DNA of 64,000 nucleotides from an uncultured Poribacteria bacterium (GTDB lineage Bacteria; Poribacteria; WGA-4E; WGA-3G): positions 2,624,001 to 2,688,000 of the forward strand of contig OX638351.1 of NCBI GenBank assembly GCA_951813565.1, written 5' to 3'. Under the pieces are notes generated by a model. That model worked only from the letters and a program-made list of their open reading frames with translations. It did not search any database and had not been told where the DNA came from. A program made the translations under genes and the position numbers. Positions within the stretch are counted from its first letter, which is position 1; each line of letters starts with the position of its first letter. Shown in pieces: positions 1 through 64,000 of the stretch.

Positions 1-743
1 TCAAAAGTGCGTGCGTCATCACCGATGTAAAGACCGCGCATCACACGATCTCCATTTTCATCAACATCCATCACACTCATCACATAAACAATACCGAGTT
101 GTTTCAGGTAATGTGTATGCGCATAATTCAGCACCCGCCTAACAGACGTATCCGTGCGTCCCATTAAACTTTCCATACCATCTACTGCACCAAGGAAATG
201 AGATTTGTTAATCATCTCAACCCCGCCTGCTCCGACAAGCACATTCTTGAATCCATTAGCGATTCCGATAACTTCGTGAGGAATTACCTGTCCAACAGAG
301 ATAATGAGTTCATAGTCTCCTTCTACAAGTTTTTGATTGACAGCCACAGGAATACTATAATCAAGTTTGCCACCAGATACCTCACGGATAAACTCGGATG
401 GCACTTCCCCAAAGTGGTCCAGTCCTGTCCGCCAGTGATGGATATGATATTTTGCCTTGGGCAGCTCGCCATACATATCGGCAATTTGTGCATCGGTCAT
501 AGGTGCATGTGTGCCGATAGCAGGCAATATATCAAAAGTTGTTCCGTTTGCGGTATCCCAGAGTTCATAGAGAAGACGCGTAAGTTCTCCTGCATTTGAG
601 TGAAGGCGCGTTATATCTGGTGGAATCACTAAAATCTTTTTTGGGATACCACCCAACTTGAGCAGTGCTTCTTGAAGTAATGCGCGTTTTCCTTTGGTTG
701 TAATGACAGTGTCTTTTCCACCGTGGGCAATGTAGGTTGACAT
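1..743 (-). CDS. LarA-like (lactate racemase/DUF2088 domain) protein, 3' end runs off the window
   Basis: Manual translation from ATG at 743: MSTYIAHGG...KILVIPPDITR...LPAIGTHAPM...VIPHEVIGIANGFKNVLVG. The D-x-x-R, GTH, PH and K motifs match nickel-pincer racemases/epimerases. The frame is open to the window edge. Confidence 0.8.
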   Translation of the reverse strand, partial: MSTYIAHGGKDTVITTKGKRALLQEALLKLGGIPKKILVIPPDITRLHSNAGELTRLLYELWDTANGTTFDILPAIGTHAPMTDAQIADMYGELPKAKYHIHHWRTGLDHFGEVPSEFIREVSGGKLDYSIPVAVNQKLVEGDYELIISVGQVIPHEVIGIANGFKNVLVGAGGVEMINKSHFLGAVDGMESLMGRTDTSVRRVLNYAHTHYLKQLGIVYVMSVMDVDENGDRVMRGLYIGDDARTF

Positions 744-816
744 AATGTTAATCTCGTAATTTATTTATACTGAATTATAGAAATAAGTGAACATAATTTT
801 ATGATTGGCGGTGTTT

Positions 817-877
817 GTAGTCGCGCAATTCATTGCGCCTCTTACATACACTGGTAGGCACGCTTTATAAGCGCGCC
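817..877 (+). repeat. Two GTAG-type REP-like palindromes
   Basis: gtagtcgcgcaattcattgcgcc and gtaggcacgctttataagcgcgcc; relatives at 6761, ~15510, ~44070, ~53000 and ~55352. Confidence 0.7.
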
Positions 878-956
878 GATCAACGACATATCCATATCTT
901 AATCTTAAAATCCGTTAAGAAAAAAGGTCCGGATGCCTCGCCCTCAACGTTTGCAA

Positions 957-1697
957 TTAATACGAGGTTTTAATAGTCCCCCAAGTTGTGCTTAACTTAT
1001 CCTGTGGTTCCACAGGCAAAACCAAATCATCAACAGAATCACCGATAAAGAGATTATCAATATAGACAAGACCGTAGTTGCCAAACTTACCTGTTTTATA
1101 ATCCCCATCTTTAGCCTCTGTGGCTATCGCGACATCTTCAAAAGATGTTTTATCATCTCGTTCTTTGAGCTTAAAAGTGAATGAATCGCCATCTAACGTG
1201 AGTTGTGCGCGATACCAAACCTGCGGCTTGTTTTCCACCATCCCGTCCGCTATAAGCGTCCAACCACCATGCTGTTTCCAAAATTGATACGGTTTATTAC
1301 CTTGCCGACGGTCGCTCAAATAGAACTTCGCGCCATCTTGAAAGCGAAAGACGACACCCATATAAAAATCATCGGGAAACATCATATCCCATTCAGCGAC
1401 ATAATCAGTCCAATCGCCATCTCCACAAACATAGATGGAGCCACCAGGACCATCGTGTCGTGACTTATCAGATGCTTTGTCAGAAGTTTTAAGCACCTTA
1501 TTTCCAGCATCTTTAGGGTCGGCAACAACTTCTGCTTTTGTGTTACCAGCGAACCCGATCTCCCATTTCTTAGGTTCTTGATCGATACTATCTTTCTCAA
1601 AATTGTCATGAAACAACAACTCTGCGGATGCCTCCATTGAAGCGAAAAGAGTTAACATCAACACGGCACATAGAATTAATAGCTTTGTAAAATACAT
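957..1697 (-). CDS. Secreted beta-sandwich (concanavalin/DUF1080-like) protein with shared C-terminal tail
   Basis: Signal peptide (…ASA-E), GGAGG RBS, ends VEPQDKLSTTWGTIK. Confidence 0.75.
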   Translation of the reverse strand: MYFTKLLILCAVLMLTLFASMEASAELLFHDNFEKDSIDQEPKKWEIGFAGNTKAEVVADPKDAGNKVLKTSDKASDKSRHDGPGGSIYVCGDGDWTDYVAEWDMMFPDDFYMGVVFRFQDGAKFYLSDRRQGNKPYQFWKQHGGWTLIADGMVENKPQVWYRAQLTLDGDSFTFKLKERDDKTSFEDVAIATEAKDGDYKTGKFGNYGLVYIDNLFIGDSVDDLVLPVEPQDKLSTTWGTIKTSY

Positions 1698-1761
1698 TTT
1701 TCCTCCTTAGATTTGGACTAGGGTTTTTAGTTTTAGGGTTTTTGCACATTTTCGTCAAAAA

Positions 1762-1786
1762 GTCGCGAGCTGGAGCTCGCTCCTAC
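1762..1786 (-). repeat. GTAG REP (empty form of the site carrying a micro-insert at 10168)
   Basis: Reverse strand reads gtaggagcgagctccagctcgcgac. Confidence 0.7.
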
Positions 1787-1920
1787 AGTAAGAGGGTCAT
1801 TCAAGAATAACCGAAAATATGGAGAACTAAATAATCCTGGATTTGGACAAATTTCACTTGAAAATTTTCCTTAACAATTATATCATAAAAATTACAAATA
1901 GTGTAAAAAAAGAGGTATGC

Positions 1921-3093
1921 ATGCACATATTGCACACTGCCGATTGGCATATCGGGCAAAAACTCCACGAACGCCAACGGCTTGATGAACATAAAGAATT
2001 GCTAAATTGGCTTCTACACACAATCCAAGAACATAAAGCTGAACTTCTCCTCGTTTCAGGTGATATTTTTGACACCTCCCTCCCGTCAGCAGAAGCAACA
2101 AATCTCTATTATGAGTTTCTTTTTAACCTCTATGAAGAAACCGATGCATACGCGGTAATTATTGCTGGCAATCACGATTCTGCACGACACTTGGAAGCCC
2201 CCAGGGAATTCCTCAAAATGGGTAGGATCCACGTCGTTGGACTGGTAAGAGAACCGACTGAATGTGTCTTAAATATTCCAGACGAAAACCCTCGCGTCTC
2301 TGTTGCAGCTGTGCCGTATCTTTCTGAAAACGAACTCCCACACGTCTCCTATGAATCCGATATAGAAAAGAACGAACGGTATCGAGAACGACTCAAAACG
2401 TTCTATGCGGATTGTGTGTCGCACATGCCAGCGGATCTCCCGAAGATTTTGATGGGACACCTCTTTGTCCAAGGTGGAAATGTAAGCGATTCTGAACGAA
2501 ATATCCAAATTGGTGGTGCTACTGCTATTCACGCGGACGACTTTCCTGACGGTGTGAATTATGTTGCGCTTGGTCATCTCCACAGACCCCAGACGATAGA
2601 AGGCAGCGCTTATCCGATCCGATATTCAGGATCACCTATTTCCCTAAGATTCAACGAAACAAATTATCGCAAAAAGGTGTATCTGTTGGAACTGTCTGAC
2701 GATGGAACATTGATACTTGATGAAGAAATTGAGATTCCCATTTTCAAGCGATTATGTACCGTCGCGGGTGACGAAAACACCGTTTTATTTCAAGCAGCGG
2801 CTGAAAATTGGGATGGGAAATACATTCAAGTCAAATTAAAATTAGAGGCTGTAGAAACCGGTATCAACGACAAAATTCGGCAAGCGTTTGCAGGACGTGG
2901 TGGTGATGTTCTGAGTGTAGAAATTGAGATGCCAGAAGCAAAACGCGATATTAATATCTCTGTTGAAGACATGAAACGTCCCGAGGAAATCTTTGAACAA
3001 TTCCATAAGGCAAAACATGATGGCAAACCACCCGATGAAACATTAGTACAAACGTTTAACGAATTACTTCAGATGGTTGAGAAATCTCAATGA
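1921..3093 (+). CDS. sbcD: Exonuclease SbcCD subunit D (Mre11-like)
   Basis: HTADWHIG, GDIFD, GNHD and ALGHLH metallophosphoesterase motifs; AGAGG RBS before ATG 1921; overlaps sbcC by 4 bp. Confidence 0.95.
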   Translation: MHILHTADWHIGQKLHERQRLDEHKELLNWLLHTIQEHKAELLLVSGDIFDTSLPSAEATNLYYEFLFNLYEETDAYAVIIAGNHDSARHLEAPREFLKMGRIHVVGLVREPTECVLNIPDENPRVSVAAVPYLSENELPHVSYESDIEKNERYRERLKTFYADCVSHMPADLPKILMGHLFVQGGNVSDSERNIQIGGATAIHADDFPDGVNYVALGHLHRPQTIEGSAYPIRYSGSPISLRFNETNYRKKVYLLELSDDGTLILDEEIEIPIFKRLCTVAGDENTVLFQAAAENWDGKYIQVKLKLEAVETGINDKIRQAFAGRGGDVLSVEIEMPEAKRDINISVEDMKRPEEIFEQFHKAKHDGKPPDETLVQTFNELLQMVEKSQ

Positions 3094-6000
3094 AATTGTG
3101 TAAACTGAAACTAAAAAACCTAAATAGTTTTCGTGACGAGGTTGAACTTGATTTTGATGAACCTCCGTTAGACGAGGCATCACTTGTAGCAATTACCGGT
3201 CCTACGGGGGCAGGAAAAACAACGTTGTTAGATGCGATTTGTGTTGCACTTTACGGTAAAACACCGCGTTTGAGTGGAACTGGCAGCCAAAATCCGAACT
3301 ATCTCATCAGTCACGGAGAAAAAGAAGGTTTCGCTGAGGTTCATTTTGTCGCAAACGGTACGCGCTACATTGCTGCGTGGTCGGGTAAACTCAAAGCGTC
3401 TCCTAAAGGGAGTTTGTTAAATGCCGATTCTGACAAACTAATTAGCGATAGACTATCTGCACGCGGTAAATCTCTTGGCTCCAGTGAAAACACGGTAAGC
3501 GAAGAGGTGACTGCCATTTTAGGGCTTGATTTTGATGCGTTTAAGCGATCCGTTATGTTGGCACAAGGTGAATTTGCTGCGTTTTTGAAAGCAAAGGACG
3601 AAGAACGGCGCACAATTTTGGAAGCTGCTGCAAATGTTGATATCTACGATGAACTGAAAAGGACATTAAACGATAAGGTGACAACTGTTGAAACTGAATA
3701 TCAGAGTGTTTTACAAAAACTTGAAGCAGTTCCTGAAGCCTCACTTGAACAACTTACGGAAGCAGAAACAGAGCTTGCCAGATTGCAAGCAGAAGCAGAA
3801 AAATTAGGTGGAAAAAATCAGCAAATTCAAACGGAAAAAGAACATGAAACAAAACGTAAAGAGGATTATGAAAAACTACAATCTTCTGAAGAAAATCAAA
3901 AAGAACTTATCAATCAGCAACCGATGATTGACAAACTAAAATCGGAACTTGAGGACGCTGAACGTGCAAACCAACTTCGTGCAGAGAAACAGGTGTATGA
4001 TACCGCAAAATCGAATCATGAAAAAGCAGCAGATGACCTACAAAAGGCTGAAATCGAGTTTACGGATACACAAAAGCAAGTGGAGACTAACCAAGCCAAT
4101 TTTGATAAGAAAGACGAGACTTATCAAACAGCTTTATCCGAGCGTGAACGGAAAATTGACATTTTTAACACTGCAAAATTAGAAGTAAGCCAGGCAGAAA
4201 ACCAATTTGAACAAGCGAATAACCGAATAACTGATAAGAAAAAAATAGACGACCAAATTGAGACAACGTTAAACAAGTTAACTGAGAAGGAAACTCGTCA
4301 AACTGAATTGCAAGAACAAATTGCGGAAGCGCAGACCTTTTTAGATGAAAACCCTCTCCCATCAGATCGGCAGTCACGTCTGAACCGAACAAGTGTTCTT
4401 CTATCAGAACTCAACTCAAAATGCCAACTGCAAAAGGAAAAAGAAAAGGACCAGTCGGAGTCCGAGTTACAAATAGGAAAGTTAAAAGAAAAGTTAAAAG
4501 AATTAACTGAGAATAGGAAAGAACTACTCTTGAAAGAAAAAACTGTAAAGAATTCTCTTAAACAAGCAGAAGCAGAATTCAAAGAACTTCAAGAAAATGG
4601 CACACTTGAGGATTGGCAAAGCCGAAGAGATAATGCAAGAAAAGCGCAACCGATAGCGCAACAGTATGAAAATTTGGTCGATCAACTCGGTGATAAGAGG
4701 GACGATCTCGCGGAATCAAAGGAAAAAATCATTGGACTTGATGAATCCCTTGATAGTCTTAATAAAAAACTTGAGGTTCAATCTCAACTCTGCAAGCGAG
4801 CAGATGCAGAAGTTGAGAAATTAGAAGCAGAAAAAGAATTAGCACTTTTAACAGAACCCGTTAATGCGCTTCGACAGCAGTTAGAGGAAGGGAAACCTTG
4901 CCGCGTGTGTGGTGCTACAGATCATCCCTACGCTGATAAAGTTGAAAGTGAGAAACTACTTGAAAGTATTCTGAAAGCATTAGACGATGCCGAAACAGAG
5001 GCGAAAAAGGCACAGAAGCAGAAGCAAAAATTAGAACGGGATCAAGCACGTCTCCAACAAGATAAATCCCACACCGTTGAACAAGTCGATGAATGTGTTG
5101 CAGAAATAGAAAACCTAAATACCGAAACCGAAGACCTTTGTGCAAAGTGGAAAGAACTCTATGAATCTGCAGACATCTCATTCGAATGGGTTGATGAAAG
5201 GTTTGATGAAGCAGACACTGCGATTGAGAATCTCAACACTACCCAAGAAACTTACAATGAAGTATCCAGCAAATTGAATGAAGTTTCTCATAAACTTGAA
5301 ACCTGTCAAAATAATCTCAATCGAGAAAATGAACTATTGAACGATACAAAACAGGAATTGGAATCTATAACAGATGAGATTGAGGTCTTGAAATTGGACA
5401 TTTCTGATACCGAGAAAGATTTTTGGACTTCAATGCCCGAAGTTTTTCACGGTGTTACGCCAGATAAAGCCGTCAAACAATTTGACGATAAGATCAAGGT
5501 AGTCGATTTACGTGAGCAGGAACTTACCACTAAAAACAGCCGACTTAATGTGCTTAACACCGAAATTCAGAACGACCAACGCGAACTTCAAGACTTACAA
5601 GAACGCCAAAAAGAACTTGAAGCAGAAATTGAACGCTATCAAAACGAAGGCGAAACGTTTATAGATGCTGTTCGAGATAAAACGGGTGGATTGGAATTGG
5701 AAGACGATATCAACGCTGCTATTGATGAGTTAAATGGTGAACTACAGGCGAAAAAGGCTGAACGCGATGAAGCTAAACAACAGTTAGAAAAAAGCCGAAC
5801 ACTATTAACTCAAAAAGAAACGACTCAGAAATTTTGCGAAGAGCAGTTGAAGGAGAATTGCGAAAAGTTTGAGACAGCAGGCGATGCTTACTTGGATAAA
5901 TTGAACAAAGCAGGATTTGAGTCACCTGAAGCACATGACGTGGCATTCCGAGATGAAGCGCAGATACAAGCACTAACCGAAAAAACAGACGCTCATGAGA

Positions 6001-6728
6001 ACGAAAAGCAGCAGCTTGATGTAGAAATTGTAGCGTTGCGGACGCAGTTTGTAGAAGTGCCATTTTCCCCTGAGGTATTAAAACTGATTATATCCCAAGC
6101 AGAAGAAATTGCAGCAGAGATACAAAGCGCACAGGAAAAAATTGGCAGACAAAATGAGAAAATTGACAATCTGAAAGACGATCTTCAAAAACGTGAAAAA
6201 CTTGATAGCGAAGTGCATGCGGCAAAGCAAGAATGGGAACGTTGGAAAAAGTTGCAGGAGATAATTCCTCGAAACGAACTTCGGGATTTTGCATTGGATA
6301 TTATGTTTCAACAGGTCAGCCGTATTGCCAATGTTCAGTTGGCATATTTAACCTCAGAACGTTACCAACTTGATGTAGAAACCATCGGTAAGTTAACCGT
6401 TATTGATCGGTGGAATGCAAATGAAAAACGTCCTGTTGAAACACTCTCTGGTGGCGAATCATTTTTAACGAGCCTGGCACTTGCATTAGCATTATCTGAA
6501 CTCAGCCAAGGTCGCGCACAACTCAATTCACTATTCCTTGACGAAGGATTCGGAACGCTTGATACAGAAACACTTGATATAGCAATCTCAGCTTTGGAAG
6601 GACTTCGCATGCAGGGACGCAGTATCTATCTTATTAGTCATATACAGGAATTGACGAGACGTTTGCCTGTTAAAATCAATGTTAAGAAACGGGGAAACGG
6701 CAGTTCATATATTGAAATTCGAGATTAA
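3090..6728 (+). CDS. sbcC: Exonuclease SbcCD subunit C (Rad50-like SMC ATPase)
   Basis: Walker A GPTGAGKT, long coiled coil, zinc hook CRVC, LSGGE signature, LFLDEGFG Walker B. Confidence 0.95.
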   Translation: MKLCKLKLKNLNSFRDEVELDFDEPPLDEASLVAITGPTGAGKTTLLDAICVALYGKTPRLSGTGSQNPNYLISHGEKEGFAEVHFVANGTRYIAAWSGKLKASPKGSLLNADSDKLISDRLSARGKSLGSSENTVSEEVTAILGLDFDAFKRSVMLAQGEFAAFLKAKDEERRTILEAAANVDIYDELKRTLNDKVTTVETEYQSVLQKLEAVPEASLEQLTEAETELARLQAEAEKLGGKNQQIQTEKEHETKRKEDYEKLQSSEENQKELINQQPMIDKLKSELEDAERANQLRAEKQVYDTAKSNHEKAADDLQKAEIEFTDTQKQVETNQANFDKKDETYQTALSERERKIDIFNTAKLEVSQAENQFEQANNRITDKKKIDDQIETTLNKLTEKETRQTELQEQIAEAQTFLDENPLPSDRQSRLNRTSVLLSELNSKCQLQKEKEKDQSESELQIGKLKEKLKELTENRKELLLKEKTVKNSLKQAEAEFKELQENGTLEDWQSRRDNARKAQPIAQQYENLVDQLGDKRDDLAESKEKIIGLDESLDSLNKKLEVQSQLCKRADAEVEKLEAEKELALLTEPVNALRQQLEEGKPCRVCGATDHPYADKVESEKLLESILKALDDAETEAKKAQKQKQKLERDQARLQQDKSHTVEQVDECVAEIENLNTETEDLCAKWKELYESADISFEWVDERFDEADTAIENLNTTQETYNEVSSKLNEVSHKLETCQNNLNRENELLNDTKQELESITDEIEVLKLDISDTEKDFWTSMPEVFHGVTPDKAVKQFDDKIKVVDLREQELTTKNSRLNVLNTEIQNDQRELQDLQERQKELEAEIERYQNEGETFIDAVRDKTGGLELEDDINAAIDELNGELQAKKAERDEAKQQLEKSRTLLTQKETTQKFCEEQLKENCEKFETAGDAYLDKLNKAGFESPEAHDVAFRDEAQIQALTEKTDAHENEKQQLDVEIVALRTQFVEVPFSPEVLKLIISQAEEIAAEIQSAQEKIGRQNEKIDNLKDDLQKREKLDSEVHAAKQEWERWKKLQEIIPRNELRDFALDIMFQQVSRIANVQLAYLTSERYQLDVETIGKLTVIDRWNANEKRPVETLSGGESFLTSLALALALSELSQGRAQLNSLFLDEGFGTLDTETLDIAISALEGLRMQGRSIYLISHIQELTRRLPVKINVKKRGNGSSYIEIRD

Positions 6729-6817
6729 CGCAAATCATTGTGAAATATACGCATCTACAGGTAGGCGCGCTTTGTAAGCGCGCCAAGAAATAACTTAAAA
6801 CAAATTGGAGGCTATGT

Positions 6818-7576
6818 ATGCAATTTGGTTTCATGTCGTCTGTCTGTCCGCCATTAACGCTGGCAGAACTCATTGACAAAGCAAAACACTATAACTATGA
6901 ACACTTAGAACTCCGTGTAGAATGGGACCACGGACACGGTGTTGAATTGGATTCTACACCACAACAACTCAACGATGCAAAGGCTCGCTTAGCAGATAGT
7001 GGAATAGCTCTATCTTGTATTGCAACTGGGGTGAGATTCGTTAATCCTGACGCGCAAAAACGCGCAGAACAAGTTGATCTGCTGAAGCGGTATATTGAAC
7101 TTTCTGAAAAGATGGATGCTAAGAACATCCGTATCTTCGGTGATCCGGTCCCGAAAACACCGGCTGAAGTGGATCAAACACTTGATTGGGAAGCGGATGG
7201 TATCCGTGATTGTGACGCGTTAGCAGGTGAGGCAGGAGTTGCGCTCTGTTTGGAAACACACGGGAATCTTATCGCGAGTTACGTGGCTGAAGCGCTATAC
7301 CGGTCAGAAGCACAGAATACCTTTGTGAATTGGCATGCAGGACACCATGTTCGACACGGGCAACCTGTGGATGTCGCTTATGTTCATCTACGAGGTAAAG
7401 TGCGACATGCACATGTCAATTTTGGTGATGAAGGGCCAATGCCTGACACAGAAAAAGATTCCCTCTCACTTCTCAAACAAGATGGGTATACTGGTTTTAT
7501 CTCAATAGAAGTTATCAATCCAAAGGATTCGGATGCTGTGCTGCAACGACATGCCGAACTATACAAAACACTGTAA
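6818..7576 (+). CDS. Sugar phosphate isomerase/epimerase (AP endonuclease 2 TIM barrel)
   Basis: LCLETHG and GYTGFISIE motifs; GGAGG RBS. Confidence 0.85.
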   Translation: MQFGFMSSVCPPLTLAELIDKAKHYNYEHLELRVEWDHGHGVELDSTPQQLNDAKARLADSGIALSCIATGVRFVNPDAQKRAEQVDLLKRYIELSEKMDAKNIRIFGDPVPKTPAEVDQTLDWEADGIRDCDALAGEAGVALCLETHGNLIASYVAEALYRSEAQNTFVNWHAGHHVRHGQPVDVAYVHLRGKVRHAHVNFGDEGPMPDTEKDSLSLLKQDGYTGFISIEVINPKDSDAVLQRHAELYKTL

Positions 7577-7626
7577 ACCACGAATCTTCAAGGACTGATA
7601 GTTAATCAGAGATTGAATTAAACGTT

Positions 7627-7659
7627 CCGGTAGACATGCTTGAGAGTGCGTCTACCGGA
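7627..7659. terminator. Hairpin between convergent genes (likely bidirectional terminator)
   Basis: ccggtagac…gtctaccgg stem with AT-rich flanks. Confidence 0.55.
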
Positions 7660-7665
7660 TTTATT

Positions 7666-7995
7666 TTAAACGCTAAACGATTCGCCGCAGCCGCATGTGT
7701 TTTTGGCGTTTGGATTGGTAATCTTAAAACCTGATTCCATTAAGCCGTCATTGTAATCCAGCACCGAACCTGCGAGATATAGGGAACTGCGTGGATCAAT
7801 GAACACTTTCAAACCGTGAAATTCAAAGACCCTATCGGCGCCCTTCGCTTCGCCAAACTCAAGGTTATATTGGAATCCTGAGCAACCGCCGCCGATAACC
7901 TGCATGCGCAAACCGAGTTCTGCTTCTGCGCTATTTTCGTTGCTGTTTATGAGTGTAATCGCTTTTTGTGCCGCAGATTCCGTTACATTAATCAT
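7666..7995 (-). CDS. iscA: A-type Fe-S cluster carrier (IscA/ErpA/HesB family)
   Basis: GGGCSGFQY and NPNAKNTCGCGESF motifs. Confidence 0.92.
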   Translation of the reverse strand: MINVTESAAQKAITLINSNENSAEAELGLRMQVIGGGCSGFQYNLEFGEAKGADRVFEFHGLKVFIDPRSSLYLAGSVLDYNDGLMESGFKITNPNAKNTCGCGESFSV

Positions 7996-8369
7996 TGGTA
8001 CGTCTCCTGTTTTGAAAGCGAGTTCTCAATCGCTGTTTTTAGTGCCTCTTCGGCATAGGTGGCATAACGTTGCTTATCCGCTGGTAGTCCGCCTAAAGCA
8101 TTTGAGATATGTGATGCTGTGATCTCCAGCGCATCTGAAATTCGGCTACCGGTGACCAATTCCGTTAGCACAGAACCGCTGGCAATTGCTGTTGGACACC
8201 CAAAAGCCCTAAACTTCGCTGCAATAACTGCACCATCTGCAATTTTAAGCGTAAGTTTTAGCATCTCTCCGCTTGCAGCGGAGCCGATAGTTGCTGTGCC
8301 ATCCGCATCGGCAATTGTTCCGACATTGCGAGGATTCTCAAAATGCTCCGTCACCTGCGGGGTATGCAT
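7992..8369 (-). CDS. iscU: IscU/NifU-N-like scaffold, with degenerate Cys ligands
   Basis: HFENPRNVG, AKFRAFGC and LGGLP motifs; overlaps iscA; two of three canonical Cys are missing. Confidence 0.75.
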   Translation of the reverse strand: MHTPQVTEHFENPRNVGTIADADGTATIGSAASGEMLKLTLKIADGAVIAAKFRAFGCPTAIASGSVLTELVTGSRISDALEITASHISNALGGLPADKQRYATYAEEALKTAIENSLSKQETYQ

Positions 8370-8423
8370 AACAGCTATCTATCCGAAACGGACAACGTAT
8401 CGCCATGATATATTTTATTACAT

Positions 8424-8452
8424 ATTATACACTATCATCATACAATTGTCAA
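8424..8452 (-). promoter_or_regulatory. Consensus sigma70 promoter for iscU-iscA
   Basis: Minus strand TTGACA-N17-TATAAT. Confidence 0.7.
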
Positions 8453-8468
8453 ATCCTACTTTAAGCCA

Positions 8469-8968
8469 GGGTGTGTAAAGTTTTTGTAGAAATCCGCACA
8501 ACTCCTATTGTAGGGCGGGTCTCCGGGGAATGCCAAGAGGCATTCGGACCGTTGATTTGGTGCCTGCCCGCTGCATGGCACGTCCTGCACAGTGGCGGTG
8601 CACAGGGACCCCGCCCATAGGCGTCAATTTAAGCACACAATTACCAGATTGCCTCTTGTGGGAGGGCTTTATAAGCCCGATTTATATGTATTTATCGGGG
8701 TTGAAAACCCGACAAATGCCAAAAAGCAGAATCAACGCCGAGCGCGCGTATGGCACTCGTCGCATTTGGCGTTGATTTGGCAGCATGCCAAACGCGCATG
8801 CTGCGTTGATTCGCTCCCACAAGAGGGTATATCCTTAAATTGACGGCTATGGGGCACCAAATCAACGCTATGAATGCCTGTTGGCATTCCCCGGGACCCC
8901 GCTCTACAGTGGAAAACGCCGCGTAATCATTGCAAATTGAACCTATGTAACCAAAACTTTACACACCC
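8469..8968. mobile_element. Non-autonomous MITE with IS256-like ends and nested repeats
   Basis: TIR gggtgtgtaaagtttt / aaaactttacacaccc; 9-bp TSD tttaagcca (8460-8468 and 8969-8977). Confidence 0.85.
8616..8851. mobile_element. Nested MITE with CATAG…CTATG ends
   Basis: TIR cataggcgtcaatttaag / cttaaattgacggctatg; flanked by a duplicated ~18-bp REP segment. Confidence 0.8.
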
Positions 8969-9067
8969 TTTAAGCCAATTTATAGACATTTATAACATTT
9001 TCAGTTAAATTCTGATATAATGCCATTGCAACTTACACATTAAGAACGAATGGAGGAAAATATAGCA

Positions 9068-10096
9068 ATGTATAGGACTGCAATTGTGGGAGGCAGACGT
9101 GGTGTTCACCATGCTCGATGCTACGCTGGCATTGAAAACATGCAGGTAATAGCACTTTGCGAAATTGATGCCAACCGACTCAAAGATGCTGTAGCAGAAT
9201 TGAATGTCACAGGGCACACAGACTACGCAGAGATGTTAAGAACCGAAAAACCCGATATTGTACATGCAGTTACCCAACCGACAGTGCCACGGCATATATG
9301 GATAGAACCTGCCGCCGAAGCAGGCGTAAAAGCATTAGTGATAGAAAAACCGATCGCCCTTAGACCCAGCGAAGCAGAAGCACTTGCTGCTGCACACGAG
9401 AAAACAGGATTAAAGATTATTGTCAATCATCAACGAAGATATCTTCCATTTGCTGAAAAACTACTGGAGTTTTTTGCTGAAGACAGTCTTGGCGACATAC
9501 ACTTCATTCGAGCCTCCACACAAGGCGAGATAACTGATATGGACACGCATTTGATGGATGTTGTACTTTTTGCGCTTAAGGATATTCCTATCACACATGT
9601 GTGGGGTGCTGTTGAAGGTGATGAAATTTACGACGTTCCAAATCTTCAGTGTCCTGAAGATTTGATGGCGATTTATACATTTGAAAACGGTGCCCGTGTG
9701 TTTTTTGAATCCGCTCGAAATGCTTTTGGAACAATAGATTTTCCCGGTAGTAATCCACGCTGTAATCTTGATTTTTGGGGAACAAAAGGACGTATGTGGT
9801 GGCGTGAAAACGGTTCATGGGGATACCAACTTGATGGCCTGGCACACCCATTCGTTGAAAAAACCCATTTTGGAATAGATGACAGATTCGGACAACGCGC
9901 CTTTACACAAGCTATCGCGACATGGCTTGATGACGAGAATCAACCGCATCGCAATAGGTTAGAATTCGCTCTGCTTGGCTTCGATTTGATTATGGCGGCA
10001 TACCGCTCAGCACTGATTGGTGAACGGATTGCATGGCCCCCAAAACTTTCCGATGATGAATGGGTAGAACTTAAGAATCGGGTAGTCGGAAAGTAA
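9068..10096 (+). CDS. Gfo/Idh/MocA-family oxidoreductase
   Basis: N-terminal Rossmann fold, IEKPIA and VNHQRRY motifs; GGAGG RBS before ATG 9068. Confidence 0.88.
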   Translation: MYRTAIVGGRRGVHHARCYAGIENMQVIALCEIDANRLKDAVAELNVTGHTDYAEMLRTEKPDIVHAVTQPTVPRHIWIEPAAEAGVKALVIEKPIALRPSEAEALAAAHEKTGLKIIVNHQRRYLPFAEKLLEFFAEDSLGDIHFIRASTQGEITDMDTHLMDVVLFALKDIPITHVWGAVEGDEIYDVPNLQCPEDLMAIYTFENGARVFFESARNAFGTIDFPGSNPRCNLDFWGTKGRMWWRENGSWGYQLDGLAHPFVEKTHFGIDDRFGQRAFTQAIATWLDDENQPHRNRLEFALLGFDLIMAAYRSALIGERIAWPPKLSDDEWVELKNRVVGK

Positions 10097-10412
10097 CGTA
10101 GCAGAGCCATTCAGTTTTCGTGTTTTTCTCAACATTTTGGACACGGTCGCGAGCTGGAGCTCGCTCCCGCTAAATACCATAAGTGTATTTGGCGTTGATT
10201 CACAAGAAGAGACCTTTGGTAACAGAGCAATTGCTGAAAAATTGAATGGCTCTGATAACACTGGAAACAGAGGCATTCAATTTTCGTCTAATTATCCATT
10301 TTAGTCGAAAAGTTGGGGACTAAATTGACGCCTATGGGACCTAAAAATCGTTCCCAGATGCACGAATTAATTGTATTTTCTTTTCATTTCATTTGGAACA
10401 TCAGTTAAGGCG

Positions 10413-10783
10413 AGGCACAGGGACCCCGCCCATAGGCGTCAATTTAAGCACACAATTACCAGATTGCCTCTTGTGGGAGGGCTTTATAAGCCCGATTTAT
10501 ATGTATTTATCGGGGTTGAAAACCCGACAAATGCCAAAAAGCAGAATCAACGCCGAGCGCGCGTATGGCACTCGTCGCATTTGGCGTTGATTTGGCAGCA
10601 TGCCGGACGCGCATGCTGCGTTGATTCACTCCCACAAGAGGGTATATCCTTAAATTGACGGCTATGGGGCACCAAATCAACGGTATGAATGCCTTATGGC
10701 ATTCCCCGGGACCCCGCTCTACAGTGGAAAACGCCGCGTAATCATTGCAAATTGAACCTATGTAACCAAATATTTACACACCC
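10413..10783. repeat. Near-identical copy of the right part of the 8469-8968 composite MITE (left end missing)
   Basis: Aligns to 8598-8968 with few substitutions; nested CATAG MITE at 10431-10666; ends tttacacaccc. Confidence 0.85.
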
Positions 10784-10799
10784 CACGCAGGTTAACCAA

Positions 10800-10828
10800 T
10801 TGACACAAAGATATTAAAATGCTATAAT
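10800..10828 (+). promoter_or_regulatory. Consensus sigma70 promoter
   Basis: TTGACA-N17-TATAAT, 30 bp upstream of the PhyH gene. Confidence 0.75.
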
Positions 10829-10858
10829 GCCGTAGACAAAATCCCATAGGAGACAAAT

Positions 10859-11671
10859 ATGCTTACCCAAACCCAGGTTGACACGTTCCGTGAGAAAGGC
10901 TTTCTGCTCGGAAATCGTGTCCTAACTGACGAACAGGTCGAAGAATTGCGGTCAGAATTGGCTCGAGTGATTGACGATTACGAAAAAAACGATGTCCCGC
11001 AGCCTGTACGAATTGCTAACCTTGGCGGACGCGAAGAAAGTCCTGTCTGGCAAATCGTTAATATCTGGGAGGCGAGTCCTGCCTACCACCGACTTATTTA
11101 CAATCCAGTAATTGTAGAGGAAATTGGACAACTGACATCGGCTACAGAATTGCGCGTTTGGCACGACCAGATTCAATACAAACCCCCTCAGATTGGCGGT
11201 GTCAATAAATGGCATCAGGATTCACCGTTATGGGGAATACTTATGCCGAAAACGAGTCAGGTAACTGCTTGGGTCGCATTGGACGATGCTAATGAAAGCA
11301 ACGGATGTATGCGTATGGTCCCCGGTTCTTATCACTGGGGCAGTCAGATGGAGTTCTTGCGCACTATCGGAGACATCCACACAATGCATGACAACTTTGA
11401 AGAAAATAAACTATCCGTAGAACTCTGTCCTGTGCCAAAAGGACATGTGCATTATCATCATTCATTGACATGGCACGGATCACATGACAACGCCAGTGAC
11501 GCTGCACGACGTGCTATTGCGGTGCATTATATGACAAGCGAAACGGTTTACCATGAAAGTGGAAATCATCTCATGAAACCTTTTGTTACTGTTAATGGGG
11601 ATGAAAAATTGGCGGGTGATCATTTTCCACTTGTGATGGAGAATGGAACACCGACAAACTCGATGGCATGA
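10859..11671 (+). CDS. Phytanoyl-CoA dioxygenase (PhyH) family Fe(II)/2OG oxygenase
   Basis: WHQD, WVALDD, NGCMRMVPGS and WHGS..N…RRA motifs. Confidence 0.92.
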   Translation: MLTQTQVDTFREKGFLLGNRVLTDEQVEELRSELARVIDDYEKNDVPQPVRIANLGGREESPVWQIVNIWEASPAYHRLIYNPVIVEEIGQLTSATELRVWHDQIQYKPPQIGGVNKWHQDSPLWGILMPKTSQVTAWVALDDANESNGCMRMVPGSYHWGSQMEFLRTIGDIHTMHDNFEENKLSVELCPVPKGHVHYHHSLTWHGSHDNASDAARRAIAVHYMTSETVYHESGNHLMKPFVTVNGDEKLAGDHFPLVMENGTPTNSMA

Positions 11672-11700
11672 TCACTGAGTGTCAAAACACTGCATAATTA

Positions 11701-11949
11701 TAACGTGAGTTTGATAAATCCCGTAGGGAATCAACACCGAATGCGCCTACGGCATTCGGTGGGGTAGAACGGAAATGGACAATAAAAACAGACCCTAAAG
11801 AGAGGTTGTTGACCCATTTGAGGACGATATTTCCGAAAAAATAAGTGAAACCCAACTCTTTAGGACTCTCAAGACGGTTGAATTGTTGGGTTTCGCTTCG
11901 CTCTACCCAACGGACATCTATATTCATTTTAATTATCAAGTTCACGTTA
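11701..11949. mobile_element. MITE containing a REP pair and one 34-bp micro-insert
   Basis: TIR taacgtgagtttgataa / ttatcaagttcacgtta; 'atta' on both flanks. Confidence 0.65.
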
Positions 11950-11997
11950 ATTATAAATACTTTATCAATAAAAAAGCACATGTTATAGGAGACAAAT

Positions 11998-12804
11998 ATG
12001 CTTAACCAAGCCCAAATCTATGCATTTCGTGAGAAGGGCTTTCTCCTCGGAAGTCGTGTTTTAAACGATGAACAAGTTGAGGAATTGCGGTCAGAATTGG
12101 CTCGCGTTATTGATGACTACAAAAAGGACGATATTCCACAACCGGTTCATATTGTGAATCTCGGAGGCAGGGAAGAAACACCTGTCTGGCAAATTGTAAA
12201 TATATGGGAGGCGAGTTCCGCCTATCATAGACTTGTTCACAATCCTATCATCGTCGAAGAAATTGGACAACTCACATCAGCGACAGAGGTGCGCGTCTGG
12301 CATGATCAAATCCAATACAAACCGGCACAAGTCGGTGGTGTAAACATGTGGCATCAGGATTCACCTTATTGGCCAATTCTTACGCCAAAGACGAGTCAGG
12401 TTACCGGATGGGTCGCGTTAGACGATGTTGATGAAAGCAATGGATGTATGCGAATGGTGCCTGGATCATACCATTGGGGTAATCAGATTTCCTTTCTGCA
12501 TTCTGTCAAAGACATCCATTCAATGCCAAACCACTTTGAAGATCACGAATTGGAAGTAGAACTTTGTCCTGTACCTAAAGGTTATGTACATTATCATCAT
12601 TCCTTAACGTGGCACGGATCACATGATAACACAAGTAAACAACCCCGACGCGCAATTGCAGTGCATTATATGACAAGTGAAACGCTTTATGATGAAAGCG
12701 GAAACCATGTTATGAAACCCTTTGTCACAGTCAATGATGGTGAAAAATTAGCTGGCAACCATTTTCCACTTGTGATGGCATCTGGAAGTCCAATCAGTCC
12801 ATAG
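11998..12804 (+). CDS. PhyH-family dioxygenase (tandem paralogue of 10859)
   Basis: Same motifs and highly similar protein; identical RBS context ataggagacaaatATG. Confidence 0.92.
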   Translation: MLNQAQIYAFREKGFLLGSRVLNDEQVEELRSELARVIDDYKKDDIPQPVHIVNLGGREETPVWQIVNIWEASSAYHRLVHNPIIVEEIGQLTSATEVRVWHDQIQYKPAQVGGVNMWHQDSPYWPILTPKTSQVTGWVALDDVDESNGCMRMVPGSYHWGNQISFLHSVKDIHSMPNHFEDHELEVELCPVPKGYVHYHHSLTWHGSHDNTSKQPRRAIAVHYMTSETLYDESGNHVMKPFVTVNDGEKLAGNHFPLVMASGSPISP

Positions 12805-12826
12805 TTTGATCTTATAGGAGATTTTT

Positions 12827-14461
12827 ATGAAAGTTGTTGATGCGGTTGCAAAAGTCCTAAAGACAGAGGGTGTGGAATACTTATTCGCATATCCCGTTAA
12901 CCCGATTATAGAGGCAGCCGCGAAATTGGATATCCGCACCATCATTGTTCGTCAAGAACGCATTGGACTTCACATGGCAGACGCAATGAGTCGAATGACC
13001 TCCGGACAACAGATCGGTGTGTTCTGTATGCAAAGCGGTCCTGGTTCTGAAAATGCATTCGGTGGGGTCGCGCAAGCCTACGGTGATTCTGCCCCTATAG
13101 TTGTTTTACCGATGGGATATTCACGACCATTGTCCCAAATTCAACCTAACTTCAATTCTGCATTAAACTATCGGCACGTTACAAAGTCTTGTGAACAACT
13201 CACAGTGCCAGAAGCACTGCCAGAGGTGATGCGGCGCGCCTTTACACAAGTGCGGAACGGCAGACCGAGACCTGCACTTGTAGAAATTCCCGGTGATTTA
13301 ATGTCGCAGGAAGTGCCAGAACCGTTTGAACCGACACCTGTTCCCACTGTCCGTTATGGTCCCGACAGTGCTGAGATTGAAGCGGTTGCAGATGCCTTGA
13401 TAAATGCAGAATGTCCTGTTATTTACGCTGGGCAAGGGGTTCACTACGCGCAAGCATGGGATGCCTTGAAGGAACTCGCTGAACTCCTTTCTGCACCAGT
13501 TACAACGAGCTTGGGCGGAAAAAGTGCTTTTCCAGAAGATCATCCGTTGGCACTGGGTTCCGGTGGACGTTCTATTCCAAAACCGGTGCATCATTTCCTC
13601 CAAAAGACAGATCTCCTTTTCGGTATCGGATGCAGTTTCAGCAGAACAAACTTCGGTGTAACAATACCGGAAGGCAAACGCGTCATTCATGCGACGTTAG
13701 ATCCAGCAGACATCAATAAAGATGTGCCAGTTGAGGCAGCACTTGTCGGCGATGCACGCTTGATTTTAGAGGGATTGGTAGAGGCTGTTCGCGATCATTC
13801 TGATAACGCATCCGAAAGCCGCACGGCTGCAGTTACAGAAGAAATCAGTAATGTCAAAGCCGAATGGTTGGAAGAGTGGATGCCAAAACTCACCTCCGAC
13901 GAAGTGCCGATGACACCTTATCGCGTAATTTGGGATCTGATGCACACCGTTGATGTCAAAAACACAATCATCACGCATGATGCAGGCAGCCCACGCGATC
14001 AATTATCCCCGTTTTGGCAATGTGAAAATCCCCTCTCCTACATCGGTTGGGGCAAAACGACCCAGCTCGGCTACGGTCTCGGTCTGGCAATGGGGGCAAA
14101 ACTCGCAAAACCGGATGCACTCTGCATCAACGTTTGGGGAGATGCAGCTATCGGATTTACCGGCATGGATTTTGAAACTGCAGTGCGTGAACGAATTCCG
14201 ATTTTATCTGTCTTATTTAACAATTTCTCTATGGCAATTGAAATACCGATTATGCCTGTATCTACCGAGAAATATCGGTCTACAGACATTTCGGGCAACT
14301 ACGCAGATATGGCAAAGGCGTTCGGTGGTTACGGCGAACGCGTTGAAACACCGGACCAAATTATACCCGCTATCCAGCGCGGTATCCAAAAAACACAGGA
14401 GGGTATTCCCGCGCTGCTTGAATTTATCACAGCGAAAGAAATTCAGATTTCTAAGTTCTAA
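12827..14461 (+). CDS. Thiamine pyrophosphate-requiring enzyme (acetolactate synthase-like family)
   Basis: VRQE and SGPG motifs; GDAA…NN TPP-binding motif. Confidence 0.9.
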   Translation: MKVVDAVAKVLKTEGVEYLFAYPVNPIIEAAAKLDIRTIIVRQERIGLHMADAMSRMTSGQQIGVFCMQSGPGSENAFGGVAQAYGDSAPIVVLPMGYSRPLSQIQPNFNSALNYRHVTKSCEQLTVPEALPEVMRRAFTQVRNGRPRPALVEIPGDLMSQEVPEPFEPTPVPTVRYGPDSAEIEAVADALINAECPVIYAGQGVHYAQAWDALKELAELLSAPVTTSLGGKSAFPEDHPLALGSGGRSIPKPVHHFLQKTDLLFGIGCSFSRTNFGVTIPEGKRVIHATLDPADINKDVPVEAALVGDARLILEGLVEAVRDHSDNASESRTAAVTEEISNVKAEWLEEWMPKLTSDEVPMTPYRVIWDLMHTVDVKNTIITHDAGSPRDQLSPFWQCENPLSYIGWGKTTQLGYGLGLAMGAKLAKPDALCINVWGDAAIGFTGMDFETAVRERIPILSVLFNNFSMAIEIPIMPVSTEKYRSTDISGNYADMAKAFGGYGERVETPDQIIPAIQRGIQKTQEGIPALLEFITAKEIQISKF

Positions 14462-14507
14462 CATGTCCGATCAGAGAAACCTCATGGTCGTGACAAAGGA
14501 GTTTGAA

Positions 14508-15278
14508 ATGAAACTTATTACTACTGTTCTTCTCATTGCCCTAAGTCTTAGTGTCAATGCTTGGGCATTAAACGATGATAAGGCACTCATGATGTATCTT
14601 CCTTTTGATGAAGGTACGGGTGAGAAAGCCAAGGATGCGAGTGGAAATAACCTTGAAGCTACTTTGAATGGCGCAACCTGGTCGAAGGATGGCAAAATTG
14701 GTGCATGCATCCAATTGGCAAATACAGAGCAATTTGTTGAGGTTGACGCTGTTCCCGAACTTGATATTACTGATGAACTAACGATTCAAGCTTGGTTTTT
14801 CCCAGAACAAGACCAAGGTGATTCTAACCTGATGGGACGTAGGACAGCAAACAACATTGGCGGATATTGTCTTCAGTGGAGTTCGAATCCTACTGGTGCA
14901 CCGCAAATTGAAACGTGGATGAACGTGGGAGGCGGGTGGCAAGGGTCTCGTAATAAACAGACTATCAAACCCGAGTTGAACGAATGGCATCACGTATCTT
15001 CTACTTTTGACGGTGATATGATCCGCCAATATATTGATGGTGAGTTAGATGTTGAATGGAAACCACCCGGTAATGAGATTTTCAGTGTAGATGTAGTTTT
15101 CCGTATCGGCAAATCCCAGACAGGACTCTCAGGTACAGTATGTCTTGTTGACGAAGTAGCCATTTATAGCCGCGCCCTCTCCGAAGATGAAATCAATCAG
15201 GATATGAACAACGGTGTGTTCTTTGCAGTTGATCCAGGTGGCAAACTCGCCACAACCTGGGCAAACCTAAAGAAGTAA
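14508..15278 (+). CDS. Secreted LamG-like jellyroll protein with shared C-terminal tail
   Basis: AAGGAG RBS, signal peptide, YLPFDEGTG, WHHV and DEVAIYSRALSEDEI motifs; ends AVDPGGKLATTWANLKK. Confidence 0.88.
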   Translation: MKLITTVLLIALSLSVNAWALNDDKALMMYLPFDEGTGEKAKDASGNNLEATLNGATWSKDGKIGACIQLANTEQFVEVDAVPELDITDELTIQAWFFPEQDQGDSNLMGRRTANNIGGYCLQWSSNPTGAPQIETWMNVGGGWQGSRNKQTIKPELNEWHHVSSTFDGDMIRQYIDGELDVEWKPPGNEIFSVDVVFRIGKSQTGLSGTVCLVDEVAIYSRALSEDEINQDMNNGVFFAVDPGGKLATTWANLKK

Positions 15279-15364
15279 GCCAGACGCATCACTGTTGTTT
15301 ATAGTGAAACCCATAATAATTATTACGTTTTGATCTTTGTGTGAATATCAAATACTGTTTAATT

Positions 15365-15501
15365 TATAGTGAACTTCGAAAATAAAGATACACATTTTCT
15401 GTAGGAGCGATCTCCGAATCGCGACGAACCTCACTGATAGTCGGGAATCGGAATTCCCTCCTACGTCTGAAAATGTCCCGTTAATTCTAAAGTTTACTAT
15501 A
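15365..15501. repeat. TATAGT…ACTATA-ended MITE carrying a REP pair
   Basis: tatagtgaact / agtttactata ends; internal gtaggagcgatctccgaatcgcgac and an inverted partner; relatives near 44220, 52771 and 54965. Confidence 0.6.
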
Positions 15502-15568
15502 AATGTAAGAGGCGCAATAAATTGCGCGACTACAAACGCTGCTAACCTAAAGAAAATGTAAAAGTATT

Positions 15569-16976
15569 CGCAATAAGTAGTTTTGGACTTTCAAAAAGCC
15601 CTTAAGCGTTATGGAAATTTATACTTAATAGGGTATGAGAATTCGGAAAAGCACTAAACGGCGAAGACTAATTTCTAACTCTAATCTGCGAGAACTTCTG
15701 CCCCTCCACCTCACATCGGTATAAAAGTTGAGCGCGCTTGATAGATACTTTGCAACGGCAGACAATTCTTCTAATCGTTTTGCCGTTGTGATATGAGTGT
15801 GGTCCAGCTTGTCAAGACCTTATTCTCTAAGTTCTTCTGCCATCGTTGAGTGAGTCTTCATCTCATACTCTCATTGACAAACTTATCAAAAATGCTCTCA
15901 ATGTTCCTATAGTTGTATTTATAGCACGCCTCTGCGACATATAGGGGCGTGTATTCAGTCCAATAGTGGTGATGACTTCCATACCAAGCACGTTTGAGAA
16001 GTGACCAGAAGCCTTCAATCGTATTGGTATGGACATCACCGTCAACAAATTGTTCTTGATGATCAATGATATGGTGCTTCATCTCTTTACCGAGTGTGAG
16101 ATAAGCCTTATACTCATCAGTCATCAACTGCGATTTATCTACTTTAACAACTTCGCGAATAAAATTTAAGATAGTCCGTCCCGTCAAATCTTTTGCGAGT
16201 CTTGCCACAACTTTCCCACCGCGTTCAATCGCTCCGATGATAGCATCTTTATCAGTGCCACGCCCACGCTTAGCAGGATCCCTGTCCTCTTTTTTGTTCG
16301 CTTTGCGAGGTTTACCCCCGACATAAGTTTCGTCAGCCTCTATGATACCTTGTAAGAGGATATTATCTTTAGCCATTTCAGCACGGATGCATGTTCCCAT
16401 ACGCCACGCAGTCTTTTGATTCAAGTCCAAATCTCTTGCCAACTGATGACTTGAAAGACTCTTTTTAGCATTCGTCATCAACGAGATAGCCAAAAACCAC
16501 TTCTGAAGTGCTATCTTTGTCCCGTGAAACACCGTGCCACAAGTAACCTTGAAAGTAGCAGTGCAATCGTGGCATTGCCAGCGCCCGATGCGTCCCAATT
16601 CCGTTTCTGTTCGTCTTGCAACGTTTGGGCAATCACAATGTGGACACTTCGGTTTACCCTTCCACCGAATACTCTCTAAATGTTCAATACAACTCTCTTG
16701 ATCAGGGAATCGTTCCATCACTTTCAACAAATCCATCAGAAAACTCCTTTTTAGGAGTTGCTTTTTCTGACAGGTTTCTGATACAATAATTAGATAAGAC
16801 AGAATGCCAGAAAAGCAACTCGCTTTTTTGTGTTCAATTAGGGGGTTAGCAGCCCTCTAATTTCTTATCTAAATTGTATCATATTTTCACAATTAAAACA
16901 AGCGAAAAATGTAGTCTACACAAGGATTTAGAGCGATTTTTAAAATTTTGTTGAAAGTCCAAAACTACTTATTGCG
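15569..16976 (-). mobile_element. IS1595-family insertion sequence, copy 1
   Basis: 26-bp perfect TIR cgcaataagtagttttggactttcaa; 8-bp TSD aaagtatt. Confidence 0.95.
15858..16736 (-). CDS. IS1595-family (ISXO2-like) DDE transposase
   Basis: N-terminal zinc ribbon CPHC…CHDC; EADETY, TDE and HTNTIEGFWSLLKR motifs. Confidence 0.95.
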   Translation of the reverse strand: MDLLKVMERFPDQESCIEHLESIRWKGKPKCPHCDCPNVARRTETELGRIGRWQCHDCTATFKVTCGTVFHGTKIALQKWFLAISLMTNAKKSLSSHQLARDLDLNQKTAWRMGTCIRAEMAKDNILLQGIIEADETYVGGKPRKANKKEDRDPAKRGRGTDKDAIIGAIERGGKVVARLAKDLTGRTILNFIREVVKVDKSQLMTDEYKAYLTLGKEMKHHIIDHQEQFVDGDVHTNTIEGFWSLLKRAWYGSHHHYWTEYTPLYVAEACYKYNYRNIESIFDKFVNESMR

Positions 16977-17120
16977 AAAGTATTTATAGATTTACTATAA
17001 TATTTTCAATTCTGTTTGTGGCGGGTCCCAACACCCGCCTCTATTATATTTCCAATTTGTGCTAACCATCGTAGTTTCCAACCTTCCAAATTTTGAAATA
17101 CCCTTCAAGGAGGAATCAAC

Positions 17121-17909
17121 ATGAAAACTCAGAAAGTTATCTTCCTAAGCATTTTCCTAAGCCTACTCCTCTGCCAAGTTGGATTTGCTGCTGGTGGAAA
17201 AGGCAACGTGGCACAACTCGGCAAGAAGTTGTATGTCTGGCATCTTGACGAAGGCAGTGGAAAAGAGACAAAAGATGCGACTGCAGGTTTAGTCGGAAAA
17301 TTTAACGGTGATGTCAAGTGGACTGACGGTATCCTCGGCAAAGCCGTGCAGATGGCGGGAAAAGTCGGAGAACCGGATTTCATTGAGGTCGCACATTCTG
17401 ATGAGGTAGACATAGACCAAGCCATTACGATGATGGCATGGATTTATCCCGACGAACTTCCGGCAGGTGGGCAGGAGAACAAATTCACGATTTTCTACAA
17501 AAACACTTATTATCTGCAAATTGAACCTGGGGCAGGTCAATTCGCTTACTATTTCTACGATACCGATAACCCCGGTTACCATATTTCTGATGGTAAGGTG
17601 AAGGCGAAAGAATGGTCACATGTCGCGCTTGTATGGAACGGAACAGAAGCGCGTTTCTATATCAATGGCGAGCACGATGGCAAGGTCATTCCACAAAAAG
17701 GAACTGGCAGAAGCTCACCTGATAAGGTGTTGCGATTTGGTGGTGAGAGTAACGCTTGCTGTCCACGTTTCTTTCAAGGTCGCATGGACGAACTGATGTT
17801 AGCTAACTATCCACTTTCTGAAGCGGACATCCAGAAAGTCATCAATGATACACTTGATGTTTTCGCTCGCGGCAAATTGGCTACAACATGGGCAAATCTG
17901 AAAAGGTGA
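17121..17909 (+). CDS. Secreted LamG-like protein with shared C-terminal tail
   Basis: Signal peptide; WHLDEGSG, WSHVALVW and FQGRMDEL motifs; ends DVFARGKLATTWANLKR. Confidence 0.88.
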   Translation: MKTQKVIFLSIFLSLLLCQVGFAAGGKGNVAQLGKKLYVWHLDEGSGKETKDATAGLVGKFNGDVKWTDGILGKAVQMAGKVGEPDFIEVAHSDEVDIDQAITMMAWIYPDELPAGGQENKFTIFYKNTYYLQIEPGAGQFAYYFYDTDNPGYHISDGKVKAKEWSHVALVWNGTEARFYINGEHDGKVIPQKGTGRSSPDKVLRFGGESNACCPRFFQGRMDELMLANYPLSEADIQKVINDTLDVFARGKLATTWANLKR

Positions 17910-17991
17910 GATGAACGTCTATTGCTTCCTATTTCATGTAGGGGTGGGTACTTGTGCCCACCCATTTCTGGATCCTCCGAGTTGCGATTCC

Positions 17992-18020
17992 TTGCAATTG
18001 GCAGTAAACAAGCGTATAAT
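17992..18020 (+). promoter_or_regulatory. Putative sigma70 promoter of the ATPase operon
   Basis: TTGCAA-N17-TATAAT. Confidence 0.55.
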
Positions 18021-18053
18021 TGGTTTAAATCCATCCCCGTAGGAGAACGAATA

Positions 18054-19490
18054 ATGCGCGAAAATAAAGATACACAATCACTTAACGTCCACATTGCCGT
18101 AGAAAATTTTGGACCGATAGAGAAGGCAGAGATAGATTTGCGTCCGCTTACTGTGTTTGTCGGTGAAAGCAATACTGGTAAGACATATCTCGCGACGCTC
18201 GTCTATGTATTATTTAACACCTTTGAGGGGTTTTCCCGAGTGCCTTTGCCACATAGTATAATTTCGCTTTTAAAACACTCAAGATTCATATCTCAGAAGG
18301 AATTAGATGAAGAGACTCTGGAGACGCTAAAAAAACTAAACATCTGTGGACAACCATTCAAGTTTTCAGACTTGCCGCAGTGGTTATGTAAGCATATATT
18401 GCGCGGCTTTAACAATTCCGAACACTTTGCAGGCGAACTCAAAAGGTGTTTTGATCCGGCCTCTGTCTCAGAGTTGATTCGATTCACTGGTAACAAGGGA
18501 AACAAACTGAAGGTTTCACTAAAAGTAAGTGAGAAAAATCAACCTCTTTGGAACTTTGGAATGAAAAATTCTGGGTCGGACATCGCTGTAGATGGAAATG
18601 TCAATGAGGATATGACTCTTCACATCAAGGATGAAAGGATATCACAAGAAATATTGGGACTTGAAGATCTTACGCTACTTTTACAGGCCAACAGAAGCGA
18701 AACACCAGATTTCTATTACTTGCCTGCTGCTCGGGGCGGTATCATGGAAACCCGCGGGATAATTTCCAATTCACTTATAGATATCGCCACTCCTGGTGGA
18801 TCGGAGCACTTCACTAAAGATTCTACGTTCTCGGGAATGATAGCAGACTTCCTTAAGCAAATAATAAATTATAAAGAAGTTCGTATGCCTTCAAGGGAAA
18901 TAGCTGAGATTGCCAATCTTCTTGAAAAAGAGGTACTGTGTGGAGAGGTTGAAGTCAAGAGTCCAGCTGGAGGATTTCCAGAATTCCTCTACCATCCACG
19001 GGGAGCAGAACAAGGGCTACGTATGAGTCAATCATCATCAATGGTATCAGAACTTGCACCCTTAGTGTTGTTTTTGCGCGGTGTTGTAAAACCGAGAGAT
19101 ACACTCATTATTGAAGAACCAGAAGCTCACCTACATCCCAGGGCGCAAACCAAAATTGCCATTACCCTTGCCCGTTTAGTTCGCGCTGGTGTGCGTGTGA
19201 TTATAACAACCCATAGCGATTGGCTTCTACAACAAATCGGAAATCTGATTCGAGAGGGTGAACTGAATAAGCAGGAGCAAGATACTTCGGAATTACCGCA
19301 CTGGCTATCAAAAGAGGAGGTTGGTGCGTGGTGGTTTCACACTGATAAACCCGTCAAGGAAATTCCGTACGATCGCATTGAAGGTATAGAGCCAAGAGAC
19401 TACGAAGAAGTTGCGGATGGTCTCTACAATAATTTTGTTGAACTTGAGCGACAGTTCCTTAACGAGAAAGCAGAGAGTGAAAATGAATGA
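18054..19490 (+). CDS. ABC-type AAA ATPase (AAA_15/AAA_21-like)
   Basis: NFGPI, Walker A GESNTGKT, LPAAR, Walker B IIEEPEAHLHP, ITTHS; AGGAG RBS before ATG 18054. Confidence 0.9.
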   Translation: MRENKDTQSLNVHIAVENFGPIEKAEIDLRPLTVFVGESNTGKTYLATLVYVLFNTFEGFSRVPLPHSIISLLKHSRFISQKELDEETLETLKKLNICGQPFKFSDLPQWLCKHILRGFNNSEHFAGELKRCFDPASVSELIRFTGNKGNKLKVSLKVSEKNQPLWNFGMKNSGSDIAVDGNVNEDMTLHIKDERISQEILGLEDLTLLLQANRSETPDFYYLPAARGGIMETRGIISNSLIDIATPGGSEHFTKDSTFSGMIADFLKQIINYKEVRMPSREIAEIANLLEKEVLCGEVEVKSPAGGFPEFLYHPRGAEQGLRMSQSSSMVSELAPLVLFLRGVVKPRDTLIIEEPEAHLHPRAQTKIAITLARLVRAGVRVIITTHSDWLLQQIGNLIREGELNKQEQDTSELPHWLSKEEVGAWWFHTDKPVKEIPYDRIEGIEPRDYEEVADGLYNNFVELERQFLNEKAESENE

Positions 19491-19977
19491 AACTCTCAAC
19501 GAGATTCGTAATAGGATGGGTGAAGAAAATCTAACAAATTCGTGCGGTAGTAGCAACTGTCGGACTGACACGGATAATGTGCCAAGAGAGCGAGTTGTGG
19601 TAAATGTTGACCTTGCATTCAAAGCGCACGGAGAAACTGGCAAACATTGTGACAGGATACTTTTCTACATTAGCCCAACTGAAAACTACCTTGTTGTAGC
19701 TTTAATTGAACTCAAAAGCGGTACTTTCAAGGCAAGCGATGTTGGTGACCAATTGCGAAATAGTGCTAAATTTGTCCATAATTTTGTGCCACAAAATTGT
19801 GAAATAATCTGTGTTCCGATTCTATTCCATGGTCCAGGAAATCACAAATCACAATTCAATAAACTACGACGTGAGAAAATCAACTTCAGCGGCAAACCAA
19901 TTCCTATTAGCAAAAATAAATGTGGTGCACCTAAGAATTTAGCAAGTGTACTGATGCAAGCAAGTGAGCTATCCTAA
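19483..19977 (+). CDS. Hypothetical protein, putative PD-(D/E)xK nuclease
   Basis: HCDRILF…VALIELKSG…DQL pattern; overlaps the ATPase stop by 8 bp. Confidence 0.65.
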   Translation: MNETLNEIRNRMGEENLTNSCGSSNCRTDTDNVPRERVVVNVDLAFKAHGETGKHCDRILFYISPTENYLVVALIELKSGTFKASDVGDQLRNSAKFVHNFVPQNCEIICVPILFHGPGNHKSQFNKLRREKINFSGKPIPISKNKCGAPKNLASVLMQASELS

Positions 19978-19984
19978 TCCAACC

Positions 19985-21244
19985 CTAACTCCACAACCTA
20001 TCATGCGAACGTTCCGCATCCCATTCAGTCGTGGGAACGAAATATCCTGTCTCCTCCGCATGCAGATGTTCTCGGATCACTTCCTCATTGAGTTCAATGC
20101 CTAAACCCGGCGTTTCTGGCACTGCAATATAGCCATCTTGAATAATCGGATTTGGCAATCCAGTTACCATTTCGTCCCACCACGGATTATCCACAGAGTG
20201 ATTTTCCAACACCATAAAGTTTGATGTAGCCGCAGCGCAGTGAACGCTCGCCATTGCACAAACAGGCGTGCCTGCCATGTGCAGTGCCATTGCAATGCCG
20301 TGTTCTTCAGCAAGATCCCCAATCTTCTTCGTTTCCAAAATGCCACCCGATGTCGCAATATCGGGATGGCAGATCGCAATCGCCCGATTCTCGAACAACG
20401 GCATAAAATCTTCTTTGCAGTAAATATCCTCGCCCGTGCAAATAGGTGTTGCACACGAATTGGAAAGGCGAACATATTGGTCGGTATATTGCCACGGCAC
20501 CATATCCTCTAACCACGCGAGGTTATACTCCTCCAATGCTCTTGCAAGACGAATACAATCCTCAATACCGATATGCCCGAAATGATCTACCGCGAGCGGC
20601 ACCTCATAACCGATAATGTTCCGCACCGTTTCTACATATTCACACAATATACTGATGCCTTTTTCCGTCAGGCGAATGCCTGTGAACGGATGCATCAGAT
20701 TGTTTGTGTCTAAATGTCCATCGGGTGCCGAGAGGGTGCCAGACGTACCACGAAGCAGTCCGACACCAATGTCCATCTTCAGAAACGTAAAACCTCTATC
20801 TATGCGTTCTTGAAGTTTATTGCCCATCGCTTCAGCGTCTTTGAGCGAAGGCGTATCGCTATAACATCGAATTTTGTCTCGAAATTTCCCGCCTGCAAGT
20901 TGATAACACGGCACACCGTAAGCTTTCCCCGCAAGGTCCATCAATGCCATCTCAATTCCACAGACTCCGCCACCTTGCCTTGCATGATGACCAAATTGTT
21001 TTATCTGCCGAAAGATTTTATCAACGTTACAAGGGTTCTCCCCCAAAATTCTGCTTTTGAGCATCAATGCATAAGTTGGACTCGCGCCATCGCGAACCTC
21101 CCCAAGTCCATGTATACCCTGATTTGTATCAAGTTTCAAGATAGGTCCACCCACTTGTGTTCGAACAATACGCATATCGTTGATTTTGAGTTCTGAGGGA
21201 CGAGAAGCAGTATTGACATTCGATAATATGGACTGTGTTTCCAT
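19985..21244 (-). CDS. Mandelate racemase/muconate lactonizing enzyme (enolase superfamily)
   Basis: GIEMALMDLAGKAYGVP, LKMD, WLED, CTGED and PETPGLGIELN motifs. Confidence 0.92.
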   Translation of the reverse strand: METQSILSNVNTASRPSELKINDMRIVRTQVGGPILKLDTNQGIHGLGEVRDGASPTYALMLKSRILGENPCNVDKIFRQIKQFGHHARQGGGVCGIEMALMDLAGKAYGVPCYQLAGGKFRDKIRCYSDTPSLKDAEAMGNKLQERIDRGFTFLKMDIGVGLLRGTSGTLSAPDGHLDTNNLMHPFTGIRLTEKGISILCEYVETVRNIIGYEVPLAVDHFGHIGIEDCIRLARALEEYNLAWLEDMVPWQYTDQYVRLSNSCATPICTGEDIYCKEDFMPLFENRAIAICHPDIATSGGILETKKIGDLAEEHGIAMALHMAGTPVCAMASVHCAAATSNFMVLENHSVDNPWWDEMVTGLPNPIIQDGYIAVPETPGLGIELNEEVIREHLHAEETGYFVPTTEWDAERSHDRLWS

Positions 21245-21270
21245 CTGTATCTCCTTTACTCCTTTAAAAT

Positions 21271-21295
21271 GTAGAGGCGGGTCTCCGTGCCCGCC
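21271..21295 (+). repeat. GTAG REP (empty form of the site filled at 8525 and 48042)
   Basis: gtagaggcgggtctccgtgcccgcc. Confidence 0.7.
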
Positions 21296-21327
21296 TACGC
21301 TCCTGCATACAAAAAACTGAATTTGGT

Positions 21328-22038
21328 TTAGTGAAATAATAACGCGGCATCTAACACACCCAAATGGAGTGAAGCGCGTTGTTCAAGTGGCCAAACGGTC
21401 GGTGTTTCGGTGATGATGACATGCTTGCTGTGGAAATGTAATAGGTAGGGAGCTAAACCTTGCGTGCCCCATTCTGAGGCAACCTTGTAAACGCCTTGGG
21501 CGATGTCAGGCGCATCTTCACCCGAATCTTCGGTATCTATCGGACCTATGGATTTGACAGTGTTAGCGATTTCGGGACCGATATACTGTTCATCCTGTTT
21601 TCCTTCGTAGAGGTAGAATCCTGTTGTCTCATAGTCTTCATGAAAGTCTATCGCTAATGAAAATTGTGTTTGACCAAATGCTTTTTTGACGATTGCCACC
21701 TCAGAAATTTTCTCGGTCTCAAAAGAACGGTTAATATCAACACCATCGCTATTCTCTCGTGTATCGTGGACATAACCATAAGGATTGACACACGGAATTA
21801 CCACAAACGTAAACTTTTTCAGGAGTTCGGTATTATCGCGTTCTAAGAACTGTAGGACTGCTTCTATACCTGCGGGTTCATCACCGTGTACGCCACCCGT
21901 GATTAGGATGTTCTTGGACGTGTTTGTTGATGATTCAAGACGAAGTAGATGTATTGGATAGTCGGAAACTTTACCGATTATTTTCATCGGTATTTCTATT
22001 TTGTTCAGACGATCAACTATCATACTATAATCGCGCAA
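21328..22038 (-). CDS. M14-family zinc carboxypeptidase / succinylglutamate desuccinylase-like protein
   Basis: GVHGDEPAG, NPYG, DINRSF and DFHED motifs; start may be ATG 22023. Confidence 0.85.
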   Translation of the reverse strand: MRDYSMIVDRLNKIEIPMKIIGKVSDYPIHLLRLESSTNTSKNILITGGVHGDEPAGIEAVLQFLERDNTELLKKFTFVVIPCVNPYGYVHDTRENSDGVDINRSFETEKISEVAIVKKAFGQTQFSLAIDFHEDYETTGFYLYEGKQDEQYIGPEIANTVKSIGPIDTEDSGEDAPDIAQGVYKVASEWGTQGLAPYLLHFHSKHVIITETPTVWPLEQRASLHLGVLDAALLFH

Positions 22039-22077
22039 TATGAGAATCCTTTATTGAGGAGCAATCTGCAATAAAAC

Positions 22078-22884
22078 CTATTCTTGTGTATTTCGCCACT
22101 CAGCGAAATCCTTTTCAATCTCTTCCGACCATTTCCGATCAATTTCGCCGGGGGTGTAGACGCCTTCTCGCAAACGTTGGTGTCCAAATCGGTCGCGAAG
22201 TTGAACCTCCTCACCTTGTTCAACGACCTGCTGTGCAAAGTGCGGTGGAATAAAGATTACCCCGCCCCGTCTACCTAAAACCACATCTCCAGGTAAAACG
22301 GTCGCTTCAGCGATGCGGATAGGAATGTTAATACCGGTGAGTGTGACGTTTGCAATCCCAGTCGGGTCTACACCACGCACAAATGTAGCAAAATCTGGCA
22401 ATTCATAAATACCATCCAAATCTCTGATACCACCGTCAATTACCATGCCTGTCCTTGTTTTCGCGTAGATAGAATTGCCGAGGTTATCACCAGCAAAAGT
22501 GCCTTCTTTAACTTTTCCAAAAAGGTCTACGACGATAACATCATCTTGGACAAGCGTATCAATCACCCATGAGTTTTGACCACCAACACGACCTTCTTTT
22601 TCACCTTGTGTTGAAACGGCATCGCTAAAGTCAGGACGGACCGGGACAAAAGCGCAAGTTACTGCCCTGCCAACGAGAACACGGTCCGGATGCAGATTCA
22701 TCCAATCGCCTGCAAACTGAAACCTATAACCGTTCCCGTTGAGCACACCCCATGCTTGTTCTATAGAGATTGCTTTCATCCGTTGAAGAATATCATCAGA
22801 AACGCGCGGTCGTCCATCAGGGAATCGGTCACCTTCCCATAAATGCGTCATTGCAAGGATGTTTTCTTTATTGATAAGTTGCAC
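22078..22884 (-). CDS. RraA/HMG aldolase-family protein
   Basis: GRAVT, GDNL, VIDGGIRD and VLPGDVVLG motifs; GTG start. Confidence 0.88.
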   Translation of the reverse strand: MQLINKENILAMTHLWEGDRFPDGRPRVSDDILQRMKAISIEQAWGVLNGNGYRFQFAGDWMNLHPDRVLVGRAVTCAFVPVRPDFSDAVSTQGEKEGRVGGQNSWVIDTLVQDDVIVVDLFGKVKEGTFAGDNLGNSIYAKTRTGMVIDGGIRDLDGIYELPDFATFVRGVDPTGIANVTLTGINIPIRIAEATVLPGDVVLGRRGGVIFIPPHFAQQVVEQGEEVQLRDRFGHQRLREGVYTPGEIDRKWSEEIEKDFAEWRNTQE

Positions 22885-22914
22885 GTTTTGTCCCTTCCGC
22901 GAGTAGTATTAGCG

Positions 22915-23769
22915 TTAAAGTCCTGCGTTCTGCCACACCTGATTAAGTGATTCCGCGGTGGCTTTCGCGGCATCAGCGGGTTCCATTTCATTCACCTTTT
23001 TACTGAAAGGTTCTGGAGTCACAGGACCATCATAACCGATGTTGGATAGGATTTGCATCAATTCGGTAAGTGGAATAACACCCGTTTCAGCAGGCAAACA
23101 ACGGATGTTGTCAATCTGTTCATCTGGATCAATACCTGCAGGCGCGTCATTGATATGGACATAAACAACGTCCGATGCGGAAAGTTTTCTAACATCGTCA
23201 ACGGTAGAACGACAGGTGTACCAGTGCCACGTATCAAAGAGCAACCCAACGTTACCAGTGTCAACCGCCGCAGCCAATCCTAACATAGCGTCCATTGAAT
23301 ATGCAAAAAGGTGTTTTGCAGATTTCCGACTTGTCGCCGGTCCAATAAACTCAAGACCGATAGAATGACCATGCGCTTTGAGGATTTCGGCAACAGAACG
23401 GAGTCGTTTGACTGAGAAATCCCAATTTTCCTGAAACGGCATATCGTTTGAAGCAGGTCCGACAACAGTAGTCGTGCGGAAACAACCAAGTTCAGCTGCA
23501 AGCTCTGCACGGGCAGGTAATTGTGCTAATCCAGCATAATAATCAGCATCAGAGCCACGCCAATTAACACCGAATCCCCAACCGCCCATCGCGATGCCAG
23601 CGTCCGTCCACAAGTCTTTTACATATTGGACAGAGTGTTCTTCAGCAAGTTGACTCGCTTCACCGATATTTAGGTCAAGCCCTTCAAATCCGGCTTCTTT
23701 TGCTAATGCTAAACCCTTTTTCATATCTGCATGGATACCAATTGCACCAGTATTTAGATTTTTAAACAT
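22915..23769 (-). CDS. Sugar phosphate isomerase/epimerase (TIM barrel)
   Basis: GLEFIG, LFDTWHW, VHIND and GYDGPVTPEPF motifs. Confidence 0.88.
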   Translation of the reverse strand: MFKNLNTGAIGIHADMKKGLALAKEAGFEGLDLNIGEASQLAEEHSVQYVKDLWTDAGIAMGGWGFGVNWRGSDADYYAGLAQLPARAELAAELGCFRTTTVVGPASNDMPFQENWDFSVKRLRSVAEILKAHGHSIGLEFIGPATSRKSAKHLFAYSMDAMLGLAAAVDTGNVGLLFDTWHWYTCRSTVDDVRKLSASDVVYVHINDAPAGIDPDEQIDNIRCLPAETGVIPLTELMQILSNIGYDGPVTPEPFSKKVNEMEPADAAKATAESLNQVWQNAGL

Positions 23770-23824
23770 AATTTCTCCTTTCCATTTATTGTCTCAATTT
23801 TGTCGGAGGACGCCTACAAAATTA

Positions 23825-24529
23825 TTACTGCTTTTCGCCTCGCAAAACTTTCGCAGCAACAGCCCAAGGATAGTCATTGTCTTCCGCCTTTGCATCACGA
23901 TAGGTAGGAATCCACACCCAGCGTTCCTCACCTGAGCGGTTAGGATGACTTGAGTGAAGCGTCAGATCATGAAAAAAGACTGCACCGCCTGCTTCCAACT
24001 CTGCTGTAACAGCAAGACTTTCATCAACAGCATCGGGACGCAAACGATTTCCAAACCCGTGCCCATCACTTGCATCGCCATCATGCACAATCGCGGATTT
24101 ATGTGAACCCGGAAATAATTTGAGACATCCGTTTTCAACAGTAACATCATCAAGCGCAACCCAAATTGAATACTTGTGCGCGCCATGCCAATAGTGCCAA
24201 TCTTGATGCCACGGACTTGCAAAGGTCATTGACTCACTCTTAAAAACAACCTTATCGCTCAGAAATTCAATATCAGGTGCAAGTATTTCCGCCAATACAT
24301 CAAGAATTCGTTCATCGCCGACTGCTTCCTGAAAGACAGGACTTCGTGCCGCTAAACCAACATAAACACCGTGTCCAGCAACCGAACCCGTCTCTTTCTT
24401 AACTGCCTCCAGAATGTCAATACATTCCAATTTTAGCCGTTGCACCTCATCCCGCGTAAACAGATTAGGAACGATAGCAAACCCTGTCCGAGCAAAATCG
24501 TCGCATAGGGTTGACATTTCAACATTCAT
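23825..24529 (-). CDS. PhyH-family dioxygenase
   Basis: PWHQD, WVALDD, NGCL..PGSH and LHSS.PN…R motifs. Confidence 0.9.
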   Translation of the reverse strand: MNVEMSTLCDDFARTGFAIVPNLFTRDEVQRLKLECIDILEAVKKETGSVAGHGVYVGLAARSPVFQEAVGDERILDVLAEILAPDIEFLSDKVVFKSESMTFASPWHQDWHYWHGAHKYSIWVALDDVTVENGCLKLFPGSHKSAIVHDGDASDGHGFGNRLRPDAVDESLAVTAELEAGGAVFFHDLTLHSSHPNRSGEERWVWIPTYRDAKAEDNDYPWAVAAKVLRGEKQ

Positions 24530-24531
24530 AT

Positions 24532-25596
24532 TTATTCTACCTCAATGTGAACCTCGCGTCCCGTCTCACCACTTTTGAGCAAACCTTCCATCATCTGCTG
24601 AACGATCAGTCCGTGCCGAAGCGGTGCTTTGCACTGGACACCATCTAAGATACATTCAATGAAATGATCAGCAATCGCATCCCATGCTTCATTGTATTTA
24701 CTCTTAGGCAAGGTTATATCTATATCTTCAAATTCGCCTTTTTTATCTGTTCTATATGCTTTCAAGGGGCTAAGTGTCGCACCAGCTTCCGTTCCGAACA
24801 GTTCTATCTGAAATTCGCCTGGTTGATGGGATGCCCAGAAACTTTCCACTTGTAATCCTATTCCGTTTTCAAAGGTAATAAATCCGCCAGCATAATCGTC
24901 AGAGTCATATTTCTCGTACGTCTCCTTCGGCGGTTTTGTACGGTTCCAATAGCCGAGTCCGCGCGGTCCAAACTTTGCACCCGCAGCACCAAGAACAGCA
25001 ACAGGTTTCGGCATACCTATAATCCACCAGACAGAATCAAGCACATGCACCCCCATATCACGGAATGCGCCGCCACCTTTCTGTATGAAACCGAGATTCC
25101 ATGCGGGGATTCCACTTCTGCGAACACTTCGCGCACGGGCATAATATAGTTCACCGAAATAGTTGTCACGAGCAAGATTACCAAGGTGTTGGCAGCTATG
25201 ACCAAAACGAGTTGAAAGAGACATCATATTGACGACTCCTGCAGTCTCGGCTTCTTGGACTAACTTTTCCGCTGCTTCTTCGCAATCTGCCAGCGGCTTT
25301 GTTACCATGACATGCTTACCATTCCGCACTGCTTCTAACGCTATCGGCACATGCCACTGATTCGGTGTCCCAACAAACACTGCGTCAATATCCGACGCTT
25401 TGCACATCTCCTTGTAATCTGTGTAGAGTTTGACTTTACCCGGTAAATCTTTGGCAAAACCTTTCATGCGTTCTTCATCAAGATCGCAAAGCGCTACAAC
25501 TTTTCCTCTTGCATTCCTTGAGAGTGCTGCCCCATTCGGTCTACCAATACCCATGCCGACAACAGCAACGCGGACCTGTTTTTTCTTAGATGCCAT
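24532..25596 (-). CDS. Gfo/Idh/MocA-family oxidoreductase
   Basis: VAVVGMG, GTPNQWH, TKPLA and GGGAFRDMGVH motifs; GGAG RBS before ATG 25596. Confidence 0.9.
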   Translation of the reverse strand: MASKKKQVRVAVVGMGIGRPNGAALSRNARGKVVALCDLDEERMKGFAKDLPGKVKLYTDYKEMCKASDIDAVFVGTPNQWHVPIALEAVRNGKHVMVTKPLADCEEAAEKLVQEAETAGVVNMMSLSTRFGHSCQHLGNLARDNYFGELYYARARSVRRSGIPAWNLGFIQKGGGAFRDMGVHVLDSVWWIIGMPKPVAVLGAAGAKFGPRGLGYWNRTKPPKETYEKYDSDDYAGGFITFENGIGLQVESFWASHQPGEFQIELFGTEAGATLSPLKAYRTDKKGEFEDIDITLPKSKYNEAWDAIADHFIECILDGVQCKAPLRHGLIVQQMMEGLLKSGETGREVHIEVE

Positions 25597-25672
25597 TATA
25601 ATAGTGTCTCCAATTTTGATAGTTACGGCACACCAAATGCACTTATAGTATTCGGCGGCATGTGCCTCTATT

Positions 25673-26245
25673 TTAAAATGGTCTGCCAAATCTATTCAAT
25701 ATCGGACTGACTTCGTTTTTGACAGGTTTAATTGATTTCAGGTACGCCCAAATTGCCTTCAAGTCAGTATCACTCATTTGGGCATAATGCTTTGTTGTCA
25801 GCGTCTGCATCGGCGGAAAAATCTTTCGATTGTCTTTAGTGCCCTGATGATGTCCGGTACGTATAGCATCAATGAACATCTTCTCTGTCCATTCACCTAA
25901 TCCTGTTTCTTTGTCTGGAGTCAAATTAGATGCAAAACTTGTTCCGAACGGACCTGAAAAAGCACTCAATTTAGGTGAAGTCAATAGAAAAATGCTCTGT
26001 CGCATCATGTTAAAATTATAACGCGGAGAAGATTCAGTTGCAGGATGTCCCGCGAGATACATGTCCATATTGTATTCAGCACCCGCACGCGGTGTATGGC
26101 AATATCCGCACGCAGCAACTGCATCAACAAGATATTTCCCGCGTTCCACCATATCATTCTGGCTTTCGACTGACTGGATACTTATCGCTATTATGACACC
26201 GATGAAAAGTATCGTTAAACCAAATATTAAAAGTTTTTGGCGCAT
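25673..26245 (-). CDS. c-type cytochrome
   Basis: N-terminal hydrophobic leader, RGKYLV…ACGYCH heme motif, NLTPDKETGLGEW, PPM, AIWAYLKS. Confidence 0.9.
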   Translation of the reverse strand: MRQKLLIFGLTILFIGVIIAISIQSVESQNDMVERGKYLVDAVAACGYCHTPRAGAEYNMDMYLAGHPATESSPRYNFNMMRQSIFLLTSPKLSAFSGPFGTSFASNLTPDKETGLGEWTEKMFIDAIRTGHHQGTKDNRKIFPPMQTLTTKHYAQMSDTDLKAIWAYLKSIKPVKNEVSPILNRFGRPF

Positions 26246-26321
26246 TTCATTTCTCCTATAAAATTCAAATCTTGTGTAAATCTCACGTTAATTTAGCACT
26301 TTGTGCAAATAGATGCAATAG

Positions 26322-26347
26322 AAAAAGGCGCGGTTTAGACCGCGCCT
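26322..26347 (-). terminator. Putative intrinsic terminator after the TonB receptor
   Basis: Minus strand aggcgcggtctaaaccgcgcct followed by a T-run. Confidence 0.6.
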
Positions 26348-26374
26348 AAAATTCGTAGTAGCTATAAAACGATC

Positions 26375-29152
26375 CTAAAAACTATAGGACAACTTCGCGT
26401 AGTAAAGTCCACCGTTGAAACCGAACGGTGCGGACCTCCGAGAATACGTGAACACACCAGGGGAGTCAACAATGACCTGTCCAGCACCATCCACTAATGT
26501 TCCACCGCGCGACTGTCCAATCTCGTTTTCATCAGGGACTTGATCCAACAGATTGTTCGCACCGATGGTCAGTGAAAGTCCTTCATTCAGTTGATAATTG
26601 CCTTGGATATCGGTAAGCCATTTACCACCGTAGGTTTGACGTGCTGGATCGTCACCGCTACCTTCCTGAACAGTATATTCGCCAAAGTAGCGTAACGCTC
26701 CACCGATAGTAAGATCGCCGACGATGTAATCTGCACTAAAGTTAATACGCGTGTTCGGCTGCCACTCTTCAATCATGGAACGTTCCTGTGATGGGAAGAG
26801 TGTATCTTCAAGACCGACAAGAATTTCGGGTGCTTCCACATCGCCGATCACTTCAGTATCCGCATAAGTCAACGCAACTTTCAGATTGAGAAGTGATTCG
26901 TTGTCGAAAGCGTGAAGATAACCGGCGGCAACATCAACCCCTTGTGTACGTGTTTGTGCGACGTTCGTGAAGACCTGCGCGCTGTTAGCACCTGCTTCAG
27001 CTAAACCTTCAACATTATCAGCACTAAAACTACCACTCAGCACAATACGGTCGTCAATCTGAATGAGGAATCCATCGACTGTGAACCATAATTTCTCTAC
27101 TGGTTTCAGGACGACACCACCAGAGACGTTGAACGCTATCTCCTCTTTCAGTTCAGGAATACCGAGCGCACGTGCGGCGTCACTGTCATTGCGGAACGTA
27201 CCAACTTCAAGCGGTATAAGTTCCTCTGTGTTACCGTCACCATCAAGGTCATCAGCATCTACTTTGAATTGTGTACTGATGTTATTGAAGTAGAGTTGTT
27301 GTAGTGAAGGTGCACGGAAACCGGTGCTACCAGCAGCGCGTACTGCAACCTGTTTTGTAAGGTCGTAACGTGCTGTTGCTTTTCCTGTAACGGTTGTTCC
27401 AAAGTCGCTATACTGTTCACCGCGCACGGCTGCGCCGACAAGAAGTCCACTCATATACGATTCAAAGTCAGCATAACCGGCAATGTTGGTTCGACTTTCG
27501 TCTGTCTCTCGGTTCGGACTGAACCCAGGAAAGACTTGGATACCTGCAACGGCACCATCAGCACCGAGTCCAGCGTTTATCCATGAAGCAGGTTCACCTG
27601 CATGGATACCGTAGCCTTCACGCCGGAATTCTATACCGCCTGCCAAATTGATGAGAGAGGATTGATATTCCAGCGGATAGGTAACGTCCAAATTAAACGC
27701 TGTCTGTGAGAGTTCAAATCCACCTGCATCAGCAGAGGTAGGACTTGCTGCGCCGTAAGACGCATTCATAGAATTGGAGATGAAAAAGTCAAACGTATTC
27801 AACCCATGATTGACACTGGCATCAACATTCAGGTCAGTCGCTTCGTGTGTCCACGCTGCACCAAATGCAAGAGAGACATCTTCAATACCCGTGTTAATTT
27901 CAGGCAGGAAACCGTCAGGATAAATATCAGTTACTGTTCGTTCTGCTTGGTTTGCCCTACGATAAAAACCAGCACTATTGTTCTGACGTGTGGAATACCC
28001 ACCGAATGAATACAGTTCCATGCCACCAACAATCGGTAGACCGAAGTTGTAAAATCCGACTTTTTGTGTAGAATCGGCATCACCAATACGGAAGTTTTGA
28101 CGATCAAATGTGTATTCACGTGAATCAAACCATACCGGTTTTTCTGTTACCGTTCCATCATCATTTTCAATTTCAAGCATGTGGTCAGCAGGTCTGCCCT
28201 GATCTTCTTCTACCCAATCATATTGACGTGTGCCTGTGAGACCCGCGCGGTTCGTGCGGTATCTGTCGCGCCATTCTGCTGTCAGGTTAATAAAACCAGA
28301 TTCACCCACTTTCATACCGTAATTGGCGTTTCCGATCCATGTATCGCCATCACCTTCGTAGGTTTGTCCCCAATAAAAGTTGGCGTCGCCCGTATCAACA
28401 TCGTCTTTCAGCACAATGTTGATTACACCGGCAATAGCATCAGAACCGTATTGTGCAGCGGCACCATCACGTAGTACCTCAATCCGTTTGATAGCGGAAG
28501 ACGGTATCGCGTTGAAATCTGTGCCAGCAGTACCACGACCTACCGAAGTGTTGATGTGTAACAACGCACTTTTGTGACGACGTTTGCCGTTAACAAGCAC
28601 CAATGTTTGGTCTGGTCCCAAACCTCGTAAAGTAGCAGGACGTAACGCATCCGTTCCATCACTAATTGAGGAACTTGAAAAGTTAAAGGATGGCACTAAC
28701 ATCTGTAGTATACGTCCAGTCTCAGATTGTCCTGTGAGACTAAGCTGTTCTCTCTCAACCACATCAATCGGCGCGGGTGCCTGCAATGCACGCCGTCCAA
28801 TACTCCGTGTACCTACTACAACGACCGATTCTATAGTTTGGATAGGGGCAAGTACCACCGTTAATTCTTCCTGTCCTGCGGTAACATTAACCCGCCTATC
28901 AGCGAAACCGAGTGCCGTTATTTGCACTGCCTGCACACCTGCCACATCACTAAACATGGCTGTGCCGTTATCATCTGTTGTCTGTTCTTCGCTACCAATC
29001 AGCACCTTTGCTGATGGAATTGCGCTCCCATCTTGGTCTTGAACGACCACTTTAAGAGCTTCTGCATTTGCTGTCAACGGTATTACTGAGACGATGCCGA
29101 ATAAAATTGCGACAACATACCAAAAACACCTATTATTCTCTGAAATTAGCAT
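26375..29152 (-). CDS. TonB-dependent outer-membrane receptor
   Basis: Signal peptide, N-terminal CarboxypepD-like domain, plug (LRGLG…LVLVNGKR, IEVLRDGAAAQYGSDAIAGVINI), C-terminal F. Confidence 0.95.
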   Translation of the reverse strand: MLISENNRCFWYVVAILFGIVSVIPLTANAEALKVVVQDQDGSAIPSAKVLIGSEEQTTDDNGTAMFSDVAGVQAVQITALGFADRRVNVTAGQEELTVVLAPIQTIESVVVVGTRSIGRRALQAPAPIDVVEREQLSLTGQSETGRILQMLVPSFNFSSSSISDGTDALRPATLRGLGPDQTLVLVNGKRRHKSALLHINTSVGRGTAGTDFNAIPSSAIKRIEVLRDGAAAQYGSDAIAGVINIVLKDDVDTGDANFYWGQTYEGDGDTWIGNANYGMKVGESGFINLTAEWRDRYRTNRAGLTGTRQYDWVEEDQGRPADHMLEIENDDGTVTEKPVWFDSREYTFDRQNFRIGDADSTQKVGFYNFGLPIVGGMELYSFGGYSTRQNNSAGFYRRANQAERTVTDIYPDGFLPEINTGIEDVSLAFGAAWTHEATDLNVDASVNHGLNTFDFFISNSMNASYGAASPTSADAGGFELSQTAFNLDVTYPLEYQSSLINLAGGIEFRREGYGIHAGEPASWINAGLGADGAVAGIQVFPGFSPNRETDESRTNIAGYADFESYMSGLLVGAAVRGEQYSDFGTTVTGKATARYDLTKQVAVRAAGSTGFRAPSLQQLYFNNISTQFKVDADDLDGDGNTEELIPLEVGTFRNDSDAARALGIPELKEEIAFNVSGGVVLKPVEKLWFTVDGFLIQIDDRIVLSGSFSADNVEGLAEAGANSAQVFTNVAQTRTQGVDVAAGYLHAFDNESLLNLKVALTYADTEVIGDVEAPEILVGLEDTLFPSQERSMIEEWQPNTRINFSADYIVGDLTIGGALRYFGEYTVQEGSGDDPARQTYGGKWLTDIQGNYQLNEGLSLTIGANNLLDQVPDENEIGQSRGGTLVDGAGQVIVDSPGVFTYSRRSAPFGFNGGLYYAKLSYSF

Positions 29153-29478
29153 ACTTTTACTCCTTAGGTTTTAGTTTTAAATAGTATCTGTAATTTTATA
29201 GATTATGAAGTGGAACCACAAAAACCCCTGATGTTTATCTGTGTTTCCACTCAACACACTATAATTATGACCTATTCTGTTGTAAAATGCAAATGAAATT
29301 GTTTTCTTATGATTTTCCCTCTATTTCATAGAAAAGAAAATTGCGATCCAAACGCATTGATTTTTTAACAATAAACTCAAATTTTATGCTAAACTTAAAT
29401 GTGTTATTATCATCTTTGACAATTTTCCACAGACACTATTGTCTGTTCTGAATTTATTGCTGGTAGAAAGAGAACAAC

Positions 29479-31107
29479 ATGCTTGGCACAATGATGAACT
29501 ATCCCTTAACACTCGCGCAGATTTTAGAGCATGCGCACTGTATCCATGGAGATAAGCAGGTTCACTCACTGTTGCCAAATGGAAGATTGCATACCTATAA
29601 CTACGATACGTTATACCTTCGTGTCAAGCAATTAGCAAACGCTATCACCACATTGGGTGGACGACCAGGTGATAGAGTCGCAACTTTCGCATCTAACACG
29701 TATCAACACTTAGAACTCTGCTGTGCAGTTCCTTATGCTGGCGCAACCATTCACCCGCTCAATGTGCGGCTCGCACCAGCACAACTCGCAAAAATTGTGG
29801 CGGAAGCAGATGATAAACTCATTTTTGTTGATGGAGCTTGTGCCGAACAGTTTTCTCAACTACAACATAAGATTGACTGCAAGCATGTTATTTTTTTTAA
29901 TATAGATACTAGACAGAATCAAAACCTCGGCAACCTTTCTATTGAATATGAACAGTTTCTTTCCGAAGCAGATGATGATTATACATCGGATATTCAGGAC
30001 GAAAATTGGGCAATGGCATTATGCTACACAAGCGGAACAGATGGTGAACCGAAGGGAGTTCTCTACACACATCGTTCTATGTTTCTGCACACGCTGGCAG
30101 TCAATCAAGCAGATGTGTTCGGACTAACCGAATCGGATGTAGTCATGCCGCTTGTTCCGATGTTCCACGCGATGGGATGGGGTTTACCCTACGCGTCCAT
30201 GTTTGTCGGTGCGGATATTGTATTTGCTGATGCTAACCATAAGCACATCGTTGACCTCATCGCTGAAACTGGTGTTACCGTTGCTGCCGGCGTACCGACA
30301 GTCTGGACGAAACTTCTTCCTGAATTGCGAGAAAGAAAACAAGACATATCTTCATTACAGCGACTGATTGTCGGTGGTGAACCGATGCCATCTACACTTA
30401 TTGAGGTTTATGAGGAGGAACTTGGGGTTGAGGTGCGCCACGCTTGGGGCATGACAGAGATGTCACCGACAGGAACTTTCTGTACGCTGCGAAAAGCACA
30501 TCAAAAATATTCTGACGCTGAAAAATGGAAAATTAAAGCGATGCAGGGTAGACCTATACCCGGAGTTCAGATCCGCCTCGCAAATGAAAACCGAACCGAA
30601 CTCCCTTGGAACGGAGTGACAATCGGAGAATTACAGGTAAAAAGTCCTTGGACAGCGCGCAGCTACTACAAAAATGAACCGACACCCGAACATTTCACTG
30701 CTGACGGATGGTTGCGAACAGGTGATCTTGCGACTATCGACGCTGAAGGTTACATGCAGATTGTTGACCGCGCGAAGGCAATAATCCGCAGTGGTGGGGA
30801 ATCTATCTCGCCTGTCGCATTAGAGAATGTCCTGTTAAAACATCCGTCCATAAAAGACGCAGCGGTTATCGGCATCTCAGATGAAAAGTGGGGTGAACGA
30901 CCACTTGCTATTGTTGTCCTCTCACCACAGAAAACTGAAAATATCTCGGAGATACTAAAACAACATCTCGCTACGGAATTTCCAAAATTCTGGATTCCTG
31001 ACAAGTTTGTTGTTGTTGATGAGATACCGAAAACAGGTGTTGGCAAAACCGATAAGCATGCTATTATGGAACTGATCACAGCAAGCCAAAAAGGAGAATT
31101 GCTATGA
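29479..31107 (+). CDS. Acyl-CoA ligase (long/medium-chain fatty acid--CoA ligase, DmdB/AlkK-like)
   Basis: YTSGTDGEPKG, PMFH, WGMTE, RTGD and IPKTGVGK motifs. Confidence 0.92.
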   Translation: MLGTMMNYPLTLAQILEHAHCIHGDKQVHSLLPNGRLHTYNYDTLYLRVKQLANAITTLGGRPGDRVATFASNTYQHLELCCAVPYAGATIHPLNVRLAPAQLAKIVAEADDKLIFVDGACAEQFSQLQHKIDCKHVIFFNIDTRQNQNLGNLSIEYEQFLSEADDDYTSDIQDENWAMALCYTSGTDGEPKGVLYTHRSMFLHTLAVNQADVFGLTESDVVMPLVPMFHAMGWGLPYASMFVGADIVFADANHKHIVDLIAETGVTVAAGVPTVWTKLLPELRERKQDISSLQRLIVGGEPMPSTLIEVYEEELGVEVRHAWGMTEMSPTGTFCTLRKAHQKYSDAEKWKIKAMQGRPIPGVQIRLANENRTELPWNGVTIGELQVKSPWTARSYYKNEPTPEHFTADGWLRTGDLATIDAEGYMQIVDRAKAIIRSGGESISPVALENVLLKHPSIKDAAVIGISDEKWGERPLAIVVLSPQKTENISEILKQHLATEFPKFWIPDKFVVVDEIPKTGVGKTDKHAIMELITASQKGELL

Positions 31108-32141
31108 AAATGAAAGCTGCTATCTATTCAGGTATTGAACAAATTGCGATCCAAGAGGTAGAACTTAACGAACCACCACCCGGTTTTGTCCTTGTTGATA
31201 CGAAGCAGACAGGTATCTGCGGCAGTGATCTCCACAGCTACTTCGGACATTGGGGACAATCTCATGAACACGCCGCGGGTCATGAAACATGTGGGACAGT
31301 TACTGCGCTCGGCGATGGCGTAACAGGATTTGAGATTGGAGACAAGGTTGCAGTGGAATGTTTTTCTCACTGCGGCACATGCAAATATTGTGAAACAGGT
31401 CAATACAATCTTTGTTTCAATAGAGCCTGGATCTCTCCGAATATGCACGGTGGATTTTCAGAATACACTGCAACACACCAGTCAGGTCTGTTCAAACTAC
31501 CACAAGACATGACATTTGAACAAGGCGCACTTGTGGAACCGCTTGCTGTCTCGCATCGTGCTGTGGCGCGTTCAGGTGCGAATTCGCGTGACAGGATGGC
31601 AATTATAGGTGGCGGCACCATCGGTCAATTCTGTTTAGCAGATGCTGTTGCTGCGGGTGTGAAAGAGACGCTGATTACCGTCAAGTATCAACAACAAGCA
31701 GAACTCGCAAAATCCCTCGGTGCTGACCATATCGTCAACATTGGCGACACCGATGTGAGAGAATACGTCAACGACATTACTAATGGCATCGGTTTTGATG
31801 CTGTTATTGAAACGGTAGGTGGTGCAGAAAACTTCAACACTGCCACAACTATCGTTCGCAAACAGGGCACTGTCGTCCTCGTTGCTGGATACTACAAACC
31901 GCTTGAGGTAAACTTATCAACTATCGTCTGGTCGGAGGCTTCTATTACAGGTTCTAACTGCTACGGATACAGCGGTATGGAAACCGACTTTGAAGCGGCA
32001 ATTGAACTGATAGACAGCGGAAAAGTGGATGCAACAAAGTTGGTGACACACTATTATCCGCTTGAAGATATTCAGGAAGCGTTCCGTGTTTCTGCCGATA
32101 AAACCTCTGGCGCTATCAAGGTACATGTCTGTCAGGAGTAA
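31104..32141 (+). CDS. Zinc-dependent alcohol/polyol dehydrogenase (MDR)
   Basis: GICGSD, GHE, CGTCKYC…C and GGGTIG motifs. Confidence 0.92.
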   Translation: MKMKAAIYSGIEQIAIQEVELNEPPPGFVLVDTKQTGICGSDLHSYFGHWGQSHEHAAGHETCGTVTALGDGVTGFEIGDKVAVECFSHCGTCKYCETGQYNLCFNRAWISPNMHGGFSEYTATHQSGLFKLPQDMTFEQGALVEPLAVSHRAVARSGANSRDRMAIIGGGTIGQFCLADAVAAGVKETLITVKYQQQAELAKSLGADHIVNIGDTDVREYVNDITNGIGFDAVIETVGGAENFNTATTIVRKQGTVVLVAGYYKPLEVNLSTIVWSEASITGSNCYGYSGMETDFEAAIELIDSGKVDATKLVTHYYPLEDIQEAFRVSADKTSGAIKVHVCQE

Positions 32142-32173
32142 TACAATTCATACGATTTGGAAGGAATTTTACT

Positions 32174-32899
32174 ATGTCAAATACAAACCATAAATTAAGT
32201 CAAGAAGAGACGGATCAATTTCGGAAACAGGGATACCTCGGACCCTATACGCTCTGTAGTTCAGAAGATATGCTCAACATGCAGCCGGAAATTGAACATA
32301 TACTCGAAACTGATGCACCTGACCACAAAAATAGGGTGCATAACCGCCATCTCGATTTTCCGATAATTCATGACCTCTCAACACATCCAACCATCGTTGA
32401 ACGGATGGCATCGCTATACGGACCGGATCTACTGCTCTGGCGCACTAACTTCTTCGTCAAAGAACCCGGTGCAAAAGAGATTCCGTGGCATCAAGATTTC
32501 AACTATTGGCCCCTTGAACCGCCAATCATCATATCAGCGTGGATTGCTATTGATTCGGCAACGCTCGAAAATAGTTGTCTCCAAATTGTGCCGGGATCGC
32601 ATCGCAAAGTCATCCCGCATGTAAAAGCCACTTCCGAGATGGCATTCAATCAGATGGGCGATCTTGATTTTATTGACACGTCCAATTTCGTCAATCTGGA
32701 GATGCAACCCGGTGAATTTGTGCTATTTAATGAACGCACACTACATCATTCAGAGGCAAACCGTTCAGACAAAAGACGTATCGGATTGGCTATTCGCGTC
32801 ATTGTTCCGATTGTCAAAGTCTTTGATTGGGATTCGCCACAACACGAATTGATTGTAATTCACGGCAAAGACCCTGTCCAATTCAATAAAAGGAGTTAA
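32174..32899 (+). CDS. PhyH-family dioxygenase
   Basis: PWHQD, WIAID, PGSH and LHHSEANRS..RR motifs. Confidence 0.9.
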   Translation: MSNTNHKLSQEETDQFRKQGYLGPYTLCSSEDMLNMQPEIEHILETDAPDHKNRVHNRHLDFPIIHDLSTHPTIVERMASLYGPDLLLWRTNFFVKEPGAKEIPWHQDFNYWPLEPPIIISAWIAIDSATLENSCLQIVPGSHRKVIPHVKATSEMAFNQMGDLDFIDTSNFVNLEMQPGEFVLFNERTLHHSEANRSDKRRIGLAIRVIVPIVKVFDWDSPQHELIVIHGKDPVQFNKRS

Positions 32900-32900
32900 T

Positions 32901-33902
32901 ATGAATCGTCAAATAACCTTAGTCGCCCGACCTGTCGGATACCCCAAAGAATCGGATTTCAAACTGGTTGAAACCCCAATCCCTATACCAGAAGATGGAC
33001 AAGTGCTACTAAAAACCATCTACTTATCAGTTGATCCTTATATGCGAGGGAGAATGAATCAAAGGCGTTCTTACGCACCCAACGTCCAATTCAATGAAGT
33101 TATGGTAGGTGGTGTAATCGCACAGGTTATTGAATCAAAATATACCGATTTTCAGGTCGGGGATATAGTCAACGCGAGTATCGGATGGCAGGAATACGGT
33201 ATTGCTCAAGGCGAAGGATTGCGGAAAATTGATCCGTCAATCGCCCCAATATCAACGGGTGCGGGTATCCTCGGTATGCCGGGATTGACCGCATACTTCG
33301 GTTTACTTGAGGTTGGCAAACTTCAAGATAATGAGACAGTGTTCGTCTCTGGTGCTGCAGGCGCGGTCGGTTCAGTTGTCGGGCAGATTGCAAAAATCAA
33401 AGGATGTCGGGTTGTTGGGTCCGCAGGCTCAGACGAAAAGATTACTTATATTGTTGACAAACTCGGTTTTGATGCAGCATTCAACTACAAGAACGTCACA
33501 GATTATCCTGCGAAGTTGGCAGAACTTTGCCCCGATGGCATTGATGTGTATTTTGATAACGTTGGTGGGCGGATTACGGATGCTGTCTTTCCCAATTTAA
33601 GAGTTAAGGGGCGCGTTGTGATATGCGGACAGATTTCACAATACAACTTGGAAAATCCTGAGACGGGCCCACGCTTTCTCTGGCATCTGATTACACAACG
33701 TGCGAGAATTGAAGGTTTTCTTGTATTTGATTATGCCGACAGACATGCGGAGGCGCTCGTTCAAATGGCAGAATGGCTCAAACAAGGCAAACTAAAATAC
33801 CGAGAGACAATTGCTGCAGGCGGTATAGAAAACGCACCTGCAGCGTTTATTAGCATGCTCAAAGGGGGCAATATTGGAAAACAACTGGTCAAAATTGCTT
33901 AG
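32901..33902 (+). CDS. NADP-dependent oxidoreductase (CurA/prostaglandin reductase-like)
   Basis: LSVDPYMRGRM, GMPGLTAYFGL, SGAAGAVGS and YFDNVGG motifs. Confidence 0.92.
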   Translation: MNRQITLVARPVGYPKESDFKLVETPIPIPEDGQVLLKTIYLSVDPYMRGRMNQRRSYAPNVQFNEVMVGGVIAQVIESKYTDFQVGDIVNASIGWQEYGIAQGEGLRKIDPSIAPISTGAGILGMPGLTAYFGLLEVGKLQDNETVFVSGAAGAVGSVVGQIAKIKGCRVVGSAGSDEKITYIVDKLGFDAAFNYKNVTDYPAKLAELCPDGIDVYFDNVGGRITDAVFPNLRVKGRVVICGQISQYNLENPETGPRFLWHLITQRARIEGFLVFDYADRHAEALVQMAEWLKQGKLKYRETIAAGGIENAPAAFISMLKGGNIGKQLVKIA

Positions 33903-34034
33903 ATTAAGCAGCTTACCACTTCTTTGATTGCATCGCTTTCTGTAGAACTTTCCAAAACTTGTATAGTTAGGTGTTCAGAATTTGAATAGTCTGATACTGT
34001 TACTGCTTGAAATCAAGAGACTTACGCTTTATAC

Positions 34035-34936
34035 TCAGGACTTACGCATTTTTATAAAATGGTGTATACTATTCTATTATGATTACATTTTCCCACTCTC
34101 AAAAGAAGGAAAACCTATTTTCCGATTATTGTCAGTTTTTGATAGCAAGTGTCACGAATTGGACACAAACCTACTTTGCTGCTCGGACAGAAAAATGGAG
34201 CCACGATCAACTCAATCGTTTCTTGAGAAATGAAAACATTTCTTCAAGCGAACTCTGGCAATCCGTAAAGGATGACATTGAGTATGATGATGAAGGATAC
34301 ATAGTTTTTGATGATTTTGTGCTTCCTAAACTCCATGCCAAAGAGATTGAAGCCCTTCGTTCTCAATGGAGTGGTAGCGACAAAAAAGTCGTTGTAGGCA
34401 TCGGTATTGTCACGTGTCTTTATGTCAATCCAAAGACGTAAGAATATTGGATCATTGATTATCGTATTTTTGACAAAGATCATGATGGTAAAACCAAAAT
34501 AGACCATTTACTGGATATGTTGCATAATGCTGTCTTGAAAAAACAACTCCCGTTTCGGACCGTGTTGATGGATGCTTGGTATGTTTGTATGCAAGTGATG
34601 AAAGCGATTGAGAAACTTTCCAAGGTTTACTATGCGCCTCTGAAACGAAACCGACTTGTGAATGATACGGATGGTGTTGAACCACACCAGCATGTAGAAG
34701 ATTTATCTTGGACACAGACAGAAAAGCAACAGGGGAAACGGGTTCACATCAAAAACTTTCCGAAAGGGCATCAAGTGAAGTTGTTCCGGATTGTATCTGA
34801 AAACGGACGCACGGAATATATTGTGACAAACGATTTATCTCAATCGGATGCGACTGCGACCAAAAACGAGTGTCGGGTTCGCTGGAAGATTGAGCAACTT
34901 CACCGTGAAATCAAACAGGTTACAGGTATTGATAAA
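34035..34936 (+). pseudogene. IS701-family transposase, 5' part with left TIR
   Basis: TIR tcaggacttacgca; ORF from 34079 with in-frame TAA at 34439-34441; VFDD, MDAWY and RWKIEQLHREIKQ motifs; truncated by IS1595. Confidence 0.85.
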
Positions 34937-36344
34937 CGCAATAAGTAGTTTTGGACTTTCAAAAAGCCCTTAAGCGTTATGGAAATTTATACTTAATAGG
35001 GTATGAGAATTCGGAAAAGCACTAAACGGCGAAGACTAATTTCTAACTCTAATCTGCGAGAACTTCTGCCCCTCCACCTCACATCGGTATAAAAGTTGAG
35101 CGCGCTTGATAGATACTTTGCAACGGCAGACAATTCTTCTAATCGTTTTGCCGTTGTGATATGAGTGTGGTCCAGCTTGTCAAGACCTTATTCTCTAAGT
35201 TCTTCTGCCATCGTTGAGTGAGTCTTCATCTCATACTCTCATTGACAAACTTATCAAAAATGCTCTCAATGTTCCTATAGTTGTATTTATAGCACGCCTC
35301 TGCGACATATAGGGGCGTGTATTCAGTCCAATAGTGGTGATGACTTCCATACCAAGCACGTTTGAGAAGTGACCAGAAGCCTTCAATCGTATTGGTATGG
35401 ACATCACCGTCAACAAATTGTTCTTGATGATCAATGATATGGTGCTTCATCTCTTTACCGAGTGTGAGATAAGCCTTATACTCATCAGTCATCAACTGCG
35501 ATTTATCTACTTTAACAACTTCGCGAATAAAATTTAAGATAGTCCGTCCCGTCAAATCTTTTGCGAGTCTTGCCACAACTTTCCCACCGCGTTCAATCGC
35601 TCCGATGATAGCATCTTTATCAGTGCCACGCCCACGCTTAGCAGGATCCCTGTCCTCTTTTTTGTTCGCTTTGCGAGGTTTACCCCCGACATAAGTTTCG
35701 TCAGCCTCTATGATACCTTGTAAGAGGATATTATCTTTAGCCATTTCAGCACGGATGCATGTTCCCATACGCCACGCAGTCTTTTGATTCAAGTCCAAAT
35801 CTCTTGCCAACTGATGACTTGAAAGACTCTTTTTAGCATTCGTCATCAACGAGATAGCCAAAAACCACTTCTGAAGTGCTATCTTTGTCCCGTGAAACAC
35901 CGTGCCACAAGTAACCTTGAAAGTAGCAGTGCAATCGTGGCATTGCCAGCGCCCGATGCGTCCCAATTCCGTTTCTGTTCGTCTTGCAACGTTTGGGCAA
36001 TCACAATGTGGACACTTCGGTTTACCCTTCCACCGAATACTCTCTAAATGTTCAATACAACTCTCTTGATCAGGGAATCGTTCCATCACTTTCAACAAAT
36101 CCATCAGAAAACTCCTTTTTAGGAGTTGCTTTTTCTGACAGGTTTCTGATACAATAATTAGATAAGACAGAATGCCAGAAAAGCAACTCGCTTTTTTGTG
36201 TTCAATTAGGGGGTTAGCAGCCCTCTAATTTCTTATCTAAATTGTATCATATTTTCACAATTAAAACAAGCGAAAAATGTAGTCTACACAAGGATTTAGA
36301 GCGATTTTTAAAATTTTGTTGAAAGTCCAAAACTACTTATTGCG
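34937..36344 (-). mobile_element. IS1595-family insertion sequence, copy 2
   Basis: Same TIRs, length (1408 bp) and transposase as copy 1; flanks ttgataaa and aaaaactt do not match (no TSD). Confidence 0.95.
35226..36104 (-). CDS. IS1595-family transposase
   Basis: Protein identical to 15858-16736. Confidence 0.95.
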   Translation of the reverse strand: MDLLKVMERFPDQESCIEHLESIRWKGKPKCPHCDCPNVARRTETELGRIGRWQCHDCTATFKVTCGTVFHGTKIALQKWFLAISLMTNAKKSLSSHQLARDLDLNQKTAWRMGTCIRAEMAKDNILLQGIIEADETYVGGKPRKANKKEDRDPAKRGRGTDKDAIIGAIERGGKVVARLAKDLTGRTILNFIREVVKVDKSQLMTDEYKAYLTLGKEMKHHIIDHQEQFVDGDVHTNTIEGFWSLLKRAWYGSHHHYWTEYTPLYVAEACYKYNYRNIESIFDKFVNESMR

Positions 36345-36397
36345 AAAAACTTTACACTCCCTACTCTTTTGCCAAACAATTTAAGGAGGTATCCAGC

Positions 36398-37147
36398 ATG
36401 TTCCATAAAAACATTAGAAAAATTCACTTGCTCTATGGGGGCGTGATTTGTATCCTATTGGTACCTTTAGTAATATTTTTCATCTCTTCTTGGAATTCCA
36501 TCCCACAGGAACCTATAAAAATCTACAAAGCCCCTGTGCTCAAGAAGCAAACGCCTGAAAAAGTAGAAAAAACACCCACACCTGAAGAACCATCGCGGGA
36601 CGAATCTGAAACGTGGGATAGTGAAGAACCAGAGATTACCGAAACAGAAACATCAGAGGAAGACTCCCAAGATGAGTTTTCAGAAACACTTCTTCCACAA
36701 ACAAAAACATCAGAGGAAGATCCAAAGGTAATCTTCCTCAAAGAGGTGTTTCCTAAACTCGACCATCACCTAAGCGAAGGAAAAAAACTAATGGAGGAAA
36801 TAGCGAAAGAAGGATGGAACGGCGGAAATTATGAAGTGTTTACAGCAAGAGGAGAAGCTCTAAACGCTGAATTCCAAAAGTACTGCAGGCAGATTGCTGA
36901 TGAATTTCCAGATGCTGTAACTTTTATTACTTTTGAGGGACAGCAATGGGCCTATGACGTTGATTTTCAGATATTACAAGACTCGCTTGAAGCTGTACCT
37001 TCTGAATTATCCGAATATTTTCGCCATACACGTTTGCGGGAATGGTTCGGACTCCCTGACGTTACACCCGAGCAATTGCAACAATTGCAACAAAGGCAAC
37101 AAAGGCAACAAAGGCAACAAAGGCAACAAAGGCAACAAAGGCAATGA
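36398..37147 (+). CDS. Hypothetical membrane-anchored protein with acidic linker and QQR tail
   Basis: AAGGAGG RBS, N-terminal TM helix, E/S/T/P-rich segment. Confidence 0.75.
   Translation: MFHKNIRKIHLLYGGVICILLVPLVIFFISSWNSIPQEPIKIYKAPVLKKQTPEKVEKTPTPEEPSRDESETWDSEEPEITETETSEEDSQDEFSETLLPQTKTSEEDPKVIFLKEVFPKLDHHLSEGKKLMEEIAKEGWNGGNYEVFTARGEALNAEFQKYCRQIADEFPDAVTFITFEGQQWAYDVDFQILQDSLEAVPSELSEYFRHTRLREWFGLPDVTPEQLQQLQQRQQRQQRQQRQQRQQRQ
37087..37140 (+). repeat. 9-bp tandem repeat (gcaacaaag)x6
   Basis: Read directly; encodes the QQR repeats. Confidence 0.9.
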
Positions 37148-38904
37148 AAGGAATCAACAAGTTAAAACAGCGTTCACTCTTTCTTTTTCTGATACTTGTT
37201 GGGCTTGCTGCCCTGAGTCTTCTGCCACGTGCGATTTCGCTCGGCCAACATTGGTCATCTGATGAAACCCTTTGGCTGAACCGTTCCCGTTTCTTCATTT
37301 TTTCTCTGCAGCATGGTGATTTTCAAGGGACACTACAGTCTTATCACCCCGGTGTAACTACGATGTGGATTACGGGCCTCCGTACTTTTTTTGTGGACGT
37401 TGGTGCTGATCTGCCTAACCTGATATTCGCTCGTTTTTTTATCAGTGTATCGGTGTGTATCGGCATAGGTATCTGCGGTCTTTTGTTATTCCGTTTGTTT
37501 GGGCGATGGGAAGCAATAACAAGTGTAGTTTTTTTGGCTTTTTCGCCATTCTTTTTGGCGCAAACGCGACGGGTCCACACGGATGCTTTAATGGTCATTT
37601 TTACATTACTAACCGTTCTATTATTCCTACTATATTGTAAAAATTGGCAAAGTTCCTGGTACCTTGTCCTGTCGGGTGTTACTTTTGGATTAGCCATTCT
37701 TTCTAAAAGCCATTCATTGATTCTGGTCGTATGGGCTCCGGTATGTCTATTTCTATTTTGGAAATATCGGGGAGAAATATCGGGGCATGCTTCGATATTT
37801 CTCGCCACGCTACTCTGCTTTCTGAGTTGTGGGATGCTTACCGTTATCGCTTTGTGGCCCGCCCTTTGGAATCCTACTTCTGGATTATTGGGGCTGTCGC
37901 TTTTAGGCACTATTGTTATTTCGTTAGATGTCATGAAAAAACAGGACGAACAGAAACAGAAGGGACACAGCCGAATCAAAACATCTATTCTACTACTTCT
38001 AACCGCAAGCATTGTGTTAGCTTTTGTTTCTCCCCATGTTATGCGTGCTGTGGGGTTGATCTGGGATAAAATCAGCTGGGCAGTCACGACACCGCATGAA
38101 GTAGAACACTTCTTTTTAGGCAAAGTTGTCAATGATCCCGGCTGACTTTTCTACCCCTTCGTGTTGACCATCAAGAGCACACCTTTGATGTTACCCTTCG
38201 CACTTGTCGGATGCTTACTGCTGTGGAAACATCGGAAACGTTCTGAGGAGACTAACCGACGGTTCCAGATAGCACTGTCTCTCGTTGCCGGAGTTATCCT
38301 ATTCATGATATGTCTCTCGGCAACAAGCAAAAAGTTCAGCCGGTATCTGTTACCCGTATTTCCAATGTTAGAAATATTGGCTGCTATCGGGTTTGTAGAA
38401 GGGATTAAATGGGTTTATACTATACTAAGCACTCACTTTGGAACAGAGCGAACTATCCCATATCCAAAAACTTTGGCTATCATCGCATGCATTGGACTGT
38501 TTTTCGTTCAAGTGTTTCCTGTTCTCGCTCTGCACCCGTATTATGGCACGTACTATAATCTCTGTTGGAAGGTGACGGACATAACGAAGATAATCACCGT
38601 CGGCGATGCCTCCGGATTAGATCTCGCCGCGGAATATTTGAACAAGAAACCGGATGCGGATCGCTTGGTGATTCAAGTATCCCCACTCGCCACTGAAATT
38701 GTAAAACATTATTTCCAGGGTGATGCTTACCGTGCAGGCAGAGGGCGTGGACATACTCCGGATTATGAAGTTGTTTATATCCGAGATTCACAAATAGGGC
38801 GTGTGCCGCAAACTGGCACACTAAAAGGTGAACTGGAACACCAAATATCTATTAACGGTATTGACCATGTCTGGATTTACCGAGTAAAACCCAAGGAGAA
38901 ATAG
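37144..38904 (+). pseudogene. ArnT/PMT-like membrane glycosyltransferase (GT-C), interrupted by in-frame TGA
   Basis: SSDE..W, HPGV and RVHTD motifs, many TM helices; NDPG*LFYP at 38143-38145; the 38161 ORF is in the same frame. Confidence 0.8.
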
Positions 38905-39265
38905 ATGAAAGTTTGTCTACTGACGCATGGTTACCCTCTTTTTACCGCTAACACCACAGCCCCGTTTATTGAATCCATCGCGGAGACACTGCAGGAACAA
39001 AGAGTAAACGTCACTGTCGCTTATGCCAGACACCCCTCTGTTAGCGCGCACTCCGGAGGATCATAGCGTAAATCTACAAACGTATCGTTACTTTTTTCCA
39101 AGGCGTTGGCAGCAATTAGGATACTCAAACACACTTGTAAACGATTGCAAGATAAAAAATATGTATATCTGCTCGCACCTTTCATGTTCTTATCTGGTAT
39201 TTTCCATCTGATACAGTTACACCGCAAGTACCAATTTGACTGATATTTCTCACAATGGCTTATAT
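38905..39265 (+). pseudogene. GT4-family glycosyltransferase N-terminal remnant
   Basis: MKVCLLTHGYP…APFIESIAETL…VTV then frameshifts; sequence ends shortly before IS3. Confidence 0.7.
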
Positions 39266-39319
39266 GTCAACATAAACAAGTGAAGTGCTACCGTTTATTC
39301 AGACCAAAATTTAGCAAAG

Positions 39320-40159
39320 TTAAGACAAGTTTTTTTGCTCAAATTCCACAGGTGTCAAATACCCTAACGCTGAATGAGGGCGTTTGTGATTATACACTTG
39401 CGTAATAAAATGCCCAATGCGGGCTCTCGCTTCGTGGATGTTCTCATAGGCGTTGAGATGAACTTCTTCTTCCTTGAGCGTGCGGATAAGTCTTTCAGCA
39501 TATCCGTTCTCCCAAGGACACCCTCTTCGGGCGACTGAAATCTCTATCCCATGATACCTAAGCAGTGAGATATACGCATCTGAAAGATACTGAACGCCTT
39601 GATCAGAATGATGGATCTCTGGAACACTTTGACATAATGCTGTCTCTAAGGGTTTCAACGCCAGAGATTGCGTCAAGTGTCGACTGATATGCCACCCCCT
39701 GATCATGCGAGTGAAGACATCCATGAGCAGACAAACATAGATGAAGTGTCCTTTGAGACGGACGTAGGTAATATCGCCTACCCAGACCTGATCACATCGG
39801 GAGACATCAAGGTTTTCAAGGCGATTACCCCAGGGACGCACACCCGCAACGGATGTCGTGGTTTGACAGACACGTTTGACAGAAACCGAGAGGTTGGCGG
39901 ATTTCATCAATCGGGCAACACGCTTATACCCGATGGTGTATCCGCCACGCACTAACAACTGTGTGATACGTCTATATCCGTATGTTGGATATAGCAAAGA
40001 TAACTTCTCTATTTCATCCCGGAGGCCCGCTTCACACGGGTCCTGCTTGGGGTGATAATAGAGATTGCTTCGGTTGAAACCGAGCGTCTCACATATCTGC
40101 CGAACCGAAAAGTCTATCCGTAATGCTTCAACCATTTCTCGCTGCTCCATCGGGGTCAA
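39320..40159 (-). CDS. IS3 OrfB (rve integrase core)
   Basis: YGYRRI, WVGDITY, HHSDQGVQY, ENGYAER and YNHKRPHSALGYLTP motifs. Confidence 0.93.
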   Translation of the reverse strand: MTPMEQREMVEALRIDFSVRQICETLGFNRSNLYYHPKQDPCEAGLRDEIEKLSLLYPTYGYRRITQLLVRGGYTIGYKRVARLMKSANLSVSVKRVCQTTTSVAGVRPWGNRLENLDVSRCDQVWVGDITYVRLKGHFIYVCLLMDVFTRMIRGWHISRHLTQSLALKPLETALCQSVPEIHHSDQGVQYLSDAYISLLRYHGIEISVARRGCPWENGYAERLIRTLKEEEVHLNAYENIHEARARIGHFITQVYNHKRPHSALGYLTPVEFEQKNLS

Positions 40160-40446
40160 CTCAAGTAAGTTGAGGCTTTTTTTTGGATGTCAAGTGCCAG
40201 GGTCAACCGCCCAACGAGTTGCTCAAGTTGGGCGATCCGATCCGCAGAGGCATCAGACTGTTTATCAGCGGGTTCAAAGAGGGTCGCCGCATTTTCAAGA
40301 AGCTGTCGCTTCCACTTTGAAAGTTGTTCATCGCTGAGGCTATGTCGCCGACACACTTCTGCTTGGGAACTTTGACCGCTCAGTGCCTCAAGAACAACTT
40401 CGGCTTTAAACTCGGGAGTGAAGTTTCTTCGTTTTCGTTTCGCCAT
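40156..40446 (-). CDS. IS3 OrfA (HTH)
   Basis: RRNFTPEFKAEVV…LSKWKRQ. Confidence 0.92.
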   Translation of the reverse strand: MAKRKRRNFTPEFKAEVVLEALSGQSSQAEVCRRHSLSDEQLSKWKRQLLENAATLFEPADKQSDASADRIAQLEQLVGRLTLALDIQKKASTYLS

Positions 40447-40560
40447 CGGATACTCCTTTCAAGTAGATGGATATTATACCATAATCTTGTCTTAGAGAGT
40501 GGCCCGAATTTCCGGTGGCAGTACAAATGTTAAGTTGGGTGTATGTAATTAGGAGGACAC

Positions 40561-42111
40561 ATGATTTGGTATAGGCTTGCTACTGTTCTACTTATTTTCT
40601 TTAGTTGTAGTAGTGAAGTGTTATTTATTTCAGCTGAAAGTAATTTTATCGATTCTATCCACAATAGAGGAATGGTATTTGCACGTCAAAAGTCAACATT
40701 CAGTTCTGAAAAACCTAAGTCAAAAAAGAATGCAATTCTTCAGGCTTCTTCACGATTCCCTAACACACGGGTTTGTACGGTCGACGGTAGTTATATTGGT
40801 ATTGATACTGATATAAAGCTGTCTACCTTTCGAACTGGGATTCAACGCTTTTATCGAAGTTTGCCAGATAGAACAGGTCTTTTCGGTTCAGGATGGAAAC
40901 TTAACTACGAGATACAGTTATACCCGTTGGATTTTGACGGTGCTCCCGCTATTGCGGTTGAGAAAGCTGATGGGCAAATTATTATTTTCCAACAGGGAAA
41001 AGCAGGTTTTATTTCTCCATGGGGAAATTTGTTCAAGCTCACTCAGAAAAACGACGGAACCTATCTACTTACAGAATTAGGAACCCGGCAGATTTTCTTT
41101 GACAAGCATGGACAGCTTTCCAAAATTATTGAAAACAAGAATGTTAAGCCGTTGGAAATGCTGTATAAGCCGACAACCAACCTCCTCACTGAAATTCGGA
41201 GTGGTTCTAAAACAATTGTCCGTTTCATGTATAACGCTAATGGCCACGTTGAGGCTGTAGAGGATTTCACTGGACGACGCTATTCATATCATTATGATGC
41301 GGCAAAACGTCTTATTAGAGTTATCGATCCGCTCCAGCAGAGTTTGCAGTACCAATACGATGAGAATGGCTACCTGCAAGCAATTATTGATAAACGCGGG
41401 AACTTCCAAACTGAAGTCACTTACACGCCAACGGGTATAGTAAAAAGTTATACACGGAACGGAGAAAAATATCAAGTCCAATACCTTAATGAAACACAGA
41501 CGAGTTTCACCGATTCTCAAGGACATCAATGGATTTATTCCTATTTGCCATCGGGGTTGATAACACAGACGCAAGACCCTTATGGGAATACATCTTCCCT
41601 GGAGTTTGATGGCTTCCTGCGCCCGATTCAAGTAACAGATAAGCGAGGTGCAATCACTAAATATATGTATGATGATGTAAATCGCACCCAACGCATCATT
41701 AATCCTTTAGGAAGTGTGACGACTCATTTCCATAAAGAGGGAGAATGGGTTATCAAGGCACCTACTGGGAAAATAATGACATTTCACTTCAACGAAAACG
41801 GAGATCTGGTTGAGGAAACGGTAGGGACTGACGAAAAAGTATTGTCTCGAAATCATTACGTTTATGATTCTACAGGAAATTTAGTTCAGCATATCGATCC
41901 GAACGGAAACACAACGCAATTTGCCTATAATTCCGATAGGTTCCTTGTACAGAAGATTGATGGTGCAGGCAATATAACTCACTGGCGATATGACAACCTT
42001 GGTCGGATTGTCTGGGAAAAAGATCCAACAGGTAGGATTACAGAAACGTCTTATGATTTGATGGGACGTGTCATTGAAAGAAATCGCTCTATCGGCTCGG
42101 CATCGGAATAA
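40561..42111 (+). CDS. RHS/YD-repeat protein (DUF6531-like N-terminus plus YD repeats, no RHS core/toxin)
   Basis: AGGAGG RBS, hydrophobic leader, GLFGSGW, repeated Y.YD..G.L….DP.G. Confidence 0.85.
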   Translation: MIWYRLATVLLIFFSCSSEVLFISAESNFIDSIHNRGMVFARQKSTFSSEKPKSKKNAILQASSRFPNTRVCTVDGSYIGIDTDIKLSTFRTGIQRFYRSLPDRTGLFGSGWKLNYEIQLYPLDFDGAPAIAVEKADGQIIIFQQGKAGFISPWGNLFKLTQKNDGTYLLTELGTRQIFFDKHGQLSKIIENKNVKPLEMLYKPTTNLLTEIRSGSKTIVRFMYNANGHVEAVEDFTGRRYSYHYDAAKRLIRVIDPLQQSLQYQYDENGYLQAIIDKRGNFQTEVTYTPTGIVKSYTRNGEKYQVQYLNETQTSFTDSQGHQWIYSYLPSGLITQTQDPYGNTSSLEFDGFLRPIQVTDKRGAITKYMYDDVNRTQRIINPLGSVTTHFHKEGEWVIKAPTGKIMTFHFNENGDLVEETVGTDEKVLSRNHYVYDSTGNLVQHIDPNGNTTQFAYNSDRFLVQKIDGAGNITHWRYDNLGRIVWEKDPTGRITETSYDLMGRVIERNRSIGSASE

Positions 42112-42126
42112 TCGTATTTATACGTT

Positions 42127-42213
42127 TCTATGTTTACACTTCAAATCTATGTTTACACTTCAAATCTATGTTTACACTTCAAACCAATTTTATTACACTT
42201 CAAACCAATTTTA
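42127..42213 (+). repeat. Tandem repeats (tctatgtttacacttcaaa)x3 plus a variant; ttacacttcaaa core x4
   Basis: Read directly, immediately upstream of the AGGAGG RBS. Confidence 0.85.
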
Positions 42214-42224
42214 GGAGGTTTACA

Positions 42225-42479
42225 ATGTTTTCACAGTTTAAGTTACCACTTCTGCTTCTATTAGTTATAGCTTTTTCACTACCTTTTAGTGTGTTGGCAG
42301 TTGATTCAGTAAAGTTTGTCTATGATGCGAATGGGAACCTTGTGGAAAGCGAGGCGGATGCGGAAACAGCCCGTTTTGAATATGATGTGTATAACCGCAA
42401 GGTGGGCGTTATTAATGCGGCAGGTGCTAAGCAAGTAATGGAATATGATGTACGTGGCAATCTCACAGCGAACTCATAG
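42225..42479 (+). pseudogene. Second signal-peptide YD-repeat protein, truncated by IS5
   Basis: AGGAGG RBS, MFSQFKLPLLLLLVIAFSLPFSVLA, YDANGNL, YDVYNR, YDVRGNL; stops within the IS5 TIR. Confidence 0.75.
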
Positions 42480-43450
42480 CGAGTACGCGCTAAGAATCGT
42501 TGAAAGTCACTCGAAAGTTTATCATTGAATATGCTAAATAGCGAAAACCTAAACGGGTTTCTTTAAGTTTATCGTAGCTAAGGGCGAGTTTCCGATAAGT
42601 CCCTTGCCAACCGAATGTGCGTTCTACTTTAAATCTCTCTTTGTAGATATCTTTCTTAAACCAACGGAACTTGCGAGCAATAACGATAGGTTCTTTAGTA
42701 TTCCGTTTGTTCGGATAGATCACTGGGATCAGACCTTGTTCTTTGATAATCTTGTGATTCACCTTGGAATCAAAACCAGAATCCAGCGTTAGAGCGGAAC
42801 TCTCAAGTTCCAGTCCAATGCGATTGCTGAAGGAGATGAATTCAGTCAATGCCTCGGGCAAAATCGTTGTCTCATGTTGGTTAACCGGTTTGGTGGTTAT
42901 CGGACTAACGATGAACCCGTGATTGTCGGTGATGGTCAACTCTTTTTCACCTTTCTGATGTTTGTGTCCCGAATAACCGATGCCATCGCCCCTTTTTTTA
43001 CGACGGTATTTGACCCATCTCCATGAAGTTGAGAGGTGTCAAGTTGATCGGTATCAAGCAGATGTATCACTGATGCTTCAAAAAGTTTTTGATAAGAACC
43101 ATCTTTTGACCATCTATTATGCCATTTATAGACATTAGACCAATGGAGTTCATTCCGCCGGGTGCGGAGCCGCTCCCATTGAATGCCAGTATGCAAAACA
43201 TAAAGGATATAATTAAATATCTTATACGAAGATATTTTAGGTTTCGGTCCTTTATGCCTTTTAGACAAAAAGGGTTTAATATACCGGTTAAAATCCCTAA
43301 GCGAAACCTGTTTCGGAAGACAATTGGAATTCAGTTGTTTTTCAGTTGTGTCAGCCATAAGAGAACCTCTCAAAAAAATAGGACTTACATTATTAACTTA
43401 TATACCTTTATTTTACTATATTTATAGGTTTTACTCAATATGACTTCGAT
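42467..43450 (-). mobile_element. IS5-family insertion sequence (two-ORF, frameshifting type)
   Basis: Imperfect TIR agcgaactcatagcgagta / tactcaatatgacttcgat; ORFs 42936-43373 and 42490-42939 with an AAAAAAAGGGG slippery site; YVLHTGIQW, LDSGFD and RFKVERTFGW motifs. Confidence 0.85.
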
Positions 43451-43968
43451 TGAAAAACTTTCCAAGATTTACTATGTGCCTCTCAAGCGTAATCGTCTTG
43501 TCAATGATACGGATGGTGTTGAACAACACCAACAAGTCCAAGATTTATGTTGGACCCAAGCAGAAATACGACAAGGAAAACGAGTGCACATCAATAAGTT
43601 TCCAAATGGACATCAAGTGAAGTTGTTCCGGATAGCGTCCTCTAACGGACACACGGTATATATCGCTACAAACGATTTATCTCAATCAGATGCGGATGCC
43701 ACAATCCAAGAATGTAAAGTGCGTTGGAAGATTGAGCAATTTCATCGTGAGATCAAACAAGTCACTGGTATTGGTAAATGTCAATGTCGCAAGTTGCGTG
43801 CGCAAAGAAATCATATTGCGTGTTGTTTTCAAGTATGGGTCTGTTTGACACGCACTGCCCGTGCAGTTGGTAGAACAATTTATGAGCTTAAAGATAGCTT
43901 ATTGGACGATTATTTACGACATCAACTCTCAAATCCTTCAATAATCTTCAAGACTGCGTAAGTCCTGA
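43449..43968 (+). pseudogene. IS701-family transposase, 3' remnant with right TIR
   Basis: RWKIEQFHREIKQVTGIGKCQCR…QRNHI; ends tgcgtaagtcctga; diverged paralogue of the 34035 element. Confidence 0.85.
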
Positions 43969-44399
43969 TTGCGAAAAAATTTGTCAATCTATAATAGTAG
44001 ATTTTGGAATTACTTGGACACTCTGCACCAGCGAGGTTAGGAAACCTCGCCTACCAGTGTTAATGTCCGAGGCGCAATGAATTGCGCGACTGCAAACACC
44101 ACAAATGCTAAGAAATGTTCACTTAATTTTACGACTTGTGCCAGTTAAGTGAAAGTTTTGTTGTTTTTCACAATTGTTCATATTTTGGAATCAACGCCAA
44201 ATACGCTTTTGGTATTTGGCCGGAGCGATCTCCGAATCGCGACACGTTTGCAGTCGGGAATCGGAGTTCCCTCCTACCTTGAGAACAGCAGCTATCGGAA
44301 AAGTTGCGGAATGCAAACCCAAACAAGAGGAACATGTGAAATATAAATATACCAAATGTTAACTGGCACAACGCGTTAATTTTATAATTCACTATAAAC

Positions 44400-44606
44400 G
44401 TTTTTGAACGCTGTTAACCTTATCTTCCATTGTTTGGGTTCTGTCAATCCGAGTGCCAAATTTGAGTGTAGTTGTAATTCGGGGTGCCCACATCTCATGC
44501 ATTATTTTATGACACCATTTAATCGCATCAAATACTGTATCCTATTTATCTTCAATATTAGTGCCGCAAGCATGGCGTTTCGTCTTTAAGCCTGTTTCTT
44601 TCAATA
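44400..44606 (-). pseudogene. Decayed duplicate of the MTH1187/thiamine-binding gene
   Basis: Colinear with 46669-46878 (…PRITTTLKFGTRIDRTQTMEDK…) but with indels/stop and no 5' end. Confidence 0.75.
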
Positions 44607-44622
44607 ACTTGAGTTTGATAAA

Positions 44623-45045
44623 TAACCCAAGTTGCTACCTACAAAATTTAGACCTACAGACGCCATTTTTAGTAGAGAACAGTTCATTATTCGGAAATAT
44701 CGTAGCGCAAACTTTATGAAGATTAAAAATATATTTCGGTATTTTCTAACCATAGACATCTTGTTTTATGTTTTTCTTGTGTGAGGTTCATTATCTTGTT
44801 GTCTGAATCACGGAAGGCACGGAGAACACTGAGTTCACGGAAGTCCTTTCTATTCATTTATGTTTCTTCTAATCAGAAATAGTAATGAAACGGAAATGCT
44901 TCTGCGTCTTCCGCGTTCTCTGCGCCTTCCGTGATTCAGACAGAAAAGGGATCAGATTACCGAATTAAAAAATTAATCTTCATTCAGTTTGCGTATTCAT
45001 AGGCACAAACTAAAAGTTTATGCTACATAGGTGGCAACTTAGTTA
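44623..45045. mobile_element. TAACCYAAGTTGC-ended MITE with nested inverted-repeat elements
   Basis: TIR taacccaagttgc / gcaacttagtta, taaa on both flanks; contains atgaagattaa…ttaatcttcat and tgtctgaatcacggaagg…ccttccgtgattcagaca. Confidence 0.7.
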
Positions 45046-45070
45046 TAAATAGTTAAAAAAGAAACGTGTA

Positions 45071-45109
45071 GACCCTGTAGCCACAAGTTCTAAATTGGGC
45101 TACAGGGTC
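45071..45109 (-). terminator. Hairpin downstream of the 45148 gene
   Basis: gaccctgtagcc…ggctacagggtc 12-bp stem. Confidence 0.55.
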
Positions 45110-45147
45110 AGATTTAACATGTTATATCACGTGTTGTATAAAGCCAA

Positions 45148-46347
45148 TTATTTCGCACTTTTCAATTTACCCCAGACGGTGATAAACTTACCTGCTGCTT
45201 CAACACTTTGGTATTCGTCGGAGGGTGTATAGGCAGTTTCTACGGACCCGCGAATACCGACGTGTACTCCCCATCCGCCACCAGCTTCACTGACTTTGAC
45301 CATCAACAAGTTGTTACCCCGTTTCAGATCAACTGTAAACTCATCTTGCCATCTGGATCTTCCACGGTTAACCGCGTTCGTGTGAACGACTTCACCATTG
45401 AGCCAGACTTTGATGGAATCATCACTCCCAACTAACATACTGACACCTTCCATCGCTTCTTCTGCGACAAGTGTAACGAGTCCATAAGCTGTTATGTGGT
45501 CCAAAGCACCTTGTTCTATTCCTGCTTGATTGACAAGAACATTAAGGTCACCGTTGTCAGGCAGATCAGCGAGAGTCCACTCATAATCTCCGACTTTGTC
45601 CCCTTCAGTTGCGCTATTATTAGCCACCCTTTTTTCAGTAACTTTATTATTGCTTGCATCTGCAAGGGAATCGATGTCGGTGGAAGCTGCTCCACCCTGA
45701 CCAGGTTCGGTTGGTGCGATCACCCAAAGCCAATCTGTCAAAATATCTTCTATAGGAACGAAGGGCGTTTCAGAAATACCTACGTGCATGCCCCAACCAC
45801 CACCAGCTTCACTGATTTTGACCATCAAAAAGTTGTCACCTTGTTTCAGATCAATTGCGAACTCATCTTGCCACATGCTCCGTCCACGGTTAACGGCATT
45901 CTTAAAAACGACTTCACCATTCAGCCAGACTTTGATGGAATCATCACTACCGGTTTTCATTGTCGCCTCTTGTGCCTTATCCGATTCGTATGTATAAAGT
46001 GCGTATGAAGTAATGTGATCCAACGCACCTTCCTCCATTCCTGATTGATTGACAACAGTATTGATGTCCCCGTTTGCTGGCAATTCAGCGAGTGTCCACT
46101 CATAATCTCCGACCTCGTCTCCTTCTTTTGCTCCATTTTTAGCCACCATTTCTTCGGTAACTTTGTCATCGCTTGCAACTGCAAGGGAATCGATATCGGT
46201 AGAATTAGCACCACCCTGTCCCGCTTCAGTTTTAGCGATCATCCAAAGCCATGGACCGAGAATTTGATCTTGCGCATCAGCAGTCAGCGTCATCACCGAA
46301 AGACTCATCAGACAAGCCAACGCTATTATACACAATTTTCTGAACAT
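45148..46347 (-). CDS. Secreted protein with two tandem ~165-aa beta domains and shared C-terminal tail
   Basis: Signal peptide; duplicated WLW.IA…GSDDSIKVWLNG…GGWG; ends SVEAAGKFITVWGKLK. Confidence 0.82.
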   Translation of the reverse strand: MFRKLCIIALACLMSLSVMTLTADAQDQILGPWLWMIAKTEAGQGGANSTDIDSLAVASDDKVTEEMVAKNGAKEGDEVGDYEWTLAELPANGDINTVVNQSGMEEGALDHITSYALYTYESDKAQEATMKTGSDDSIKVWLNGEVVFKNAVNRGRSMWQDEFAIDLKQGDNFLMVKISEAGGGWGMHVGISETPFVPIEDILTDWLWVIAPTEPGQGGAASTDIDSLADASNNKVTEKRVANNSATEGDKVGDYEWTLADLPDNGDLNVLVNQAGIEQGALDHITAYGLVTLVAEEAMEGVSMLVGSDDSIKVWLNGEVVHTNAVNRGRSRWQDEFTVDLKRGNNLLMVKVSEAGGGWGVHVGIRGSVETAYTPSDEYQSVEAAGKFITVWGKLKSAK

Positions 46348-46390
46348 TAAATAACCTCCTATATAATTTTGTAGTAATTCTTAAGTATTC

Positions 46391-46562
46391 TAACCCAAGT
46401 TGCTACCTATAAGATTTTTGGCACACAGACACCATTTTTAACAGACACCATTTTTAATAGAGAACAGTTCGTTATTGGTGAAATATTGTAGCGCAAACTT
46501 TTAGTTTGTGGACTAATATGCGCAAACTAAAAGTTTGTGCTACTATGTGGCAACTTAGGTTA
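46391..46562. mobile_element. TAACCYAAGTTGC-ended MITE
   Basis: taacccaagttgc / gcaacttaggtta; internal sequence homologous to 44623. Confidence 0.75.
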
Positions 46563-46651
46563 TTTCATAGTAAAATGTAAATAATATTACATTCTATATC
46601 ATTTTAGCAGCATGTCAATAAAAGTCAAGGATAGTTTGATAAAAATTCTTG

Positions 46652-46957
46652 TCATTCTATTATGAACTGTTTTTGAACGCTATCAATTTTATCTTCCATC
46701 GTTTGGTTTCTATCAATCCGCGTGCCAAACTTTAGCGTTGTCGTAATTCGAGGCGCGCCCATCTCGTGCACTACCTCATGACACCTTCTTATGGCATCAA
46801 ACACGGCACTCCATTCACCTTCAATGTTGGTGCCGTAAGCGTGAAGTTTTGTCTTTAAACCTGCTGCTTTCAACACATTTTCACATGCGGTGACATATTT
46901 TGAGACAGATACGCCGACACCGATCGGAACAACACACAGATCAGCAATAACTTTCAT
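46652..46957 (-). CDS. MTH1187/YkoF-family thiamine-binding protein
   Basis: DLCVVPIG..VSKYV, HAYGTNIEGEW and HEMGAPRI motifs. Confidence 0.88.
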   Translation of the reverse strand: MKVIADLCVVPIGVGVSVSKYVTACENVLKAAGLKTKLHAYGTNIEGEWSAVFDAIRRCHEVVHEMGAPRITTTLKFGTRIDRNQTMEDKIDSVQKQFIIE

Positions 46958-46967
46958 GTGTTTCTCT

Positions 46968-47906
46968 CTAATTCTCGCGTAGTTTTTCCAGAATAGCGGT
47001 AGGTAGCGGCGCTGCGTCAGAGGTCGCGATACCGTCGTCAACTTGCGCGGGAGACATCATGCCCGGAATAACACAACAGACTGCCGAATGTGCTAAAATA
47101 AATTTTAAGGCGGCTTGCGGCAGGCTTCGTGCTTTATCGCCAATGATTGATTTAATCTGTTCAACCTGTTCTAAATCAGTGAGAAATTTCTCACGGGGCC
47201 ACGTTTTCCGATAATCGTTTTCAGCAAATTCTGTGTCTGCATTGAGTTGTCCTGAAAGTAAACCTGACGACAGTGGTTGACGCGCCACAACTGCGATCCC
47301 ATTTTCAGCAGCTGTTTTCATTACAGGTTTTGACATATCTTGATTGAGGATGTTATACGTTAGCATTAAGGAGGAAATACCGGTTTCAGCTATTGCCTTA
47401 AGTGCCTGCTCTTCATTTCCGAGACATAACCCATAAAAGCGAATTTTTCCTTCGGTTTTGAGTTCTTCCATTGTGCCGAATGCTTCGTCCCACACTTCTG
47501 CTGGCGGTGGTCCGTGAAATTGATAGATGTCTATCGCATCCTTTTTCAATCGTGTAAGACTACCTTCAACTGCTTGACGGATATAATCTCGGGAAGCATT
47601 GAACGCGGGAACTGTCCCGCCTTGACTAATCCAACCATCGGAGTCCAATTCATATCCGAGTTTCGTTGCGATGATAATTCTGTCACCGAGCACTGAAAAA
47701 GCTTCACCTAAGAAACGTTCCGCACGTCCGCCACCGTATTGGTCAGCGGTATCGTAAAAGGTTACACCTTTTTCAAAAGCGTATTGAAGGAGATCAACAG
47801 CCTCTTTTTCGCCTATGTCTCCCCATTCACGTCCCCCGAGTTCCCATGTTCCCATGCCGATTTCGGAGACGGTCAAACCCGTTTTTCCAAATTTGCGCTG
47901 TCGCAT
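46968..47906 (-). CDS. Aldo/keto reductase
   Basis: GLTVSEIGMGTW, YDTADQYG, ATKLG, SLTRLK..IDIYQFH and PLSSGLL motifs. Confidence 0.93.
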   Translation of the reverse strand: MRQRKFGKTGLTVSEIGMGTWELGGREWGDIGEKEAVDLLQYAFEKGVTFYDTADQYGGGRAERFLGEAFSVLGDRIIIATKLGYELDSDGWISQGGTVPAFNASRDYIRQAVEGSLTRLKKDAIDIYQFHGPPPAEVWDEAFGTMEELKTEGKIRFYGLCLGNEEQALKAIAETGISSLMLTYNILNQDMSKPVMKTAAENGIAVVARQPLSSGLLSGQLNADTEFAENDYRKTWPREKFLTDLEQVEQIKSIIGDKARSLPQAALKFILAHSAVCCVIPGMMSPAQVDDGIATSDAAPLPTAILEKLREN

Positions 47907-47984
47907 CAGTTTCTCCCACGTGGACTTGCTCCAATTTTACAAAATTTGGGTAATTTTGTCAATGATTAAATTTGCATTGTACAC

Positions 47985-48197
47985 GGGTGTGTAAAGTTTT
48001 TGTAGAAACCCGCACAACTCCTATTGTAGGGGCGGGTCTCCGGGGAATGCCAAAAGGCATTCGGACCGTTGATTTGGTGCCTGCCCGCTGCATGGCACGT
48101 CCTGCGCAGTGGCGGGGCACAGGGACCCCGCTCTACAGTGGAAAACGCCGCGTAATCATTGCAAATTGAACCTATGTAACCAAATATTTACACACCC
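47985..48197. mobile_element. Short form of the IS256-like-ended MITE
   Basis: gggtgtgtaaa / tttacacaccc ends; 9-bp TSD attgtacac. Confidence 0.88.
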
Positions 48198-48313
48198 ATT
48201 GTACACAATTACATTGACACATCATTCCTGTTTCTGATAGGATATAGTTGTTCAAGTGCCAAAGAAATGCCTCTAACGCGCATTAAATAGATTAAAAACG
48301 CTCATAGATATTT

Positions 48314-48662
48314 TACTATAGTTTGGGCAATTCTTGTCTCGTGGAAATTAAGTTTCAACGGAAAATCTATTTTCTACGAGTTTCGCATATCAGTGAAACA
48401 CAGCGAAAATACCGCACTCCAGCGGAGTGCTATGTCTATAGAAAATGGCACGTATCTTGCGCTCCAGCGGAGTGCTATGTGTTGGAAATCACGTACCGCT
48501 CCGCTGGAGCGGAGGGACGGTTCATCATGTGGCTATAAACATATTGCTCCGCTGGAGCAAAGAGGGTTTCTGTTTTGTTTGTCTTGTGTTGATTTAGCAA
48601 TATAAGTCGTGGGCCAATTTCTTATATCAACTCAAGTTTGAAAAATTGTCCAAACTATAGTA
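48314..48662. mobile_element. MITE with internal gctccagcggag palindromes
   Basis: TIR tactatagtttgggcaatt / aattgtccaaactatagta; four short palindromic units at 48414-48558. Confidence 0.65.
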
Positions 48663-48678
48663 TATTTTAGGGACATAC

Positions 48679-49719
48679 ATGAAATTATTGGTCACTGGTG
48701 GTGCTGGATTTATCGGCACAAATTTTATTCGATACTGGCTCAAGGAGTATCCGAAAGATGTTGTGATTAACCTTGATCGGTTGACTTATGCTGGAAATCT
48801 TACAAACCTGACAGATATTGTCTTAGCTTATTCTGATCGATATGTTTTTGCGCATGGCGATATTCTGGATGACGTATTCGTTTCAGAACTTATAGAAACA
48901 CATCAACCTGATGTGATTGTGAATTTTGCGGCGGAATCACACAATAGTCGTGCAATTTTGCAGCCGCGCCAATTCTTTGAAACAAACGTGATCGGGACAC
49001 AAGTTTTATTGGATGCTGCTCGGCAATACGGCGTGTCTCGGTTTCACCATATCTCAACTTGTGAGGTCTACGGCGAACTGGAATTGGACTCACTCGATGC
49101 TTTCGCTGAAACCGCACCTTACCGACCACAGACCCCTTACAACGCATCAAAAGCAGCAGCAGACCATCTCGTAAACGCATATTTCCATAGCTTTGGACTA
49201 CCGATAACCATTTCTAATTGTTCCAATAATTATGGTGCATATCAGCACCCTGAGAAGTTGATTCCGCTTTTCACAACAAATGCTATGCAGGATTTGCCTC
49301 TGACGCTCTACCGTAGCAGTCACAACTGCAGAGAATGGCTACATGTTGATGACCATTGCCGTGCGATTGCCTCGGTAATCTACAACGGAAAAATTGGAGA
49401 AACATATAACATCGGCAGCGGTGTTGAAAAAAGTATTGAAGAGATTACCGATTTTATCTTAGATACGCTTGGTAAACCGCAACACCTGAAAACTTATGTG
49501 CCTGACAGACCCGGACATGATTGTCGGTATCTCTTGGATTCAGAAAAGATTGCTCGTGAACTCGGTTGGAAGCCTGAAATACCGTTTGAGAAAGGCATGC
49601 GGCAAACAATTCAGTGGTATGTCGAAAATCGGGAATGGTGGGAGAAAATACAGCAGAACGCAGATAAGGAAGTAGTACAAGAAGATAAATGGGACACGTT
49701 CTCTCAAGAAAAAAGGTGA
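48679..49719 (+). CDS. rfbB: dTDP-glucose 4,6-dehydratase
   Basis: LVTGGAGFIG, LTYAGNL, FAAESH, YNASKA, SNNYG.YQHPEKLIP and DRPGHD motifs. Confidence 0.92.
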   Translation: MKLLVTGGAGFIGTNFIRYWLKEYPKDVVINLDRLTYAGNLTNLTDIVLAYSDRYVFAHGDILDDVFVSELIETHQPDVIVNFAAESHNSRAILQPRQFFETNVIGTQVLLDAARQYGVSRFHHISTCEVYGELELDSLDAFAETAPYRPQTPYNASKAAADHLVNAYFHSFGLPITISNCSNNYGAYQHPEKLIPLFTTNAMQDLPLTLYRSSHNCREWLHVDDHCRAIASVIYNGKIGETYNIGSGVEKSIEEITDFILDTLGKPQHLKTYVPDRPGHDCRYLLDSEKIARELGWKPEIPFEKGMRQTIQWYVENREWWEKIQQNADKEVVQEDKWDTFSQEKR

Positions 49720-49724
49720 GATGT

Positions 49725-50693
49725 ATGAGATTGACAGACAACCAACTTGCAACTTGGAAACGTGACGGAATCATCGTTGTGCCGAACGTTTTTTCACATG
49801 AGGCAGTTTCTTCTGCGCTGGAAGCAGTTGAGCAAAACGCTTATGATGGTTTATCCTACGCGGAATATCGCGCAAAATGGGATGACCAACCTGATGAACT
49901 TGAAAGGGCTTATGAAAAAAATGATCCTATGAATCGACTCGCGGGTCCCTTTGGTAAAGTTTCGCACTTTCCAACAGGGTTAGAAGCAGTGGACAAACTT
50001 ATCGAAAATGAAACCTATCTGGGGATTGCGCAGCAGTTGTTAGGCACAGAAGAAATCCGGATCAGCTATGGGCAAATTTTTCTGAGAGAAGGGTTAACGG
50101 ATAAACGCTACAGTGAGCATCCTTGGCAAGGGTATCACATTGACAATGGCACGAATGCAGCGTTGCCGCCGCATCCTGATTGGCAACGTTACGGATATAT
50201 TCTATGCAGCATTATGCTGCACGATGTTGATTTGGACGGTGCCCCGATGCTTATCTGTCCGGGTTCACAAGACCAATTGGATATGATATGGGAAAAACAT
50301 CCCGGCAGTGCGGGTGGACTCGGCATTCCTGACTTGCGTGAGTTTAAGGAATTGGCAGAACCTGTTCCTCTCATAGCGAAAGCGGGGAGTGCTATTTATC
50401 GGTCAAGTTATATAGTTCATGCTGCACAACCGTTTGCGAACAGAAGTAAACAGCGGGTATGGATGGGATATCACTTCCATCGTGCTGACAATGCTGGCTG
50501 GTGTTTAACAACACGACCTACCCCACGGTCAAGTCCACATTATATGAATTTTATCACACAAACAACGCCCTCGGTGAGACGAGTGTTAGGTTGGCCTGCG
50601 CCTGGCGATCCCTACTACACATCCCAAGCCTTAGATCGTTTAGCGCAAGCGTATCCTGAAATTGATTTAGAACCTTATCAAAAGAGTGCTTAG
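49725..50693 (+). CDS. PhyH-family dioxygenase
   Basis: YHID, LHDVD..GAPM.ICPGS and VHAA…R motifs. Confidence 0.82.
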   Translation: MRLTDNQLATWKRDGIIVVPNVFSHEAVSSALEAVEQNAYDGLSYAEYRAKWDDQPDELERAYEKNDPMNRLAGPFGKVSHFPTGLEAVDKLIENETYLGIAQQLLGTEEIRISYGQIFLREGLTDKRYSEHPWQGYHIDNGTNAALPPHPDWQRYGYILCSIMLHDVDLDGAPMLICPGSQDQLDMIWEKHPGSAGGLGIPDLREFKELAEPVPLIAKAGSAIYRSSYIVHAAQPFANRSKQRVWMGYHFHRADNAGWCLTTRPTPRSSPHYMNFITQTTPSVRRVLGWPAPGDPYYTSQALDRLAQAYPEIDLEPYQKSA

Positions 50694-50694
50694 G

Positions 50695-51405
50695 TTATTG
50701 TGGACACCACGCCATCACTGTACCAAAACTGGCGAAGGCGCTGTTTTCTCCACTTGTTAAAATCCGTGAACCTTGCACAACAATCCGCGTATCTCGGCTT
50801 GTGATTTTGTAACTGACTGGGGCATCTTTGGCAATCAACGGTTCTCCGTTCGCGTCCTTTAGTTTATCCAACCGATAATGCACCGACCTATGTGCAGGCA
50901 CGTCAAATTCACAAGAGACGTTTTCCAAATCAGTATCTTCATAAAGCACCTCTAACAGACAGCACGTCCCAATATCTGCAGTGTTGGAAATGCATATAGA
51001 TTCGTGTGAGAAATATCCGCCGCCATGCTGTTCCCATTCCTGCTCTGCTGCAGATAACCCTGCCATGTAGCCATCAGGAATTACCCAAACATAAGTCCCA
51101 TCCCCATCTGAGGTATAGGATTTAAGCGCATCTGCTACTGATTCTGGATTATCTTTGATTTCATTCAACGAAATTACCAGAAATCGGGAATATAGTTGAA
51201 TTCCTTTTGACGAATTGTCTTCTTTTCGTTGTCCTATCACATTCAAACATAATCTGTTTTCATCTAACATCTCAATATGACTCACGCCTTGTGACGTTAG
51301 CGAGTCACCGAACGTGTTGTTGAGAAGAGTTGTTAGCGTATCAAGATTTGAGATTCCTGCCTGTTTGTATTCTCGGATTGTTGCGAATAATACTTCATAA
51401 GTCAT
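50695..51405 (-). CDS. Protein with C-terminal ASRT (sensory rhodopsin transducer-like) domain
   Basis: WVIPDGY, SHESICISN, VPAHRSVHYRL and IVVQGSR resemble ASRT; AAGGAG RBS before ATG 51405. Confidence 0.7.
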   Translation of the reverse strand: MTYEVLFATIREYKQAGISNLDTLTTLLNNTFGDSLTSQGVSHIEMLDENRLCLNVIGQRKEDNSSKGIQLYSRFLVISLNEIKDNPESVADALKSYTSDGDGTYVWVIPDGYMAGLSAAEQEWEQHGGGYFSHESICISNTADIGTCCLLEVLYEDTDLENVSCEFDVPAHRSVHYRLDKLKDANGEPLIAKDAPVSYKITSRDTRIVVQGSRILTSGENSAFASFGTVMAWCPQ

Positions 51406-51425
51406 AGATTTCTCCTTGAGAGATT

Positions 51426-51773
51426 TTATACCATCCATCTTCCATCAATACCGAGCAGTGCTCCTAACACTTGTAAAAGCACAACCTCTGCATCAGGTCC
51501 GACAAAATGCCGATGGGCGTCAATATAGGTGCCGTAATCTGCTGCCCATTCACGAAAGTAGGTTTCGTATTCCCATCCGTTTGCAGTGCGGCGGAAACTG
51601 GAACGTTCTGGGTAAGGAAGTTTTTGATTTAAAAGTTCGTGTAGTTGTTCAGCGGTAGGTAACCATAAGTCTCTGTTGTTTTCTGAGGTGGGTTGAAGTG
51701 CTTGAATTGCAGGGTGTCGGCACATCTGTAGGTATTCTTCAGAAGAATGGTTATGTTTTTCTGATGGGGTCAT
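51426..51773 (-). CDS. Hypothetical protein
   Basis: 115-aa ORF co-oriented between neighbours; LWLPTAEQL motif. Confidence 0.65.
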   Translation of the reverse strand: MTPSEKHNHSSEEYLQMCRHPAIQALQPTSENNRDLWLPTAEQLHELLNQKLPYPERSSFRRTANGWEYETYFREWAADYGTYIDAHRHFVGPDAEVVLLQVLGALLGIDGRWMV

Positions 51774-51803
51774 GGGATGGGATAACGTTAATTGTCAAAT
51801 ATT

Positions 51804-52097
51804 TTACATGATGCCGAGAATTTTCCATGCGCGATCGTATTTTTGTCGTATTTCGTCTGAGGCAACGATAATATCCATTTTCATTTGCCTCGCAGTTTCA
51901 ATATCTGATCTCGTTTTTTCCCGCTCTCCGAGGCGTAACCACGATCCGCCACGATAGTAGCATGCCTCCGCATAGTCAGGTTTGAGTTCTATCGATTTGG
52001 TATAGTCTTCAATAGCAAGGTCTACCTCACCATTTTTACTTTTTTCTATCCCGCTATTAAAATACTTTTTAGCAAGTTCCTGATCCTGTTTTGCCAT
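51804..52097 (-). CDS. Small TPR-repeat protein
   Basis: YFNSG…AIEDYTKSIELKPDYAEACYYRG; GGAG RBS. Confidence 0.82.
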   Translation of the reverse strand: MAKQDQELAKKYFNSGIEKSKNGEVDLAIEDYTKSIELKPDYAEACYYRGGSWLRLGEREKTRSDIETARQMKMDIIVASDEIRQKYDRAWKILGIM

Positions 52098-52290
52098 TAT
52101 ATTCTTCTCCACAATGCGAATTACTTGAGAGTATGATACCATACAAAAAAGACAGATTCAACAGAATTTCGGAGGGCGACCGAATTAAACTTGTCCCTGT
52201 GGACATTCTTTAGGTCACAATAATCCTTGCAAATCCTGTAAAACTCCATTATAATACCAATTCTAAAATACAATGTCCCATTTAACATAC

Positions 52291-53020
52291 TACAGTCTAT
52301 CTCATAAATCGTTAAATACGGTTCCTTACACAGGTTCTACATTCATTGTAGGGGCGGGTCCCTGTGCCCGCCCATTGTTTCCACTTATGAGAGAGATGGC
52401 GAGGCACCAAATCAACGGTCCGAATGCCTTATGGCATTCCCCGGGACCTCGCCCTACAAATGATTTATGAGATACGCTCTATAATAGACATTATAATGAT
52501 TTAATCTGCGTTGTGTTGTCAGAATCGCGGATTATCGCAGATTTATCGGATGACGCGGATTTTAAGAACTTTGTATCCGCACATTCAACGGACGCATGCA
52601 CGCCTTCTGTTATTGACCGGACATTATGAAAACGACTTGTTGTTACCAGTATCCAATAATCCGTGCCATCTGCGTCATCCGATAAATCCGCGATTCAGAA
52701 AGTTGCGCGCGATGCCTCATCTACCCAACGGACAAACATAAGATTTTTCCGTGGACCAATAACTCACAATTATAGTAAAAATCACAATTACCTTTACATT
52801 TGCGAGGTTAGGAAACCTCGCCAGCGCAAGCGTGTGGGGATTGCTGTTCATTGAAATGTGAACATATTTTCGGATTTTACTATAAAACGTTATAATGTCT
52901 AATTTAATGGAATATCAACAGAAGAAAGAATGTCCGAGGCGACAAGTCATGGCGAATACCACACGCGTATTCGCCCAAGTGCGCTTGGCGTTGATTTGGC
53001 AATGAATTGCGCGACTACGA
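52291..53020. repeat. Cluster of nested MITE/REP elements
   Basis: IR pairs tatctcataaatc/gatttatgagata, agacattataa/ttataatgtct, tatagtaaaa/ttttactata and gaatcgcggatt/aatccgcgattc; micro-inserts at 52408 and 52941. Confidence 0.7.
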
Positions 53021-53114
53021 ACGCGTTTTTGTTAATGAGAAGCTATTATTTAGAAATGGTATAATATCCCACACCACCAATGAATGATCTTAGCAAGATG
53101 GAAAGAAATATTCA

Positions 53115-53945
53115 ATGAAATTGAGTTGTCTCCCCGTTTCTCTTTACGATGACATTTTCACCGGAAAAAGTACTGTTGCGGATTGGATCCGATTCGGTGC
53201 AAAATTGGGTTTAGATGCAGTTGACTTTAGTATCAAATTTTTTCCACATCGTGATGAAAAGATGACGCACATAGTCCGTACTATCCTTGCAAAACGCGGT
53301 TTAGAGGCATGCATGCTCGCGTGCTACTCCGACTTCACACATCCCGACCCTACGCAACGCGCACAAGAGTTAACTGAATTAAAAGCGGATATCGCATTAG
53401 CAAAAGCGTTGGGGGCAAAATTTGTTCGGGTGACAGCAGGACAAAATCACCCGGGAACTAAACGCGAAGAAGGGGTGCGTTGGGTTGTAGATGGATTTCG
53501 GCATGTGCTTGACGAAGCAGAAAAGCAGGGCATCACACTTGCTTATGAAAATCATACCAAAGGCGCGCCGTGGCAGTATTGGGATTTTTCACAACCGACA
53601 GAGATTTTTTTAGAAATCCTTGATGCCCTTTCGGACACACCACTCGGTGTTTGTTTCGACACCGCAAACCCTCTTGTCCTTAACGAAGATGTCTTGGAAC
53701 TGCTGGATAAAGTGATTGACCGTGTTGTTGTACTACATGTCTTTGACATGCGCGAAGCAGGGACGTTTGAACCTGTCCGTATCGGTACAGGCGCCTCACC
53801 TATACCACAAATCTTTTCCCGCACGCGGCAAGTTGGTTACAACGGTTGGCTCAGCATAGAGGAGGCAAGTCGTCAAGGACAACAAGGGTTTGAAGAAGCA
53901 ATCCAATATGTTAAGCAAGCATGGCAACAAGCATCATCCGCGTGA
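53115..53945 (+). CDS. Sugar phosphate isomerase/epimerase (TIM barrel)
   Basis: LAYENH, CFDTAN, LHVFD and GYNGWLSIEE motifs. Confidence 0.88.
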   Translation: MKLSCLPVSLYDDIFTGKSTVADWIRFGAKLGLDAVDFSIKFFPHRDEKMTHIVRTILAKRGLEACMLACYSDFTHPDPTQRAQELTELKADIALAKALGAKFVRVTAGQNHPGTKREEGVRWVVDGFRHVLDEAEKQGITLAYENHTKGAPWQYWDFSQPTEIFLEILDALSDTPLGVCFDTANPLVLNEDVLELLDKVIDRVVVLHVFDMREAGTFEPVRIGTGASPIPQIFSRTRQVGYNGWLSIEEASRQGQQGFEEAIQYVKQAWQQASSA

Positions 53946-54785
53946 GGGTTCACTCATCCGCTCCCGCGCTTGACGTGACAATTCCGCAAGATGTCCATCA
54001 TTCGCCATCACCTGTTCAAGGTGTATCTGACGTTCCGATGTCGCAGTGTTTACCATCTTCTCACCATACTTCCGATCAATCCAGAACCGTGACGAACCCG
54101 CTATATATGCCTGCAACGCGTCCAACTTCTCTTCTGGATACCGTTGGCAAAGATTCATCGTAAACATACGTCGGCGTGTGCCACCGCCAAACGCAGCGTG
54201 TTTAGTATTGTGGTTAAACAACACAAGATCACCGGGTGTTGTTTCAAAGACTACTGCAGGCACATCTTTTCCATGTATTTCCCACGTTTCCTGACTTCTT
54301 CCAATCTGCTGACTCAGTCCATCAGCATAGTTATCGCCAAAGAGATGACTACCCGGTATAACACGAAGCGCGCCAGTATCACGCGTGAGTGGATCAAGAT
54401 AAAATGCAATCTTAATATGCATCGGATCTTCTAAGCGATGTCCACCATCCGAATGCCATCCTGTATCACCAACATAGAAGTTGCCATCACTTCCCATGTA
54501 GTTAAAATCGTCTCCGAGCAACGTTTTTGCAATTGCCAGGATACGCGGATCATCCAGTAGCGATGCCAACTCTTCGCTTTGGTCAATGAAAGGCACTATA
54601 CAAGAACGTGCAGTACCTTCGTGTGGTTTGCCGTTATGTCCACCGCCGCGTTCTGACCAAACATTTTCAAACGCGTCCTGAATCGCCTCAATCCTGTCTG
54701 CCATCAGTTGTGGAAAACTAAGATAACCGAATGTCTTGAAGAAATTGATCTCCGAATCGGTGAGGTTGTAATCTTGTTGGTTCAT
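53934..54785 (-). CDS. PhyH-family dioxygenase
   Basis: FFKTFGYL, WHSD, FYLDPL…GALRVIPGSH and KHAA…RRM motifs. Confidence 0.9.
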   Translation of the reverse strand: MNQQDYNLTDSEINFFKTFGYLSFPQLMADRIEAIQDAFENVWSERGGGHNGKPHEGTARSCIVPFIDQSEELASLLDDPRILAIAKTLLGDDFNYMGSDGNFYVGDTGWHSDGGHRLEDPMHIKIAFYLDPLTRDTGALRVIPGSHLFGDNYADGLSQQIGRSQETWEIHGKDVPAVVFETTPGDLVLFNHNTKHAAFGGGTRRRMFTMNLCQRYPEEKLDALQAYIAGSSRFWIDRKYGEKMVNTATSERQIHLEQVMANDGHLAELSRQARERMSEPSRG

Positions 54786-54807
54786 TTTTTACATTCCTCC
54801 TTTATTA

Positions 54808-54963
54808 TAACCTAAGTTGCTACGGACAAGATTTCAAGCTTGTAGACATTGCTTTTTACTGAAAAACAAGGATTTCCAGCTAATTCTTATGCTTTCTTTT
54901 TTAAATCGGGGTTAGAAACCCCTCCTACAAGAGCATTCGCGATATAGGTAGCAACTTGGGTTA
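54808..54963. mobile_element. TAACCYAAGTTGC-ended MITE
   Basis: TIR taacctaagttgc / gcaacttgggtta; 3-bp TSD tta; inverted relative of 56527-56683. Confidence 0.8.
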
Positions 54964-55120
54964 TTATAGTGGATTTTACAATTAACTGGACATTGTCACT
55001 CGGCACGGACAAAGTGTTCTACAGTTTTAAAGTCGCGACCTGCGAATCAACGCCAAATCAAGAAATCAACGCTACAAATCATGGCGAATGCCATACGCGC
55101 ATTCGTCTTGAGGCATTTGG

Positions 55121-55290
55121 CCAAATCAACGCTGAATACGCTTTTGGTATTCAGCCAAATCAACGCTGAATACGCTTTTGGTATTCAGCCAAATCAACGC
55201 TGAATACGCTTTTGGTATTCAGCCAAATCAACGCTGAATACGCTTTTGGTATTCAGCCAAATCAACGCTGAATACGCTTTTGGTATTCAG
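55121..55290 (+). repeat. Perfect tandem array, 5 x 34 bp of the hairpin micro-element
   Basis: (ccaaatcaacgctgaatacgcttttggtattcag)x5. Confidence 0.95.
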
Positions 55291-55499
55291 CGGGTATGAA
55301 TGCCTTTTGACATTCCCCGTATGGCATTTGTCGGGTCGCTCCTACAGGAAGAGGCGCAATGAATTGCGCGACTACAAACGCCGCTAACCTAAAGAAAATG
55401 TCCAGGTATTTTTAGATTTTACTGTAATTCAACTATTGCAGATGTCTGTTTTATGGGATTGTCAAACCATAAGTCATAATTTGTGTGAGTTCTTACACA

Positions 55500-56360
55500 C
55501 TAATTTTCGGTTCGCTTGCTTTTCAGGTATCCCCACGTGGTTGTAAATTTGCCTTTCGGTTCAATGCTTAAGGGATGGGCGATTTTTGCAAAATCTGCCA
55601 TGGCAAATGCCGAATTGTAAACGATGACTTCATCAATGACACCGCCAAACCAGTCTACATTGGTGCCATCTTGAAGACCATCATGGTAAACCGTTTTCTG
55701 AGTGACGTGCCCAATTGAAATATTATTTCCGTGCATATGAAGTTGTCCGCCTTTTTCTTTGTCAATGAGTTGTCCATCTAACCACATTTCAAATTTATCG
55801 TTTTCAACTCTCCCAGAAGCATCCCGAATGACTAAAGCAATATGATGCCACCGATTTGCTCTAATTTTCGCAGACGGCCAAGCTCCATCCCAATTGTACT
55901 CTGCCTGATTCCAGCCACCAACGTAAACTTTTCCACTGTGCACATAGATGGCTAAACCTCGTGTGCCGCCGCCTTCCTGATAAATAACCTGCTTCTGATT
56001 TTTGCTGATGTCGGCACATTTAAAAAATGCTGCGACCGTTCGGTTAGTATACGGGCCACCTGTATTAATATTAACAGAATCCGGAATATTAACCGCGTCA
56101 CTTTTGCCATTAAACTGCAATGCTTTTCCAACAATACCGTTAACGGATTTCGGATCCCCCACAAACACGCCATGTAATCTTTTGTTTGAACTATCTTTAG
56201 CACTGCCATCATTAAACGTCCAATTTCCAGCAACCGTTGCTTCGTTACGCTGCGCGTCTACTCGCATAATCGGTAAAAAAGTAAATAGCAGCGAAGTAAA
56301 GCCTGATAGTACGATTATGCCAAACCTGTGAATTCTGATCTTATTTAATGCTTGAATCAT
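55500..56360 (-). CDS. LamG-like protein with shared C-terminal tail
   Basis: Hydrophobic leader; GNWTFNDG, WHHIALV and FGGVIDEVIVYN motifs; ends SIEPKGKFTTTWGYLK; start uncertain. Confidence 0.82.
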   Translation of the reverse strand: MIQALNKIRIHRFGIIVLSGFTSLLFTFLPIMRVDAQRNEATVAGNWTFNDGSAKDSSNKRLHGVFVGDPKSVNGIVGKALQFNGKSDAVNIPDSVNINTGGPYTNRTVAAFFKCADISKNQKQVIYQEGGGTRGLAIYVHSGKVYVGGWNQAEYNWDGAWPSAKIRANRWHHIALVIRDASGRVENDKFEMWLDGQLIDKEKGGQLHMHGNNISIGHVTQKTVYHDGLQDGTNVDWFGGVIDEVIVYNSAFAMADFAKIAHPLSIEPKGKFTTTWGYLKSKRTEN

Positions 56361-56484
56361 CTCCCATCTCCTTTGGAACATTTGTTTTCTTATTTCCACA
56401 GTCAATCTTCTTGAAACAGATGTCCTCAAACTTTAAGGTATTATGGCAAATTAGCAAAATTTTATCAATTACTTGTTTTGTTTC

Positions 56485-56764
56485 GGGTGTGTAAAGTTTT
56501 TGTAGAAATCCGCACAACTCCTATTGTAACCAAAGTTGCCACCTATTTCGCAAATGCTCTTGTAGGAGGGGTTTCTAACCCCGATTTAGAACAAAAAACA
56601 TAAGAATCAGCGAAAAAGCCTTGTTTTTTCAGTAAAAAGCAGTGTTTGCTAACTTGAAATCTTGTCCGTAGCAACTTAGGTTATTGTAGGGACCCTGCTC
56701 TACAGTGGAAAACGCCGCGTAATCATTGCAAATTGAACCTATGTAACCAAATATTTACACACCC
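56485..56764. mobile_element. IS256-like-ended MITE carrying a nested TAACC MITE (56527-56683, TSD ttg)
   Basis: Same ends as 8469 and 47985; no outer TSD. Confidence 0.8.
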
Positions 56765-56781
56765 TTCTCAATCAATCTTTC

Positions 56782-56810
56782 TTGACAAAAAAGCGGATAT
56801 TCGGTATACT
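56782..56810 (+). promoter_or_regulatory. Sigma70 promoter of the helicase gene
   Basis: TTGACA-N17-TATACT. Confidence 0.7.
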
Positions 56811-56841
56811 AAATATAGGATTCGTAGTATAGGGGGTTTAG

Positions 56842-59235
56842 ATGCTTTACAAAGGCTTAGAGCTTGATCAATTCCAAGAGGAAGCAATTGCAGCAATTAA
56901 TGACGACCATTCTGTGATAGTGACAGCTCCTACTGGTGCCGGTAAAACTGTTATAGCAGAATATGCTGTTGAAAAATGTCTTCAGACAAATAAACGCGTT
57001 ATCTACACAGCACCGATTAAAGCCCTTAGCAATCAAAAATATAGAGATTTTCAATCTGAATACGGTGATAAAATTGGTATCGTAACCGGTGATGTGGTCT
57101 TAAATCCTTATGCTCAAGTCCTATTGATGACCACTGAGATATTCCGAAATACCATCTTTGATGATATAGAAAGATTACAGGACGTTTCCTATGTCATCTT
57201 TGATGAAATTCACTATATCAACGATATTGAGCGTGGCACCGTCTGGGAAGAAAGCATTATTTTTGCACCGCAGCATATCAAATTTGTCAGTCTCAGTGCG
57301 ACAATTCCAAACATCAACTCTTTTGCGGAGTGGATGCAAAGTGTTAGAGAAATTGACATTAAAGTTGTTGAAGAGTTAGAACGTCCTGTGCCTTTAGAAC
57401 ATCACCTTTATTTTTCGGGCTTCGGTATAGGTAAATTGGGCCACCTTAATGATCTTCGTCAGACAGCAAAACGACAGAAACGTAAAGATGAAAATCGGAG
57501 GGATGATACATCTAAAAAACCAAAAGGTATAATCAACACAGAGTTGATTCCTTACCTGACCAAGCAAAATCGTCTGCCGTGTCTCTATTTCTGTTTCAGC
57601 CGTAAAAGATGTGAAGGCAATGCCCACTATTACGCATCTTCGGGGCAACACGAGTTGCTTGATACAGAAAAACAGGAACAGATTTTAGAAAAATTTGACG
57701 CGCTTTGTATTCAATTTGATATTGTTGAAGAGCAGGTAATTACCGATTTTCGCCAATTAATCAGTTGCGGAATAGCCTATCATCATGCGGGCATGTTACC
57801 TACACTCAAAGAAGTAGTTGAGCGGTTATTTACTTCAGGATTAATTCAACTCCTATTTACCACTGAGACGTTTGCTGTTGGAATCAACATGCCTGCATGT
57901 ACAGTCGTGTTTGATAGTTTAGAAAAATTTGACGGTGTTAGTTTCCGTTATCTTGAGGCTCGTGAATATCACCAAATGGCGGGCAGAGCAGGCAGACGCG
58001 GGATTGATACTGTCGGTTATGTGTATGCCCAAGTTAACCCGAAATATGCAACACATGACGATGTTAGCAAAGCCATTTCCAATACCATTGAACCCATCAC
58101 AAGCCAGTTCAATCTCTCATATTCCAGTATCCTTAATCTATATGAAAAATATGGCGACGAGATTTACGATGTTTACACGATGAGTCTAAGCAATCACCAA
58201 AATTATAAACGCCTGAGCGATCTCAATAAACAGATTGCTCTCTTAGATGAGAAACGTGAAGCCTTACCCCTTCCTACCTGTATCCACGATAACATTGAGG
58301 GTATGAAACAAATTGAAAGTTATCATAGACATAAGCATAAAAATCAAAAGAACCTTGAAAGGTTGCAGTTGGAATTAGCATCTCTTAAATCATTGCGCGG
58401 AAGATCAAAGAAAAATGAACAAAAAAAGAGAACAGTACTAATTCACGACAAAATGCAAAGTCTCCATGCTGAACTCGCTAAAAACTTGTGCCACGAATGC
58501 TACGAGCGCAAACAATGCACCAATAGATATCAGGCAATCCGTAAACAGGAACAACGTATTCAAAATTTAAAGCAAAAACAGACATCAATTGAGAATTATC
58601 AGCAAGGTCAGATAGCTGCTCGTCTTAATGTTCTTGAGACGCTTGGGTACATTGAATCACAAACACTGCTACCGCGCGGGAACACCGCATCACATATTTA
58701 TGGATACGAACTCCAATTGACGCAACTTCTCTTTAATGGATTTTTCGAACGGTTAACTGAAGATGAAATCAATTGTCTCATGGTAGCGATAGTGTCTGAA
58801 CCTCGCAAAGATGGTTATTTTAAAAGGCTAAAAAATAAAAGATTGTTATCAGTTTTGGGGGCAGCTTGGAGCGAAATTTTAGACATTCAAGAGTTAGAAA
58901 GCAAACTCAAAGTCTCTGAGTTTGTTCCGCTGTTGGAACCTCGTTTGTGTTCAGCTATGTTAGCGTGGAGCCGTGGGTGCGAATTTGATAAATTGACCGA
59001 CTATGCGGCACTTGATCCGGGAGACTTTGTCAGAACGTTCCGACTTGTCATTGACCAACTACGTCAAATTCGTCGTGCTATGGCAGGACACACTGCCCTC
59101 ACAGATAAATTGAATAGTTGTATTAATAAAATTAATCGTGATGTTGTTGATGCTGAACGTCAGCTGCGAATCGGGCAGGAGGAACCGTTTGAAGAGGAAG
59201 ATAACACAGTAAACATCAATGATAGTTCAGGATAG
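56842..59235 (+). CDS. Ski2/HelY-like DEAD/DEAH-box RNA helicase
   Basis: APTGAGKT, YTAPIKALSNQK, DEIH, LSAT, HHAG, TETFAVGINMPA and QMAGRAGRRG motifs; DSHCT-like C-terminus (GDFVR…INRDVV). Confidence 0.92.
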   Translation: MLYKGLELDQFQEEAIAAINDDHSVIVTAPTGAGKTVIAEYAVEKCLQTNKRVIYTAPIKALSNQKYRDFQSEYGDKIGIVTGDVVLNPYAQVLLMTTEIFRNTIFDDIERLQDVSYVIFDEIHYINDIERGTVWEESIIFAPQHIKFVSLSATIPNINSFAEWMQSVREIDIKVVEELERPVPLEHHLYFSGFGIGKLGHLNDLRQTAKRQKRKDENRRDDTSKKPKGIINTELIPYLTKQNRLPCLYFCFSRKRCEGNAHYYASSGQHELLDTEKQEQILEKFDALCIQFDIVEEQVITDFRQLISCGIAYHHAGMLPTLKEVVERLFTSGLIQLLFTTETFAVGINMPACTVVFDSLEKFDGVSFRYLEAREYHQMAGRAGRRGIDTVGYVYAQVNPKYATHDDVSKAISNTIEPITSQFNLSYSSILNLYEKYGDEIYDVYTMSLSNHQNYKRLSDLNKQIALLDEKREALPLPTCIHDNIEGMKQIESYHRHKHKNQKNLERLQLELASLKSLRGRSKKNEQKKRTVLIHDKMQSLHAELAKNLCHECYERKQCTNRYQAIRKQEQRIQNLKQKQTSIENYQQGQIAARLNVLETLGYIESQTLLPRGNTASHIYGYELQLTQLLFNGFFERLTEDEINCLMVAIVSEPRKDGYFKRLKNKRLLSVLGAAWSEILDIQELESKLKVSEFVPLLEPRLCSAMLAWSRGCEFDKLTDYAALDPGDFVRTFRLVIDQLRQIRRAMAGHTALTDKLNSCINKINRDVVDAERQLRIGQEEPFEEEDNTVNINDSSG

Positions 59236-59463
59236 TCTATAGGCGGGTTCGCTTACGCTCAATTTATAAGCGTCAATTTAAGAAAAACCTATCGTAGTGA
59301 ATCAACACCTCATGCACGTCTGGCATTCGGTGGGTAGAACGGAACTGAGAAAGAGGGACTGATAACTAAACTTATCTCAAAACTACCTACTGACACCTAT
59401 CATCAAGGAGGTAGTGAAATCCAACAATGGACTTACTAAAGTCGGGTTTCGCTTCGCTCTACC

Positions 59464-59796
59464 CATAGGTGTCAACTTAAGCACAAAATGCTGGATTATC
59501 TCTTGTGGGAGGGAGACCTTGTCCGCCCGATTTTTGAGATTTAAACAGGTAAATCCAAATCAACGATGAATGCGCCAAATCAAGAAATCAACGGTATGAA
59601 TCATGGCGAATCATGTAGAATACCAAAAGCGTATTCTACCAAGCGCATTCGTCTTTAGTCATTCACCGGGTATGAATGCCATTTAGGCATTCCCCGTATG
59701 GCATGCTGCGGGGTTGAAAACCCGCCAAATGCCAAAAAGCGCATTTGACGTTGATTCACTCCCACAAGAGGATATATTCTTAAATTGACGCCTATG
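59464..59796. mobile_element. CATAG…CTATG MITE with nested micro-elements
   Basis: TIR cataggtgtcaacttaag / cttaaattgacgcctatg; 19-bp flanking duplication ggtttcgcttcgctcta[c/t]c. Confidence 0.82.
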
Positions 59797-59850
59797 GGTT
59801 TCGCTTCGCTCTATCCGACCTACGTAACTGTTGCAATATCGGTTATTTTA

Positions 59851-61308
59851 GCACTCCCCGTCAAACCCCCTGCCTTTAGGTAAGGGATGTAGACGGCGAA
59901 AGTTTTGATTTAAAATATACTTTTCAATCTAATCACAATGTGGTATAATACCAAATTACCCTAAATCGTAGGGGCGGGTCTCTGTGCCCGCCCTTACCAT
60001 CGGCAATGAAAACAATGCAATTCTCGTTAATTTGGTATAATATATCATACTATAGTGTAACTCTTGAAGTGATAAAAGACTATATTGAAGGTCAAAGTGG
60101 ACAATGAGAAAATCTCACAAGTTCAAACTTCAACACCAATCTAACACAATCAAACTCGGCAATATGCTTGATGATATGTGGGAAATCCATCTACATATCA
60201 TGCGTTTGGCACGTAGGTATTATCGCATGTTCGGCAAAAATTTGTCTGCGTATCGTCTGAAGGCACATGTTGCGAAACTCAAAAAAACAACTAAACCACA
60301 CTGGGCGGACTTGCCGAGTCAAGTTGTTCAAGACGTTGTCCTACGTTATGGTAAATCTCAAGACGCTTTCTTTGAGAATATCGAAGACCGAAAAGCGGGC
60401 AAAACAACGCGTAAAGTGGGTAGACCGAAAATCAAACCGAGACACAAATACAACTCCATGACCTTCACACAAGCGGGCTACAAACTTGAAGATAACCGTA
60501 TCAAAATCAACTGTATAGATACATGGTTTTCCTTTCATAAACACCGTGAAATCAAAGGGCTAATCAAGACGATCACGATCAAACGTGACAGGTGCGGTGA
60601 CTATTGGATATGCTTTTCGTGCGAGAATGTTGAGGATTCCGAACCCAAACCCAAGACGGGTAAGAGCGCAGGATTTGATTACGGAAACAAAACATTCCTC
60701 ACAAGCGACGAAGGGGACACAATAGAATCCCCGCAGTTTTTCAAACAATCACTCAACACGTTGCGATCTCTCAACAAAGCACTCAGTCGTAAAGTCAAAG
60801 GTTCTAACAACTATTATCGTGCGTGCCGTGCTTTAGCAAGGCAACACAGAAAAGTTGCCCGACAAAGAGAAGATTGGCAATGGAAACTTGCCTCAAAACT
60901 TTGTGTAGAGTTTGACACACTCATTTTGGAAACGCTGAACCTTGACGGTATGAAACGATTATGGGGGCGTAAAGTTTCTGACCATTCTTTCTACCAGTTT
61001 CTTCAGATATTGGAACAGAAGTGTGCGAAGCACGGCAAAAAACTTGTGCAAATCTCGCAATGGATAGCAACAACAAAACCTTGTAGTGATTGTGGATACC
61101 ATAACAAAGAACTCTCTCTCGCAGATAGACAGTGGACATGTCCCGAATGTGGTTCACACCACGACAGAGACATCAATGCTGCTATCAATATCAAACAGGC
61201 AGGCTTGGCTGCCTAAAGTGGAGCGACAATAAGACGGTGGACGCTAAGCGAAAACCGCAGTCGCAAGGAAGCACAAGCCCCTACCTTTAGGTAGTGGGTA
61301 CCTATGAC
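59851..61308 (+). mobile_element. IS200/IS605-family (IS1341-like, tnpB-only) element
   Basis: Related subterminal hairpins ccctgcctttaggtaaggg (left) and ccctacctttaggtagtggg…tgac (right); exact boundaries inferred. Confidence 0.7.
60104..61216 (+). CDS. tnpB: RNA-guided endonuclease TnpB
   Basis: RuvC GFDYG, ILETL and DRDINAAINI motifs; zinc ribbon CSDC…CPEC. Confidence 0.93.
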   Translation: MRKSHKFKLQHQSNTIKLGNMLDDMWEIHLHIMRLARRYYRMFGKNLSAYRLKAHVAKLKKTTKPHWADLPSQVVQDVVLRYGKSQDAFFENIEDRKAGKTTRKVGRPKIKPRHKYNSMTFTQAGYKLEDNRIKINCIDTWFSFHKHREIKGLIKTITIKRDRCGDYWICFSCENVEDSEPKPKTGKSAGFDYGNKTFLTSDEGDTIESPQFFKQSLNTLRSLNKALSRKVKGSNNYYRACRALARQHRKVARQREDWQWKLASKLCVEFDTLILETLNLDGMKRLWGRKVSDHSFYQFLQILEQKCAKHGKKLVQISQWIATTKPCSDCGYHNKELSLADRQWTCPECGSHHDRDINAAINIKQAGLAA

Positions 61309-61328
61309 AACATAATAAGGAGAGAAAA

Positions 61329-61859
61329 ATGGAAAATAAGGACTTTGACTTGAGAGGTAAACTTAACGTCCGCTCGGCTAAAGAGGACGATGCTAATCAT
61401 TTACAGGCATACTGCTTCCCCGAAAAAACCAGAGAACAGGTAGCTGATGAACTGAAAGCCGATTTAGATGCAGACAGCCAAACGACCCGACTCGTCGCTG
61501 ATGCAAGTGGTTATGCTGTCGGACACATCACTGTAAAACAGCATCCGCTAAATGATGAGGTAGGTCAAATTAGTGACCTTGCAGTATCCGGTCCCTTTCG
61601 ACTGTTAGGCGTTGCAGACCATCTGATTGCTGCTGCCGAAACAGCAGCAATAGAAAACGGTTTGAAAATCCTTGAAATTGAACTTGCAACTACAGATACA
61701 CCCGTTATACAAAGGTATAAGGATTGGGGATTCTCAGAAAAACCGATCGTCACGCTCCAAAAAGACCTAAACACTGAAGAAGAGAGTGATGAAGAAGAGG
61801 AGAACGAGGAAACTCAGGTAAATGAGGCAGACGCAGAACAGCAAAGTCTCTTGAATTAA
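61329..61859 (+). CDS. GNAT-family N-acetyltransferase with acidic tail
   Basis: LAVSGPFRLLGVADHLI and YKDWGF motifs; AAGGAG RBS. Confidence 0.8.
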   Translation: MENKDFDLRGKLNVRSAKEDDANHLQAYCFPEKTREQVADELKADLDADSQTTRLVADASGYAVGHITVKQHPLNDEVGQISDLAVSGPFRLLGVADHLIAAAETAAIENGLKILEIELATTDTPVIQRYKDWGFSEKPIVTLQKDLNTEEESDEEEENEETQVNEADAEQQSLLN

Positions 61860-61929
61860 AATAGATCGTTTGACGGTGGTTTCCATATATGCCTATAAAC
61901 GTCAATTTGACAACATGGATAAACAACGT

Positions 61930-62817
61930 ATGAAAAAAATATTTCTTATTATTACACTTGCTTTATTTATAGTTGGATGCGGCAACCAGAACGAACACCT
62001 TGCCAAAGGAAAAGAATTGATAAAATCCGACAAACGGAGAAAAGAGGAACGCGCTGTCCGTGAATTTAAACTTGCTATTGAACAAGAAAGTGATAATGCT
62101 GAAGCGCATTATCTGCTTGGATTCTACGATTCGCAGGAGTTCTACGAAGCCAACCAATCGGAGTGGAATCAGGCATCAATTGCGCAGAGAGGGCAGCACA
62201 TGTTTAAAGCGTATCAAGAAGACTCGCGTGAATACCTTGAAATTCTTATTTTTGATACGCTTCGAGACGACGACGTGAGTGTGCAAAACGCTGCATTAGA
62301 AGCTCTGACACTTGTTTACCAGAAGGGCGACCGCAAACAACTTCTCAAGCAACTCGAAAAAGCGATTAAGTCCAAAGACAATCGTGACAGACATGATGCA
62401 CATTGGGTCATGGCGAACATCGGCAGGTCTGATCCAACGACTATGGTACCGATTCTAATTGAATTGCTAAAACACAATCAGATGGGCACCCGTTTGAATG
62501 CTGTTAAAGCACTTGGTGAAATAGGGAGTGAAGATGCTATTCCTGTCCTTGCTGCTCTCGTTGAATCTGGTTCTGCAAAGCGAGAACGTGATCGTGAAGA
62601 ACCTGAAGTGCGTCAGTTGGCTGTCGCAGCACTTGGAAAAATCGGAGGCAAAGCGGTCCCTGAACTTGTCAAAATTACACAGAACAAAGGTTCTTCCCTC
62701 CGAGTTGATGCGATTCGGGCGCTATCCACGCTCGGCGATGAGAAAGCTGTACAACCCCTTTTGGATGCGTTGAAAGAAAAAAGTAGTCGGGAAGTTGTTG
62801 TAAATTTAAGAAATTAA
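61930..62817 (+). CDS. Lipoprotein with TPR and HEAT repeats
   Basis: Lipobox FIVGC, AEAHYLLG, repeated R..AV.ALG.IG..A.P.L. Confidence 0.82.
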   Translation: MKKIFLIITLALFIVGCGNQNEHLAKGKELIKSDKRRKEERAVREFKLAIEQESDNAEAHYLLGFYDSQEFYEANQSEWNQASIAQRGQHMFKAYQEDSREYLEILIFDTLRDDDVSVQNAALEALTLVYQKGDRKQLLKQLEKAIKSKDNRDRHDAHWVMANIGRSDPTTMVPILIELLKHNQMGTRLNAVKALGEIGSEDAIPVLAALVESGSAKRERDREEPEVRQLAVAALGKIGGKAVPELVKITQNKGSSLRVDAIRALSTLGDEKAVQPLLDALKEKSSREVVVNLRN

Positions 62818-62888
62818 AACCAATTTTGTCCGTTATGTGTGGACAGAAATGCCATCACTTCGTATCCGAATGATTGAAAGGAACGTGA

Positions 62889-64000
62889 ATGTTTAGAAAT
62901 GTACCGATAATATTCATTTTAGTTATCTTAGCATTTGCGCTTGGATGTGATAACTACTATTACGATGAACACTTAAAAATGGAAGTGCAACAACTTGATA
63001 GTGACCTCGAAAATAGATGGTCAACGAGCGGTGTCGTCATAAAAGTTATTAGACCGAATGGTCCTGCCGATAAAGCAGAATTATCATCTGGAGAACTCAT
63101 TTCTTATGTAATAGGTGAGTATCCCATTCAGAATCCTCGCGATTTCAAGCGTGCAGTGAAAAAATCTATGGTTGATGACAATAACATGCTGCTGCACCTC
63201 AAAGGTAAGGATCCACTCCGTATTGCGACGCGGAAAATTGGTGATAAAGTAGGTTTGGAGGTTGAAGGTAGCGGCACCGTTCGTATCAAGAAAATTATTC
63301 CCGGTACTCCCGCTGCAAATAGTGACGCTATTCAGGTTGGTGATGTTGTAGAAAAGATTGTTGATGAGCGAAGAATCCACAGTTTAAACGACTACAAAAA
63401 AACTGTCAATGAGTTTGCGGAATTGAATGTAAACTTGACCTTCAGGACAACCGAACTCATTGGCGTAAAAATAGCAGCTGTTACTGCTCTCGGCAATTTA
63501 GGCGATACCCGTGCTGTTGAATCTTTAATAGAGATTCTTAAGAATAGTAAAGAACTTTCACTCCGTAAAGCAGCAGCACGGAGTTTAGAACGGCTTGTCG
63601 CCCTAAGCGAACTCAATTCACTCTTTCAGCAGTTTCAACAAGAAAATGTGAATCAACTTCCCGCGGATACACTTGATAGTCAACAACGCGATTCTGCTGA
63701 AATTCTCGGATTACTTCTCGTTGACCCCGCTGCAAATACGGCAACACTTGAAGCACCGTTCGGAATCCAATTCCGTTACCGTTCAGAAGCACTGTATCAG
63801 AAAGTAAACGAAGGTCCCCTTGTTGAACTTGCCGAACAATATATCCAAATTGTTACTGAACCGGAACAAGAAATTCGTCGCGCATGTCTCTTCATTCTCG
63901 GCACCCTTAAGCCTATCTCCGCGATTGAACCTCTCATCAAAGTGCTCAGAGACCAAAATGAAATTCCCGGTATCCGTTTCCAAGCTGGCTTAGCGCTTAG
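62889..64000 (+). CDS. Lipoprotein with two PDZ-like domains and HEAT repeats (runs off the window)
   Basis: Manual translation: MFRNVPIIFILVILAFALGC…VVIKVIRPNGPADKAEL…IKKIIPGTPAA…IQVGDVV…AAVTALGNLGDTRAVESLI; GAAAGG RBS. Confidence 0.8.
   Translation, partial: MFRNVPIIFILVILAFALGCDNYYYDEHLKMEVQQLDSDLENRWSTSGVVIKVIRPNGPADKAELSSGELISYVIGEYPIQNPRDFKRAVKKSMVDDNNMLLHLKGKDPLRIATRKIGDKVGLEVEGSGTVRIKKIIPGTPAANSDAIQVGDVVEKIVDERRIHSLNDYKKTVNEFAELNVNLTFRTTELIGVKIAAVTALGNLGDTRAVESLIEILKNSKELSLRKAAARSLERLVALSELNSLFQQFQQENVNQLPADTLDSQQRDSAEILGLLLVDPAANTATLEAPFGIQFRYRSEALYQKVNEGPLVELAEQYIQIVTEPEQEIRRACLFILGTLKPISAIEPLIKVLRDQNEIPGIRFQAGLAL

What the first reader, a model, noticed from the sequence alone, without database searches (positions are those of the whole stretch)
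8525..59757. A ~34-bp self-nesting hairpin micro-element that inserts into REPs, MITEs and itself
Seen: about 30 copies of a 33-35-bp unit, in both orientations. The unit is a head [C/G]AATCAAC[G/A] followed by a hairpin with a 6-7-nt loop of rough consensus GCNTNTG. Stems covary: gaatac/gtattc, aaatac/gtattt, aaatgc/gcattt, gaatgc/gcattc, gcatgc/gcatgc. Copies lie at 8525, 8711-8812 (three, one nested in reverse), 8858, 10168, 10526-10627, 10673, 11728, 44188, 48042, 52408, 52941, 55044-55333, 59299, 59556-59709 and 59724. Empty and filled sites coexist: 21271 vs 8525/48042; 1762 vs 10168; 15401 vs 44188; 48115 vs 8858; and 54908 (0 units) vs 59724 (1) vs 8711 (3). There is no target duplication; 0-2 nt are replaced. 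I saw none inside genes. Knowledge: HUH/Y1 enzymes (IS200/IS605 TnpA, RAYT/TnpA-REP) act on short motif-plus-hairpin ends without TSD. Inference: this is an exceptionally small non-autonomous mobile unit parasitising other hairpins, mobilised by an enzyme not encoded in this window.
Basis: partly seen in the sequence, partly recalled or inferred. Interest (0 to 1): 0.87.

Follow-up and report, generated by a model that had tools for sequence, protein, structure and literature searches.

The report
Tiny mobile hairpin repeats in Poribacteria
A sponge-symbiont bacterium carries hundreds of copies of a 33-36-base hairpin DNA unit, plus a 28-base sister unit with the same hairpin, that have inserted into other repeats, into each other and occasionally into genes, and the enzyme that moves them is still unknown.

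Summary
Confirmed. Genome: 800 A hits against 0 in a reversed control; about 100 B. Stems covary (8 of 9 pairs). Independent movement is shown by orthologous genes: lplA is filled in 3 of 25 genomes, ogg in 11-14 of 25, both clean in-frame inserts without target duplication. Corrections: the window's own empty/filled pairs are paralogous repeats; 674 of 741 copies sit in repeated flanks, and where relatives could be compared the whole host MITE is absent; 1-5 target bases are sometimes lost (B usually replaces 4). The unit is confined to one Poribacteria family (76 of 81 genomes). No tested enzyme (RAYT/Y1, RT, IS110, Cas1, a short tyrosine recombinase) tracks it. Best guess: single-strand cut-and-join by a trans-acting HUH-type enzyme (0.45). 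It resembles cyanobacterial SDRs and 52-bp terminal-only PATEs. This scan reported unit A before in eight notes on this genome; B was not in the notes returned.

The parts
8525..8559 (-). A unit, CA-type head, bulged stem, 35 nt, at C|G in the loop of a GTAG REP
   Evidence: empty paralogues at 21271, 52348, 59968
8711..8779 (-). A unit split in its loop by the reversed unit at 8728
8728..8761 (+). A unit (AG prefix) nested in reverse in the loop of the previous unit
8780..8813 (-). A unit, first of the head-to-tail pair, in a REP
   Evidence: empty paralogue at 54908
8858..8892 (+). A unit, CA head, bulged stem; one target base missing against the empty paralogue at 48115
8469..8968 (.). Host MITE (ends GGGTGTGTAAA / TTTACACACCC, 9-bp target duplication) that carries the five units 8525-8892; missing at the orthologous site in 3 of 4 relatives, a different filling in the fourth
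10168..10201 (-). A unit, G head, inside the GTAG tag of a REP in a MITE; present at the orthologous site in G006
10526..10628 (-). Three A units (10526-10594 split, 10543-10576 reversed, 10595-10628): copy of the 8711 cluster carried by the same host repeat
10673..10707 (+). A unit, CA head, bulged stem
11728..11761 (+). A unit, G head, A-T closing pair
44188..44221 (+). A unit, G head, in the GTAG tag of a REP
   Evidence: empty paralogue at 15401
48042..48076 (-). A unit, CA head, in a 213-bp MITE (47985-48197) with a 9-bp target duplication
52408..52442 (+). A unit, CA head, bulged stem
52941..52998 (-). A unit split in its 3' arm by a B unit
52948..52975 (-). B unit (28 nt: 9-bp hairpin + ATG tail, no tag)
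55044..55333 (+). Nest of 8 A units: outer G-head unit (55044.. and 55319-55332, 5' arm collapsed), a bulged unit split in its own head (55054-55061 and 55293-55318), a GA-prefix unit 55062-55121, and five identical 34-nt tandem units 55122-55291
55080..55107 (-). B unit inside the 55062 unit
59299..59332 (+). A unit, G head, decayed stem; spanned without gaps by contigs of four runs from four studies
59556..59709 (+). Nest of 3 A units (outer 59556.. and 59696-59709 with unmatched arms; bulged unit split in its head; GA-prefix unit 59584-59668)
59602..59653 (-). B unit split by a second B unit (59612-59639): B in B in A in A in A
59724..59758 (-). A unit, TG prefix, 8-nt loop, in a REP

Best explanation
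A and B are two sister families of very small non-autonomous mobile DNA of one Poribacteria family. Shown: each is a 9-bp hairpin kept by compensatory change, with a single-stranded extension on one side only (A: 8-9-nt 5' tag; B: 3-nt 3' tail); A has entered new sites, genes included, as a precise unit without target duplication, mostly at C|G; new A units add at the 3' foot, in the loop or in the tag of older ones; most of today's copies were multiplied by host MITEs/REPs and, by inference, by slippage or recombination between units. Inferred: the moving form is single-stranded DNA, cut after a C at both ends and closed into a 33-36-nt dumbbell whose second loop is the tag, then joined into a single-stranded target cut after C (or T) by a trans-acting HUH/Y1-type cut-and-join enzyme that reads the hairpin and tag, as TnpA-REP and IS200/IS605 TnpA do. 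The enzyme is not identified. Mobility itself about 0.92; this mechanism about 0.45.
For: Orthologous presence/absence with clean junctions: lplA 36-nt insert at C|G in 3 of 25 genomes, ogg 33-nt insert at C|A in 11 clear and 3 decayed of 25; a third gene in another genus has a 33-nt in-frame unit where the G000 orthologue has a 10-residue gap; inserts in two transposase genes. Covariation 0.381 against 0.177 shuffled, 0 of 500; 8 of 9 pairs change on both sides; five positions beat all 2000 shuffles among 87 distinct stems. C precedes the junction in 54% and G follows it in 83% of 133 context clusters; the unit ends in C and tandem junctions read C|CA, so one C|N specificity serves both ends and the target. 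TnpA-REP cuts at C|T or C|A on either side of a tagged hairpin (PMC8266576). A 52-bp single-hairpin PATE may be mobile (PMC3119063). The closed circle folds as the same hairpin. By established knowledge 34 bp of duplex is too short for a two-ended DDE or serine-recombinase synapse.
Against: No cognate gene: of 38 Y1 loci read, 6 have an A unit within the fetched stretch and none has units on both sides. Y1 genes were not found in unit-bearing G023 (one contig) and G010, and were found in 19 of 24 unit-free genomes of other families; the G000 RAYT type is in 45 of 81 family genomes, both unit-free g12 genomes included, and in 20 of 28 genomes of families f2 and f3. The published guide rule applied to the bases at the hairpin foot does not give C|G (my reading). 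Loss of 1-5 target bases and a variable 1-2-nt prefix at the tag end, and the 4-nt replacement by B (12 of 15 contexts), are not what one clean strand transfer gives. No orientation bias with local GC skew (35 against 32 free copies), but the IS605 control was not significant either.
Confidence: 0.45

Rival explanations
1. No dedicated enzyme: hairpin-forming single-stranded fragments are captured at nicks or breaks (for example where SbcCD or a RAYT has cut a host hairpin) by repair, and spread by template switching, slippage and gene conversion.
For: Ragged tag-side junction with 0-5 bases lost; double-headed and double-footed palindromic forms and chimeric flanks show heavy recombination between units; the same host site carries different stem types under one prefix; no tested enzyme follows the unit; sbcD and sbcC lie in the window.
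Against: The tag is nearly invariant while the stem varies, which points to recognition by a protein; in-gene inserts are exact whole units; the host REPs occur in other families without units, so repair alone is not enough.
Confidence: 0.22
2. The unit moves through a short RNA copied by a reverse transcriptase at a nicked target, as was proposed for cyanobacterial SDRs (recalled).
For: One precise and one ragged end; mismatches fit wobble pairs better on the strand that reads hairpin then tag complement (63 A.C against 33 G.T on the tag-first strand among 87 stems; kin are not independent); G000 has two RT genes.
Against: RVT_1 was not found in G006 (381 strict matches), G023 or G001; no target duplication; wobble pairs do not tell RNA from single-stranded DNA.
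Confidence: 0.13
3. A recombinase of another class (IS110-type, tyrosine or serine recombinase, Cas1-type integrase) inserts the unit.
For: IS110 members target REPs (PMC12288879, abstract start); unit length equals a CRISPR spacer; double-headed forms look like an integron attC hairpin (recalled); G000's only tyrosine recombinase is an unusual 203-aa protein.
Against: IS110 in 0 of 5 genomes; Cas1 not found in G006 or G017 and no duplication is made; the short recombinase has close orthologues in only 20 of 31 genus genomes and none in the sister genus; junctions do not fall inside the AAC/GTT triplet.
Confidence: 0.12
4. The unit is not independently mobile: it is an old REP/MITE module whose copies spread only with their hosts.
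For: 674 of 741 copies have a repeated flank; 15 contexts hold 401 of 563 primary copies; orthologous intergenic regions of five relatives differ by whole MITEs; the copy at 59299 is shared by contigs of four runs.
Against: Exact inserts in lplA, ogg and a third gene with no host repeat around them; 48 copies with unique flanks; 133 context clusters.
Confidence: 0.08

Closest known systems
Small dispersed repeats (SDR) of Nostocaceae, Elhai et al. 2008, Genome Res 18:1484 (paper not held; seen only in reference lists and citing passages of PMC4390886, PMC5861425, PMC2884548, PMC3116915; other details recalled)
   Same: [quoted passage not shown]
   Different: Other phylum; 28-36 nt against about 20 nt or 21-27 nt (recalled); sequence relation could not be tested; here two sister families share one hairpin with tails on opposite sides, and in-frame inserts in genes give orthologous empty sites.
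Tagged REPs, BIMEs and REPIN/RAYT systems (PMC3733652 abstract, background and start of results; PMC8266576 abstract, introduction and passages; PMC3116915 passages)
   Same: 20-50 nt, conserved unpaired tag 5' of an often bulged hairpin, hundreds of intergenic copies, clusters.
   Different: Tag is 8-9 nt and is neither GTAG nor CGTC; moves as a singlet, not as an inverted doublet (302 of 405 neighbouring pairs are in the same orientation); no cognate RAYT flanked by it; it inserts into the GTAG REPs of the same genome.
PATEs (incl. 52-bp terminal-only forms) and SMR-A repeats of Haloquadratum (PMC3119063, passages)
   Same: No target duplication, hairpin-based, transposase-free; terminal-only PATEs have one hairpin; SMR-A elements target the palindromes of other elements and their enzyme is unknown.
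   Different: Smaller; no IS200/IS605 element with the same hairpin was found among the ends examined; no fixed 4-6-nt target; SMRs have terminal inverted repeats and are 80-110 bp.
Palindromic GC clusters (GC42) of yeast mitochondria (PMC4478555, abstract and opening only)
   Same: About 40-nt palindromic mobile units with presence/absence, merger and shuffling.
   Different: Organelle DNA; putative target duplication reported; no fixed single-stranded tag described in what I read.

Membership tests
Tagged REP (GTAG/CGTC superfamilies) | 20-50-nt palindrome with a conserved unpaired motif at one end, intergenic, high copy | tested here: met
Tagged REP (GTAG/CGTC superfamilies) | The tag is GTAG or CGTC | tested here: not met
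   Tag is RAATCAAC
REPIN/RAYT | Inverted doublet is the replicative unit | tested here: not met
   344 of 566 loci are singlets, neighbours mostly head-to-tail; in-gene inserts are singlets
REPIN/RAYT | Cognate RAYT gene flanked by the repeat and co-distributed with it | tested here: not met
   0 of 38 Y1 loci read have units on both sides; distribution does not match. Only part of the Y1 loci of the genus was read.
REPIN/RAYT | Single-strand cleavage by TnpA-REP guided by the tag | not testable with these tools
   Needs an in vitro assay
PATE / IS200-IS605 derivative | No terminal inverted repeats, no target duplication, subterminal palindrome | tested here: met
PATE / IS200-IS605 derivative | Hairpin and ends shared with an IS200/IS605 element | tested here: not met
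   Ends of the five TnpA loci and of one copy each of three TnpB families of G000 carry other hairpins; other genomes only sampled
PATE / IS200-IS605 derivative | Fixed 4-6-nt target on one side | tested here: not met
   Only C/T at -1 and G at +1 to +3 are enriched
PATE / IS200-IS605 derivative | Orientation bias with the replication fork | tested here: inconclusive
   No bias, but the IS605 control was also not significant, 14 against 24, p 0.14
MITE | Terminal inverted repeats and target duplication | tested here: not met
   The tag lies outside the stem and no duplication is seen; the host MITE does show a 9-bp duplication
SDR-like very small mobile repeat (descriptive kind) | Dispersed unit well under 50 nt, conserved structure, lineage-restricted, precise insertion into other repeats and itself | tested here: met
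   the definition itself is partly recalled
SDR1-8 of Nostocaceae (sequence families) | Sequence or structure homology to SDR1-8 | not testable with these tools
   Paper not held; no SDR sequences were available
Rfam RNA families | Match at gathering score | tested here: not met
   0 matches in the window; one chance hit at E 4.7 in the 55030-55350 nest
CRISPR repeat or spacer | Repeat-spacer array, Cas1 dependence | tested here: not met
   Arrays have no spacers; the genome's CRISPR repeats differ; Cas1 not found in two unit-rich genomes

The most novel reading that the evidence does not exclude
A and B are the two halves of one recognition system, a 'cut 5' of the hairpin' form and a 'cut 3' of the hairpin' form, each moving alone as a 28-36-nt single-stranded dumbbell, driven by a family-specific enzyme outside the RAYT, IS200/IS605, IS110, RT and Cas1 families or by a host enzyme, with no autonomous element behind it. 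That would be a new, minimal route of DNA mobility that also writes 11-12-residue in-frame inserts into core genes.
Probability: 0.2. Interest if true: 0.85.

Novelty: new member of a known kind. Interest (0 to 1): 0.57.

Why it matters
How REPs, SDRs and similar sub-50-nt repeats spread is an old open question. This system gives what is usually missing: exact empty and filled alleles in single-copy genes, a sharp taxonomic border (one family), and two sister units that share a hairpin but differ in which side carries the tail and in what they do to the target, so any proposed mechanism has to explain both. It also shows that such units add short peptides to core enzymes and that these persist across species. 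Against this: the kind is known since 2008, the host is uncultured, no enzyme is in hand, and the scan has noted unit A several times already.

Tried and rejected
Enzyme hunts that led nowhere: Y1 family across 61 genomes and the G000 RAYT across 121; flanks of Y1 loci (54 loci given, 16 returned no HUH frame with my motif and were dropped, one of them a filler region that was not a Y1 locus, 38 read); RT and IS110 in 5 genomes each; IS91-type Y2 in 5 genomes (0 of 5, but the control rang nowhere, so no conclusion); Cas1 in 61; the short tyrosine recombinase in 121; multi-copy ORFs and a HUH-motif scan of G000; loci of low-copy genomes for a conserved master locus (none beside a mobility gene). 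Viral contigs: 60 pattern matches for A, single copies, 4 with a complementary inner stem and none with the family loop; 0 for B. Plasmid and phage collections: no match. Sequencing runs: no RNA holder listed. Contigs of four runs on 43900-60100 gave no usable orthologous polymorphism: a 35-nt skip at 48041-48077 and an extra unit at 56583 lie in multi-copy repeats and match paralogues. Replication-strand bias: inconclusive. Ideas dropped: prefix base as complement of the replaced base (fails for the AG and GA classes); integron cassette (crossover not in the AAC/GTT triplet); CCA/tRNA-like end (seen only at tandem junctions). My recursive collapse removed 731 units and left 253 heads, because its rules did not know B, and it counted one false unit at window 17114. 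The in-gene screen needed long open frames on both sides and so missed lplA and ogg. Supplements were not read; the SDR paper and its tables may bear on the family comparison.


Full report
Setting. The window is bases 2,624,001-2,688,000 of a 5.43-Mb single-contig genome of 43% G+C. The 7 other listed records lack the family loop.

Observation. Every coordinate given holds a unit. Parsing the nests by hand gives 28 tagged units (A) and 4 untagged ones (B). A is: prefix of 1-2 nt, AATCAAC, three outer pairs, an optional 2-nt bulge on the 5' arm, six inner pairs, a 6-8-nt loop, ending on the closing base (629 simple copies). A weight matrix finds 800 copies at 20 bits or more and none in the reversed genome. 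Of 971 heads only 15 lie well inside ORFs of 150 aa or more, which cover 74% of the genome; most of those are chance matches or ORF ends, three are true in-frame inserts. Rfam has no match.

Structure. On 40 distinct unbulged units (33 chosen by 5' arm and loop with only two bases of the 3' arm constrained, 7 added from the window) 89.7% of cells pair, 8 of 9 pairs change on both sides, and the covariation score is 0.381 against 0.177 shuffled (0 of 500); slid registers give at most 0.126. Among 87 distinct stems five positions exceed all 2000 shuffles. Relatedness inflates such figures, but four different inner-stem types and several outer types each keep pairing. The tag is invariant in the alignment partly by selection; a softened matrix still found few variants.

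Mobility. At the orthologous intergenic sites of up to five relatives the whole host MITE is usually absent or replaced; the 8525-8892 group sits in a MITE with its own 9-bp duplication; 674 of 741 copies have a repeated flank and 15 contexts hold 401 of 563 primary copies. Independent movement is shown elsewhere in the genome. In lplA a 36-nt unit lies between C and G in 3 of 25 orthologues fetched (of 38 found) and is cleanly absent in 22; in ogg a 33-nt unit lies between C and A in 11, a decayed 33-nt stretch in 3, and 11 are empty (25 fetched of 39 found). A third gene in the sister genus carries a 33-nt in-frame unit where the G000 orthologue has a gap. No target duplication is seen. Within the species the copy at 59299 is spanned without gaps by contigs of all four runs laid, and the copy at 10168 is shared with G006; present-day activity is not shown.

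Junction rules. Of 298 flank contexts, 108 have an exact empty counterpart in the genome. The commonest class is a CA-prefixed unit at C|G with nothing lost (31 contexts), plus additions at the 3' foot of an older unit (17 contexts), which build the tandem arrays. G-prefixed units are 33 nt; in REP tags the following A appears as G, which ogg suggests can be a later change that extends the stem (most orthologues keep A, G000 has G; inference). Other classes lose 1-5 target bases at the tag side. Over 133 context clusters the consensus is only C/T before and G, G, G after. These contexts are in repeats more often than intergenic YGR sites (58% against 34%) and fold better overall (-6.3 against -4.7 kcal/mol) but hardly so in unique DNA (-5.0 against -4.5), so hairpin targeting is at most a preference. 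One host site often carries different stem types under one prefix, and double-headed, double-footed and chimeric forms occur: recombination and slippage among units add much of the variety (inference).

Sister family B. About 100 hairpins of the same sequence family have no tag but a 3' tail ATG or ATT. B is 28 nt, its stem covaries too (29 distinct stems), it enters the 3' arm of A, of other B and of REPs, and in 15 of 70 contexts with an empty match it replaces 4 target bases in 12, 5 in 2 and 3 in 1. It is found in 35 of 36 genus genomes and 0 of 24 genomes of other families, like A (35 of 36 and 0 of 24, a pattern that omits bulged units). A word search and a sequence search of earlier notes returned nothing for it.

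Range. A covariance model finds A in 76 of 81 genomes of the family, in 0 of 9, 0 of 3 and 0 of 8 of other families, and at marginal E-values in 2 of 19 of family f3 (counts per genome are capped by the tool). The host GTAG REPs occur in the two genomes of other families tested, so hosts alone do not produce units. Viral contigs, phages and plasmids gave no true copy.

Enzyme. G000 has 10 Y1 matches: five IS605 TnpA, two IS200-like, three RAYT-like. Their flanks carry GTAG-type or other repeats; where a unit is near, in the G000 loci read by eye, it sits inside such a REP. No tested family follows the unit: Y1, RT, IS110, Cas1, a short tyrosine recombinase; the IS91 test was uninformative. Absence from incomplete genomes is weak evidence, and old copies can outlive their enzyme.

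Mechanism. Shown: unit boundaries, structure, precise insertion without duplication, nesting, passive amplification. Inferred: a single-stranded intermediate, since the unit is too short for a duplex synapse (established knowledge), closes into a dumbbell and is cut after C at both ends and in the target, as TnpA-REP cuts at C|T or C|A on either side of a tagged hairpin (PMC8266576). I put this at 0.45, repair capture at 0.22, an RNA/RT route at 0.13, another recombinase at 0.12, and no independent mobility at 0.08. The ragged tag-side junction and the 4-nt replacement by B are the main facts that a clean HUH exchange does not explain.

Comparison and novelty. It works like a tagged REP or a terminal-only PATE and behaves like the SDRs of Nostocaceae, but fails the membership tests for GTAG/CGTC REPs, REPINs, PATEs and MITEs; sequence relation to SDRs could not be tested. 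Papers seen: PMC3733652 (first of 8 parts), PMC8266576 (first of 7 parts and passages), PMC6006769, PMC3116915, PMC4390886, PMC5861425, PMC2884548 and PMC3119063 (passages), PMC4478555 (abstract and opening), PMC12288879 (listing only); Elhai et al. 2008 not seen, details recalled. Searches for a printed description in Poribacteria and for the general kind listed none by title or abstract start; the library lacks most subscription journals. Earlier notes of this scan describe unit A on other windows of this genome. Verdict: a real new family pair of a known kind of very small mobile repeat, enzyme unknown; interest 0.57.

Noticed in passing
window 59851-61216 (+): IS605-type element: left end with its own hairpin, a remnant of tnpA interrupted by a REP-bearing insert, and an intact-looking tnpB (370 aa); the genome has a cluster of 30 similar ORFs.
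   Followed up: partly
window 8469-8968, 47985-48197, 56485-56764; also 8616-8850, 10104-10253, 11702-11948, 54807-54964: At least five MITE families with different inverted ends are stacked inside one another in the intergenic regions; one makes 9-bp target duplications. Orthologous regions of relatives are short or hold other MITEs.
   Followed up: partly
G000:C1:4771357-4771965 (L410): The only PF00589 match of the genome is a 203-aa tyrosine recombinase without the usual N-terminal domain, conserved at 78-96% in 20 of 31 genus genomes; no 300-aa XerC/XerD-like match was found in G000 or G017.
   Followed up: partly
G000:C1:3988991-3996000 (L271, L273) and 811749-813284 (L272): A reverse transcriptase gene next to cas1 and a long CRISPR array, and a second, stand-alone RT of 511 aa.
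   Followed up: no
window 47147-47331: A dense patch of substitutions in the aldo/keto reductase gene in three of four runs, suggesting a recombined allele.
   Followed up: no
window 1843-6728 (+): sbcD and sbcC (hairpin-cutting nuclease) genes; of possible bearing on so hairpin-rich a genome.
   Followed up: no
window 15858-16736 and 35226-36104 (-): Two copies of an IS1595/ISXO2-like transposase with identical Pfam scores; 17 similar ORFs in the genome.
   Followed up: no
window 40561-43961: An Rhs-repeat gene in two ORFs followed by IS5/IS4-type transposase pieces.
   Followed up: no
window 10859-11671 and 11998-12804 (+): Tandem PhyH paralogues with near-identical leader and start regions.
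   Followed up: no
G000:C1:4404988-4405159 (-): An array of five A units in which two stem types strictly alternate, pointing to duplication of a two-unit block.
   Followed up: no
G001 (handle): A 97% complete genus member with no strict A match, seven weak model matches, one B, few GTAG REPs and no Y1 gene: a natural low-repeat control.
   Followed up: partly
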